Shown here piece by piece: positions 1 to 64,000 of a stretch of 64,000 nucleotides of DNA (the stretch's first letter is position 1; each line of letters starts with the position of its first letter). The notes beneath the pieces were generated by a model. It was not told where the DNA came from and did not search any database. It was given only the letters and a program-made list of their open reading frames with translations. The position numbers and the translations under genes are program-made. The DNA is from Chiloscyllium plagiosum (lineage: Eukaryota), in contig NC_057756.1 of NCBI RefSeq assembly GCF_004010195.1, positions 2,544,776-2,608,775 on the forward strand, in the 5' to 3' direction.

Positions 1-139
1 CAGCTGGCACTTCATGCTTGATCTTCATCTGCACAGACCTGATCATGAACCGTCTCCAATGCTGAAGTCTAATGGACTTCAAAATGTCATATATCTGTTA
101 ATAATGTTTTTAAAACGCATTGTCTGAATAATCAAAGTT

Positions 140-860
140 ATAGAGTCACAGAGCAATAACGGGTACTTAAATTCAACTGCTCTATGGCAACCATGTATCC
201 TCAGATAATTTAGTCCCATTTGCAAGCATTTGGCCCATATAATGTTAAATGCATCCAATGCATTTGGTCGCCCAGACGACACTTAAATGTTGCAATTGTA
301 CCTGTCTCTAACACATCCTCTGGCAGGTCGCTGCACACAGACACCACACTTCGAGTCAAAAAGTTAATCCTTACTTCCTTGTAAATATTGCCCCTCTCAC
401 ATTAAACCTACTCTCTCTAGTTTTAGAATCCCCCTTCCTATGATTAAGGCCAAGGCTACTCACTGAATCCATATCTCTCATGATATGATACATCCCTATA
501 AGATCACCTGTCAGCATCTCATACTCCAGGGAACATAGCATTAGCCTATTCAAACACTCCAGTTCGCTCAAACCCTCCAATGCAGGGAACATCATTGCAA
601 ATCTTTCCTGAAACATTTCCAGGTTCACAACATCCTTCCTGTAGCAAGATGACCAAACTTGAATGCAAAATTCCAAACGTGGCATTACAATGTCCTTTAC
701 AGTCACAAATACGATGTCCTAACTCCGGATATTCAGCGCACTGACAAGTAAAGACAAGTCTCTTAAAAACTTTCTTCACTTTGCCATATAACTTGGAATC
801 CACTTTCAAGGCATTATGAAATTGTACTCCAAGGTCTCTTTGTTTATTAACACTTAGCAC
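140..860 (-). mobile_element. CR1 LINE 3' fragment (decayed ORF2 C-terminus and tail)
   Basis: Minus-strand ORFs 546-860 (QRDLGVQFHNALKV) and 371-706 (PRLEFCIQVWS...LRGDL-like) match the CR1 ORF2 C-terminus seen in other copies in the window. Confidence 0.85.
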
Positions 861-939
861 GATCTTGCAAATAAGTCCCAGTAATTCTTTGTGCTAGGTG
901 AAGTCAGATCCACGTATCACTGCTGAAAAAAATCAAGAT

Positions 940-2965
940 ATCATGCACAGGCCATATTCTTACAAGATAGTGCTTACACTGAGACGCAGAGAGTGGGAAA
1001 GACGACTGTAGGGTATGAGCAAAATTGAATGTGGAGCGTATTAAAGTACGACCAACTTGAAGAAACATGTAAGGAATTTGTTGAGTTCAGGATTCGTGGT
1101 TTATCAAGGAAGTAAAATTTATTGACAAGCGGCAGAAGAATTCTTCTATTCGGTTGAAATGTGATGGCTCCTAGAGGGCGATTGAGAGTTACAGCTTAGC
1201 CAAGAAAGGCCGTTAGAGAGAGCTAAGAAGAGCCAGGTATGGACATGAGAAGTCATTGGATGTTAGGATCAAGGAAAGACCATATGTAGGTATATCAGGA
1301 GTAAAAAGATTGACAAGGATATCTGTGATGAGTTATGTATGGAGTCCGATTAGATAGTGGAAGTGTTAAATGAATATTTTTCGTCAGTATTCACACGCGC
1401 AAAGTATGATGTTATCGAGGAGAGTATTGAGATAGAGGATAATACAGTAGATAGGCCTGAAAGTTTAAAAATATATAAGTACCGTGGATAGGACGGTACC
1501 AGGGAAGAGATTGCTGAGGATATGTTGTTGATGTTGACTTCATCATTTTCTCCAGGAATAGTACCAGAATACTTCAGGTTAGCAAGTGTTGTTCCTTTGG
1601 AGTAGGGAGTAGAGACAAAACTGAAATTATAGACCTGTGAGCCCTTCATCGGTTGTGGGTAAAGTGTTGTAAGAGATAGGATTTATAGTCATCCAGAAAG
1701 TAGTACTTTGATTGGGGTAGTCAACACAGTTTAGTGAACGGCAGTTCGTGCCTTACAAATCACATTGAGTTCTTTGAGACGTGACGAAACAGGTGGATGT
1801 GGGTGAAGGGGTGGATGTGGTGGGTCTGGATTTCACTAAGACGTTCAATAAGGCTGCGCAAGCTTGGCTTTTGCACAAAATACAGAGCCATGAGATTGAG
1901 AGTGATTTAGCGGCTTGGATCAGAAATTGGCTAGATTAAAAATAGAGAGTGTTGGTTGATGGAAAATATCAATTCTGAAGTTCCATTCCGAGTGGTGTAC
2001 TGCAAGGATCTGTTTTGGGTCCACTGTTGTTCTTCGTTTGTATGACTGACCTGCATGAGGACAAAGAAGGATGGGTTAGTAAATTTGCGGATAACACTCC
2101 GATTGGTAGTGTTTTGGTTAGTGATGAAGGATGTTGTAGTTTACAGGGGGACATAGATAAAATGAAGAACTGGGTGGAGGGGTGGAAATGGCGTATTATG
2201 AAAGAAACTGTGAGATGATTCAGTTTGAAAGGAGTATTAGCAATGCTCCATACTGGGCGAAAGCTAATACTCTTAGTGCTGTAGATGAACAGAGAGATCT
2301 CGGTGTTCAGGTACATTGGCACTTGAAAGTTGCCACCCAGTTTGATAGCGTTGTTAAGAAGGCATGTAGTGTGTTGGATTTCATTGCTAACAGAATTGAT
2401 TTTGAGAACCATGAGGTCATGCTGCAGGTTTACACAACTTTGTTATAGCCACACTTGGAGTATTGCATACAGTTCTGGTCACCAGGAAGGAAACTTTTGA
2501 ACGGGTTCAGAGGAGATTTACTCGGATGTTAGGTCTGATGGGAAGATCTTACGAGGAAAGGCTGAGGGACCTGAGGCTATTCTCATTTGAGAAAAGACGG
2601 TTGAGATGTTACTAACTTCGGACGTATAAGATAATCAAAGGGTTAGACAGGTTGTTTAGTGACAGTCTTTTTCCTCGGTAATAGCGACGGGTAATACGAG
2701 GGGCATAGCTTTAAATAGAAGGATGATAGACATAGGACAGATATCAGAGGTCTTTTTTCGCACAGACAGTAATAAGGACATGGAATGTACTGCCTGCAAC
2801 AGTAATATGCTCTCCAAATTTAAGGGCATTTACATGGCAACTGGATAGGCATGTTGTCGAGATGGGAATAGGATAGGTTAGATGAGGTTCAGATTGGTTT
2901 CAAAGGTCGATGCAACATCCAGGGTCAATAGGCCAATACTGTCTGGTTCTATCTTCTATGTTCAA
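940..2965 (+). mobile_element. CR1 LINE fragment, decayed RT domain to 3' tail
   Basis: GSVLGPLLF and SKFAD motifs (~2005-2095), DEQRDLGVQVH (~2284-2316), 3' tail TTCTATCTTCTATGTTC at ~2948-2963. Confidence 0.9.
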
Positions 2966-3861
2966 TGAAATAGGTTTTTCTCCGTACCTAAGATGCTGGG
3001 TGGACGCTGTTCCTCAAAAATAAAATATGCAATGTGAGAATGGTAAATTCATGCTGTTTGCACAAGTGTCATGAATGAGTGTATGATTTCGTGGTAAAGT
3101 CCGCCTTGAGCAAGTGGCCCTGCTAAGTTGCAAGGTGTATTGTTCAAAGGTTGCAGCATGGACGTGGAATACGAGACCTTCTAGCCATTCATCTCAGCAA
3201 TTGTCTTGCTAAGTTTGTCTGTTGTCATTCAACCATTTGCCATAAAACATTGGAATCTGCAACATGTCCACAAACAATTGTGTTAGAATAGAAAAAAAAA
3301 ATTATATTTACTCCTGGTTACTAATTAACTTTCAAACTCAATATCATTACGTGCAGAAATTCGTTTTCTTACCACATGTATATTACACTGAGAAAAGCCG
3401 TATTATCGAGCAAAAAGATATCTGTCCATCAACATCATCCAGCTTCAATTGTAATAGTTTCAGATAAAGGAACAAAAGAAAGAACTAAGCTGAACAGAGT
3501 CGGTCTGCCCTTAATCAGCTCACCATCAATGTTCCGGCAGAACCATTACCTTTCATTATCTGTCCCCCATTTACAACAGAGCCAAAAAAAGTGTTAAAGT
3601 TGACTTATATTAAGAACCATCTTTCGCCAATGGGCTCATCACCCTCCATCGTGCCTCGTGCCCGCTGAGTGAAACTGGCAACATCAGAACTGTATCCTCG
3701 GCCACTGGGTCGAATAGTTTAGTGATATCATGATACGCTTCTGCCACCATTTCCCTCTTTGCAAGTGCCAGACTCAACCATTGAAAATGTTGTCAAAATT
3801 CATTTGTCGTTTTTCACCTTTTTCCAGTATTTCACTCATGTTTCTCCATGTGTTAAATGGA

Positions 3862-5225
3862 GCCTTACTTCAGTTGTTGGTAAAGTGTTGGAAAAGGTTA
3901 TAAGAGATAGAGTGAATAATCATCTAGAAAAGAATAATTTGATTATCGATAGTCAGCACGGTTTTATGAAGGGTAGGTCCTGTCTCACAAACCTTATTGA
4001 GTTCTTTGAGAAGGTGACCAAACAGGTAGATGAGAGTAAACCCGTTGATGTGGTGTATATGGATTTCAGCAAGGCGTTCGATAAGATTCCCCACAGTAGG
4101 CTATTGTACAAAATGGGGAGGAATGGGATTGTGGGAGATATAGCATTTTGGATCAGTAACTGGCTTGCTGAAAGAAGACAGAGGGCGGTGGTTGATGGGA
4201 AACTTTCATCCTGGAGTCCAGTTACCAGTGGTGTACCGCAAACGTCGGCGTTGGGTCCAATGCTGTTCGTCATTTTTGCAAACGACCTGGATGAGGGCGT
4301 AGAAGGGTGGGTTAGTAAACTTGCAGACGACACTAAGGTCGGTGGAGTTATGGATAGTGACGAAGGTTGTTATAGGTTACAGAGAGACACAGATGAGCTG
4401 CAGAGCTGGGCTGAGAGGTGGCAAATGGAGTTTAATGCGGACAAGTGTGAAGTGATTCATTTTGGTCGGTGAAACCGGAATGCAAAGTAGTGGCTAATGG
4501 TAAGATTCTTAGTAGTGTAGATGAGCAGAGACATCTCGGTGTCCAGGTACACAGATCCTTGAAAGTTGCCACCCAGGTTGACAGGGTCGTTAAGAAGGCA
4601 TACAGTGTTTCAGCTTTTTTTAATAGAGGCATTGAGTTCCGGAACCATTAGGTTATGCTACAGCTGTATAAAACTCTAGTGCGGCCGCACTTGGAGTATT
4701 GTGTACAGTTCTGGTGACCACATTATAAGAACAATGCGGAAGCTTTGGAAAGGGTGCAGAACAGATTAACTAGAATGTTGCCTGGTATGGAGGGAAGGTC
4801 TTACGAGGAAATGCTGATGGAATTGAGGCTGTTTTTGTTAGAGAGAAGAAGATTGAGAGGTGACTTAATAGAGACATAAAAGATAATCAGAGGGTTAGAT
4901 AGGGTGGACAGGAAGAGCCTTTATCCAAGAATGGTGATGGCAAGCACGAGGGGTCATAACTTTAAACTAAGGGGTGATAGATATAGAACAGATGTCAGAG
5001 GTAGTTTCTTTATTCAGAGAGTAGTAAGGGTATGGAATGCTTCGCCTGCAACGGTAGTAGATTCGCCAACATTAAGTACATTTAAGTCGTCATTGGAGAA
5101 ACATGTGGACACACATGGAATAGTGTATGTTAGGTGGCTTCAGATTGGTATGAAATTTAGGCGTAACGTCGAGGGCCGAAGGGCCTGTACTGCGCTGTAA
5201 TGTTGTATGTTCTAAGTTCTATGTT
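3862..5225 (+). mobile_element. 5'-truncated CR1 LINE, relatively well preserved RT
   Basis: ORF 3759-4472 contains [27 protein letters not shown] and KLADDTK; followed by CR1 C-terminal ORFs and a (TGTTCTA)-type tail; possible TSD TGTGTTAA at 3849-3856 and 5226-5233. Confidence 0.95.
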
Positions 5226-5599
5226 TGTGTTAATTTGTTCAGGACATTTTGATTTTATATTGAATGACGAAATTACTCAGTAATGTCGTAGAATTTCTAA
5301 GACCCTCATGACTGTGCAATGTAATTACGTGAAAATCAAATACAGAGTCATCTGGATTTTTTTTGTGAACTTTAAATTGTCACACATGCTACTTTTTCTT
5401 TCCTTCCCTACTCAAATGTCATTTTAACACATTCACAAGACACACTCTTTGGGCTTTCCATCTTTTTGGTGTTCTTGTCAAACAATTCACCTCAAAACTT
5501 TTTCTTTTAGCTTTGATTTGGATCACTAAACATTGCTTCAGAGGTTCATCTACTAGTGTTGTTTATACTCATACTTAAACCACAAAAATTAAACAACAC

Positions 5600-6500
5600 A
5601 TGATTGATCCCTTTCCGAAGTGATGTTACATTGGGTGCTGTGCTTCTTCCAAATGATATCTAGTGAACTCACCGGCTCCATTTAATTTCAACCAAAATTT
5701 ACTTAGTTGCTAAACGCTGAATCATCAGGTTATGTATAATTTAATTAGTTTCACTCGTCATTCAACTCATGTGAAAAAAATGATTCAACTAGATTGAATT
5801 CTGCATTCCTCATTGCAAAATGTTGAAACAGAATTCCTTTACCCCAATCCTCTTCATTCTGAGTCCTCAGCAACGACTTCAATGGTTGATGTCACCGCTG
5901 CATTTGTACATGCCACTCTGGATGCCACGCAATTATTTTATATCGATTTTTCTGAAGCAATGTAAAGTAACTTCAATGTAATATTAGATCACTGATCCGA
6001 TTGCATTTCGGTGGGTAGATTCATTTATTAAAGTGAACAAGTATAATATTGCTCTTATTATTTACATGATTTGATGCATTGAATTCAGACACATGTGAAG
6101 AACTACGCAAATCCGTGTGGTATATTAAGGATACCGATTTTGTCAAAGAGTTTTCATATTACTTCACACCTGTGATTTAATCATCGAACTTCTACGACAT
6201 GTTCGTGTGGTCCAGAACAAAATATTTTGGCATTTTGGCTCGAGTTTCCTTATTTCCAAGTGATCCCCTCCTTTGAAATACCTCCTTTCTATAAACTACT
6301 GGTAATGCAACTGCATGAACGTCTGTTCAATGATTTGTTCACCTGAATGTGTAATGGACTCCATTTCCTCATTAGGAGTTCACTTTCAAATAACAGCATT
6401 CTTGGTACACTCAGATTATCTGTTTGTTTTTAATAATACAATCGTTCTGTCATTCTGTTATCAGGTCGTCAACTTCCCTGAATATTATCCACTTTGTTTT
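5600..6500 (-). mobile_element. Gypsy (Gmr1-like) LTR retrotransposon, decayed integrase region
   Basis: Reverse strand reads with frameshifts LLMRKWSPLHIQV...ALPVVYRKEV...HLEIRKT...HRCEV, the integrase HHCC region typical of vertebrate Gmr1-like elements. Confidence 0.65.
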
Positions 6501-6524
6501 CCTCCTTTTCTAGTAGTAATAAAA

Positions 6525-6730
6525 TAGATCCATCAGTCCAACTCATGCATGCTGAATATGATTCCTAAGCTAAGCTTTAACCAGACGATTGGGTTTGGAC
6601 CATAGATCTCTAAATCGTTTCTATTCACGTACCTGTTTAAATGTATAGTAAGTGTTGTAACTGTTTTTGCGTAAGTCACTTCGCCTCGTGGTTCATCCAA
6701 TGCATGAACCACGTTTCCTTTTCTCAGCAA
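6525..6730 (-). mobile_element. Short CR1 3'-tail fragment
   Basis: Resembles the reverse complement of CR1 tails elsewhere in the window (compare 140-350). Confidence 0.55.
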
Positions 6731-6859
6731 TGTAATCAAATTCGGGTGATTGAGCTTCACTTTTCATATTTTTACTCTTTATTTTTCCCCTTCTATTTCC
6801 ACTAGTGGTTTTGGGACATTGCAACTGCAGAGTTAAGACGAATCAGAGGACATCCACCC

Positions 6860-9040
6860 TGTAAAACCTCAGATATGCATTACTGCAATGGCTTCCCAAT
6901 CGCAGTCTGCATCAGCTCAGCGAACATACTACAATTGCTGCATTCAGCACCAGAAGAACAAGCCTTTATGCAAACCTTGAACACCGATGGGCAAGATGGA
7001 GTCTTACCATCAAGGAAAAGGAAATTCTGTGCCATACACCAAAGCGTGAGGTCAGAGCAAATATGATTCCTTAACAGATGACGAATGAATCAAATACTAC
7101 TACATTATTTCAGGTGTAGGCCAACAATTAACCACCATTTTCCAGAGAAACAGTCGGGCAAAACGCTCACAGGATCATCTAAGTTAGCATTACAGATGCA
7201 ATTAACAGTCTGCACAGGTTTATGAAATAAATTGCGGGTCAAATGTCATTAATTTCAAAATTGGCCAATTTAAAGTGGCCATCCAATAAGACATAAAAGA
7301 AGCACAGATAGAACGAGAACATCACGAAAGAACAAAATGACTTAACTAATCAACAGGAGAGAAGACAACACAAGTTACCAGTGAAAGAAACCTCTCCAAT
7401 CGGAAGGTCAGACACAGAAAAAAGCAGGACCAGCCAAGCGACTCAAATACAGCCACAGGGCTGCATAAAAACGGAAATTCCTTGCTGCACTAGAAGGTAC
7501 GCTTGGAACTAATGTACTAACCATAGAGAGACAGATATACATCTCAAAGCGTTCTGTGGCATTTTGAGGAATCCGGCAATAAACTGCTAAAGAACTTTCA
7601 ACAAAACTTAAACAGCTTAGCAGCGAATTCAAACAATCCATACAACCATCAAATGAATATCTAGATGACATCAAGAATATGCATATAGAGAAGACCAAAG
7701 CAATGGTCTCACTCGATGTAACAGTGCTGTTTACGTCAATTGACAAAACCTTAGCCAAAGTGACAATAGCCAACGGCCTGGACAAAGAGAAAACCTCGCA
7801 ACAAGGACTGCATATTCAAAGGATGAGACCTGTGCTTGACGACAGACGTCATATACAACAGCAAGATGTTCGAACAAATCAATGGGAAACTTACTGGCTC
7901 ACCCCTCTCTGGGGTCATAGCTGAAGCAGTCCTGCAAGAATTTGAACAAACAACCCTCCCACAAATCCAAACCAAACAGGATGAGTTATGTGGACCACAA
8001 TTTTGTAATAAATCAAAGAGCAGAGAAAAAGCAACATATACTGTGTTGTCAACACTACGCTAAAATGGATCAATTTTGCACAAGAGGAAGAATCTAATAA
8101 CCAACTCCCATTTTTGGATGTAATGGTAGAAAAGACACGTAAAGGGCAATGTACAAAAAACATGTATAGAACAGCCACACACACAGTTTTGATCCTGAAA
8201 TTCAACCGCAACCACCAAACAAATTCAAGAGAATCTGCACGGGGACCGAATGCAAAGGGAGCATAATACACTGCAGGACTCCTGACCTGTGAAGAAAAGT
8301 AGAAGACCATCTCTACAATGTGGTCATGCAGAACAGATATCCCTGCAACCTTATCCACAGATGCCTAGGATATAAACAACCCGATGAGGACCTGTCTTGA
8401 CCTAACACAATATTTGTGCTAACTTCTATATTCAAAAAAAAAGCCTTGGAACTCATGGCCTAACGTGTCCACACACTGGGATCCATGACTACCCACAAAC
8501 TGACCGCCTTTCACAGAAAACCACTTTAGTCATCAAAGGCACTATGCCCACCATGTTCAAGACAAACGCCGTTTACAAAGTTCCATGGAAAGACTGCATG
8601 AAAGACCATATAGGACAAGAGGACAGCTAATAATCTACATCTATGAATCGCAACTAGCTACAAAATGCCACGGCTTGGTAGCCATGATGAACATGGTCAC
8701 AAATTCGACCAGAAAAACACAACGATAACAGGCCAGCTAAACAGAGGACAACGTTAGAATTTATAAAGGCATGGACTACATCAATAAACACATTCTTGTA
8801 GACACACTATGATGACCACTGCAATGAGCAAGTGGAACCAGCTGTGGGAAGCACCTGGAATGGAACCAAATAAATTCCAGGAGACACAATGCAGCAACAC
8901 TTCACAGGAAGGTCCAGAGAATTAAGGAATTCAACGAGGAATGGAAGAAAGCATCTGCAAATCAACTTCACAATCTAACAAAAAAAATCCCATGACTGTG
9001 GCAACCCGCACCCGAGCTGCAAATATTTGTCTGCAAGCAA
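6860..9040 (+). mobile_element. Penelope-like retroelement (RT plus GIY-YIG endonuclease), decayed
   Basis: MVSLDVTVLFTSI (ORF 7679), EQING...GSPLSGVIAEAVLQ (ORF 7836), LPFLDV (~8104), NAVYKVP.KDC...IGQ (~8565-8618); 3' end resembles the Penelope termini at 10914-11156 and 42471-42640. Confidence 0.9.
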
Positions 9041-9379
9041 TTTACCACTCCCACCTGCGATGCAGTTCATTCATTCCTATGAATAACTTGCATCTATTAA
9101 GCCTAGAATTTCCCTGCTACTGCTGCATCACTTCATCAGTATTCACTGGACTCTGTAATCTCACTTTAGTTAACGGAAAAATATTTTGCTCTAAGTGAAT
9201 TCCACATATCAACACATGTTTTTCTCGCAATGCTAATTCTGAATTCCATATTTCCTGATCTCTCGCCATCAAAGCTTGATTTTTTTTTTGTCGTATATCC
9301 TCAAATCCTAATTAATTCCTCTACACAAGGAAACCATATTCAAGCCAGGACGGTCTGGAATAGGATTTGATATTTTCTT

Positions 9380-10800
9380 AGCAACGTGCGTATACCAGGC
9401 TGTTCGTCATTTGCAGCTCTTTAACTTCAATGATACATTCCGTTACCACTTGAACACATGCCACTGGTTTTCCTGTTGTACCAAGTCCGTCCTCCCAATT
9501 GTTTTAAACATCAGCACAATGATTGCCCATTTCTAATTCATTGCAATGAAAACATTTGCATTTTATTTCCACTTCACTCCCTTATATCAATGATTACTTT
9601 TTCTAATTGTGGGTAAATAACTTCAAAATCTTCAACGAGACTTCCTTTTCTGTTACCACTTGAGGGTTTCGTTGTTTCTCAAGTTCTGTCCTTCACAGAT
9701 TGAAATTGATGTCGGAAACCATTCGTTGATGTATGAATAAACTCATAATAGTCTATTTTGCTACGAATCAAGGAATTTTTACTCTCCTCAACCACATCAG
9801 TTTTTATTCCTTCAAGCATTGAATTTTTAAACTCTTCAAAATGAACAGTCACGCTACGAGCTTCATATGCCTAATCTGTTTTCAATGTCCTTGTCTACCT
9901 ACAAAAGTTACTTTGTTTCATCCTTTCAACTTCACTGAACGTATGATCATTTTCATTCCCTCAATTCCAAAAACGTTGTCTCTTAATTTCTGGCAGGAAT
10001 TCTTAAGATTTTTTTAAAGAACTGCATCTTACCCAGAATACTCCAGTGATTATAACGCAGAGAGCTGACTAATTTGACCAACGAACGTCATTTGAGATAA
10101 TACCACCCACATGTTCAGCGGCCATTTCATTTTTGCATCACCTTTCTCAAATGAAATGAGAAGAAATTCTAAGCCCTTTTTGCTGAACGTTGGTAAGGTA
10201 TACTTGTACTTAAACAAACCCCATGGGACCTTTGGCTACGATGCATGCATCACTACTCCAAAATGTTATAATTAACCATAACATTTTATATTAACGTCAC
10301 ACTGCTATTCTGTGAAGTTCAATTATTCTGTTTTTTTTTTCTCGCTGTGTTTTTGTCAATTTCCATGCTCAGCACTCAGAATTCAAATGTTCCCTCTTTT
10401 CATTCTCAAACTGTTTCATTTTCAAATGGTATTTAACTATTTCCAATGAATCTGATTGCATTTCTGGAAATTGTCGACACATACCAATGTGATAAATTAT
10501 CTCCATTTTCCTCAGGATCACGGATAATTCATATTTCAATTTGTCCACCAATTCCGAACGTTCTGCCTGAGATACATTCTGTAAATAATGCCACATGAAT
10601 CTTTCAGACCCAGGGAACTCTTTGCTACCGAACGAGTCATGTTTAGTGAAGGCATCTCTTTCTCAATGAAATGCCTGTAAACCTGAAAAGCGAACACTAA
10701 TACTCACCACTCATTGAGTCCAATCATCCTAAATCTAACTTGGAATTCAGGAATTTTGACGCCAGATCAAAGCTCCCGATTTGAATTGGACCAGATGGAC
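9380..10800 (-). mobile_element. Gypsy (Gmr1-like) gag region, probably the 5' part of the element at 5600-6500
   Basis: Reverse strand: gag N-terminus (ORF 10369-10596), LISFEK..KMKWP (~10120-10165), zinc-knuckle start KCFHCNE (~9539-9559). Confidence 0.65.
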
Positions 10801-10913
10801 AAACCTTCAGATCATTCACAGCAAAGCTGAAAATCTGCCTGGATATCGTGTACCCCGACCCCACCACATTATGCATGTTCTATGAAACCGGGAGAACTCG
10901 AAAACTGGTCAAC

Positions 10914-11156
10914 GTTTGTGCGAAGATTTGTAGCTTGTGTCGTTGTTGTTGTGGTTCTGTTCGCCGAGCTGGGAATTTGTGTTGAGACGTTTTGTCCCTT
11001 GTTTAGGTGACATCTACAGTGCTTGGGAGCCTCCTGTGACTGGGGAGCCTCCATCTCAGAAGCGCTTCACAGGAGGTTCCCAAGCACTGAGGATGCCACC
11101 TAGACAGAGGACGAAACGTCTGCAACACAAATTCGCAGCTCAGCGAACAGAGCCAT
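10914..11156. mobile_element. Fold-back Penelope-terminus element with hammerhead motif
   Basis: Inverted arms ~10951-11039 and ~11067-11156; CTGAGGA(11087)...GAAACGTC(11113-11120); flanking near-direct repeat TCGAAAACTGG/TCGAAAGCTGG. Confidence 0.85.
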
Positions 11157-11229
11157 CGAAAGCTGGCAGAAACTCGCAGTCTCAAAGAGACATTTTGGAA
11201 CCATCGGGATAATACCTGTCTCCAAGCAA

Positions 11230-12050
11230 AGCAGGGAATTACAAATTTTTCATTAAGGCATCGTACTGTTTCAGTAGCCATTTGCTCCTTGCAGTTTCAC
11301 GTAAGACCATCCATGGGTGTGTGGCTGCGCATACTGCCGATTGTTTGAAACAAAACAATCGTGTTTAAGTTTTCCATTGACGCTTGCTGCTCCTTTTGGT
11401 TGTCAAGCCATCAGAAAATCAAGTACGGTTTGATTTGATTGTATTTAATTTGGAAAAGTGGAGCCATATTACTGGCATACAGAAATGGGGTCAGCCATTG
11501 GGGCACTTAACTACCACTCATATAAAGGACAATCGTTTCAGTGAGACTTGTAACTGATTTTCGGTCCTCAGATGCCTTGCCCCCATTTCACTATGACGTT
11601 GGTGCCTTCGGATAAGAACTAAGGCATGATCGATGTTCCATTTCTTTTAACATATTTTATCAGTTCTAATCACTCCCGCTGTGTTTGTTTTTGGTGGGGG
11701 AATGCACTCTAACATGTTAATGGCTGATTTTCAAATTACATTTTGTTAGTTTGCGGGAGACACTTGCAACAAACACTGCTGCCTTGGCTGATTTTGCAAC
11801 AGATACCTTCTTGCTACATTGTGCAGTGGAGACACCTACAGCTGTTGGAACGCGAATAGCGAAAAGGAAACGATTGCAAAACTGCCTGCGAAGCATTTTT
11901 GAAATTGTTCTACTGCAAAGAAATCCATTCGAATGTAAATTGCACCACTTAACAGTAAAGATGGACTGCAGCAGGAAGGTTATGAAGCAATCACCTTCTG
12001 TGATATCCAAAACAAATCAGCTAAATATTCGGCTTTTTATTTCGTGATAG
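11230..12050 (-). mobile_element. Class III (ERV-L-like) endogenous retrovirus pol fragment: connection domain and RNase H start
   Basis: Reverse strand LLQSIF..., TFEWISLQ*NNFKNASQAVLQSFP (TFEW at 11925-11936), KKWN and RT*FSDG (11407-11424), resembling ERV-L SFEWGPEQ..A.Q.LPL, IKWKWYI and AWFTDG. Confidence 0.6.
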
Positions 12051-12119
12051 GGCTTGTGGAACACTGATTTTGCATATCACATTCTCGTGGATGACACATA
12101 CTCGTCTGGCACATTGTAT

Positions 12120-13270
12120 TTGAGAATGTTACTAGACACGTTGATTAGGGTCGACTGGTGGATGTGGTGTATACGGGCTTCAGTAAGGCATTTGATAAGG
12201 TTCCATATCGTAGGCCCGTTCAGAATATCAGACGGAATGGGATACAGGGAAATTTAACTGTCTGGATACAGAATTGGCTGGTCGACAGAAGACAGCGAGT
12301 GGTAGTGGAAGGAAAATATTCTGCCTGAAAGTCAGTGGTGAGTGGTGTTCCACAGGGCTCAGTTCTTTGGCCTCTACTCTTGTAATATTTATTAATGATT
12401 TGGATGAGGAGATTCAAGAATGTGTTAGCAAATTTGCAGACGATCCAAAGGTTGGAGGTGTCGTTGACAGTATATGGGACTGTTGTAGGCTGCAGCGTGA
12501 CATTGATAGGATGCAGAGATGGGCTGAGAGTTGGCAGATGGAGTTAAACCTGGATAAGTGATGCACTTTGGAAGGTCGAGCTTGAAAGTTGACTACAGGA
12601 TTAAAGACAGGATTCTTGGCAGTGTGGAGGAACAGCGGGATCTTGGTGTGCAGGTACATAGATCTCTTAAAATTGCCACTCAGGTGGACAGGGTTGTTAA
12701 GAAAGCATATGGTATTTTGGCTTCATTAACAGGGAGATTGAGTTTAAGAGCCGTGAGATCTTGTTGCAGCTCTATAAAACTTTGGTTGGACCGCACTTGG
12801 AATACTGTGTCCAGTTCTGGTCGCTGCCTGGATTGGAGGGCATATCTTACGAAGAGAGGTTGACTGAGCTCGGACCTTTTTCATAGGAAAAAGGAAAGAA
12901 GAGAGGGGACCTAACTGAGGTGTACAAGATAATGAGAGGCATAGATAGAGTTGATAGCCAGATTTTTTTTTCCCAGGCAGAAATTGTTTACACGAGGGGT
13001 CATAGTTTTAAGCTATTTGGCGGAAAGTATGGAGGAGATGTCAAGGCGGGATCTTTACACAGAGAGTTGTGAGAGCATGGAATGCATTGCCAGCAGCAGT
13101 TGTGGAAGCGAGGTCATTGGGGATATTTAAGAGACTGCTGGACATGCATATGGTCACTAAAATGTGAGCGTTCGTACATTAGGTTTACCTTACATGAGGA
13201 TCAATGGTCGGCACAACATCATGGGCTGAAGGGCCTGTTCTGTGCTGTACTGTTCTATGTTCAATGTATT
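12120..13270 (+). mobile_element. CR1 LINE fragment with internal deletion, inserted into the ERV
   Basis: GVPQGSVL, SKFADD (ORF 12274), QRDLGVQVHRSLK (ORF 12558), 3' tail GGGCTGAAGGGCCTGTTCTGTGCTGTACTGTTCTATGTTC. Confidence 0.95.
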
Positions 13271-13319
13271 CTCAGTGAAAGAACACTCTGGAAATTCACT
13301 TGGATGTTTCAGAAATGCA

Positions 13320-14900
13320 GACCCCAGTCCTAATCCTGCTGGTGTTCAGACAAATTAACTAACACTTCGATTGCAGATTCTCCGAAGTACCACAGAAAAT
13401 GATTTAATGAATTGAAATAGGTCTTTTTTAATTGCTGGTGAATGACATCATGTCTCTAAATCCGGAGCTACTAAACAATGACAGGCAGTTTGGCTATGCT
13501 ATCCGAGCCATAACGTATAAATCATATATTATTTATCCTCCCATGTGAAAATGATCTCAGCCTGCGATCTTAAATCCAGGTCCATGGAGAAAAAGGCATC
13601 AGACAGATAGAATACATGCCACTATTCTGTTTCCATTTGAAGCTGTTTCACCCGTGTTACAATTCCTGGGACATCTGACGTCAATATCTTTCCATATTCG
13701 TGATCTGGCACCTGCCAACTGGTTTCCTTATTGTCCATATCGGTCATATCTATGAGGAAGCAGTGAGTTGTACACCCCTGCATCAACAATTCGTTCAATA
13801 GTCTTCAAAATTAGATCATGCTTTCTCGGGTTCCAATAATGTTTCATGTTCATGATTCATTTTGGAGCGGGGTTTGGGCGGTGGACGGATTTTATGATGC
13901 TCACTCAGCTTTCCCAGCAACAATATCCAATTTTCAAATACAGAAAGCGGTCTTCCACATTCAAATCGACCTTCCAGAATTCCTCAGTATATCCATTCCG
14001 ACAATATATATATATAACATATATGCTGGTCCACTGCCGATGAAGTATCACATCCGTATTCACCCATTAGTGCTTCTGCTCCCAAGCCCATTTCTGATCA
14101 TTCTATTCCTGGTTTGGCTTGACGATTTTCCATGAAGCTTTGTAATCTCTACTGTGTATCAAGCAAGGTCATTACTGATTCTTTATTCCCATTAATCCAT
14201 TACATTCTCCTGAGCATGAGGGACTTCCAGTTTACATATATGGCAGCCTTTATTATCCGTATCTCCATTTGATTGTATCATATGAATTTGCGGTCTGCCA
14301 TTTTCCACATCCGCTGTTCCCTCTAAAAAGAACATCTGCAGTGACTGGTTGTCCCAGTGCCAGGCACATCAGGGCGAATAGCAATCTCCATAGTTGCATT
14401 GATCCAGTGTGCATAAGCCAACTTCCCATTCAGCCATGAAACTTTATGGTCTTCTTCTGGAAATCATTATTGTGCAATCCCTTTTTGTGTAGCTCATTCG
14501 TGCAATCAGGCAGTTTCCTCTGGTATTTCACACCACAGGGCACTATCCCATTCACAGTCCATGGCATCCAAATATTTATATGCATAAGGCACCCTTTCCA
14601 TGCATCCCATGCTGGTATCCCATGTTACCCATGGAAAATGGCATTTACAGCTGTATCTATGGATAAGGTTTCCGAACCTGGGAGTTACACAGGAGTTAAA
14701 GGACAACTGGAAGCTCATAAACCCCATCGTAATATTACATAAGTCCTGAATCACTCATCTGCGTTCTGACAGAACATTTTTTCTTGGTCTTGTAATTTTG
14801 TCAATTTGGATCCCTGCACAACTGGGGTGTTATTATCAGCCTTTCCTTGCCCCTTTCTTTGATTATTTGTTACCGGTAAACAAACAGTACATTATCAAGA
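13320..14900 (-). mobile_element. Class III (ERV-L-like) endogenous retrovirus gag-pro-RT fragment
   Basis: Reverse strand protease LLDT..EITKLHG (~14130-14166) and IVGMDIL, RT DAFFSM (13583-13600), FTWEDK*Y (13532-13549), HSQTACHCLVAPDL. Confidence 0.7.
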
Positions 14901-14989
14901 GCGGTGTCTTCTTCACCATCAGTCTATTTGCACCATCAGTCTAGCTGTCAGGCATGCAAAATTTTCTCATTCTATTTATTTGTCAAATG

Positions 14990-17560
14990 CCGACTAGAAG
15001 CGTGCAGAAACATTTTTTACTTTATTTGAAAAAGTGCCAAAAATGAAATCACTGATAATCATATCAGCATTGACGAAATAAACTAATGTGTTTGGTAGAA
15101 ATAGAAAAGCAATTGCATCACGTTTAGAGGAGTTATCTGGGGAATATGATTACGAAAGAATGAAAACATTTTAAATGCATATGCACTGGTACAAGATGGG
15201 TAATGCTTGAGAAGTCTAAGGACTGAAGTTGATCAGATGTATGTAGACTTTGAAAACAGCAAACGAAATAGCATTGATTGGTAGATAAAATAATTGAAAA
15301 TAGATCAAGCATATGACTCTCTTCGAGAGACGATTATTTTGTCGGCATTAAATATTCAGTTTTTGAAATACAAAGAATGCATGCAGTAGAAGCAGAAATA
15401 TCACAAGATTTGCAGAGGAAGTAGCAGACGATTTTGGGTTGTTGGTTCAAAAGTCGCAGTTTGGCTTCCGAAATCAACTTCTTTCTGTTTGCAACAGAAA
15501 TTGATGAAAGGAAAGCATTAGGTGGGACAGACAGTTTACCAATGAATAACTATAAACCTACTGTTGTGTGGGACTGGTGAGGGTAGAATTAAGAATACAG
15601 GTGTTTTTATTAAATCTAATAAATTAAGGTACATGAATAGGTGCCTTCCGTGTTTTAGAATAAAAAATAGGATAATTCGGTGAGCTCTGTTAAAGTGTTA
15701 GTAGAAATCTTAAGGAAAGCCAAACATAATTGCAAAAAATGTCCGATCTGATCAGGTTTTGGTTGAGACCGAATTGTCAGATTTTTTAGTGAATTTATCG
15801 AGTTCAGTAATGTTCATTCATATATGCCAAGAGGAACTGGGAAATAAATTGTGATTTTAAGAGGTAGAGGAGCAAGTCAATCTTTGATAGTGAAAGGTAT
15901 AGAATTCACAAGGAGTATTTCCAAACAAGTAATATGTTGAATTCCAAAGCAGTGTTGCATTCTACAAAGTTCAGGTTGGAGAGTCGGTGGAAAGTTTTGC
16001 CATGCTGGTCGGTGTTATTGATCAATTATTAGCTCTGGAAATACAGTTCACAGTAATGATATAGCAGGATTATATTTGGAAGTAATGCCTAAAGGTGATT
16101 GAAAATTCGGTAGAAAGTCAGACAACTGAGATGTTACAGGAAATATGTAATGAATCTAAGGTTCTCCCTGACTATGCAGTAAATAAAATGTCACAAAGCC
16201 ACCGTTGGAATCAGGAGGTGAACTCAAGGCGTAAACATAATAAAGTTCAAATTCCATCTTCAAAAAACATGTTTAATTAAATTGTTGTGGAAAAAGAGAA
16301 GATATCGAGGACTAATTGGAAATGTTAATTCACAGATGCCAGCAGAGCTACAATAAAAAGACCTTTTTTTTTTTTACTTTGTCACATTTTGAATGAATAT
16401 TAGGATCACCTTGCAAAATTGTTCGATTGATTTCAGCAAGGGTTCTCAACCAGGCTAAAAGAGGGTTTACAAGTGCGTACGTTACATTCATGTGACATAT
16501 GATTTTCTGACGAACTTGGACCTTTCTCTCTAGAGAGAAGGAGGAAGAGGAGTGACCGGATCGAGGTATAGAAGAAAATGAGAGGAATGGAGAGAGTCAA
16601 TAGCCAGAGACTGTTTCACAGGGCAGAATTGATTGGCACGAGGAGTTATGGTTTTAAGATATTAGGAAAAAAGGTATAGAGGAGACTTCAGAGGAACGAT
16701 CTTTGCCCAGAAAGCTATGAACGGGTGGAATGCATTGGCAGTGGTGCTGGTGGAAGCAGAGTAATTAGGGACATTTAAGCGGCTGTTGGACATGCACATT
16801 GGCAGCAGTGATTTGAGGGGTGCTTAGACTGTTATTTTATTTTACAATAGGATTAATGTTCGGCACAATATCATGGACAAAAGGGCCTGTTCTGTGCTGT
16901 ACGTTTCTAAATCCGATGTTCTATGATTGGCCATGGAGATATATCGTTTTGAATCAAAACAACAAAATATATTGGAGCATTTCACAAACCTTTGAGAAAG
17001 AGGGAATTAACTCAATTCCTGTGAATATGTGCTTCTCACGGAGATTCCTACTGTACTTTCTCAGTATGATTGCTCCAGTAACTAACATTACGAAACGAAC
17101 AGGTAACAACAGTGTACTGTTGACTTGATAACATGAAAACTGTGTTAACTGTCATTTCGTCCTTGGTAACGCACAGTTAATTACATCTCTTCAACTTGTC
17201 AATTAGTGGAAATAACGTGGGTGTCAGTTCTGTAATTTTGCGAGGTGATGACAAGAAAATGGAAAGAATTAACAGGCATTTTTTTTTTTGTATCCCGAAA
17301 GGAGAATGTTAATTCTACGAACTTTTGCACCATTGAGAATGATAATTTGATATTGACGTTACTGTTGCAACATTTCAACAATAATGTTGCCAGCCATGCA
17401 TTTCTGATGCTGTGTCGGCCGATCATCATGCCTTAATGTTTGCAACAACATTTAAGTACGATAGAATAATGCACTTTAAGGAGAGTTTATTGCTACACCA
17501 TTCAATTTGAAACATCCACATGCATCAGAGGTAGAGAACCAAATTACCTGTGCATTGTCA
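14990..17560 (+). mobile_element. Gypsy (Gmr1-like) element fragments: gag, protease, RT-connection, RNase H; interrupted by CR1
   Basis: FFTLFEKV (~15013), protease-like VILRG.GASQSLI (~15851-15890), FSRRFLLYFLSMIAPVTNITK (ORF 16820), RNase H SRK...CTIE...LLLQHF (ORF 17245). Confidence 0.7.
16510..16927 (+). mobile_element. CR1 LINE 3' end
   Basis: LGPFSLERRR.R.D.IEV.K.MRG motif and CR1 tail AAGGGCCTGTTCTGTGCTGTAC. Confidence 0.9.
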
Positions 17561-17644
17561 AAACTTTGAAGGAAGAAATTTGTTTTAGCTGCCAGAAGAA
17601 TCGGACTGAAATAGCCTGCTACCCGCCATTGAACTTTTCATTTA

Positions 17645-19865
17645 AAACCGCCAGCATGACATGGAACGCTTCAACCTGTCCAAACTCCTCATCAACTCCA
17701 ACCTCACGTCCTCACAATGCGCAACCACAACCTCACCATCAAACAAGTGGACAAAATGTGTGCAGTGGTAGTTTGTTGCATTGACCTCTACACTGCTGCA
17801 GCCAGACGCCAACTCGAAGACACCTCCTTGTACCACACCTTCGATGATGACCTCAACCCACCATCACCAAACCACCATATCCCAGACCATACACAACGAC
17901 ATCATCTCAGGGGACCTCCCTAACCCAGGTTTCAACCTCAAAGTTTGGGAACCCAGCACCGCCCGATTTTACCTCCTACACAAGATTCACAAGCATGACT
18001 ACCCCGGCTGACCCATCCATTCAAGCTGCTCCTGCCCCACTGAATTCATCTCCAACTACGTTGATATTTTCCAACCCACTACCTCGTCCAGGAGCTCGCC
18101 ACATACATACGGGGCACCACCCACGCTCTCCACCTCCTCCGAGACTTTCTTTACCCCGGCCCCCAACGACTCATCATCACAATGAACATCCAGTCCGTGT
18201 ACTCCTCCATCTGCCATTACCAGGACTTTCGAGCCCTCCATTTCTTCGTCTCCCGACGTCCACAACAATTCCCATCCACTGACATTCTTATTCGTTTGGC
18301 TGAACTGGTCCTCACACTCAAGAATTTCTACGTTGAAACTTCCCACTTCATCCAGATAAACGGAATAGCCAGGAACACCCGCATGTGACAAAGTTATGTC
18401 TATCTCATTGTCGACTACGTGGAACAAACCATCTTCTGGAGTTACACCGGCGTTACTCCCAACATTTACCTTTGCTACATTGATGAATACATCGGCGTGA
18501 CGTGGTCGAACAGCTCATCAACTTCACCAACACATTCCACCCCGACTTTAAATTCACCTGGAGCATCTCTGACACCTCCCTTCTCTTCCTGCACCTCTCG
18601 TTCTCTTTCAACAATGACTGACCCTACACTGACATTGTTTGCAAACCCACCGACCCCTACAGCTACCTGCACTACACCACCTCCACACTACCTCCTGTAA
18701 AAATGCAATCCCGTATTCCCAATTCCTCCACCTTCGCAGCATTTGGTCCCAGGAGGTCAGGCTCCACCACACAACACACTAGATAGCCTCCTTCTTTAAA
18801 GATCGAAATTTCATCTCCCACTTGGTTGATGATGCCCTTCAGCGCATCTCATCCACGGCCCGCACCTCAGCCGTCGGACCTCACCCTTCCAACTGTAATA
18901 AGGACAGAATACCTCCAGTTGTCACATTCCACTCCACCAACCTCGACATGCATCACATCATCCACTGATATTTCCGCCACTTACAAATGGACCCCACCAC
19001 AAGGGATATATTTCCCTCTCCACTGCTATCCACCACCGCAAAGAGTGTTTCCTCACGACGACCTGGGCGGGTCGAAACCCCTTAAAGAAAATCTTCCCAT
19101 TGGCACCTTCCCCTGGCACAGCAGTAATTGCAAAACTAGTAACACATCTCCCCACTAACCTCATCGAATGTCCCAAAGGGTCCTTCTCCATCCATCAAAG
19201 TTTCACTTGCACTTCCACACATGTCATTTATTGTATCGGTTGATCCTGATGTGGTGTTCTCTGCACTCTGGAGACTGCACACCTTCTCTTAGAGTGCTTC
19301 AGAGATCATCTCCAGGACATCAGCACCAAGCAACCCCACCACGCCGTGACTGAACATTTCAACGCCCCCTCCCACTCTGTCAAGACATGCAGGTCCTGGG
19401 CCTCCTCCATCGCCACTCTCTCAACACCCGACGCCTGGAAGAAGAATGCCTCATTCACTGACTCGGGACACTTCAAACCCAGGGTGTCAATGTGGACTTC
19501 ACAAGTTTCATCATTTCCCCTGCCCCCACCTTACATTAGTTCCCACTTTCCAGCTCAGCACCGTACCCATGACCTTTCCCACCTGTCAAACCTCCTGTAC
19601 ACATATCCACTCCAGCCTACTTTCTGACCGATCACCTTCACCTCCACTTCCATCAACTTATTGCACGCCCACCGACCTTCTCCCCAGCCTCACGCCCTCC
19701 CATTTATTTCTCCACCCCCGAGGATCTCAACTTCATTCCGATGAAGGGCGCCTGCACAAACCGTCGATTCTTCTGCTCCTCGGATTCTCCATGACCTGCT
19801 GTACTTTGCCAGCGCCACTGATTCTCGTATCTGATCTCTAGTGTCTGCAGTGCTCACTTTTTTCT
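17645..19865 (+). mobile_element. C-rich Penelope-like retroelement (RT plus GIY-YIG), second family
   Basis: ARFYLLHKIHK, MNIQSVYSSI, HFIQINGIA..TRM, YIDE (~18476), GIY-YIG HVIYCI...WC.L.SGD (~19219-19275), degenerate hammerhead CCGATGAAGGGC near 19738. Confidence 0.9.
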
Positions 19866-20006
19866 GCGTTACTGATCGTTAACACAATGTGCATAACATG
19901 GAGAATACTCAGAGCAGAGAAAAGTTGATAAGAAATAAGCCATCTTTGCATATTGATAATTCATATTCTGAAGTGGGAGATTTGACGATATCATGTCTCT
20001 TAGATA

Positions 20007-20181
20007 AAAATCACACAACACCAGGTTATAGTCCAACAGGTTTAATTGGCAGCACACTAGCTTTCGGAGCGACGCTCCTTCATCAAGTGATTGTGGAGGG
20101 CTCGATCGTAACACAGAATTTATAGCAAAAATTTGCAGTGTGATGTAACTGAAATTATACATTGAAGAATTGATTGTCTGA
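20007..20181 (-). mobile_element. Short Penelope-type terminus with hammerhead motif and 17-bp TSD
   Basis: Reverse strand CACTTGATGAAGGAGCGTCGCTCCGAAAGCTAG; flanked by ATCATGTCTCTT[A/C]GATA at 19990-20006 and 20182-20198. Confidence 0.8.
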
Positions 20182-21265
20182 ATCATGTCTCTTCGATACT
20201 GTGATAATTCAGCCCTGAAACTCTTGAAGAGACGTGTAGTCAGGGCGTTACTGAAGTGTATACTTTAGAAAGAATTTTGATAAACAGCTTTGAGTTCTCC
20301 TTGGGTATCATTTTGAAAAAAAAAATCCAAAAGAATATTCATGCATTTCAAAAGTAAAGTTTATTAGGGAGTTTTGCATAATCAAAATGAAGGAAATTCT
20401 GCATTTCCTGGGCCAGAGAGAATTTCGCCAGAAATTGATACTGAATTTTGCAGTATCATTGCTCCATTTCCTGAAGTGTTTGACGAGGGAGAAAAATGTC
20501 AGTATACGTTTGAGTATCAGAAGGATTTGAGTGAGAGGTGTTTGAGGACTAAAACTCACAGAAGTCCTTCTGTTTGATTTCAGTTAAGTGATTAGGAATT
20601 TGAAGGCTGCACTGGTTGAAAACCTGGAATGAGACGTCCTCGAACAGACTGGAGTGTTCAGTCAGAAACAACTTGTTATGTATGAAGGAAAGTATAACTG
20701 AGCTAATAAAAATAATGCACAGCTTTTTTCAGCAAAGAAACTCCCTCATCACGTAACAGGTCAGAACTGGGACCGACAATATTCATAAAACAAAACAACG
20801 TCTTGCTTATCTTTTACGGATGTAGAAAATCATTGTAAAGAAGGAGTGATGCAAAATCATTAATGTAAGTACGCAAATGCTGGGTACACCACAAATATGC
20901 ATGGACGATGCTGAGTTCTATGCACAAAAACTAAAACTATTCTACTCTTTACGCTCTGGATTATCACACCACTCTATTCCCACGTTGATTGCAGCTCAGT
21001 TACTAAGTTTCTTGCCTTTTCTGACGTTACATATATGATTGCAATAAAACTGCCTGCTCCAAGATGATTTCGTGGTTTGATGTTTCCTTGCATGCATTGA
21101 TTTCAATTCAGGTAAGTGACAGTGATGAAGATTTGTTACAATACCAGAGATTTCAATATAAATCCTGCCTATAACTAAATCTACTCTATTTGAGGTGGCA
21201 TAACTGTCCGATCGAAGCTGCAACCATCGGTGCAACATTGATTATTTCTCTTTTTTTTTCTTGAG

Positions 21266-21550
21266 TCCAAATTCAATTGTTAGACATCAAGTAGTCTCTG
21301 GACACATGCAAGCAAATATTGCACCAGCATTGTGACGATCTGTGTGATATTGTACAATGCATCGTGCTACAACAATAAAATGGAAATACACACATTTGAC
21401 TGCAGGAAATTGCAGTCGTTTGCAAAATTGATAAATACAACCTAGATAAAACGAAAAGCAAAGTAAATGTCTGCAGATTCCAAAGAGGGCAGATGGTTCC
21501 TGAGCGTTTCATACAGCGAATCATTTAAGATTATAAACATGAACAAATTG
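21266..21550 (+). pseudogene. Candidate truncated IgV pseudo-exon (B7/butyrophilin-like), cut by a Penelope insertion
   Basis: Long polypyrimidine tract and AG at 21264-21265; with frameshifts reads QVVSGHMQANIA..HC..., TTIKWKY, RFQRGQMVPERFIQ..SFKIINMNKL; strong donor CAG/GTAAGT at 21111/21112 upstream could end a leader exon. Confidence 0.35.
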
Positions 21551-22720
21551 TCATCCTTGAGTTTCAGTATTGTCATCATTGTGGTTATTTTCGCCAAGCT
21601 GGGAAGTTGAGTTCCAAAGGTTTTTTCCCCTGTCTAGGTGACACCTTGAGAGATTTGGAGCCGCGTGTGAAGCTGTGCGGTTTCTTCTGTAAGTCATTTC
21701 GGTCGAATTGTGCTGCTTCCAGTTGCTGGTCCCAGTTGTTCCTTGCAATGAATGGTATATTGGGTCTACATCATTGAGTTTGTTAATGAAGTCCATGGCT
21801 GATTACCATTCTCCTAGAAATTCTCTGGCTGTTTATGTTTATCTTCTCAACTGATCATTGTGGTGTCCCAGTCGTTTTTGCATCCTTGTCCTCTATATGT
21901 ATGACTACTGGGAAAGCTGGCCGTGACATTTAATTGTAATTGGTGTTCATGGAGGCGGAATGCTAGTTACATGCCTGTTTGTACTTTATACTGTTTTCTG
22001 CAGTCTTTGCACGGAATCCTGTGAATTCAGTTAGTCTTGCACATGATGTTTTGTCCTGGTGAGTTCTTGTCTGAGTGCAGCTATTGGTTGATGCGCTCTC
22101 ATAAGCCCGAGTGTGCGGAGAAGTCTGGCTGTCAGTTCCAAGTTTTTTTTAGATGTAAGATCACTTGGCTAGTGAGTCAGATCGTGCCACGTCATCATCG
22201 TGTTGATTGTCTATCAGGCATCTGCGGATGAAGTTGTGGGGATATAAGGTCCTGGGCAATACTCTGGAGAGGATTTCTTCTCCTTCCCTTCGTAAAGTGG
22301 CAGTGCTGCAGTGTGTTATATCCCTTTGAAGTTATTCCTAATTCACATTATTTTGTGTGCGTTTGGGTGGTCGCTGTTTTATTTCATTATTTGGTCGATG
22401 TGTCTGGCTTTCCTATCTATGTTTGTGTTGCGTTTACCGTTATGTGTTCGTTGCAGCAGCATATCCAGAAGGGAAGTTGATTTTTGGTCTCCAACCCTCT
22501 CTAGTAATTTTGATGTTTGTCAGTATTTTATTCATAATCCAGTGTGTGTTCTGGATTTCTGTTCTATGAATGATAAGCAAAATGTCGTCTACCTATCTGA
22601 TAAAGCGTTTTTGTTGCACATGTGGTACGGCTATTTGTACCAATCTTTCAATCACTGCTTCTGCTATGAGCCCAGAGATGGATGCGCCCATACATATCCC
22701 CTTGATGTGTTACTCCTGGC
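21550..22720 (-). mobile_element. Penelope-like fragment (RT C-terminus, GIY-YIG, terminus)
   Basis: Reverse complement of the 6860-9040 family; YDDIL-like RT motif near 22580-22595, terminus GGTTATTTTCGCCAAGCTGGGAAG near 21583. Confidence 0.75.
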
Positions 22721-22846
22721 TGTATAATACTGCACGAAACTTTACACAAACCTTGCAGTTTAAGGATAGTTTTCATTAAACGTTGTTGAATGGAAATAAA
22801 CGTAATCATTTACAAAATTTAATTATGCCTGTTTCCTTTCCTGCAG

Positions 22847-22867
22847 AACTTAAGAAATGTAAAGAAG
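22847..22867 (+). CDS. 21-nt heptad micro-exon (E)LKKCKE, butyrophilin/BG-like coiled-coil tail
   Basis: TTTCCTTTCCTGCAG | AACTTAAGAAATGTAAAGAAG | GTGAGA; phase 1-1, exactly 21 nt. Confidence 0.7.
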
Positions 22868-23209
22868 GTGAGAATGCTATCAAAAGCAATGTCTGGACAT
22901 GACGATAAAGAATAGCATAAACGTCACGTTAGGAGATTTAGGAACAATAAGTTATCGCCGATTACATTTTTTTACAAAATTTGGAGTGTGCCAGTTGCTT
23001 TTTTCTCGAGTATAAGAACAAAACAAGGAAGTCTGTTGAATGTAGAGAACTTCGGCAGTTACTGCAAAATAAATCAAACACAAATGTTAAAATGTTTTTC
23101 TTTACATTGTTTGAGAATTCAAAAAAAATCTATTCAAAATTTCATTTTCTTGATATGCTATTCGGTGCTGCTTCATTAATGCTGGGTACTGAAGTTATCA
23201 TTACAAAAT

Positions 23210-23650
23210 ACCCTAGAAAGACTGCAACAAAATTCACATTCATAAAACCGTAAGGAAACTAGTCATCAGCATGCATGCACATCAACTGGTCACAAATAGA
23301 CATGACCAGCTGACATTTATATACAGATACACAGACAAACATGGACACCAGTTTGACTGAAATAATGCATGCAAATTGCGCATGACAAATAAGGATATGC
23401 ACAGAAAAATAAATGCTTTTAATTGAAACAGAAATGTCATTAACAAACAGTTGAGTTGGACATCCATTTACCAAGCTCTCACATTCAGAAATGGAAACGA
23501 TACCAGCGGCCACAGCAATCCAAAACGCCTAAATAGCAGAACACCAACGATTCACCAGAGGCTCACTGATGAGCTTACCTAGCATGGTGACGAAACCTCT
23601 GATAACAAACCCACCAATCCAGCAAGCAAATCTACAAACTGATCCACAAC
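23210..23650 (+). mobile_element. Penelope 3' fragment with hammerhead motif
   Basis: CACTGATGAGCTTACCTAGCATGGTGACGAAACCTC at ~23564-23599; paralogous fragment at ~26430-26860. Confidence 0.65.
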
Positions 23651-25335
23651 CAGACCTAAAAAAAAGCTTTTTTCAAGATATTGTTACTGTCGTATGAATT
23701 AACTTACAATGGTTGCCCATTTTGGTTTTCAGAAATTTTCAAGTGTTCATTGGGGAATAGTGGTTAAAACACTCTGACTGTCTGCTTGTATCATGCCGTC
23801 AAGAAGTTGGTTATGAAACTATGATGAAAGATTGCCCCAGACATTTGCTCTTCAAAAACGTGTATTCATAATAATCCAATTATACACCCTTAAATACAAA
23901 TTAAAATTCGGTTTGGAACCATTCTTTGTTGACGAGACAGAATTACCTTCACATTTATTCGATTAGATAGAGATAAACACCAAGGCGAATATACACGTGA
24001 ATATTATTGAAAACTTTAGAAATTAAAAGTCAGATTCCTGAAATGAGGAAAATCCACAATTTACAGTATTCATTATACTTCAGCATGGGGAACGTAGAAC
24101 AAATATTCAAAACGTTCAGACAAAGGAAGAGCAGGTGCATGACAATTTGAAGTGTTGGGAAAATTATTTGCTCAATCAGAAATGGAATCAGAGTCTTTAG
24201 TTTGAAAATCACATGTTTACAATGACTTAAAATGAAGGACATCATGCTGCAGTGTTACCTTTTGATGTATGATCGCTAAAGACTGTCAAGCGTCTAAGTA
24301 TAATTAATCTAAAAAAAAACACTGCCCAGTAAATTGAGAGGAAATGTTTCCTTGCATTGTATACCCTAGCTGTATTGAAGTTTCCAGTATCTAATAATAA
24401 GCCAGTGTCTTCTTCTCCTGTGGGGCTCCTGCAAAAGCACTGCAACAAGTATTTCACTAGTATTTCCGACCTCTTGTGTAAAATGGATTTCTTCGTACAG
24501 CACGTGCAGTGGTGGAGCTGCAGCTGATGCATTTTACACATTGCCATGTAGCATTTATCTATTAAAGCATATAAAAATGCTTTGTTTGCAAAACAGTCAA
24601 CGTACTTTCTGCGATACTGCTCTGACAACTCCTCCAACACCCATTAGACGGGAGCCATTTTATATGTTTCCGGAATGCCAAGTGGCAATTTGCATTTCAT
24701 ATGTTTTCTTTTCAATTGCACGCTTTTCGTGGGATACAACAGTGCCTGATTCCATTTACTGAGACTTCAAAATTTGCATCTTCGTAAGATTTATTTAAAG
24801 TGCTGAAGAAGTATGTGGTATTAATAATTGATCTTCGAACCAGACATTCTCCACTGTAATTTGAGGCTTGAGAAGAATATCAACAGCATACTTGATTATG
24901 TAATCAGGTCGTGCAGCATTTTTCAACGTGTTATCTAATCTTCATTGGAATTTGGATGGACAGTTTTGGAAAAGATGGGGAAACAATTCAATGTATGTTG
25001 TTGATCTTTATATGCAAAGTCAAATTTCTTTGATATTGCTCATGCACAGGAACAGACCGAAATGTTTCCAAATAGAGCAGTTCCTGGACGGTATCAGAAG
25101 AAATACATAAAATCCGGAAAGTACATGACGTTGCTAGCGAGTGTGGCCTACTCAGAAACGTTTGGTAATTTTCGAGGCTTCATTACAATTCCCCCAACTC
25201 CCAAACCCGTCCAAATAAAGAAAGAAAATTCGTGCCGTACCTACATTTAATGAAAACCTAACCAACAGAATGAAGGTGCTTTGGATCGTAGTTTTGCGAA
25301 ATACTTCATCAGCACACGGCATTCAACTATAGATA

Positions 25336-28295
25336 ATCATTTAAGATTATAAACTTGAAAAAAAAATTGTCGTGGTTTTGGGTATATTCGCCAAGCTACA
25401 AAAGTTTTGGTCCCTGTCAATGTGACATCTTATAGATTTGGAGTGCCATGTGAAACGCTGCTATAATGTGTCTTCTGTAAGCTATTTCGGTCTATTTCTT
25501 CTGCTTCCAGCTGCTAGTCGTGGTTGTTCTTTAAAATGACTAGTATATTCGGTCTCCGTCATTGAAATTGATTTTGAAGTCCATTGCTAATTGCCATGCT
25601 TCTGGACATTCTCTGGCTGCCCTATGTTTACCTTGTCCTATGATCATGGTGTTGCCCCAGTCATAACTGTATCCTTGCCATCCATGTGTATGGTTACTTG
25701 GACAGCTTGTCGTGGCATTTAATGGTCGTTGGTGTTCGTGGATGCATATTGCTAATTGCCTGTCTGTGTGGCCCTATATATTGTTTGGTGCAGTCTTTGC
25801 ATGGAATACTATGAATTCCGTCAGTCTTGCACATTATAAGTATAGAATCCTTTGTCCTTTTGTGTCGTTGCCTGACCGAGGCTGTTGGTTTATGGGCTGT
25901 CACGAACCCATGTGTTCATAAAATTCTGGCTGTCAGTTCCGAGATTTTTTAAAATGTAAGGTCGCGTGGCTAGGGAATAATTTAAAATAAAAGTAGCAAT
26001 TTACAAAATTTGACAATGCTATTTCCTTCCCTGCAGAACTTAAGCATTGTAAAGAAGGTGAGTACACTATTAAAAACAATGTCTGGACATGACAATGAAT
26101 CAGACTTGAAACTCAATGTTGGGAGAAATCGCAAAAAGAAAACCATAAGGTATTATTGCTCGTTTTTTTCAAATAAAATTCAGTGTGCAAAGAGTGTTTT
26201 AATTTACTCTAGTAGAAGAACATAAACAGAGACGATTGAATACGGAGGGCTTCTGCAGTTATTGCAAAATAAATAAGAACATAATGAATGAAAATTCAAA
26301 TGTTTTTACAATCATGTAAATAAAATGGAAAAAGTCTATTCAACGCTTCTTTTTCTAGACATGCCATTCGGTGCTGCTTTATGCATGCTGGATAGTGAAG
26401 TTAACATTATAAAATACCCTTTAAGGACTGCAACAAATTTTACATTAGAAAAGCTGCTGGAAACTGGCCACAAGGATACATTTGCAACAACTAGAGACCA
26501 AAGGACATGATCAACTAATACCAGTAACGATACACACAGACAAAGAGGGACACCAATTTGACTGGAAAAAGGTGTCCATCTTGGAGCACGGCAAACCATG
26601 ACATGCGCAGAAAAATATATATGCTTGGCAGTCAAACCGGAATTCCATTAACAAACAGATAGAATTGGACCCCATTTACCACCCTCTCAGATTCAGAACT
26701 GGAAATGATATCGGCGATCACAGCAATCCAAAACATGTAAGTCGCTGAACACGAATAATTCACCAGAGGCGAAGTGATGATCTGAACTAGCACGGTGACG
26801 AAACTTCTGAAAGAAACCCTCCAGTTCAATGAGCAAATGGGCAACATGATCCACAAACGGAGCTAAAGACAATAATTTCCAAGATGTTATTACTGTCGTT
26901 TGAATGTTTTTTTTTGATCGCCCATTTAGTCTTGCAGAAGTTGTCAAGTATTCAGCTGGGATGGGTGATGAAAATCCTGTGACTTTCTGCTTGTGTCTTG
27001 CCGACAATACATTGGTTTTGTATTTGTGATGAAAGTTCTTCACGGAATTCTACTCTACATATTCATAATAATTCAATTGTGCATGCTGAAATTCAAATTA
27101 AAATGCTGTGTGGAACCATTCCTTTTTGTAGAGACAGAACTACCTTCACATTCATTGGACTAAACAGAGATAATCACAAGACGAGTATAAATGAATACTA
27201 TTGAACACTTCAGACGTTTAAAGTCAGATTCCTGAAATGAGCAAATCTACCATTCACAGAATTCATTATACGTCAGCATGGGGAGAGAAGAATATATAAT
27301 CAAAATCTTTTAGACGAATGAAAAGCAGATGCACGATAAGTTGAAGTGGTGGGAAAATTATTTGTTCGATCCGTTTGCTGTGTGAGTTAGAAATAGCATC
27401 AAAGTCTTGAGTTTTGAAATCGCATTTTTGCAATAGTTTGAAATGAAGGATATCATGCTGCAGTGTTATTTTGCGATATGTGATCCGTGAGAATGTCAAG
27501 GAACTAAGTATAATTACTGTTAAAAATATTTCGCTGCGCAGACAATTGAGAGGAAATGTTTCCATGCAATTTATACCATTGCTGCACTGAAGTTGTAAGT
27601 CTTGTACAATAAGTCAGATTCTTTTTATCCTGTGGTGTTCCTTCAAAACCGCTGCAACAAGTATTCCACGAGTACTACCGACCTCTTGTGCAAAGGGGAA
27701 TTCTTGTTCCAACACGTGCAGTGTTGGATCTGTACCTCGTACATTACACAAATTTTGAAGCCGGCTGTCTGGGCATGTCCTGTCCAACGCAATTGAACAT
27801 TCTTCTACTAAAACGTAAAATTTCTAGCGCTTTGGTTGCTAAACAGTCAACATGATTCGTGCAATGCTATGCCGATATCTCCTGCAACGCTCGTAAAACG
27901 GGAGCGATTTTATATGTTTCGGGAAAGCTACCTGCAACATGGTTACAGTAGATTTATTTTCAATTGCACACCTCTCGTGGAATGCAACAGTTCCTAAGTT
28001 CAAGAACTGAGACTTCATAATTTGCACCTTCTTAAGATTTATTTAATGTTCTAAAGACGTACACAGGATCTAATAACTGGACATACACTTCCCTGGTTTC
28101 AGTTTTAAGAAGTTCATCGACTGCATACTTGATTAATCAGGTCCTGCAAAAGTCTCCAATCTGTTGTCAAAACTGCACTGAATTTGGATGTCCAGTGTTG
28201 GAAACGATGCAAAAACAAATCCCTGTAGGTTGTTGATCTCTAAATGCAAAGTAAAATTTATTTGATAATACTCATGTGCAGGAACAGACTGAAAT
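25336..28295. repeat. Tandem segmental duplication L, copy 2
   Basis: Colinear with 21519-25064; carries a shorter minus-strand Penelope fragment (~25370-25970) and a plus-strand one (~26430-26860). Confidence 0.9.
26037..26057 (+). CDS. 21-nt heptad micro-exon (E)LKHCKE
   Basis: TTTCCTTCCCTGCAG | AACTTAAGCATTGTAAAGAAG | GTGAGT; paralogue of 22847-22867. Confidence 0.7.
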
Positions 28296-28559
28296 GCAAG
28301 AACAGGAAGACATTTTGATCGTGGGACGTGACTCGTTGTCTTCCTGCATCAATTTCTTCAATTTGGTGCTGCTATTGTATTTTTACATGTTTTTAAGCAA
28401 TCGAAATGAGAAATCTGGTTTCCCAATGGGAGAGTTAATTTTTGAAGATACTCGTCGTCGACTTTCCTTTCTTTTGCAGAATTGTTCTGTGAAGATGCTG
28501 CTCCTGTCATACGGTTATTCTCACATTGATGATTTTTAGAGGGATCGTAAAGGCAGAAG

Positions 28560-28960
28560 TTCCAATATTTCTCTTGACATATGTCGCTGCAAACGATTTT
28601 AATTGAGTCTCTTTTATTCATTAAAAAAAACTGGTATAATGAAAGCAGAGTGGGCAGTTCGTTATTTGGTCTGGTTTGACTTTAGCAAGCGGTGTAGTTT
28701 GCAACTGGATGTCAAATTTTATCCAGGATCTCACAAAAGCTGCTGGAGCAAAGAAACAAATCTCCATGCTGATCCTCTCGCTGTCTCCTTCTGTCTCTCT
28801 CTCTCTTACTCTAAAATCTTTCTGAGAAGAAACTGTGCTTGAATTAACCAATCTTTCCAAGCGGTGTATTTTGGGATATTGTTGGAAATTGGGACAGCTC
28901 TTGGTAAGCTTCGTTTTCGTGCCACTTGGGTTTTCAAAGAGTTGTATCAGTGAACTTGAT
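28560..28960 (+). mobile_element. Gypsy LTR-like fragment
   Basis: Resembles the LTR at 31173-31787 (GCTGCTGGA...CCATGCT..TCCT..CTCT block). Confidence 0.4.
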
Positions 28961-28989
28961 CCTGGAGTCGAAGGAATTATCGTAGTTCC

Positions 28990-30000
28990 TGAATGAATAC
29001 TTTGCTTCAGTGTTTGCTCGTGATTGGGATCAAGCCTTTTGTTAGGACAGCAAGGAACAGGCTGACATGCTCGAACAGGTGGATGTTAAAAAGGAGGATG
29101 CACTGGAACGTGTTGAGAAATATGAGGTTATGCAAGTCCCCTGGAATCAGAAGGGATAGACACAAATTTACTACGTAAAGGGCGGGGGACAGACTGCTGT
29201 GCCCTTGGCAATGATCTTTGAGTCCTCATTGTCCACTGGTGTAGTATGAGATCGTTGGAGGGTGGTTAATGTCATTCCTTTTTTCAAGCAAGATAACTCT
29301 GGGAATATAAGGTCTGTCAGTCTTACATCAGTGGTTGGAAAATTATTGGATAGGATTCTGAGAACTCTTTGAGTCCATGATCATAGATCCCACCAAGCTG
29401 CCACCCAAGTTAATAGCTTTATTAAAAGGTGTATAGCATGTTGACTTTCGTGAGACATGGGATTGATTTTAAGAGCTATGAAGTGATACAGCAGATAAAA
29501 AGTAATGGTTCGACGACACTTGCAATGTTGTGTTCAATGCTGATCACCTCATTACAGGGAGGATGTGGAAGCTTTTAGAGACGTTGCAAAGGAGGTTGAA
29601 CAGGAGAGCTTGACTGAGCTAAGTCTTTTTTCTCATTAAAGCGAAGACGGATGAAAGGTAACTTAAAGGAAGTGTAGAAAATGATGGGAGGCAAAGATAG
29701 AGTGGATAGGCAGAGAAGTTTTCCCACGGGGGAGATAGTTGCCATAGTTCTAAGGGAATTCTAGCAAGGTTGAACGGAAATGTCCGAGTTTGATTCTTTA
29801 GAGGGTGATTGATGAATGCCGTACCTGCAGTAATAGTTGAATCAGATACACCAGGGACATCTAAGCGACTCTTGGAGAAGCACACGAATGGTAGTAAAAT
29901 GTAGGGGTATGCGTTAGTTTGATCTTCAACGAAAAATACCGCACAACATTTAGGGCTGAATAGCCTGTACTGTGTTGTACTATTCTATGTTCGATGTTAC
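28990..30000 (+). mobile_element. CR1 LINE fragment with large internal deletions
   Basis: [23 protein letters not shown] motifs then ORF2 C-terminus and tail GGGCTGAATAGCCTGTACTGTGTTGTAC. Confidence 0.85.
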
Positions 30001-30009
30001 ACTATTCAT

Positions 30010-31172
30010 GATGGAGAGAACGGAAATGTTATTCCGATTAATCAACATTCTTAAAGGCATAAAACTCTCAAGCTGGCACAGTTTCAAAAGGAGATGGTAA
30101 GCATACCAATCGGACATAATCGAAGCGAAGTACACTGACTGAAGCTCAGCTGTAGTGTTGGCAACGAAATCACAAGTTACACAAAGATTAGGTGGGCACT
30201 GTCATGAAGTCAATTCAATAGCAAGTTCATTGGCTAGAGAAAGTGGACAAATCCACTTATATTTTCAAGTTGGACTTGTTCAGAGGGTACTCACCTTTGT
30301 CCAAAAGAAAAGTAAAGACTCTATCAGTTGATGGTCATACCGTTTGATAAAGTAAATCAACCAACCACATTTCGCACACTAACAAATAAGTTCATTTTTG
30401 GACTAGCCAATTGTGTCGTTTATATTGATGACTTTGTGAATTTTAGTCACACGTAAAAGAGATCTATGTAACTTTTAGGTGTACGAAAACACGTAACAAA
30501 TTTTAGAAAAGTAGCAGCACCACTTAATGAATAACCAAACAAATGCGAGAGGTATCATTGGACAGTGGACTGTCAGCAGGCATTCAAAGGCCCGAAAGCT
30601 GCGTCAACCACTGCTCCATTGTTCTCCACACTTAATTACGAAAAGAAATCCAGGCTGGCTATTGATGTGAGTGTCGGTATTGTACGCTTACAGGAGGATG
30701 ATAAGAAAATATAAAGACCTAAAGGCTATTTCTCCAGGAAATCGAGCATTCATTAGCAGACAGATTCAACACTTGAGAAGTAAACTTTGAGCTTCGTGTT
30801 ACAACATTTCTACATTTGCGTTATCACTGTTGTATTTATAAAAATCACAAACACTGGTCAACATCCAATGAAGTTTGTGGAGAAATTTAAGGACAAAAAT
30901 TCGAAACGAAGTTTGCAGTTACGGCCATTTAATTTGACAATTGTGCATGTGGGAGTACGAGACTATCTCATTGCTGACATATTGTCCTGACTTGTGTGTC
31001 AAGTTAGGCATTTGGTGGCAGGAGTAAATGTACTGAAACAGAATGCAGTAAAGCATGTGTACTTTTTATAATCAATGAAATGCATGTGTCCGCTTAGTGT
31101 ACTAACAATTTAAGGGTAACGAGATGTAAGACGAAGCTATCTTTGGATATTGATTTTTTTAAAGGGGGGAAG
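30010..31172 (+). mobile_element. Gypsy (Gmr1-like) RT-RNase H fragment ending at a polypurine tract
   Basis: KLDLFRGY (~30267), VYIDD (TATATTGATGAC 30421-30432), WTVDCQQAF, GYFSRK, FNLTIVHV..RDYLIADILS* (ORF 30787-30990); PPT AAAGGGGGGAAG 31161-31172. Confidence 0.85.
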
Positions 31173-31787
31173 TGTGATGATGCTGCTTTTTAAAAACAAC
31201 TATTCTTTGATGTTTTTTTTTGCTAAGAGGGATTACAAAGGCAACATTTCCAAAATCTGGGAATATCTAAATGAGAACGATTTCGATCGCTTTATTTAAA
31301 AAAAAACTTTATAATGAAGGGAGATTGGCTATTTCCCCCTGTTCAGTGTTTGCTTTTTTTTTAAAGCAATATATTTTGTTTGCAGCTGGTCGTCATATTT
31401 TAGCTTGGCACCTAAAGGCTCTGCTGGACTAAATAAACTGTTCCATGCCTATTCCTTCTCTCTGGCATCTCTCCTGTGAGGCCCTGTGCTTGAATTTACC
31501 TGCTTACAAATGGGAGAATTATAGGATGTTACAGGAAATCGGACCAGCTTTTTGTTCATGATTGTTTTTGTCTCTTTTGTGCATTCACACATTCAGGTTA
31601 TTATATATTCTGTTCTCTTTTTTCATGTATAAATAAACTGCGAATTGTTTAAAACCAAATAGTTGGGCTAGCTACATTACTGCTGGAATGTCCGCTGTAC
31701 ACTTACTTAAAACAACGAGGAAACCTAAGTTCCGGGCTGGTTGCCTTCTTGAAATGATTCGAAGGGGTTCTGCCCTCGTCCATAACA
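31173..31787 (+). mobile_element. 3' LTR of the Gmr1-like Gypsy element
   Basis: Begins TGTGATGA immediately after the PPT, contains AATAAA (~31633), ends ...GTCCATAACA (TG...CA). Confidence 0.75.
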
Positions 31788-32833
31788 GTTGTTTCCTTTG
31801 ATTCCTCTACTTTGGCTTTTCTAAACGATCGTTCAGCATTCGAGATTTTGAATTATACAATTTCTACTGGTTCTGAGTTTATACAATTACTTCATTGAGA
31901 CTCGAACAAAATCTTGCTTCTGCATTGCAAATGTGTTTGCAATATTAGCAATCCGTTGCTGTACAGTTGTGCCATTGGAGATTTCTGTAGATTTCATCCA
32001 GAATCCCCTCGAACGTGCAGATTATGTCTGCATAGGCACAGGTGCCTTCTTGTATTGGCAACGCTCTTACATCAATCACCTGTCAGATGCACAAATTCAC
32101 TGGAGCAAAAGACGAATTGCATCCACTCGTAAAATCGGTGCTCAAAATGTCCTTTTTGTTGTTTGAGGCAGTTCTACCTGTATGGCAAGGCAATAATAAA
32201 GGGCAACATTCAAGTTAAACTCAAACGGCTCCATTGCAAGGCTTTCTTGTATATGTCGTGTGATCCCACTCAGTAATACTGGACTTCTTTTTTACTGAAA
32301 AGTAAACACAGGAGCACTGCGCACCCAATCCAAGTTAGATGGGCAAGAGTCCCAACTTGCCTTCTTCCACACATTCGATCTCTACGCTGCCACACCCAGC
32401 ATTACAGACTAATGCTGGAAAGGGGCAACACTATCATATCCTTAAATTTGCATCTGATCAAGCTGATAAGGAAAGACATTCTCCTCCATTTCGTTATTGA
32501 AGCATGGTGCACTGGTTTCTCTCGTGGCAGAGCTCAGTATCCCTGTCCTGATTCTGGCATTTGTCCTTGTCTTTGTGTCTTTTGCAGTGCCACTTAAAAC
32601 TGACGAGTTTCTCTGAAATCCGAGCAAGGATACAGAGTTGACTGGAAGTATAATATATCACACGAGTTCTGGCGTAAAATTTCGTTTGGCATCAAGCTCT
32701 AACAGCTCATATGTGGATAGGAATCATCGAGAATGAAGACCACCACCTCTTCCATACTTTCTTCCTTTTCTCCACACCAGACCTCCATTGAAATAGTTGG
32801 CATGAAACAATTCGTCATTTGTACTTCATTTGA

Positions 32834-32908
32834 ATGAAACAGTTCGTCATCCGTAGTTCCTTTGTCCTTATATTCCTGTTGAATTTCCTCCTCCCAAGCT
32901 GAAGTCAG
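32834..32908 (+). pseudogene. Decayed signal-peptide (leader) exon candidate
   Basis: ATG reads MKQFVIRSSFVLIFLLNFLLPS*SQ (basic N-region, hydrophobic core), in-frame TGA at 32900-32902, followed by CAG/TTAAGT resembling a mutated donor. Confidence 0.4.
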
Positions 32909-33265
32909 TTAAGTTATTATATGTATCTCAGTAAGTTGTGTCGAGGAAAATCTGTCTCACACTTTCTTTACACAGACTGCAGTGAGCACTGTTAAATTTC
33001 TTCAGTAATTAAGATGATAATGTCTCCTAAATTTTCGAATCTATATTCCCACAAATTAAAAGAAAATGTATCTGAAACCAGCAATTGTATGCATTCAGAT
33101 GCTTTTCCTTTCTCAACATTTAGTTAAAACATAGACAGGATGTTCTTGGCGAACCTGGTTGATAATGGTTCTTTCCAATCTTCGAATTCCCCTTCACTTC
33201 ATGCTGCACAGTAATTAAAGCAGGATGAATTGTAGGGTTCGAATGCATTAACATTATTGATACTA

Positions 33266-33591
33266 TTTTTTTTTTTACAGATTACAGATTACATTACAGT
33301 GTGGAAACAGGCCCTTCGGCCCAACAAGTCCACACCGACCCGCCGAAGCGAACCCACCCATAACCCTACATTTACCCCTTACCTAACACTACGGGTAATT
33401 TAGCATGGCCAATTCACCTGACCCTGCACATCTTTGGACTGTGGGAGGAAACCGGAGCACCCGGAGGAAACCCACGTAGACACGGGGAGAACGTGCAAAC
33501 TCCACACAGTCAGTCGCCTGAGGCGGGAATTGAACCCGGATCTCTGGCGCTGTGAGGCAACAGTGCTAACCATTGTGCCACCGTGCCGCCC
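33266..33591 (-). mobile_element. HE1-type V-SINE (tRNA-derived head, V-domain, CR1-derived tail), full length
   Basis: Reverse strand GGGCGGCACGGTGGCACAATGG (A box), GGTTCAATTCC (B box), V-domain TGTGGAGTTTGCACGTTCTCCCCGTGTCT..GTGGGTTTCCTCCGGGTGCTCCGGTTTCCTCCCAC, tail GGGCCGAAGGGCCTGTTTCC and poly(A). Confidence 0.95.
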
Positions 33592-33789
33592 ACAATTTTC
33601 TCTCATAAACCCACGTAAAAGCCATTGCTGACGTGTGTCTAAAAGAAAAAGAACCTGCAGTGAGTTCCAAAGTGGAGAGTATTTTACAGTCATTTCGTCA
33701 AACTGCAATATGGGAAGTGTAGTTGTGTTGGTAATGGAAGGTGTGTTGTCACGTTCAATGCAATTAAGGATCACAAAATTAACATTACT

Positions 33790-36690
33790 AAGGGGAGGAG
33801 TAGACAGAGAGCAGATGAATGCAAAACGACTGGCGGGCTGAAGAGCACATACTTTAGTGCAAGGATAAGGCAGATTAATATAGGGATCCGATTGGTACGT
33901 GGGATATGACGTTCTTGTTATCACGGAGACTTGGTTGAAGGAAGACCATGATTGGCAAGTAAATGCTATTGGGTATAAATGCTTCAGACCGGCAGGGAGG
34001 GACGCAAAAGGAGAAATGTGTTGCATTGCTGATCAGGGAAGATACCATGATTGTGCGAAAGGAGGATACTATGGGAGGGCTTGAACAGTGAGGCGTCATG
34101 GGTGGAACGTAGAAATAAGAGGCGTACAAGTACATTGGTGGGGCTATATTATAGGCCTCCCAACAGTGAGCACGAATAAGAAGGACAATTAGGCGAACAA
34201 ATTATGGAAAGGTTTAGAGGCAACAGGGCGGTGATGAAGGGAGATTTTAATTTTTATCAACATTGACTAGGATACACTTAATGTCAGAAGTCAGGATGGG
34301 CAGAACTTGCAAGGAAAGTCCAGGAAAATTTATAGAGCATTGTGTCAATAGTCCGACAAGGAAAGAGGCCATATTGGACTGGTGTTGGGAGTGAGTCAAG
34401 CCAGGTGGTGGAAGTTGTAGAGGGGGATTTCTTTGAAAATAGTGACCACAATTCTGTACGTTTCCAAATATTTTAGACAAAAATGACAGTGGTCCTACGA
34501 GACGAATACTAAACTGGGCCAAGGTCAGTTATATCAAAATTAGGCAGGAGCTGTGGAACGTGGATTGGACATAGCTATTTGAAGGAAAGTCCACATTTGA
34601 TATGTGGGAGGATTTCAAAAATAGGTTGAAGTTTATGCAGGATAGGCATGTCGTTTTGAAGGCAAAGGATTGGAAAGTGAACCGTGAATGACAGAAGAAA
34701 CCGTGCGACTAGCAAAGAGGAAAAGGAAAGGACCCAGACTGCTAAGAACAGAAAGGGCCTTGGAGGAATATTTGAAGAGTAGGACCAATCTGAAACGAGG
34801 TATCAAACGGGCTAAAACCGATCATCAAATAACTTTTGTGATCAGAATTAAGGAGAAGCTGAAGGCCTTTTATTCTTCTATAAGAAGCCAGAGCATAACC
34901 AGAGAAAGGATTGTTCCACCAAAGGATAAGAAAGGAAGGTTGTGTGAAGAACCTCGGAAAATTAAGGAGATTCACAATAATTACTTCGCATCAGTGTTTA
35001 CTGAGGAACGGGAAGGGGGAAATGCTGAGATTAGAGATTGAAGTTTGTTTACTCTGGATCACGTTGACAGAAGGAGTGAAGATGCGTTAGATAGGCTAAA
35101 GGATATTAAATTGGACAAATCCCCATGGCCGAATGGGATCTATCCCATATTCGTGAGCGAGGCGAGAGAGGAAATACCTTGGTTCCCAGCATATATGTTT
35201 GTAGTATCCTTATTCACAGTTGAGGTGCCACAGGACTGGAGGGTTGCTCATGTTTCCACCCGTACAGGAATGGTAGTAGCATTTCCATGCAATTACAGAC
35301 CAGTGAGCCTGACGTCAGTTGTGGGAATGTTGCCGGAGAAGATACTGAGGGATAAAATCTAATCATATTTGGAAAACAATGAGCTTATCAGTGATATACA
35401 GCGTGGTTTTGTGCGGGGAGATCGTGCCTTATCAATTTAATAGAGCTCTTTGAGGATCCGACGAAGTTGATAGATGAAGGAATGGTTGTAGGTGACATAC
35501 ACGTGGACTTTAGTCAGGTGTCTGATAAGCTTCCCCGTGGTAGACTACTGGAGAAAGTAAAGTCATATGGTGTGCAGAGTGCTCCAGCTAGGTGGACAAA
35601 TAACTGGTTGAGCAACAAGACAGAGAGAGTAGTAGTCGAAGGGAGTTTCTCGAAATGGAGAAAGTTGACCAGAGGTGTTCCACAGGGATTAATACTGGGC
35701 CCAAAGTTTTTTGCAATATACACAAATGATCTGGAAGAGAGCATTGTTTGCCTGACCAATAAGTTTGCAGATGACACGAAGATTTGAGGAGTATCATAAC
35801 TCATTGGGGACTGTCAAGAAATACAGGAGAATATAGATTGACTGGAGAGTTGGGCGGAGAAGTGGCAGATGGAGTTCAATCCAGCCATATTTGAGGTGAT
35901 GCATTTTGGAAAGTCTAATTCTAGAGCGAACTATACTATAAACGAAACATCCTTGACAAAGGTTGATGAACAGAGTTCTGGGGGATCAGGTCCATTATAT
36001 CCTGATGCACAGGTGGATAGAGTGGTCAAGAAGACATATGGTATGATTGCCTTCATCGGACTGGATGTTGACTATAAGAGCAGGCGGGCCATGTTAAAAT
36101 CATACAAGACTTTGGATCAGCCAGTTTAGAATACTGCGTCTAATTCTGGTGGCCACATTTTCAAAAGGATGTGGACGCTTTGGAGAGGGTGCAGAGAATG
36201 TTTACGAAGATGTTGCCTGGTGTGAAAGGAGCTAGGAATGAAAAGAGGTTGAGTGGGTTAGGATTGTTTTCATTGGAAAAAAGGAGATTGAGGAGGCGAC
36301 ATGATTGAATTTTACAAAATCATGAAGGGTATTGACAGGGTAGTTTGAGATAATTTTATTCCCAGATTGACGGATTCCATAACGAGTGGTCAGGTGTTCA
36401 AGGTGAGAGGTGAAAAGTTTAAGGCGGATATAAGAGGCAATTACTTTACACAGAGGATGGTAGGTGCCTGGAACGTGTTTCCAGCAGACGTTGTAGAGAC
36501 AGGCACGTTAGAATCATTTAAGGTGCGTCTCGGTGGATGCATGAATAGGTAGGGAGCAGAGGGATGTAGATGCTTAGGAATTGGTCGATAGGTTTAGACA
36601 GTGGATTTGGATCAGCTCTGGCTTGGAGGGCGATAGGACCTGTTCCTGGATTGCAAATTTTCTTTAATCTTGTTCTTTGTTTGTAGTCAG
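33790..36690 (+). mobile_element. CR1 LINE, near-complete but disrupted ORF2 (AP endonuclease plus RT)
   Basis: YDVLVITETWL (ORF 33899), YYRPP, GDFN, SDH (34441-34449), KSP.P.GI, NYRPVSLTSVVG, GVPQG, KFADDTK (ORF 35467), 3' tail. Confidence 0.95.
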
Positions 36691-37300
36691 TGGATAAATC
36701 ACGACGGGAGCAGATTCGAGGCATGCTGAAAAATGTGCTACCTCGAATGAGGAGTCATGCCTACGTGCAGAATATCACTGGTCATTCGCTTCTAGCTTCT
36801 GCAATCCAATCTAAAATCAACATTTCCCTCAGAAATGACGTCCCTAAAAAACACACCTCCTTTTGTCTGAGCAGCCGAGATTACAATTTACCAATGTTTC
36901 TTCGGGACATTGAGAGATCAGGCATGGATGATTTATTTTCCCAGTCTACTAGCAGCAGAACCTTAACCGTAGCCTGCAAGCTGATCCCTATTCTGTTCAG
37001 TTTGGCAGGATCTCCTTTGGCATCGGCTTATTCACTGTTTGCAGGCTTTACTCCTTCTTAGCCTTCACATATTTGTCTGAATTCGACCTATCAGCAACCT
37101 ATGTATCTAACTGTATTAATCCTAGTTTTTCACACTTCCATGCAATATTTCCATTTCTTCAGTAAAATTCTTATCTTCCTCACAAAAGGACTCATTTTCT
37201 ATTTCTTCTCCCCCTAAAATCCCCAAACGTTTGCCGATCGGTGTAGCCACATTCTCACGTTGTTCTCCACGTGATTCTTCCCAACATTTCAGACTTTCAG

Positions 37301-37682
37301 ATCCTCTGATCAACGACTAATTTACTGCAATGCACGTCCCACCTATGCCATTTCTTATTTAGATGTTTTCATTGTATCTTTTGTCATTCTTGGCAAGCTA
37401 CAAAGTTCCAAACTTAACACTTTTATCGTCGTGTAAGTGAAACTGGAAGCGACACATGTGCAGTTCAGATTTCATTAAATTGCATTCCCGTAGGAACGAA
37501 GTTGATGATGTATCAAAAGCATAGCATAAAATCTGTTCCGACCTCGATTAATCTTCTGACGACAAGTGGCAAGGATTTTTCTCTTCGCCTCTTCAGTTTG
37601 TCATATTCTACACAACTGCACTTAACATGTTCCAGGTCGGGGAAAACGCTAAAAAAAGTCTCCACTTTGGAACAAAGTTTTT
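37301..37682 (+). pseudogene. IgV-domain pseudo-exon, B7/butyrophilin-like
   Basis: Acceptor TTTCAG at 37295-37300; with frameshifts NWKRHMCSSDFIKLHSRRNEVDDVSK (W 37444), FRPRLIF*RQVA, DFSLRLFSLSYS, then TCTACACAACTGCACTTAACATGT, reconstructable as S-(D)-N-(G)-T-(Y)-T-C (Cys 37628-37630); first Cys not securely identified. Confidence 0.55.
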
Positions 37683-38109
37683 GAACACAGTCGTCATTAA
37701 TGATATTTAACAAAAAATTGGACACACTAGAACTTAGGTTTTTGCTCTTCTTGTGCCTGGCTATAAGGTTTAATCTAAACGCACCAACTGACCAAGATTT
37801 ACTTCTCAATTTCTTCGGATCATCTATCGCATGCGACAACCATCCGGTTTACTTCTCGTTAGAGGTTAATCTACCTCGCTCCTCAGGCATGAACGTGATG
37901 ACTGACTGTCACTTGGGGCAGCTGGCTTCTTAATTTCAGGTCAAACCTGTATTGTAGATACTTACATTCTCCAATGAAAGATTGTTTTTGATTGGAGCAA
38001 CCCCCCCCCGCCCCCCCCCCGCCGCAGAACATTATAAAAAAACAAGTTCGAACGAAGTCTATTAAACTTACCGCTGTCGGATTTCTTTTGTATGACAAGT
38101 AGTACTTGG

Positions 38110-39900
38110 GACATAGAATATGGAACATTGCAGTGCAGTAGAAAACATTTGGTCCTCGATATTGTGCAGACATGTGGAACTAACCTGACGCATGTCGATC
38201 CTACACTATTCCATTTCATTTCATATGTTTTCCCAATGACCCATTAATGCCCTTAAATTTTGCGAGTTTAGTATTGTTGCAGATAATGCATTCCACGCCT
38301 GTACTATGCTTTGAGTAAAGAACCTACCTCTGTCTTCTCTCCTACATCAATCACCCCTCCATTTAAAGCAATGTCGCCTCCTGCGAGCCATCACATTCCG
38401 ATGAAAAAGGCTCTCACTTTTCACCATATCTAATCCTCTGATTCACTTTTATATCTCAATTAAGTCATCTCTGAAACTTCTTCTCTCCAACGAAAACAGC
38501 ATCAAGTCCCCCATCCATTCCTCATAAGACTTTTCCTCCATATCAGGCAACATCCTAGGAAATCTCCGCTGCACCCTTTCCAAAGCTTCCTCATCATATC
38601 TATAATGTGAAAAACAGATTTGCACACAATGCTCCGATTGTGGCCGCTCCAGAGGTTTATACCGCTGTAGCTTGAACTCTTTGCTCTGAAACTCAACCTG
38701 GGTGGCAAATTAAAGGGATCTACGAACATGGACACCGCAAACTCTCTGCTTATCTACACTATCAAGAATCTTACCATTAACCCAATACTCTTTATTTCCG
38801 TTGTTGCTTCCAAGTGAATCATTGCACTGTTATTCGCTTTAAACTCCATTCCCTACATCTGAGCCCAGCTCTGAAGCTTGTCTATGTCCATCTGCAACTG
38901 ACAACACCGTTCAGCACTATCCACATGCCCACCGCCCTTAGTATCATTTGGAAATTTACGAACACATTCTTCTACGTACTTCTATTGGACAATTATAAAA
39001 AATGATAAAAAGCAGTGGCGCCAAAACAGATTATTGCATTACAACACAAGTAACTGAAAACCAGGATAAGTATTTCCTATCAACTACCATCCACTGTCTT
39101 ACTTCAGCTCGCCAATTTCTGATCAAAATTGCCGACTCAAAGTCTATCCCAAGCCTCCACGTTTTGTGTAATAGCCTATCATGGTGAACCTTACAAAACG
39201 CCTTCCTGCATCAACCGCTTTAACCTTATTCACCTATATGGTCACCACCACAAAATACTCAATTACGTTTGTGATGTAATATCTCACCTTTACAAAACAG
39301 TGTTGACTGTTGCTAATCAATTAATCATCCCTAGATGATTATAAATCCCACCTCTTCTAACATTTTCCAACATATTATCCACAAATGAAGTGAGGCTCAC
39401 TGGTTTGTAAGTACCAGAGTTCCCTCGACTCCCCTTCCTAAACCAGTGGCAACATTTGCTATCCTCCATTCTTTTGACATTATTCCATCAGAAAATGATG
39501 ATATAAAGATCAAAGCCAAAGGTTCTGCAATCTGCACCTTGAGTTCCCAGAGAACATTCGGATAAGTCCCACCCAGCCCTGGGAACTTATCTATTTTCAC
39601 ACTATCTAGCACTTCTTCCTTGTGAACCTCAATCCCGTCTAGTCAGGTTGCCTGTATCCCAGTATACTGCTCTCGAACATTATCTTTTCTGAGTGCGAAC
39701 ACTGACGAAAAATATTGATTTAGCGCTTCCACTACCTCCTTGGACTCCATGCACAATTTCCCTCTCTTTGTCTTTCATTGGTCAAATTCTTTCATTAGTC
39801 ATTCTTTTATTCCGGATATTTGGATAGAAAGATTTAACTTTTTCTTTGATGCCAGCTGTCAAAAATTCTCATGTCACCTCTTGGGTCTTCTTAGCTCTTG
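38110..39900 (-). mobile_element. CR1 LINE fragment with deletions, between the IgV and IgC pseudo-exons
   Basis: Reverse ORF 39397-39612 (KIDKFPG...LKVQIAEPLALIF...EWRIANV), CR1 C-terminus and tail near 38110-38160. Confidence 0.85.
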
Positions 39901-40142
39901 ATTGAGATTGCAAGGAGATAATCATTTTCTAAATTTTAATGCCAACGTAAAATATCTTTTCATGCAACATATGCTTTGTATTGCAGCTGCTTGAATATCA
40001 AGTTCTCTTTACTTAACATCACTTTATAGCACTGTAACTTAATTCATACTTAATTTTCGATTTTAGCCTTATACTCTTTTGTTTTGCTAAAACATGTCTC
40101 ATCCTTAAATGAATGAAACTGTCCGCTTTGATTCTCATTTAA

Positions 40143-40446
40143 CATTTTTCTTCGTGTTTCTTTGAATGTCTCAATATAACTTCAGAGTGCATACTTTTTT
40201 GAATGTGTGTTTCGAGTGAGATGTAAGGAAAAGATCTTTGTACTAGTGATCATTTCCACGAAGTGTGCTCAATCCTTCAGTGAATTAATTAATCTCATCT
40301 TGCTGACAACATTCACTCTCATCTAGTGGGATTTACTGGTAAAGATCCCTTAGTTTTTATACCAAGTGTAAGCAGTGACATGCTCTGTCCCATGCATAAT
40401 AAGAGCGGTGTCAATACATCGAGCAGTCCACAATGATACCTCATTG
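40143..40446 (+). pseudogene. IgC-domain pseudo-exon candidate
   Basis: About 300 nt; with frameshifts MCVSSEM*GK, TTFT..SSGIY, LVFIPSVSSDMLCPMHNKS, EQSTMI, ending G/GTTTGG (donor 40447); acceptor appears mutated (TTTAA at 40138-40142). Confidence 0.4.
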
Positions 40447-40654
40447 GTTTGGTCAACACTTGAAATTAAAGGACAGATTTTTCTGTACAAGACACAACAT
40501 ATTAAGGATGAGTGTGACAGAGTCTAAGTTACCCTGACTGACGTTCCTATTATACTGATTGTAGATCTTAACTAGACTCAGAATCACTTCTGGCCACACG
40601 GTTAATTCTTTAAATTGTCGTTGCTATTTTGAACAACGAAATGTGTTATTTCAG

Positions 40655-40750
40655 GTGATTTCTGAGATCTGCACATCGCTTTGCTCCCGAATTCAGATTT
40701 TGGCCAGTCAGGCAACGATGGTAGAGATGCTGCTCTTAAACTAAATAAAG
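40655..40750 (+). pseudogene. Possible decayed transmembrane exon
   Basis: TTATTTCAG acceptor, 96 nt to AAG/GTTTCG, phase 1-1, starts (G)DF*DLHIALLP; position between IgC and first heptad exon fits but hydrophobicity is weak. Confidence 0.25.
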
Positions 40751-41583
40751 GTTTCGTGAAACAATTAACATTATGTCATCGTGCTGGGTTTCATCCAGAT
40801 ATTAAATAATACTAAATTACCAATATGCTTAGATTGGATGGGAAAACATCATTGCCAACATTTGCCTCGTGTTTTGAATACTTATTAAACAAAGCAAGCA
40901 CCGACTTGCGGAAAATGATGTGACAGTGACGTGTCTATTCTGAACCTGAAAACTTTCACATATAGAGATAACGATACCTGTACGTCGAGGGGCACATTCA
41001 CATTACCAAAATAATTTCTTATGGAATGTATGATTACCTTAATTGAGGAAGGATGAAAATATAATTTAGACGTTTCAGCGGAGCCTTCAGAGGATTATTT
41101 CTGATTGAGTGAGTTAACTGTAAGGAGTCTTTGGACAGACTGACGTGGAGTCACTGGAATTTAGCACAGGACATTTGCATTGACTTAGCAGAATAAACTT
41201 TTTGACAGATCCTGTCAATTACTAAATAGAATAGCGATTTCTTCCACTTTTGAGTTCAGACAGTGACACACTATTTTTAAGGTATCCAAAGCCACTTTTT
41301 GGCAAATAATCGAAAGTGTTTTTTCTCCAACAGGATGAGGACGTTTGGAAACCTTTATATAAGTGAACTGCTCAGTGGGATAATTTATCTTTTAAAATTA
41401 CAGGAATTGATATTTCTTGTTAGCAAAGCATTACAATCTAATCGAAATACAAGAACTGCAACGCAAACAGATAAGTTGTGGTTTGATTAAACGGCCATTA
41501 TAATTTCAGTGTCAAATTGTCTTCTGTATTAAATTCCATGCTTATATGCATGTATTTATTTTACATTGACCTTATGTCTACAG

Positions 41584-41604
41584 AGCTTCAGAAGAGCAAA
41601 GAAG
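41584..41604 (+). CDS. 21-nt heptad micro-exon (E)LQKSKE
   Basis: CCTTATGTCTACAG | AGCTTCAGAAGAGCAAAGAAG | GTGAGG. Confidence 0.7.
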
Positions 41605-42470
41605 GTGAGGACTATGTTAGAAACCAATGTTTGTACTTTTGAAAACTATGAGCGACATCAACTAAAAAGTCCGAAGAAAAAAACAAGCATTAACGATTGC
41701 ATTTCCATTAACCACTTTCCCATCTTACGATTCAGTGATGCTAAATCCTAATGAATGCGTGTCCAGAAAGAATCAGGTACATTCCATGTACGAGAGACTG
41801 GAAAACGGATTGCAGATCCATGTACCAGTGAACATTTGCGGATGAGATATATTCTGATCGAAGCTTGTTATAACACAATGGATGCTGACACGCACATGTT
41901 GGTTGCCAGGAGAGTTCAAACATCGAGTTGTGCACAATTTTTCTTGCACTTTCTGCAAAATGCCTGACTTTAATGTGGACTTTGAAATTTGGCGAGCATG
42001 CTAAGTTACTTAATTTTATGTTCAATGAAGTCACATAATTTTAACTGTAACATAATTTTTACTGTAAACAACACCGCTGGACTCTACAATGCTCCACGCG
42101 ACACTCTGAGCACAGAAGCGTCATACCCATGATATCACCAAAAGTATCATTGAATAACATCTGGACATTATGTACAAAATAAGCAAAACCAAATAATTTC
42201 TCCAAACATGATTGTGCAGAGTCTAAATGTATGCTACACGTGAAAACGTCAGATGGTAGCACCTCCTCTGAACATTCGACTACGTGAATGTCCAAACATG
42301 CCCTTATCTGAATATACGACAATGGAAAGTTGACGGATCGACATCTGAAAACTACCACATACAAACCATCATATAAAATGAGTCATTGCCTCATTCGGCA
42401 TAGAGAGATCTGCATCTCATCTGTTTATCCATCAAATAGTTTCTTTGTGAACTTGCAAACATACTGTTAT

Positions 42471-42640
42471 CGTGGTTCTGTTCACCGAACTGGGAATTTG
42501 TTTTGCAGACGTTTCGTCCCCTGTCTCCTCAGTACTTGTCACCTGGACAGGGGACAAAACGTCTGCAACACAAATTCCCAGCTCGGCGAACAGAACCACA
42601 ACAACGAGCACCCGAGCTGCAAATCTTCGCACAAACTTTG
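42471..42640. mobile_element. Fold-back Penelope-terminus element with 13-bp TSD
   Basis: Inverted arms ~42472-42525 and ~42546-42599; AACATACTGTTAT at 42458-42470 and 42641-42653. Confidence 0.85.
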
Positions 42641-43289
42641 AACATACTGTTATGTTCACTGACCGACTCTGAACTCCAAACAACGCATTCCAATCGCCCT
42701 GTCATGATTCTGACAGGAAAAAAGTTCACACATTTCATCGCACTAAAATAACAAATATCAATTTATTTTTCTTCCCAAGAGCACGATACACAACATTCAT
42801 TGATCAGTATCTCTAACAGAACATGAGCTCTACCTCGTCACTTATATTGATTCCTGAAGTCTTACCTGTTTCGGGATATATCCGAATGACTCTTTCACAT
42901 CTACAGTAAACATCACAATGAACAGTTTAAAAATCATTGTTTGCACACTGCAAGCATGCAAGTATCACACAACATTCATATATTCTCAGCAGCTATCAAT
43001 GCAGGTTATGTGCATTTAATCTATGTGTAGTGATTTCATTGTGCAGTCAAATGTCGTTTGTACAGTTTTCAGTCCTTTGCATGATCATATTCTGGCATCA
43101 AATGATTGTATTGCTAGGATTGTGTTAGATAATGAAATTAAAGTCAGCTTTCAAATATTATCAAGTTCTGGTTTAGGATCTTTGGCAAAAGACTTGTATT
43201 GCAATACATTTTACTTTAAATGTGCATGACTAATTCATAATAGAACAATGCATTTTTGCGTAAGGGCGATTTTCTGTTGTGTCTTACAG

Positions 43290-43310
43290 CGTTCAGAAAA
43301 TTTGAAGATA
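43290..43310 (+). pseudogene. Heptad micro-exon copy (A)FRKFED with dead donor
   Basis: GTCTTACAG | CGTTCAGAAAATTTGAAGATA | TTGAGA; paralogue of 58947-58967. Confidence 0.6.
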
Positions 43311-44138
43311 TTGAGATCTTTAACACACTGCGGATACTCTGCATTTCGAATGTCAAATAAATATGATAGAAATTTTATTTTTCAACGATCATTGCAACTT
43401 CATTAGCAGTAACATTCAATGTTGTCCTGCAGGCAGGTGTCACCATGCATTCGATGAACAACTCACAAACAAAATCCGACAAATTTGTTGAAACACATTG
43501 CACATTTCACATCTTACCAAACTGTGGAGAATGGATACTCTATTATAACAAACATACAACTAAACGATAATGGGAAGGCCTCCATTTCCTATTTCCAATC
43601 AATTCTCTTAGCTCATGAATACAGTGTTATCATTACTCGATCCTATCTGGCAACACATCTTTATGCTAAATTTAAAGAAAAGCCTTTGGCTCATTCAAGC
43701 CAGAATAGTTTACCTAATTGACAGTGAGTCGTGCTGTGTTGGGTATTATGTGCCTATTTTATGACAATGAGTATCAGCATGATCGGTGTTAATATAGGTG
43801 TCCAGCAGAAATCGAAAAAAAATTCTGGAAATGCGTAAGAAACTGAAAGAAAAACATATGGTCTATAAAGAGTAATTGTTCGGAATAAAATGATAAAAAC
43901 AACAAATATCAGCAATTGTCATCAATAGCATACAGGCAAAATAATGTTGGAGGATCAACTATGATGATTTCATTTTGTAAATGTATCTTGTGCTAAAGCA
44001 AAGTTGTGAAAGAAAGCATGCAACAATTCAACAAGCTGAAATCATGTTTCGAAATTTACTTCACTCATGAGTACTGCATCAAATTCATGACATTTTGATA
44101 TTGCACAAAATTCTTGAAGAAATCTATTCTGCTTGCAG

Positions 44139-44159
44139 ATTATGCAGCCAAAGAAGCTG
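44139..44159 (+). pseudogene. Heptad micro-exon copy (D)YAAKEA with dead donor
   Basis: TTCTGCTTGCAG | ATTATGCAGCCAAAGAAGCTG | GGGAGT; paralogue of 51237-51257 and 61423-61443. Confidence 0.65.
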
Positions 44160-45019
44160 GGGAGTTTATCAGCAGTAATTGGATTTTACTGTGACAGTAA
44201 TGCTCAGAATAAGCCAAAACGGGTTGTTCTGCTCCTGTGTTCGAAGTTAGAATGAAACGAATTTAAATTAAATACATGCTTGCTATGAAATGATTCCTGA
44301 GTTGTGCAGATAACGAGAATTACATTTGGTCTTGGATCAGAATGGGAATACGAGGGACTGAAATAATGCAGATGCAAGTGAAATAGTATTAATTCTATTA
44401 TTCAGCATTATTGGAATTGTAGCATAATTCTCAAGCAAGGTGAATCTGCAGCATTGCTCTCAGTAAGCAATGTTGACAGCAAAACCAGAGTTCATTCGCA
44501 GCACAGATTTTTAGCTGTGATGACCAGATGAATTGGATGATGAACATAAATTATAATGCCAAAGACTGAAACATATATTCCACATTTTCTCGTGTCAGTT
44601 AATTTGAAGTCATAATGTAGCAGGGAATGCATTTGCTAAATGAACAATATCACCAGCGGATTAAACCGGTAGTAATTTTCAAGTCCACTAAAATTATGTT
44701 GTCAATTTGATTACATATGGAATTGTATTGAGAATTCTCTAATTCTACACAATAGACAACATGTTCTGCGAATCCATCCTCAGGTAAATTGATAGTCAGA
44801 GAAGTATCAGGTAATGGAAATTTAGGAAAGCTTTGAAGAAATGTAAATCATTGAATTCCAATGATGCAAATAACATTAGGCATTCTCAATCACTTCGTAC
44901 AATTAGAACTTGAACTCTTCAATCTTTTCTATCGTTTTTCATCACTAAGTTGAAACAGGAGAGTTATGGTGAATGGCCACAAAGTTCTTGCCCACTGACA
45001 GTGTGATCATTTGCCTTGC

Positions 45020-45785
45020 CTTATTTCACCTTCTCTCGTTGGTGCATCGAATACTTCCAGACGAAAAGGGTTGACATGGGCACTGACATGAGTTCCAGCT
45101 ATGCCTGTCACTTCGTTGTCTCAATAGAACAGTCCATCATCCATTGTTATGCTAGCACTACTCCCCACCTCTTCCTCCCCTACATTGATGATTGCATCAG
45201 CGCCAACTCGTGATCCCGCGAGAAGATTGAGCAGCTCATCAACTTTACCAACACATTATACCCCTACCTTAATTTCACCTGGACCATCTCTGTCATCTCC
45301 CTCCCATTCCTTGGCCTCTCCACCTCAATCAGTGACAACCGATTCAATACTGACAAGTTTTATGAACCCACTCAATGCCACAGCTAACTGGATTACACCT
45401 CTTCCCACCCTACCTACTGCAAAACTGTTATCCCATATTCCCAATTCCCCCGTCTACGCCATATCTGCTTCCAGGAGGACCAGTTCCACCACAGAGCACA
45501 CGAGATGTCCAACTACTTTAAATAACGTAATTTCCCGTCCCAACGTGGCTGAAGATGCACTCAAATGCATCACATCCACGTGCCACACCTCCGCCCTCAA
45601 ACCCGACACCTCCAACAGCAACAGGAACCGAACCCTCCCAGTCCTCACCGACCATCCCACCATCCTCCACATAATCCGTATCATCCGCCGACATTTCCGC
45701 CATCTGCAAACGGACCTCACCACCAGGGTTATATTTCCCTCACCATACCTATCCGCTTACCACAGAGACCATTCCCTCCATTACG
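45020..45785 (+). mobile_element. C-rich Penelope-like RT fragment
   Basis: YFQTKRVDMGTDMSSSYACHFV...FLPYIDDCI (ORF 45016-45213); same family as 17645-19865. Confidence 0.9.
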
Positions 45786-48676
45786 TTGGGATGATCTGTT
45801 GGTTTTTCAGAAAGTTTAAGTAATTTGGTGTCCTGATTTCTGAGGGTTGTGTTTGTGATTCATTCAGTAATCTTGTCCAACAAATTTTGTATTGTTTGAA
45901 ATTGTTTCATTTGACCAACAATTATGTCAAGGAATTTGCAGCTCCTTAAAGCATTGAGGAAATGTAGGGTCTGGACTACCTTCTTGAAAGGTTTAGAAGA
46001 CTCTGCTAATAACAACGGCGTTTCAAAAGAGCTGGTGGACGCTTCACAGTTGCTTGGACGCAAAAAATGGAGAGGTGAGGGAACCTTCAGACATACAGAA
46101 CAGAAAAATCACACTGACGTTGCTGACAAAAATTCTAATACAAATCAACATCGATTACGAGGACAATGGCAAGGAGATCTGCTTCAGTGGATGATAATTT
46201 AAATTTGTTGCAATCTGTTAGTAGAAGTTAACAAAAACCGAATTTATTTTTTTTTTCTGAAGGGTGCTTTCTAGTTTCTTATTTGCATTTTAAATTCATA
46301 TATACTATTGAATGGATCATTCAGGTATTTCAAACATTTGTATTTCAAAGTTAACAACAATATCAAAATTCATTAATCCAATGAAGAAATGCACGAATAC
46401 TTTTGTAGCCACAATTTTCAAAGTAAATGCAGAAAGCGGCTCAGGGACAGTCAGCACATTCAATGTAGAAGAATTGCACGATTCGTGAATGTGCTTCGAT
46501 TTTGTGGGTTTACAACCATCCAAAACAAATCAATCCCAATTGAAAAAAAAATGTATTATGACAACAACTAATGCAGAAAGTATTGGAGAGCAGGACTATG
46601 ACCAAAGCGTTAGTAATCAACTAGATCATTCAATATCTTGGAGAAATATAGGCCACATTACGTTTTGATGAACAAAATTAAGACTTATACATGCTCTGCT
46701 TTGAAAAACCCGATTAAGTCAGAAGAATCGCATTGTAGAAGTAAAATACCTTTCGTGCTATTATGTCCTTATTAAGGTGAGAATGCTTGTTTTAGCAAAT
46801 ACATTCTAATGTAAAGCAGAGGAGTCAATTATTTTGAATTTCTCATTTAATTTCTGGGTCCATACTTTTAAAGGCATATGTGCCACGGTTTTATGTTCAC
46901 ACACTATCCTGGATAACTTTGCTGGTTTTGATGCAAAGGTAGCTTCAACGTGACTGTTTACAGGAACAGGTTGCCCACGTTTAGTCTCTTTTGCACAGAA
47001 ATGATCAATGTAATCATGGGTGCGAAAGTGATCACAACGTTTTGACAACACCATGCAGATTACAGGCAAGTGTAACGTATGGGACGCTGAAACAGACAGT
47101 CAAATCTTTGGATGGCCACTGTCTTTACGTTTTTACCAATACTTCACGTTGCTTTGACAATCAAATGTTTGATACTAGGCTAACCTTTGCAAGTGTCACA
47201 AACATTCTGATGGAACATTATTTACCTGCGAACACTTAAAGATGGGATCTTTACTTATAGGAGCTTGCTGTAATGTGATGGATGCCGACCCACGTTTTGT
47301 TCGGCAGGACTGTTAAAAATTGAATTTTGCACAACACAGCACTTAAAAGTCTATCAAAATATCCGATGTACTGTGGAAGGTGAAAATCTGGCAAGCATGT
47401 CTAAAAGTCTATATTTAAGTTCAAGCATATCATATTATGAATTTAGCCGACATATAATGGCTTTTAAACGAAAGAAATGGCGCATTAACTCCACACTGCA
47501 CCATTGAATCAGCAATGGACTATATGCTGAATACTGAGACGAGGTACGCATGATTTCAACTAATTTTTCATTGGATACCACCTGCACGTGACATTCCCAC
47601 AAAATACCAAACGAATGCCCCAGACATGGACTACACATGGTTTCCAGGAATACAATTTCAGAATGCCCGGGAAAAGGTCAGATGATGGCAATCTCCTCTG
47701 ATAACTCGAATAATTGGTTATCTAAAAATATTTCCCTCATCTGAATATCTGCCAATTGAAAAGTTCGGCACCTGACAAATAACACCATCCAAACTCGCAT
47801 AAAACGCCATTCTCTCATAATGCACCAAAAGACTTGCATTTCATGCACTTATCAATGAAATATTTTCTTTGTTAACTTGTTCTTATCGTGATTTCTGCAG
47901 ATGTTGCAAAGCTACTACACACAACTGTAAACTGACATTTACTGTCTGTCAGGAAGTCGACCTGAATAACTTGCTTCATAGTCAGCCGCTTCTTTAATCC
48001 CGTGTGATTTAAGGGAATCCGAGATCTCAGTCTTCTTTGCCCACCAATACATTCCAGTTAACCTATTATGAGACCTGCATGCAAAACTTTTCTTTTACAT
48101 CGCACTACTTGCAAATTCTCTTGAACAACAACGGTCAATAGAAAATGTTTTGTATTCAAGAATTTATTACATAGCTTTCAACATGAGAATCATAAAACAA
48201 ACAAACAGCTCTACCCCTCACCGACGTTGAATTCTTAAATCTTATGAATCTAGGACAGCATCTGAACAATTCTGGTACATGTACACAAAACACTGACTTG
48301 ATGAACAGTTTAATACTTGGTGTTCAAGCAGACAGTGTACGCATTTATGACACAAATCCCATACAGTTTACTGCACTCAGCAGCTATCAATTTGAATTTG
48401 CTTCATTTAATCCATGTGCAGTGATTGCATTGTGCAGGCAATTGTCATTCGTAATTTTCTTGGTGCATCGGATGATCATTATCTGACATGAAATCACCTA
48501 ATTGCTTGCATTGTGTTAGATTATGAAATGAAAGGTCACATTCAGATATTGTGGAATATTGGTTTCTGAACATTGACAATAGTGCGTTATAGTCAGTATT
48601 GTTGTCACTTTGCAAGGCCAATTGGGTATAGAGCAACACATGCTCACATATGCGTGCTTTCTATTGTGACTTTCAG

Positions 48677-48697
48677 CGTTCAGAAAATGTCAAGAAG
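48677..48697 (+). pseudogene. Heptad micro-exon copy (A)FRKCQE with dead donor
   Basis: GACTTTCAG | CGTTCAGAAAATGTCAAGAAG | TTGAGA. Confidence 0.65.
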
Positions 48698-49989
48698 TTG
48701 AGAATTCTAAAACACTTCAGACATTGCAGCGGAATGTCAAAACAATGCAATTGTAAAATAAAGTGCATACCTGTTCAAGGGTGAAGGTACTTCAAGAATT
48801 AAAAAAAAATTTCAAGAGAAACAAAAAAAGTGTAAACAAACACAATGCGGGAAAAATGTCCAAGTTTTTCTCCTCTACGAATATGTAAACTCGTGATATA
48901 AAATGAAAGACCGATTGAGAATCTGACCGACTTCTAAAAACCATGGCTGACTATTAACTTCCAGCAAATTGAAAACCGGTGCAATATTGTACAATATCAC
49001 AAACGCGGAGTAGACTTTGCATTTGTGCCCTGAATTGAAACACATGGCAGTATACGGAACATGTACATTGATCTTTTACTGTAAATACTCGAATGGAATG
49101 GCCAGAAATCTTCAAAATATTTGAGAAAAAACTAGTCCAGACTCTAACGTTTCTAGTAGTCTTAAGTTTGATATTCCAGGAAATATGCAGCTGGGTCAAA
49201 CCACTAATTTTTCCACAAAACGGAATTCATTCACAGAACACCAAACGAAAAATAAGCAAAAGAGAGCATAATGCACAATAACAAATTGCTGATAACTCGA
49301 TGAACACTATACTCCCCCACCCCACAGTCAACAAAAAAAGGATTTCCGATTTCCTGCAATATGTCATAAATAATCGCGTTGGCACAAAGCAAAGTTCCAA
49401 CACGGGTTCTTACTGGAGATAAAGATTGCACAGAGGGCTATCCAGGGATTACTGGCTGAAACACGGAAAATCTTTTTTTCCAGTTATCCTCTGGAGGTTA
49501 CAAGCAAAAAGAACTAAGCCAAACTGAAAAACTGCATGAACTGGGAGAACTGGCCACTCTTTCCCCATTGTACAAGTGATTTTTTTCTCGAAAAAAAACT
49601 TTTCCTTGATTTTTGCCTTAGTCAGTTTCTGTTATCCAACATGCATGTGGCCTAATTTCGAGCAAATTGGCACCTCCGACATTTCCAATTCTTTTTGAAT
49701 AGAACTGTGGCAAAGACAACCTTGTTAAAGGAGCAGCATCGTTACAATATCCAGCAGAATCAAAATCTACACTAACTCATGTCTCAAAATGCAATAAACG
49801 ACATCTATACTCTCTAAAAAAAACTCTGAAGTAAATACATCATCATATTCACGATGACCAAAATCATTTTACGTTAGACATTTGGCCATCCACTGAAGCC
49901 AGCCATGTACAGTAAAGAAACCTACACGTTTCCTCAGATATGAAAAGGTACCCAGTCTCATTCTCGATCTTACCTATATTCAGATATTT

Positions 49990-50310
49990 AAGCAAACAGA
50001 CAACTCATAGACACGGTCTTTTACCTGGTAAAGGTGAGTCTGAAGGCAGTGGAGATAGGTTGAGGGTGGGAGGGGTAAGTTTTAAAAGGGACCTCAGGGA
50101 CAAAATTTTATGCGGAGTACATTGCATGAATTAATGAAGGACGTTATAATTATAACATTTAAAGTCATATGTATGTGTCGATGAACGGGAAGCATTTAAT
50201 GTGATATTCACCAAGGGCTCGCAACTTGGAGAAGATTGCGACAGGATATCGGATCGGCATAGATGAGGTGGAATAACGTTTCTGTTTCCGTGCTGCATAT
50301 CTCTATGATG
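49990..50310 (+). mobile_element. Old CR1 3' fragment (paralogous remnant at ~60200-60430)
   Basis: GATAGGTTGAGGGTGGGAGGGGTAAGTTTTAAAAGGGACCT and tail TCTGTTTCCGTGCTG..TATCTCTATGA. Confidence 0.7.
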
Positions 50311-51236
50311 CTAAGACACTGATCACCCGTTTGCATTTATCCATAAGCTTCCGTTTATTTTAAAATTTATCTCATTAAGAAAATGACTCACTTTGCGAAA
50401 ATCTACACATTCTTTGCTTTAACCAAATAGAAAACCTTATGTATGTCATTTGAAGACAAGTTACATTCTCCGTGATCTTACAGAATCTCGTGAATGAAAG
50501 GAAGTGTGGAAACTGCAGCCCTTCTTGATTAACAATTCACCTGTCCTTATATTTTTATAGTCAATAACATATAACGCTGTTCTGCAGGCAAGTGTACCCA
50601 GACATAGGATGTACAACTCCTAAACAATCTCCTAATCATTTGTGCCAAGACATTTGCATTCGCTATTCTAAAAATAACTTGGCATCATTGATACTCTATC
50701 ATAATAAGCAGACAACAGAACAATAATGACAAAACGAACTTTTTCCATTTCCAGTCCATTCTCATCAGTTGATGAAATATCTGTTATTTTTGCACTATCT
50801 GATATGTCAAAAACATAATTTAGAGAAAGGCCTTTGTCTCATTCAAAGCAGATTGATTTATCTAAATGTCAGTGAGCCATGCCATGGTAGGCGTTGAATG
50901 TCTATTATTTATCAATGTCTACCAGCATTTAATATGCTGTCAATGATGCTCCAGCAGAAGTCTAGCCACAGAATTCTGGCCAAAATGTAAGAAAAAGAAA
51001 GAAACAAATACGTCCCGTCACGAGTAAGTGGAATGCATTTCAGAATAAAACGTCCAAACAATAACAGAATTTCTGGACAGTATAGCAGAGGAAAATTAAA
51101 GAGAAAGGAGGAGGGCATCAATTCATTAACATAAAGTTAAAATTTGTAAATTTCAACTAATAATACGTACTGCATTCCAGTCATGACAATTTGATACAGC
51201 ATAAAATTAATCAATGTGTCTTGTTTCCACTTGCAG

Positions 51237-51257
51237 GTTACGTCGTCAAAGAAGCTG
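51237..51257 (+). CDS. 21-nt heptad micro-exon (G)YVVKEA
   Basis: CTTGTTTCCACTTGCAG | GTTACGTCGTCAAAGAAGCTG | GTGAGT. Confidence 0.7.
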
Positions 51258-51372
51258 GTGAGTTTCTATCTGAAAATAGATTTGCAGTGACAGGCTTACA
51301 ATAAACCAACACAAATAGCGTTGTTTGAATTTGGAATAAAGTGAGTTTAAATTGCTTCCTGTCTCTTTGCAG

Positions 51373-51389
51373 TTGGTAGACCTAATTGA
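51373..51389 (+). CDS. Candidate stop-containing (terminal) exon start, (V)GRPN*
   Basis: CTTCCTGTCTCTTTGCAG acceptor 115 nt after the previous donor; phase-1 frame ends in TGA 51387-51389, same position as in paralogue 61578-61594. Confidence 0.4.
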
Positions 51390-51608
51390 TTCTGGTGATT
51401 ATGCAGATATACTGAGATACATTTGATCCTGGAGAGGAGTTGGAACATGAGCGACTGAAATAATGTACTTGTGACTCACATAGTGCTATAATTCATTCCT
51501 GTAGTGTTATGAAATCTGCATAGTCGATATTCTATTTGTGTAACCATATGTGTGCGCATAAACACATACACACAACCATGAATCATATTTTACGAATTTT
51601 CCCTGCGA

Positions 51609-51633
51609 ATATGAAGAAAGAAGTGCAAGGAAG
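51609..51633 (+). pseudogene. Heptad micro-exon copy with dead acceptor and 4-nt insertion
   Basis: TTTTCCCTGCGA | ATATGAAG(AAAG)AAGTGCAAGGAAG | GTGAGG; paralogue of 61880-61900. Confidence 0.65.
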
Positions 51634-53232
51634 GTGAGGCTCATTAATCGGAAAAATCTTTGCTGAGTGGAAAAGAGTATATGGATTGGTCATTCAATTT
51701 CATGACCAAATGGCAGAAGACAGTTATAAGTATTTCTCCAACAAAATTACTTATAGCACAACATAGTACTCTGGTGATTCGAAGAATTGGAAAATAAACA
51801 TACCTTACAACATGATGCGCTGAACCGTAAATTCCAAATCTTTTCATGACAGTAAATTTGAAATATGGGGTGCATTTGCTAAAGTAAAAGCGGATTGGCT
51901 AGTAATAATTTTCACATCATATTAAAACCATGCATATCAATTTTATTACATATAGAATAATCTTGGTAATTCCCCAAATTTGTGCCAAAGTTAATCTGTT
52001 CTGCAAATCCATCCTTAGATAATTTGATATTTCGAAACGTGTTGTTTAATGTGATCTTACTAAAACCCTGAAGGAATATAAAAATTGTCGAATTGCAATA
52101 ACGAAAATCACATCAAGCATTATCAAATCTATCGTGCAGCTGACATAAATGCTACACTCAACATTACCTGTAGGGCATGGCACACAAACAAAGAACGCCA
52201 ATAACAGCAACACGCACGTCAATTTCGCTGTCTGATTGATCGTCACGTATTAACAACTGCTTGAAATCCAAACCACTAGATGATGAAAATAATCACAAAA
52301 GGGATACCACTTGCATGTCGCCCCAAGAAGTATTTCATGGAGCACAATGTACAGACACAAACTCGCCAGATATGTCATTCTGTTTTTATTTCACTCAAAC
52401 AGATCCGTTCACAAATTCTCTCCACCCAGTCTCATTCAAAAAAAAGAAAAGGAATGTACTGACTCATCCAACAACCTGCTAACAGGTTGTCAGCGATTTT
52501 ACATTTACCAGTTTAGGACCAGACAAATCCAGTTCCACACCACACATTCAATTTGACACAGGTGATTCTGGATAGATCTTTTTTTAAAACAACACTTTTT
52601 CCCCAATTCCACTATATCGTCGTCGACCACTGAACAAATTATTTGATATCCTGCAACCAATGCATTAACACCATACCCAGCAATTCTACAAATTCTTAAT
52701 CTGCAAACCATTATCGTTAACAGCACACTACTGTTCTACTTCTCAGTGATTTGGCAACCAGAGCTCACATCGAACACCGGAATGATAAAGGCAATTACCT
52801 CGATACAACATTATTCATTCTTCTTCCTGTCTGCATCGGCAAAAAAACCCTGCAATTCAAATAGACATACCAACCACTCAAGCCTTCAAAATTGCAGGAC
52901 TGTTCCTGACCACTTAGTTAAAAAGAAATCTCCTTTCTCAATTTCAGTAAAGATTTACATTCATACAAATCAGACAGAAGGAACATCAAAAAAAAAATGT
53001 GTTGATTGTTCAGAAATTCTATTTGATCCGGCCAAAAAATATTGTATTATTCCAAACGAGATGCGACAGAAATGAACAGAAAATGAACGAATTTCGATGA
53101 ATCTAGCGGAGTATGTACTCCAATCTCGATATGAAATCCAATTTCGGAAGCTAATCAGAGATTTATCTTTGGGGAAAAAATGGTGTGCTGAATTTTGTAA
53201 ATGTGGGACTTGATGAAATGTGGGAAAGCGTG

Positions 53233-53294
<62 letters not shown>

Positions 53295-53348
53295 GATCTA
53301 TCTATATATCTATCTATTTATCTATCTATTTATCTATCTGTCTCTCTC

Positions 53349-53387
<39 letters not shown>

Positions 53388-53471
53388 NNNNNNNNNNNNN
53401 NNNNNNNNNNNNNNNNNNNNNNNNNNNNNNNNNNNNNNNNNNNNNNNNNNNNNNNNNNNNNNNNNNNNNNN

Positions 53472-53526
<55 letters not shown>

Positions 53527-53580
53527 TACACACACGCACACATGCACACGTGCGCGCACACACACGCACATACATATACA
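53233..53580. repeat. Compound microsatellite (TCTA)n, assembly gap, (TA)n, (CA)n
   Basis: TCTA repeats 53233-53387, 84 N at 53388-53471, TA repeats to ~53528, imperfect CA/CG to ~53580. Confidence 0.98.
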
Positions 53581-53619
53581 TGAATTGAGATGCAAATGTA
53601 GTTCAGTTAAACAAACAGA

Positions 53620-54390
53620 ACACTTACTGATAGATTTTATATGGTATAAAATTGAGGGTACAGTGGACAGTGAAGACAATTATCTAAGAGTATCTTGGGA
53701 TCTTGATGTCCCGTGCCAATTAGCCAAGCAGTAGATGTTGCTTTAATAAAATAAATTCGAGCAGTTTTTTTTGTAAAACAACTCACATCAGGAATTACAC
53801 AGTCCATATTAGGAAATGTTAAGCCGAGAGTTTGAGGGACTCTGGTACATATGTCATTCAAAGTGGTATTACAGATTGACGGTGTGGGGAAGAATGCATT
53901 TGGCAAGTATGAGAAAACCATAAGAAAAGTTTCCCTGTTTCTTACCAGTACAGGCCTTGACTTACTAGACGAACTTGGATTAAATGCAATTGTTTTTCCC
54001 CTGGAAGTTCATACGTTGAGGCTTGACCTTGAACACTGTTATAAAGCTTTAGATAAGGTAAGAACGAATGTCTTTTCTGCATGGCAGGGAGGTTCAAAGC
54101 TACATGGGAAAGGTTGTAGTTGAGAGTGGAAATACTTAAAAGTCAATTGTGGAGCAATGTTTAAATACAGAGTTTGCTTCGTAAACGGCATTCACTTCTA
54201 TATAAAGTAATACATGCAGTCAGAGTTATGCATTTAAAATATATTCTGTTAAATGCATGAAATGTAAATCCTTGCATGGATTGAACCAAACGCAGGCAAA
54301 TAGGACAGATTTGTTTTTAGAAACATGGTTGGTTTGGACCAATTCTATTGAAGAGCAGGTTTTCTTGCTGCATGCATGCAGGATTCTACG
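53620..54390 (+). mobile_element. Old CR1 fragment (paralogous remnant starts at ~63580)
   Basis: Degenerate KIGGTVDSEDNYLRV.WDLD, RDSGVHMS.KV..QID and CR1 tail. Confidence 0.65.
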
Positions 54391-56384
54391 AGCATAAAAT
54401 GATCAATATGATCTCAGTAATAGATCTTGTTTCCATTTGTCCATTTCATTTCATTTAATATTCCATTGCACGTTTGCAGATCTAGCAAACGCAAATATCT
54501 GATGAGTATTTTCATATTTGAAATCACTAAACAATCTTGCAGTGCCCTTGTTGGCCACAATCCTGTGAGATGCCAATGCCATGGAATTTTATTATCCTCC
54601 GCATGTGTTGAAAATACTTATGATGAAGGAGATGCTCACTCTAAAAAACTGTATTAAAATCGTAAGTGACTGCTGGATTTTAGTTTACAAAATGAGGAAT
54701 CGTCTCCAAAGGTATGAAAATTTTGCGAAATACATTAGGCGATTAACAGGAACTGTCGTGAACATGAGTTTATTGGTAAACTGCTTTGAGATGTTTTGTA
54801 TACAAGAAACATCAGTTATATAAATCCTTTGAACTTTTTCTAACTGAGGATAAATCGAATGAGGGATACACCCTTGGCCAGTTTGGGCGACCGACAATTT
54901 AAGTGTGAATAAGAGTTGTGACAATTAAAATTGAGGAAGCAATCAACACATGTATTATTATAAAACTGTATAGAAGAGCAGAAGTCGTGAACATTATGCA
55001 TTTCCTTTGAGAAAATTTGAGGGATGAAGTAAAGTTGAGATATACAGCACAGAAAGATAATGACATTAACGTTAGCTGCAATAAAATCTATTGAATTCTG
55101 TGAACATAAAAGAATGACAATATGTATCTGTTCTAAAAGTATAATATAAATCGACATAGATTACGAAAATAACAGTCAGAAGATCCACATAATTTGGCAA
55201 TAATTTAAGTTTGTTGGATCTGTTTTAGACGTAAAAGTAAGGGCCACGGTATTTCAAGCGTTGCTTCCTTGTTTCTTCTTTACATTTTAAACACGTACAT
55301 AGTACAATATCTATAGTTCTAATCCAATAAGGAGTATTGTAGAAATCCGTTATTTAATTTAACCACAACGACAAAATTCATGAACCCAAAGAGGAAATGC
55401 ATTCATACTTATGTTGCCTGAAGTTTCAACATTTAAATTCAAAAAACGACTACCTGTACGTGAACACAAACAAACTCTCATTGAAAATGATAAACATGAT
55501 TAATGCATTTGCTAATGGTGTGTGGGTCTTCAAACATTCCAAACAAATCCAACCAAATTTACGAAGAAATGCAAAGTAACAACAGCTAATGCAGTAAATA
55601 TTACATAGAAAACGGTGAAAAAACTGCAATTGTCATGTTGATGGTTAAGATTGTGGGAAAAAATGGCTAAAGTTTTGTTGAACGAAAGTTGGATTTAGAT
55701 ATGTTTTGTTTGATAAAACGCGATCAATTCAGAAGAATTGCATTACAGTTGTAAAATAATCACCCTGCACGCCTTTCCTCACAGAGGTGAGGCTAGTAAA
55801 AAGTCTAACTGTTGGTTATTATGTATTTCACCTTGATTTTATGGGTTTATAATCTGAATGGCAAATGTGTCACGATGTTATTTGCATTCACTATCCTGAA
55901 TAACCTTTTAAATTTGCTTCAAATGTGGCTTCAAAGTGTGTGTCAAAGGTTGTCCTCGTTCAATCTGCTCTGCCGAGAAACGATCCAAAGATCCATGGGA
56001 CATGCATAATACACGCAGATTGCATGTAGAGTAGGGGCGGGGAATGGAAGACATTGGAAGCTGAAACATGCTTTCGATGTGTAAATAAATTGTCTTGGCA
56101 TTGCTATGAACACTTAAAGTTGTTTAGCAAATCACATTTTCCATATCAGTCTGACGTTAAACGTGGCAGTATACGATGAAGTGTTAGACACAGTTAATGT
56201 CACTTGCATTTCTGGCACAAAATTGGAAATGTATTTATCCCTGAACATTTGGACACTAGGTACTTCATGATAGAAGCTTGCTGTGACATAATGAATGCCA
56301 ACACATGTTTTGTTTGTCAGTACATTTGAAAGAAAAATGAATCATCTACGACACAGTACCTTGCACCATCTGGAGCTGGCTCAG

Positions 56385-56580
56385 TAATGTCTTGCTGGAA
56401 AAGAACAGCAGATTTAACAGCATTCCAGGACCAGTAGTCATCGACGTTTTCATCAGAAGACCTTCCTCAGGAGTCGATACTTCGATTCTCCTGCTCCTCA
56501 GATGTTGTTCAACCAGCTATGGTTTTCCCGCAGCACACTTTTGGAATGCTTTCTTCAGCCTCTGCAGTCCTCATCTTTTT
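56385..56580. mobile_element. Older fold-back element of the family at 63681-63869
   Basis: GCTGGAAAAGAACAGCAG...CGACGTTT / TCGATTCTCCTGCTCCTCAGATG...CAGCACAC arms; absent from the paralogous site near 47340. Confidence 0.7.
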
Positions 56581-56989
56581 CTGCTCTCTGTAATGTATCC
56601 AACTTTTTAGGGAAGGTGAACATTTTGTTAGGCATGCTGCAATGTTTCAGCATGAGATCTTAAATAATTTTAACTGTTATGCAACACCTTTTGACAAAAA
56701 TTGGACACGTCTAGTATCGACACTGAATTAATCAAGCAGAGATTGACTTCATGCTGAGTACAGACAGGAAGTACATAAGACATCTCCTAGTGTCCCATTT
56801 GGAATTTCTTGCACTTTACACCCAATAAGCTATCCAAAACGAATTCCTCCGATTATGGGCATGGTTTCCAGAAACGCAACAGCAGTAGACAAGTCAAAAC
56901 ACCAGATAATAGTACTCACATATTAACATACAAATAGTTGGATATTTGAATTTAGTGTTCACATCTGAATTTCTGAAACGCGAACAAAG

Positions 56990-58040
56990 GCAAAGTTTGT
57001 TGGTGGAGTGTTGATTTTCAGGCTGAAAGCCTGTGACCAGATGTGTGCATGAATAATTTGGGGCTGGATTCACTGCTTTGCAGTATTTTTATAAATGATT
57101 TGGATGTGAACATAGGAGGTATATTTCATACTTTTACAAGTTGCAAAATTGCAAGCATAGGGGATAGTGAATAAGGTTACCTCAGAATTAAACGGGGTCT
57201 TGATCATAAGGGCCAATGGACTGAGCAGTGGCAGGTGGTGTATGGTTTTGAGAAATGTGCTGTGCCACATTTTGGAAGGACGAATAAAAGTAGGATGTAC
57301 ACACTTAATGGTAATGTCCGGATCAGTGCAGCTGTGCAGCTCTTGAAATGCAGGTTTTCAGTCCCTTGAAAGTAGTGTCGCAGATAGACTGAATAGTGAC
57401 AATGGAGTTTGGAATGCTTTGCTTTATTGATCGGAGCATTCCATACAGGAGTTGGGAAAGCATGCTGTGGTTGTAGAGAAATTTCGTTAGTCCACGTTTG
57501 GAATATTGCATTTAATTAGACCTCCCTCCTGTCAGAATGTGCTGTGACACTTGGAAGGCTTCTGAAAAGGTGTATAAGGACGTTTCCAGGATTGCAGGAT
57601 TTGAGTAAAATTGGGATACTGAATAAGCTGTGGCTGTTTTCACTGAACTATGGAATGTCGAGGTCTGTCCTTATAAGGTTTATGAAACCGTAAGAGGCAT
57701 GAATAGGGCAAATAGACAGAGTCTTGTCCCTAGGGTGATGGAGTACAAATCTAGAGATCATAAGTTTACATGACAGGAGAAAAAATAGTAAAAGGAAACT
57801 GAGGGGCAAATTAGTCACGCAGGGGTTGGTGCATGTAGGGAATGAGACGACATAGAAGATGGTAGAGAAAGGTACCCTTCCAAACTTCAACCGGTGTCTG
57901 ACTCGGTATATGACTGGAAAGGCTTTGGAGCAATTTCGGCCAAGTACTGGCAAATGAGACTAAAATAGGTTCGCATGACTGTTCGGAATAAATGTGATGA
58001 ACTGAACATTCTGCTTCCATACTTTAAATCTGTATAACTC
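56990..58040 (+). mobile_element. CR1 LINE fragment specific to copy 3
   Basis: WKPVT...LGL..F..FINDLD, SPRLEYCI, LRGKL..Q.LVHV.NE motifs and CR1 tail. Confidence 0.8.
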
Positions 58041-58946
58041 TAGGGCTTCACGAAGAAGCACTGTCACCTGATAACCGGCAGCACTTAACCTCATAAGAAA
58101 ATACGCCATTGCCTCATTAGGTATGTCATTATCTGCATCTTATACATTTATCCATCAACTACTTCTTTGAGAACTTGAATTCTTTCAGGTTTCGAGAACA
58201 AAGTGACTGCACAGAAACATAAACTGATGCTTAAGTTCAACTGTCAGCATTTCCACGTATTCAGTTGCCACTGCTATCTGTGTGTTAAAGGAATCTGAGA
58301 CTTCAGTCTTGCTATCGCAGCAATAAATTCTAATTGCATAATTATGAGTTTGACATCAATAACTTGTCCCGTTACATCAAACTATTAAATGCATGCATTT
58401 AAATACGAACTATCAATAAATATTTCGTCGCCATGAACTCCAGGCCAATCATTCATCAGAAGCATTAGAAACATTCCATCAGCTTTACGCCATCACCTAA
58501 ATTGACCCCTTAAATCTTACTTATTTAGGACTATATCCGAATTAATCTGGCACATGCACAGGAAGCACCGGGCTGAAAGAACAGATTAGCACTTGGTTTA
58601 CAAGCAGTCCAAATATGCATTTATGACACACACCCCATATACTGTTACACGTTCTCAATATGAATTAGGTTCATTTCATCTATGGGTAGTGATTGCATTG
58701 CCCAGGCAATTGCCATTCACAGTTTTTGATCCATTAGATTATCATAAGCTGATGCACATTGATTGATATGCTGGCGTCGTTTTAGATCATGAAATGAAAA
58801 TCAGCATTCAGATTTTGTGGAACTCTGATTTTTGAATGACAGCAAAAGAGTTGTACTATTATCTGCACTGCTGTCAATATTCGTGGGTTATTGAGACGAC
58901 TACACTGCCTTCGTAAATATTTGTAACTTCCTGTTGAATCTTACAG

Positions 58947-58967
58947 CATTCAGAAAATGCCAAGAAG
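58947..58967 (+). CDS. 21-nt heptad micro-exon (A)FRKCQE
   Basis: AATCTTACAG | CATTCAGAAAATGCCAAGAAG | GTGAGA. Confidence 0.7.
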
Positions 58968-61422
58968 GTGAGAACCCTAAAACTCTGCAGATACTCTGCA
59001 GCTGAAATGACAGCGAAATGTGATTGACATAGAAAGTCTTCAATTCTGATGGAATTAGATTAATAAATAATGTTGGTGTGCTTTGCTAGAAAAAAATGGT
59101 TAAAAGGGTTCCATCTGTTCGATGCCATGGTTATTAACCCTCGTTATCCAATATGAAATATACATTGAAAATCTGTCTAACGTCTAAAACCATGGCCGAC
59201 CATTAAGTACTAGTAAATAGAAAACTGGTACAATCTTGTACAACATCACAAATACGCAAAAACACTTTGTGTTTATGCAATCAGTTGATAAACCTGGCAG
59301 TATCCAGAACATATACATAGACCATACTGTGAACGCTGCTATGTATTAGGCCACAGACATTCAAAACATTTCAAGAAAATTTTCGTAACAGTAACGTTTT
59401 CAACAGATATAAGTTGGATATTCCAGAAGAGATGCAGCTTGTCAAAACATTCATTTTTAAAGCAAAGTTATTTAGTCTACCGAATGAAAAACCCACAAAC
59501 CAAAGCAGACTTTACAATAACAACTATCTGAAAACCCAATGGATGCGTTAGCCCACCAAACATAAGACAGCACTGTCCCGGTTTCGTACAAGATCCCATA
59601 AGCACTCCATCTGGCTAAAATATAAAGTCAAACATCAGTTCTCACAGGAAAGAAAGATAGCTGGCAGGATTATTCAGAGATTACTGTGTGAAACATGGAA
59701 CTTTCCTTTTCCCAGCAGATTCTCGGGGTCCCAACCGAATACTAAACAAAACTGGAAATTTGTTTCAACTGGGAGAAAGAGTCTCTCCAACTGCATGGTA
59801 TAACTGTCCATAAAAATAAACAAACTGGATTATCTCCTTTCCCGGATTGTTGCCTGGGGCAGATTCTGGTAGCCATAATTAAAGTGACATAAATTCAGAC
59901 AATTCAGTATATCAGTTCGTTATGTCTCCTTCATTAAAAAACAAAGGAAAACTGAACCTTTTTAGAGATGCAGCAGTGTCACAGTACGCAATAAAATGCA
60001 AACTTACAGTAGTTCTCGTCTTAAAACACAATCAATGACATTTTCGCTGCCTCAAATGAACACCAATATAATTATATCCGAGCATTCACAATGCCTAAAA
60101 CGAATTTACATTAGAAATTTGTCCAGCCACTAAACCTCACATTTATGGACAGCCCAGGAAACAAGGTGAAAAGTCGATCGGTCTTTTCCACTAGCTTGCA
60201 TATGTTCACGATGAGTGTGTTGCATGTACGGATTGAGCTGCCAGAATAAGTGGTGAAGGCAGCTGCAATTACAACACGAAAAAACATTTTGATGGTAGAT
60301 TGAAATGAAGTGTTCAGAGGGACGTAGATCAAGTAATGGCAATTTGTACTCGAGTAGTTTCTGATTTCTGATCGTCATGGACGAGTTGGAGCGAAGGATC
60401 TGTTTCTCTGTTGTACATTTCTATGATTCGAAGAACTGACCATCTTTTAGTTTTTATGTGCATGCCACACATTCATTTAAATGTCACTTCATTGCGAAAA
60501 CGGCACATGTCTTATGATATGGCATCCTATACTTCACCCATGATCAAACATTTTTATCGGCTAATTTAAGAGAAAGGACTTTGGCAGTGATCTCACAGGC
60601 AATATTCATTGGAGCACATGCAGTGGAATCTGCAGCCATTCTCCAGTAACAATTCGCGGAGCATTACGTCTTCACAAACAGTAACATACAACATTTTCTT
60701 CAGCAAGTGTCACCATACATGGGATCTAAAATTGCAGACAAACTTCTCCACATTTGTTCTAATACATTGCACATTTGGTATCCTAAAATCATACACTTGT
60801 CATTATGGATAATAAAATAAGAAAAAAAAAACAGCAACTGCACAATGGGTTAACGAACACTTAGTATTCCCAGTTCTTTCTCCACAGGTGAGAAAATAAG
60901 TTTCATCGTCACAGTATCGTTTCTGACATCAACATGTCAATGAATTTACATAAGAGTCTTTATCTTATTCAAACAAGATTTATTTGCATTAATTTTATGA
61001 ACGATGGAGCGTTAGCCATTATATGCATTTTCTATATGAACGTCATTCAGCATGGTATGATGCACCAGCAGAAATGTATTCACAAAATTCAGGCTATGCC
61101 TAAGAAACTGCAAGCAAAAAAAAAGGTACATTCCATATTGAGTAAGTAGAATGCATTTCAGAACGAAATGATGAAATATTAGATATACAGAATTTCTAGT
61201 CAGTACTATATGGTAAAATATAACAAATAATAACAAAGAAACAACTGTTGTCAAAGTTTAGTCAGGATTAATGTTGAGATTAAGTGAAGTATAAAAAAGA
61301 AGGAGTGCCTCAATTCATTAGCACGGAGCTAAATTCTCTATATTTCCAATAATAACGACTACTGCATCCAATTCATAATATATTGCTACAGCAGAAACTA
61401 GTTGCCATTTTCCCATTTGCAG

Positions 61423-61443
61423 ATTATGCAGCCAAAAATGTTT
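61423..61443 (+). CDS. 21-nt heptad micro-exon (D)YAAKNV
   Basis: TTTTCCCATTTGCAG | ATTATGCAGCCAAAAATGTTT | GTGAGA. Confidence 0.65.
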
Positions 61444-61577
61444 GTGAGATTATGTCAGAAAAAAAGACTTAGCTGTGATGGGAATTTTCACATTAAACCA
61501 ACATAAAATGTTCTGTTAGAATTCAGAATGAAAGAATTTTTTCTTTTATTTAATATGTGCTTTCTGTCTCTGTGCAG

Positions 61578-61594
61578 TTGATAAAACCAAGTGA
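61578..61594 (+). CDS. Candidate stop-containing (terminal) exon start, xDKTK*
   Basis: CTTTCTGTCTCTGTGCAG acceptor 134 nt after the previous donor; TGA at 61592-61594 in phase-1 frame. Confidence 0.4.
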
Positions 61595-61879
61595 TTCCGT
61601 TGCTTTGCAGCTATCTAGAGATACATTTAATCATGAATCAGAATTGGAATATCAGCGATCAAATAATGTAGATGTAACTAAAATAGTTCTAAATTACATT
61701 TCAATTCGTTGAGCCATTTGCACATTTAAATCGTATTTGTTAGAAATATGAGTATTGCTGCAGAACTCGCTGCTAAGTTAACTTTGCAATATTGCTGTCA
61801 ATAATCATATTTACCTGAAAAAGCAGAAATTTAAAAAAAACATGAAATACGATTCATATTTTACTAATTTGCCCTACAG

Positions 61880-61900
61880 ATATGAAGAAGTGCATGGAAG
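61880..61900 (+). CDS. 21-nt heptad micro-exon (D/Y)MKKCME
   Basis: TTACTAATTTGCCCTACAG | ATATGAAGAAGTGCATGGAAG | GTGAGA, with a branch-point-like TACTAAT. Confidence 0.7.
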
Positions 61901-63680
61901 GTGAGAATCATTAACTTAAAAAAAGAACTGTGCTGACCATATGAGACTCGATGAATTACTCATTGATTTTCACTCGACCATGGTTAAATGGCATATGTAA
62001 TTCCTAAGGTTACCTTCAACAGATATTATTGATAGCCGAAACTTGGCACTGTGGTGATTGGATGAATTGGATAATAAACATATTTTATAACATGATGGAA
62101 TGAAACATAAATTTCAGATTTTCTTGTGAGACTAAGTTTGCATCAGAAACTGAAATGGAATGCATTTGCTATACTAACAGTGCATTCCAAAGGTGGTGAT
62201 ATTTAGACCATATCAAGGTTATGTCGATTATTCCCTAAATCTATGCTGAAGTCAATCTATTCTGCAAATCCATCCTCGGGTAATTCAATAGTCAGAAATG
62301 TATAATATAATGTAAACTTACAAAAACACTGAAGAAATAAAAAAAAATCATCATCGAATTCCAATAAAAAACATCACATCACACAATATCAAACCCATCG
62401 TGCAGTTGACATCATAAATGTCACACTCAACACTATCGGTAGGGTACGGCCCATAAATGACGAACGCCTTTGCTGAGCAACAAATAGGTCAATTTCACAT
62501 TCTGCCTGATAGTCACCTATGAACAACCACTTGAAATGCAAACTACCAGAAGACTGAAAGAATTAGAACAGGGACACCACTTGCCTATGGGCAAAAGAAG
62601 AATGTGACGGGGCATGACATACTGCCACAGACTTACCAGAGTATTCCCTTTATTTCCAACTTGACTGCTTAGCAAATTCTCGTTGCACGCCCTCATTCAG
62701 AAAAAGAACGTATTGTCTCAACAACAACATGCTACCAGGTCCTTAGGGCTTTTACATTTCCCCGCTTCTGAAATGTCCAAATCCAGTAACTTCGCAGTCA
62801 TTCAACCTGACACAACTGACTCTGGATACATCTTGTTTACATCTTTTTCTCCCACTTCGACTTTATTGTCTTCAACCACAGAGCCAATTATTTGACTTCC
62901 TCCAGCCTATGCATTAAACAACACATACATCAAGTATTCCAATTTCTTAACTGCAATACTGACCCATTTAACAACATATTGCTACTGTACTTCTAACTTT
63001 TCTGTCATTTAAAGCTCGCATCTAACATTGGGTGGACGAAGTCAACTATCTCTTTGTTATGCCATCAATTCTTCGTCCAATCTACATCGGCAAATGTCTG
63101 CAGTTAGACGAGTTTAAAAACCATTCAAGCCTACATAGAAAAAAGCCGTTACACACCGTTAAGTTTACAAACATCTCCTCTCTCAGCATCTGTCAAGGTA
63201 ACTTCTTAAATTTTTAAAATCTGATTAAACTTCATGCAAAGAAGAAAGGAACATCAAAAAGCTTGTATTGACAATACAGATATTCTTTCTGATTTTGGTA
63301 GCAAATTTGTGATTTTATCCAACTGTCATGTGATGCGAAATGAAGACAGAATGAATATCATTTAGAATTAATGTAGGAAACCATGTTTTCTAAAGTCAAT
63401 ATGAAATCCCACTTTCGAATCCATTCAGATTTTTTTTGTTTGAAGAAACACATGGTGTGACAACTTTTATCCATGTTCACTTGATGAAATGTTGGACAGT
63501 GTATTACTCATTTATGTTTTTTTTAATTGAGTTGCAAATGTAGTTAAGAAAGATAATCAGAACAAAAACTAATGTATTTTATTTTGCATACATTTGATGG
63601 AATAGTGGACAGTAACAGCAGATATCTAAGAGCGTTCTGGGATTTTTATGAGCGAGGTAAATTGGCAGAGTATTGTTAGA

Positions 63681-63869
63681 GAGGTAAAAACAATGACTGC
63701 AGATGCTGGAAACCAGATTCTGGATTAGTGGTGCTGGAAGAGCACAGCAGTTCAGGCAGAATCCAAGGAGCAGCGAAATCGACGTGATGAAGGGCGTTTG
63801 CCCGAAACGTCGATTTCGCTGCTCCTTGAATGCTGCCTGAACTGCAGTGCTCTTCCAGCACCACTAATC
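63681..63869. mobile_element. Young fold-back Penelope-derived element with hammerhead motif and 15-bp TSD
   Basis: 67-bp inverted arms 63719-63785 and 63807-63873; loop TGATGAAGGGCGTTTGCCCGAAACGTC; CAGAGTATTGTTAGA at 63666-63680 and 63870-63884. Confidence 0.9.
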
Positions 63870-64000
63870 CAGAGTATTGTTAGATGCTGGTTAATTGAGA
63901 TATTTTGGAGAAGTTGTATATTTTGGAAGATAACCCGCATTAGGAATTATATGGTCAAAATTAGGCCATTTTAAGTGCTGTTGAGCAGAAACTTTCCTTT

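Follow-up and report, generated by a model that had tools for sequence, protein, structure and literature searches.

A 64,000-nt stretch of the Chiloscyllium plagiosum genome (GCF_004010195.1, NC_057756.1:2,544,776-2,608,775, forward strand; here called the window) contains seven 21-nt segments that are part of a far larger array of 21-nt exons and are not products of chance. The whole array is on the + strand of this contig (C47) between about 2.320 and 2.734 Mb, spans ~413 kb, and is the only such locus in the 3.56 Gb of genome searched for pattern and domain matches. We consider it probable that these are genuine cassette exons of phase 1-1 and that at least 53 of them, each 21 nt long, make up a single co-linear array predicted to encode a heptad rod. 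The sequence read comprises 354 kb of C47, from -130 kb to +224 kb in window coordinates; upstream of -130 kb the array is described by pattern coordinates only.

The array is specific in strand, exon length and location. The untrained pattern YAG-N21-GTRAG matches the + strand of the 354 kb 52 times, compared with a mean of 18.4 and a maximum of 29 for controls of other lengths and the - strand (P about 1e-10). Within the window there are nine + strand matches, two of which (15659 and 50966) are not heptad-like, against a control mean of 2.71 (maximum 5 in 55 controls consisting of other lengths, 12-39, and the - strand; Poisson P 0.002). When splice flanks are scored alone only a length of 21 stands out, with 51 sites on the + strand and five on the - strand, and no other exon length from 9 to 129 nt, in steps of 3, is enriched over the - strand. 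A PWM search of both strands of the 354 kb (score ≥ 16) gives 50 sites on the + strand and none on the - strand, a set that is partly circular because the seeds were picked for being heptad-like; ten non-seed PWM matches in the first 264 kb, with GTATG or GTACG donors, likewise read as heptads. The introns between the 21-nt exons in the 354 kb range from 0.4 to 31 kb. A genome-wide scan for clusters of such exons, suggested in the first-pass annotation, concentrates the matches at this same locus: for four patterns, 9 of 11, 4 of 4, 4 of 7 and 6 of 7 matches fall on the + strand of C47 (2,320,162-2,725,815), and reversed-pattern controls return only 0-1 matches genome-wide. These pattern matches add at least three further exons upstream of the 354-kb stretch, bringing the total to at least 53.

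The exons also share a reading frame. At frame offset 2 none of the 50 exons in the 354 kb contains a stop codon, compared with 16 and 14 of the 50 in the other two frames. This corresponds to phase 1-1, with the first codon split 1+2 between neighbouring exons; 44 of the 50 exons end in G, the base with which a split D, E, A or G codon opens. Of the 50 exons, 45 have a hydrophobic residue at codon 2, 29 have K at codon 4, 14 have Cys at codon 5 and 24 have E at codon 7. Several heptad types can be distinguished: type A, (D/E)-[LMF]-K-K-C-K-E; type A', A-F-R-K-C-Q-E; type B, x-[YF]-A-A-K-E-A or x-[LF]-A-K-E-Q-A; and type C, D-L-E-N-E-R-I.

The seven intact exons in the window are those of the first-pass annotation, whose coordinates are exact and whose predicted peptide (first codon split 1+2) we reproduced; each exon is preceded by a pyrimidine-rich tract and a CAG acceptor and followed by a GTGAG donor, as had been described, and all are on the + strand. 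Type A is represented at 22847..22867 (ELKKCKE; PWM score 46.6), 26037..26057 (ELKHCKE), 41584..41604 (ELQKSKE) and 61880..61900 (YMKKCME), type A' at 58947..58967 (AFRKCQE), and type B at 51237..51257 (GYVVKEA) and 61423..61443 (DYAAKNV). The exons at 61423 and 61880 are separated by a 436-nt intron, and because exon 61423 ends in T the next split codon reads Y. The 39-kb extent proposed at first (22847-61900) does hold these seven sites, but the array reaches from about -224.6 kb to +188.7 kb in window coordinates. The suggestion that the first two exons may belong to a separate upstream gene copy is not supported: they are a local duplicate pair, identical at 19/21 positions, inside a continuous array that extends more than 220 kb further upstream of them with no large exon intervening. 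Exon 22847 is also close in sequence to upstream exons, and its flanks have no homology to theirs.

Joined in series, the exons would yield a rod about 370 residues long, with one heptad from each exon; it is predicted to be K/E/A-rich and alpha-helical, whether as a coiled coil or as a single charged helix. Since every exon is 21 nt long and of phase 1-1, any subset of exons leaves the reading frame intact and the heptads in register, and rod length could thus be set by exon skipping; over evolutionary time it could also change by exon birth and death. The array itself is best explained as having grown by tandem duplication. Within the 354 kb, no first or last exon of the parent gene was identified, nor any exon of a length other than 21 nt. 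The most ambitious form of this proposal, that a single shark gene spanning more than 400 kb splices more than 50 consecutive 21-nt micro-exons, with introns of up to 31 kb between them, to give a BG-like heptad rod, is offered tentatively, and to our knowledge the splicing of fifty 21-nt exons across introns of that size has no precedent. A literature search found no array comparable to one of tandem-duplicated heptad or coiled-coil micro-exons, nothing relevant on 21-bp or 21-nt exons, and no report combining butyrophilin, shark and heptad. Were the single-gene reading true, the array would surpass in size every micro-exon array described so far, its rod would be tuned in length by ongoing exon birth, death and skipping, and the BG-type tail would either date from before cartilaginous and bony vertebrates diverged or have arisen twice. 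Expression of the array would mean that the one-heptad-per-21-nt-exon design of BG and butyrophilin tails also occurs outside birds and mammals and is workable on a roughly hundredfold genomic scale, and would provide a test case for how the spliceosome defines dozens of 21-nt exons amid multi-kilobase introns.

The comparison with BG genes was part of the first-pass annotation, which described one heptad per 21-nt exon as the design of butyrophilin-family tails and, in expanded form, of chicken BG genes; the published accounts agree, with only a few copies in butyrophilins (PMC5938342, PMC4046983). As described there, chicken BG tails draw on 27-38 exons, each of 21 nt and beginning with a codon split 1+2 (PMC5938342), the exon number varies through duplication and loss, and the tail is presumed to be a charged alpha-helical coiled coil (PMC5938342, PMC4046983); butyrophilins are described as having a few 21-nt heptad exons after the TM exon, with heptad numbers that differ among species (PMC12841164, PMC4046983). 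By these descriptions, the shark array has in common with chicken BG the serial 21-nt exons, the single heptad encoded by each, and the 1+2 split codon, and with the butyrophilins (BTN/BTNL) the 21-nt heptad exons and their varying number. One version of the cassette-exon reading is that the array encodes the cytoplasmic tail of an Ig-superfamily receptor of the butyrophilin/BG family, with signal-peptide, IgV (possibly IgC) and TM exons upstream of C47:2.32 Mb, and we regard this as possible, if on balance doubtful. The combination of serial 21-nt exons, split first codon, one heptad per exon, tandem expansion and variation in exon number is as in BG, and butyrophilins with variable heptad numbers are annotated in cartilaginous fishes (PMC12841164). 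C47 itself carries 9 of the 38 C2-set_2 Ig matches of the genome, though at 5.69-10.21 Mb. The 1-1 phase also fits Ig and TM exons.

Several observations argue against this receptor-tail version. The first-pass annotation had pointed to sequence outside the window as the place to look for intact Ig/TM and B30.2 exons, and the stretch between -130 kb and +224 kb yielded none. Among its + strand ORFs at least 75-80 aa long, no Ig, TM, PRY or SPRY exon was found, and no PRY, SPRY or other domain match was found in + strand ORFs downstream to +224 kb; the long ORFs there (up to 288 aa) have no Pfam match and resemble retroelement debris. An Ig-motif regular expression matches the 354 kb three times on the + strand and six times on the - strand, none convincingly, and TM-like ORFs (23 on the + strand, 43 on the - strand) give no signal. 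One TM-like ORF beside a heptad at about -110.4 kb was rejected as the translated polypyrimidine tract preceding a decayed or 18-nt exon copy. Genome-wide, no V-set match near the locus is among the best 150 of 1319 candidates, which is weak evidence, and no PRY match on C47 is among the best 150 of 292; among the matches listed, a PRY/B30.2 cluster lies on another contig, C37. With all 67 MHC_I candidates scored, the 45 matches are all on C37 or small contigs and none is on C47.

There are clear differences from the published descriptions of chicken BG. BG genes have their 27-38 exons in a compact gene, compared with at least 53 over about 413 kb in the shark; signal, IgV and TM exons are directly upstream in BG, whereas none were found here from -130 kb to +224 kb, the array itself beginning near -224.6 kb; and the hydrophobic core falls at codons 4 and 7 in BG but at codons 2 and 5 in the shark, with Cys frequent at codon 5. 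BG is MHC-linked in chicken, whereas the shark locus is off the contig carrying MHC class I. Butyrophilins differ from the shark locus in having IgV, IgC and terminal B30.2 together with few heptads, as no PRY, SPRY or Ig exon was found within the 354 kb, and in their MHC linkage, which is frequent but not obligatory. Because no Ig, TM or B30.2 exon was found in the 354 kb, the locus is off the MHC/B30.2 contig, and the hydrophobic register is unlike that of BG, family membership is putative. The earlier suggestion of an immune receptor family with a BG-like tail thus keeps its exon design, and 'immune receptor' is best taken as a resemblance of design rather than as demonstrated membership.

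The array also contains dead copies, at least 13 as judged by body similarity. Six dead copies are in the window, all on the + strand. Two are of type A': that at 43290..43310 (FRKFED) retains its acceptor and has TT in place of the GT of the donor, and that at 48677..48697 (FRKCQE), one mismatch from the exon at +85906, has the same lesion. The type B copy at 44139..44159 has a body identical to that of the live exon at +87181 (YAAKEA) and a GG donor in place of GT. A decayed type A copy at 44348..44368 has neither AG nor GT and contains an in-frame stop; another, at 51613..51633, retains a GTGAG donor, has lost the acceptor AG (ctgcga) and carries a 3-nt insertion. Finally, the type C copy at 54480..54500 (LANANI) retains its acceptor and has lost its donor. 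The TT donor common to 43290 and 48677 indicates that the dead state itself has been copied. If the array is expressed, live exons lying beside freshly dead copies would provide an opportunity for direct study of how a modular protein changes length through exon birth and death.

These dead copies raise the question of whether the array is a decaying relic that once served a gene and has since ceased to be spliced or expressed as a unit, its intact exons being the survivors of neutral decay; we think this unlikely, less so than the other alternatives considered below, and if it were so the locus would record a large gene lost in shark evolution. We located 45 copy sites by intron-flank probes alone, 28 with AG and GT intact and 17 without, so that about 38 % of the exon copies in the downstream part are dead, mostly by donor loss. 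The sites are intact in a fraction of 0.62, near the 0.65 expected from neutral decay of 4 nt, and single exons are accordingly not individually protected. The duplication of dead states and the lack of detected large flanking exons also fit a relic. Against this, body mismatches number 3.18 in the 28 intact sites and 6.29 in the 17 non-intact sites (P 0.0003), a contrast weakened by five of the 17 that may be plain deletions, while flank identity is alike in the two groups (79.9 vs 79.3 %); body conservation thus goes with splice-site integrity among copies whose flanks are equally old. In the upstream part, exons are 17-20/21 identical to each other while their introns have lost detectable homology, as is the case for the flanks of 12 of the 13 exon pairs with four or fewer mismatches, a pattern that neutral decay cannot yield. 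All 50 scored exons are, moreover, open in one frame. Over 40 paralogue pairs exon identity is 0.837 and aligned intron identity 0.727; codon differences between paralogues, on the other hand, are mostly non-synonymous (82, compared with 14 synonymous), a point against the cassette-exon reading. The downstream part consists of repeated A'-B-A-C units within segmental duplicates about 80 % identical, and is a younger segmental expansion; the upstream part is older, with only the exons and their splice signals kept.

Other kinds of parent gene are less probable still than a relic. It is improbable that the array encodes the neck or rod of a non-Ig protein, an extracellular coiled coil such as that of a type II C-type lectin receptor, in which core cysteines could form inter-chain disulfides. 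The Cys at heptad position 5 in 14 of the 50 exons, beside the hydrophobic position 2, and the failure to find an Ig exon are consistent with such a neck, and shuffled extracellular modules typically have exons of phase 1-1. Known lectin necks, however, use repeat exons of 63-69 nt rather than 21 nt, no domain of any kind was found in ORFs downstream to +224 kb, and with all 133 Lectin_C candidates scored there is none on C47 at E ≤ 1e-6, which is mild evidence as three-exon CTLDs could score more weakly.

A triadin/junctin-type gene, with its K/E-rich region of micro-exons, would be comparable in the size of its locus, in the number of its micro-exons and in the K/E-rich nature of its product, TRDN itself being about 420 kb with dozens of micro-exons. 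We know of no strict 21-nt exon size or heptad register in triadin, and PF05279 (Asp-B-Hydro_N, the N-terminal region of triadin, junctin and ASPH) matches only C4 and C3, with none on C47 among all 34 candidates scored; we reject this candidate as very improbable on that absence, unless the shark gene is without the domain. Least credible of all are chance matches or fragments of transposable elements, for while LINE relics abound in the window, copies of a mobile element would lie dispersed over the genome on both strands, and the strand, length and locus specificity of the array refute both.

The seven 21-nt plus-strand segments of the first-pass annotation (at 22847, 26037, 41584, 51237, 58947, 61423 and 61880) are exact in position and description, each with a pyrimidine-rich tract and CAG before it and GTGAG after it, and with the first codon split 1+2 across the intron they give the same heptads (ELKKCKE, ELKHCKE, ELQKSKE, GYVVKEA, AFRKCQE, DYAAKNV and YMKKCME). 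The untrained pattern YAG-N(k)-GTRAG with k=21 matches nine times on this strand of the window, against a mean of 2.71 (maximum 5; P 0.002) for 55 controls comprising other lengths from 12 to 39 and the minus strand; two of the nine, at 15659 and 50966, are not heptad-like. The proposed scan for such clusters was run over 354 kb of the 3.56-Gb assembly (-130000 to +224000, signed positions being relative to the window start) and gives 52 plus-strand matches at k=21, compared to a control mean of 18.4 (maximum 29; P about 1e-10). A position weight matrix trained on 30 heptad-like strict matches identifies 50 sites on the plus strand and none on the minus strand at a score of at least 16, and in the first 264 kb ten non-seed matches with GTATG or GTACG donors likewise encode heptads, such as FAKEQA and LAKEQA. 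When intron flanks alone are scored, 21 nt is the only exon length enriched (51 plus-strand versus 5 minus-strand sites).

These exon types are almost absent elsewhere in the genome. In four genome-wide pattern searches the plus strand of contig NC_057756.1 accounts for 9/11, 4/4, 4/7 and 6/7 matches, all between 2,320,162 and 2,725,815, and reversed-pattern controls give zero or one. The searches add plus-strand exons at 2,320,162, 2,320,562 (with a GC-type donor) and 2,384,704, and together with the sites in the 354 kb they extend the array to roughly 413 kb (about -224.6 kb to +188.7 kb) and from seven to at least 53 exons; the first-pass annotation covered about a tenth of the array, and the 5' end is presumed to lie near 2.32 Mb. 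Introns between consecutive scored exons range from 401 to 31,357 nt (median 3,466). LINE reverse-transcriptase relics lie within long introns (3726-4469, 12214-12558 and 35395-35784, all plus strand; RVT_1, best E 4e-27), and others like them are spread over the whole 354 kb. Near-exact copies of a type B exon (see below) and its donor are also present on two small unplaced contigs, C40851 (1052-1074, minus) and C100091 (32989-33011, minus), and may be haplotigs of the array locus or unplaced additional copies.

All 50 scored exons are open in frame offset 2 and the other two frames contain stops in 16 and 14 of them, a count that is partly circular for the 30 seeds, which were picked as heptad-like. 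Heptad position 1 is D, E or A in 42 of the 50, position 2 is L, F, M, Y, I or V in 45, position 4 is K in 29, position 5 is C in 14, and position 7 is E in 24 and A in 14; of the 350 residues, 172 are K, E, D or R. The exons fall into four types, which in the downstream half follow one another repeatedly as A' (FRKCQE), B (YAAKEA), A (MKKCKE) and C (LENERI); in the upstream part xAKEQA exons alternate with type A, and a B-to-A intron length of about 420-470 nt is seen repeatedly. The exons are predicted to encode an alpha-helical rod of modular build and about 370 residues, which could be a single charged helix or form a coiled coil. SRRM4-dependent neuronal micro-exons typically have a UGC motif just before the 3' splice site, and acceptors ending in TGCAG precede 16 of the 50 scored exons, although these are not independent evidence because the copies are paralogues.

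The first-pass annotation read the segments as the coiled-coil tail of a butyrophilin- or chicken BG-like gene, and the design stands up better than the family. In the accounts consulted (PMC5938342, PMC4046983), the signal, IgV and TM exons of chicken BG genes precede 27-38 exons of 21 nt and a few of 18 or 24 nt, with the first codon split 1+2 and hydrophobic residues at the fourth and last codons, and the heptads of mammalian BTNs are few and are followed by B30.2; cartilaginous fishes are described as having annotated BTNs that vary in their number of heptads and often map to the chromosome with MHC class I (PMC12841164). The shark array shares with BG, as so described, exon length, phase, one heptad per exon and growth by duplication, and even a would-be 18-nt exon: a copy of the -88345 exon at -110321 (9680-9697 in flanking stretch L004) has its GT 3 nt earlier (GTAACA). 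It differs in being far larger, its introns reaching 31 kb, in having its hydrophobic register at codons 2 and 5, and in its frequent Cys. The intact Ig/TM and B30.2 exons that were to be sought outside the window were not found in the 354 kb, and there is no MHC linkage. The array would thus work like a BG tail, a likeness of design and not a family assignment; that it belongs to a BG/BTN-family gene we regard as doubtful.

Domain searches bear on the same point. Pfam scans covered plus-strand stop-to-stop ORFs of at least 75-80 aa in the flanking loci, leaving out four that straddle locus joins, and in the window ORFs of at least 95 aa on both strands plus plus-strand ORFs of 80-94 aa; none of these ORFs contains an Ig, PRY, SPRY or lectin domain, the only matches being to reverse-transcriptase and endonuclease relics. 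An Ig-fold regular expression shows no plus-strand excess (3 matches versus 6). Among the 150 PRY candidates scored of 292 genome-wide none is on the array contig and the B30.2 genes cluster on contig C37; with all 67 MHC class I candidates scored, matches fall only on C37 and small contigs. None of the 150 V-set candidates scored of 1319 is near the array, a sample that carries little weight for a single locus. On C37 the PRY/B30.2 exon cluster is very large (about 27-34 Mb), and MHC class I exons lie at about 0.45-17 Mb. Nine of the 38 C2-set_2 matches in the genome are on the array contig, at 5.69-10.21 Mb and at least 3 Mb from the array; they are CD80-like, include a plus-strand V-set and C2-set_2 pair at 10,206,275 and 10,208,040, and look like a cluster of B7/nectin/butyrophilin-like genes.

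Because every exon-defined set was ascertained through exon similarity, three less biased tests of conservation were chosen. Upstream, between -126 kb and +42 kb, 12 of 13 exon pairs with at most 4 mismatches per 21 nt have flank scores at the level of unrelated sequence; downstream, between +51 and +189 kb, the flanks are homologous in all 31 pairs of this kind. In 40 non-overlapping blastn pairs aligned through both exons (median length 75 nt), identity is 0.837 in the exon (840 positions), 0.833 in the splice flank and 0.727 in the aligned intron. A census using intron-flank probes without the exon and splice region, and requiring at least two flank matches, finds 45 sites, 28 with AG and GT intact and 17 without; flank identity is alike (79.9 and 79.3%), yet exon bodies differ by 3.18 and 6.29 mismatches per 21 respectively (Mann-Whitney P 0.0003). 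Conservation confined to the exon, as in the upstream part, is expected from selection or exon-limited conversion and not from neutral decay. Against strong constraint, the intact fraction of 0.62 is near the 0.65 predicted for neutral loss of four bases, five of the 17 non-intact sites may be deletions, and paralogue codon differences are 82 non-synonymous to 14 synonymous. We take the constraint to act on the length, phase, splice signals and heptad pattern of exons that are in use, single exons being dispensable. We consider it probable that the micro-exon array is real, under selection and codes for a modular rod of heptads, and unlikely that it is a largely defunct relic. An improbable alternative is that the exons encode the neck of a lectin with a CTLD; no CTLD is found on the contig at E <= 1e-6. 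A triadin/junctin gene was rejected, PF05279 matches being confined to contigs C4 and C3.

When exon bodies alone are used for scanning, eight additional plus-strand sites and one minus-strand site differ from a live exon by no more than 3 mismatches; the plus-strand sites are mostly left with the acceptor kept and the donor lost. Six dead copies, all plus strand, lie inside the window. Two of type A' (43290-43310 and 48677-48697) share a donor lesion, TT in place of GT, indicating that the dead state itself was spread by later segmental duplication. The body of the copy at 44139 equals that of the live exon at +87181 but its donor is GG; that at 44348 lacks both AG and GT and has an in-frame stop, and those at 51613 and 54480 have lost the acceptor and the donor respectively. 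The array has grown most recently at +119.9 to +122.3 kb, where a two-exon unit of types A and B, about 1.16 kb long, has undergone recent tandem triplication (+119944 to +122281; 5944-8281 in flanking stretch L018), with about 88% identity, introns included, in an alignment run whose scoring was distrusted only for alignments of 60-64%.
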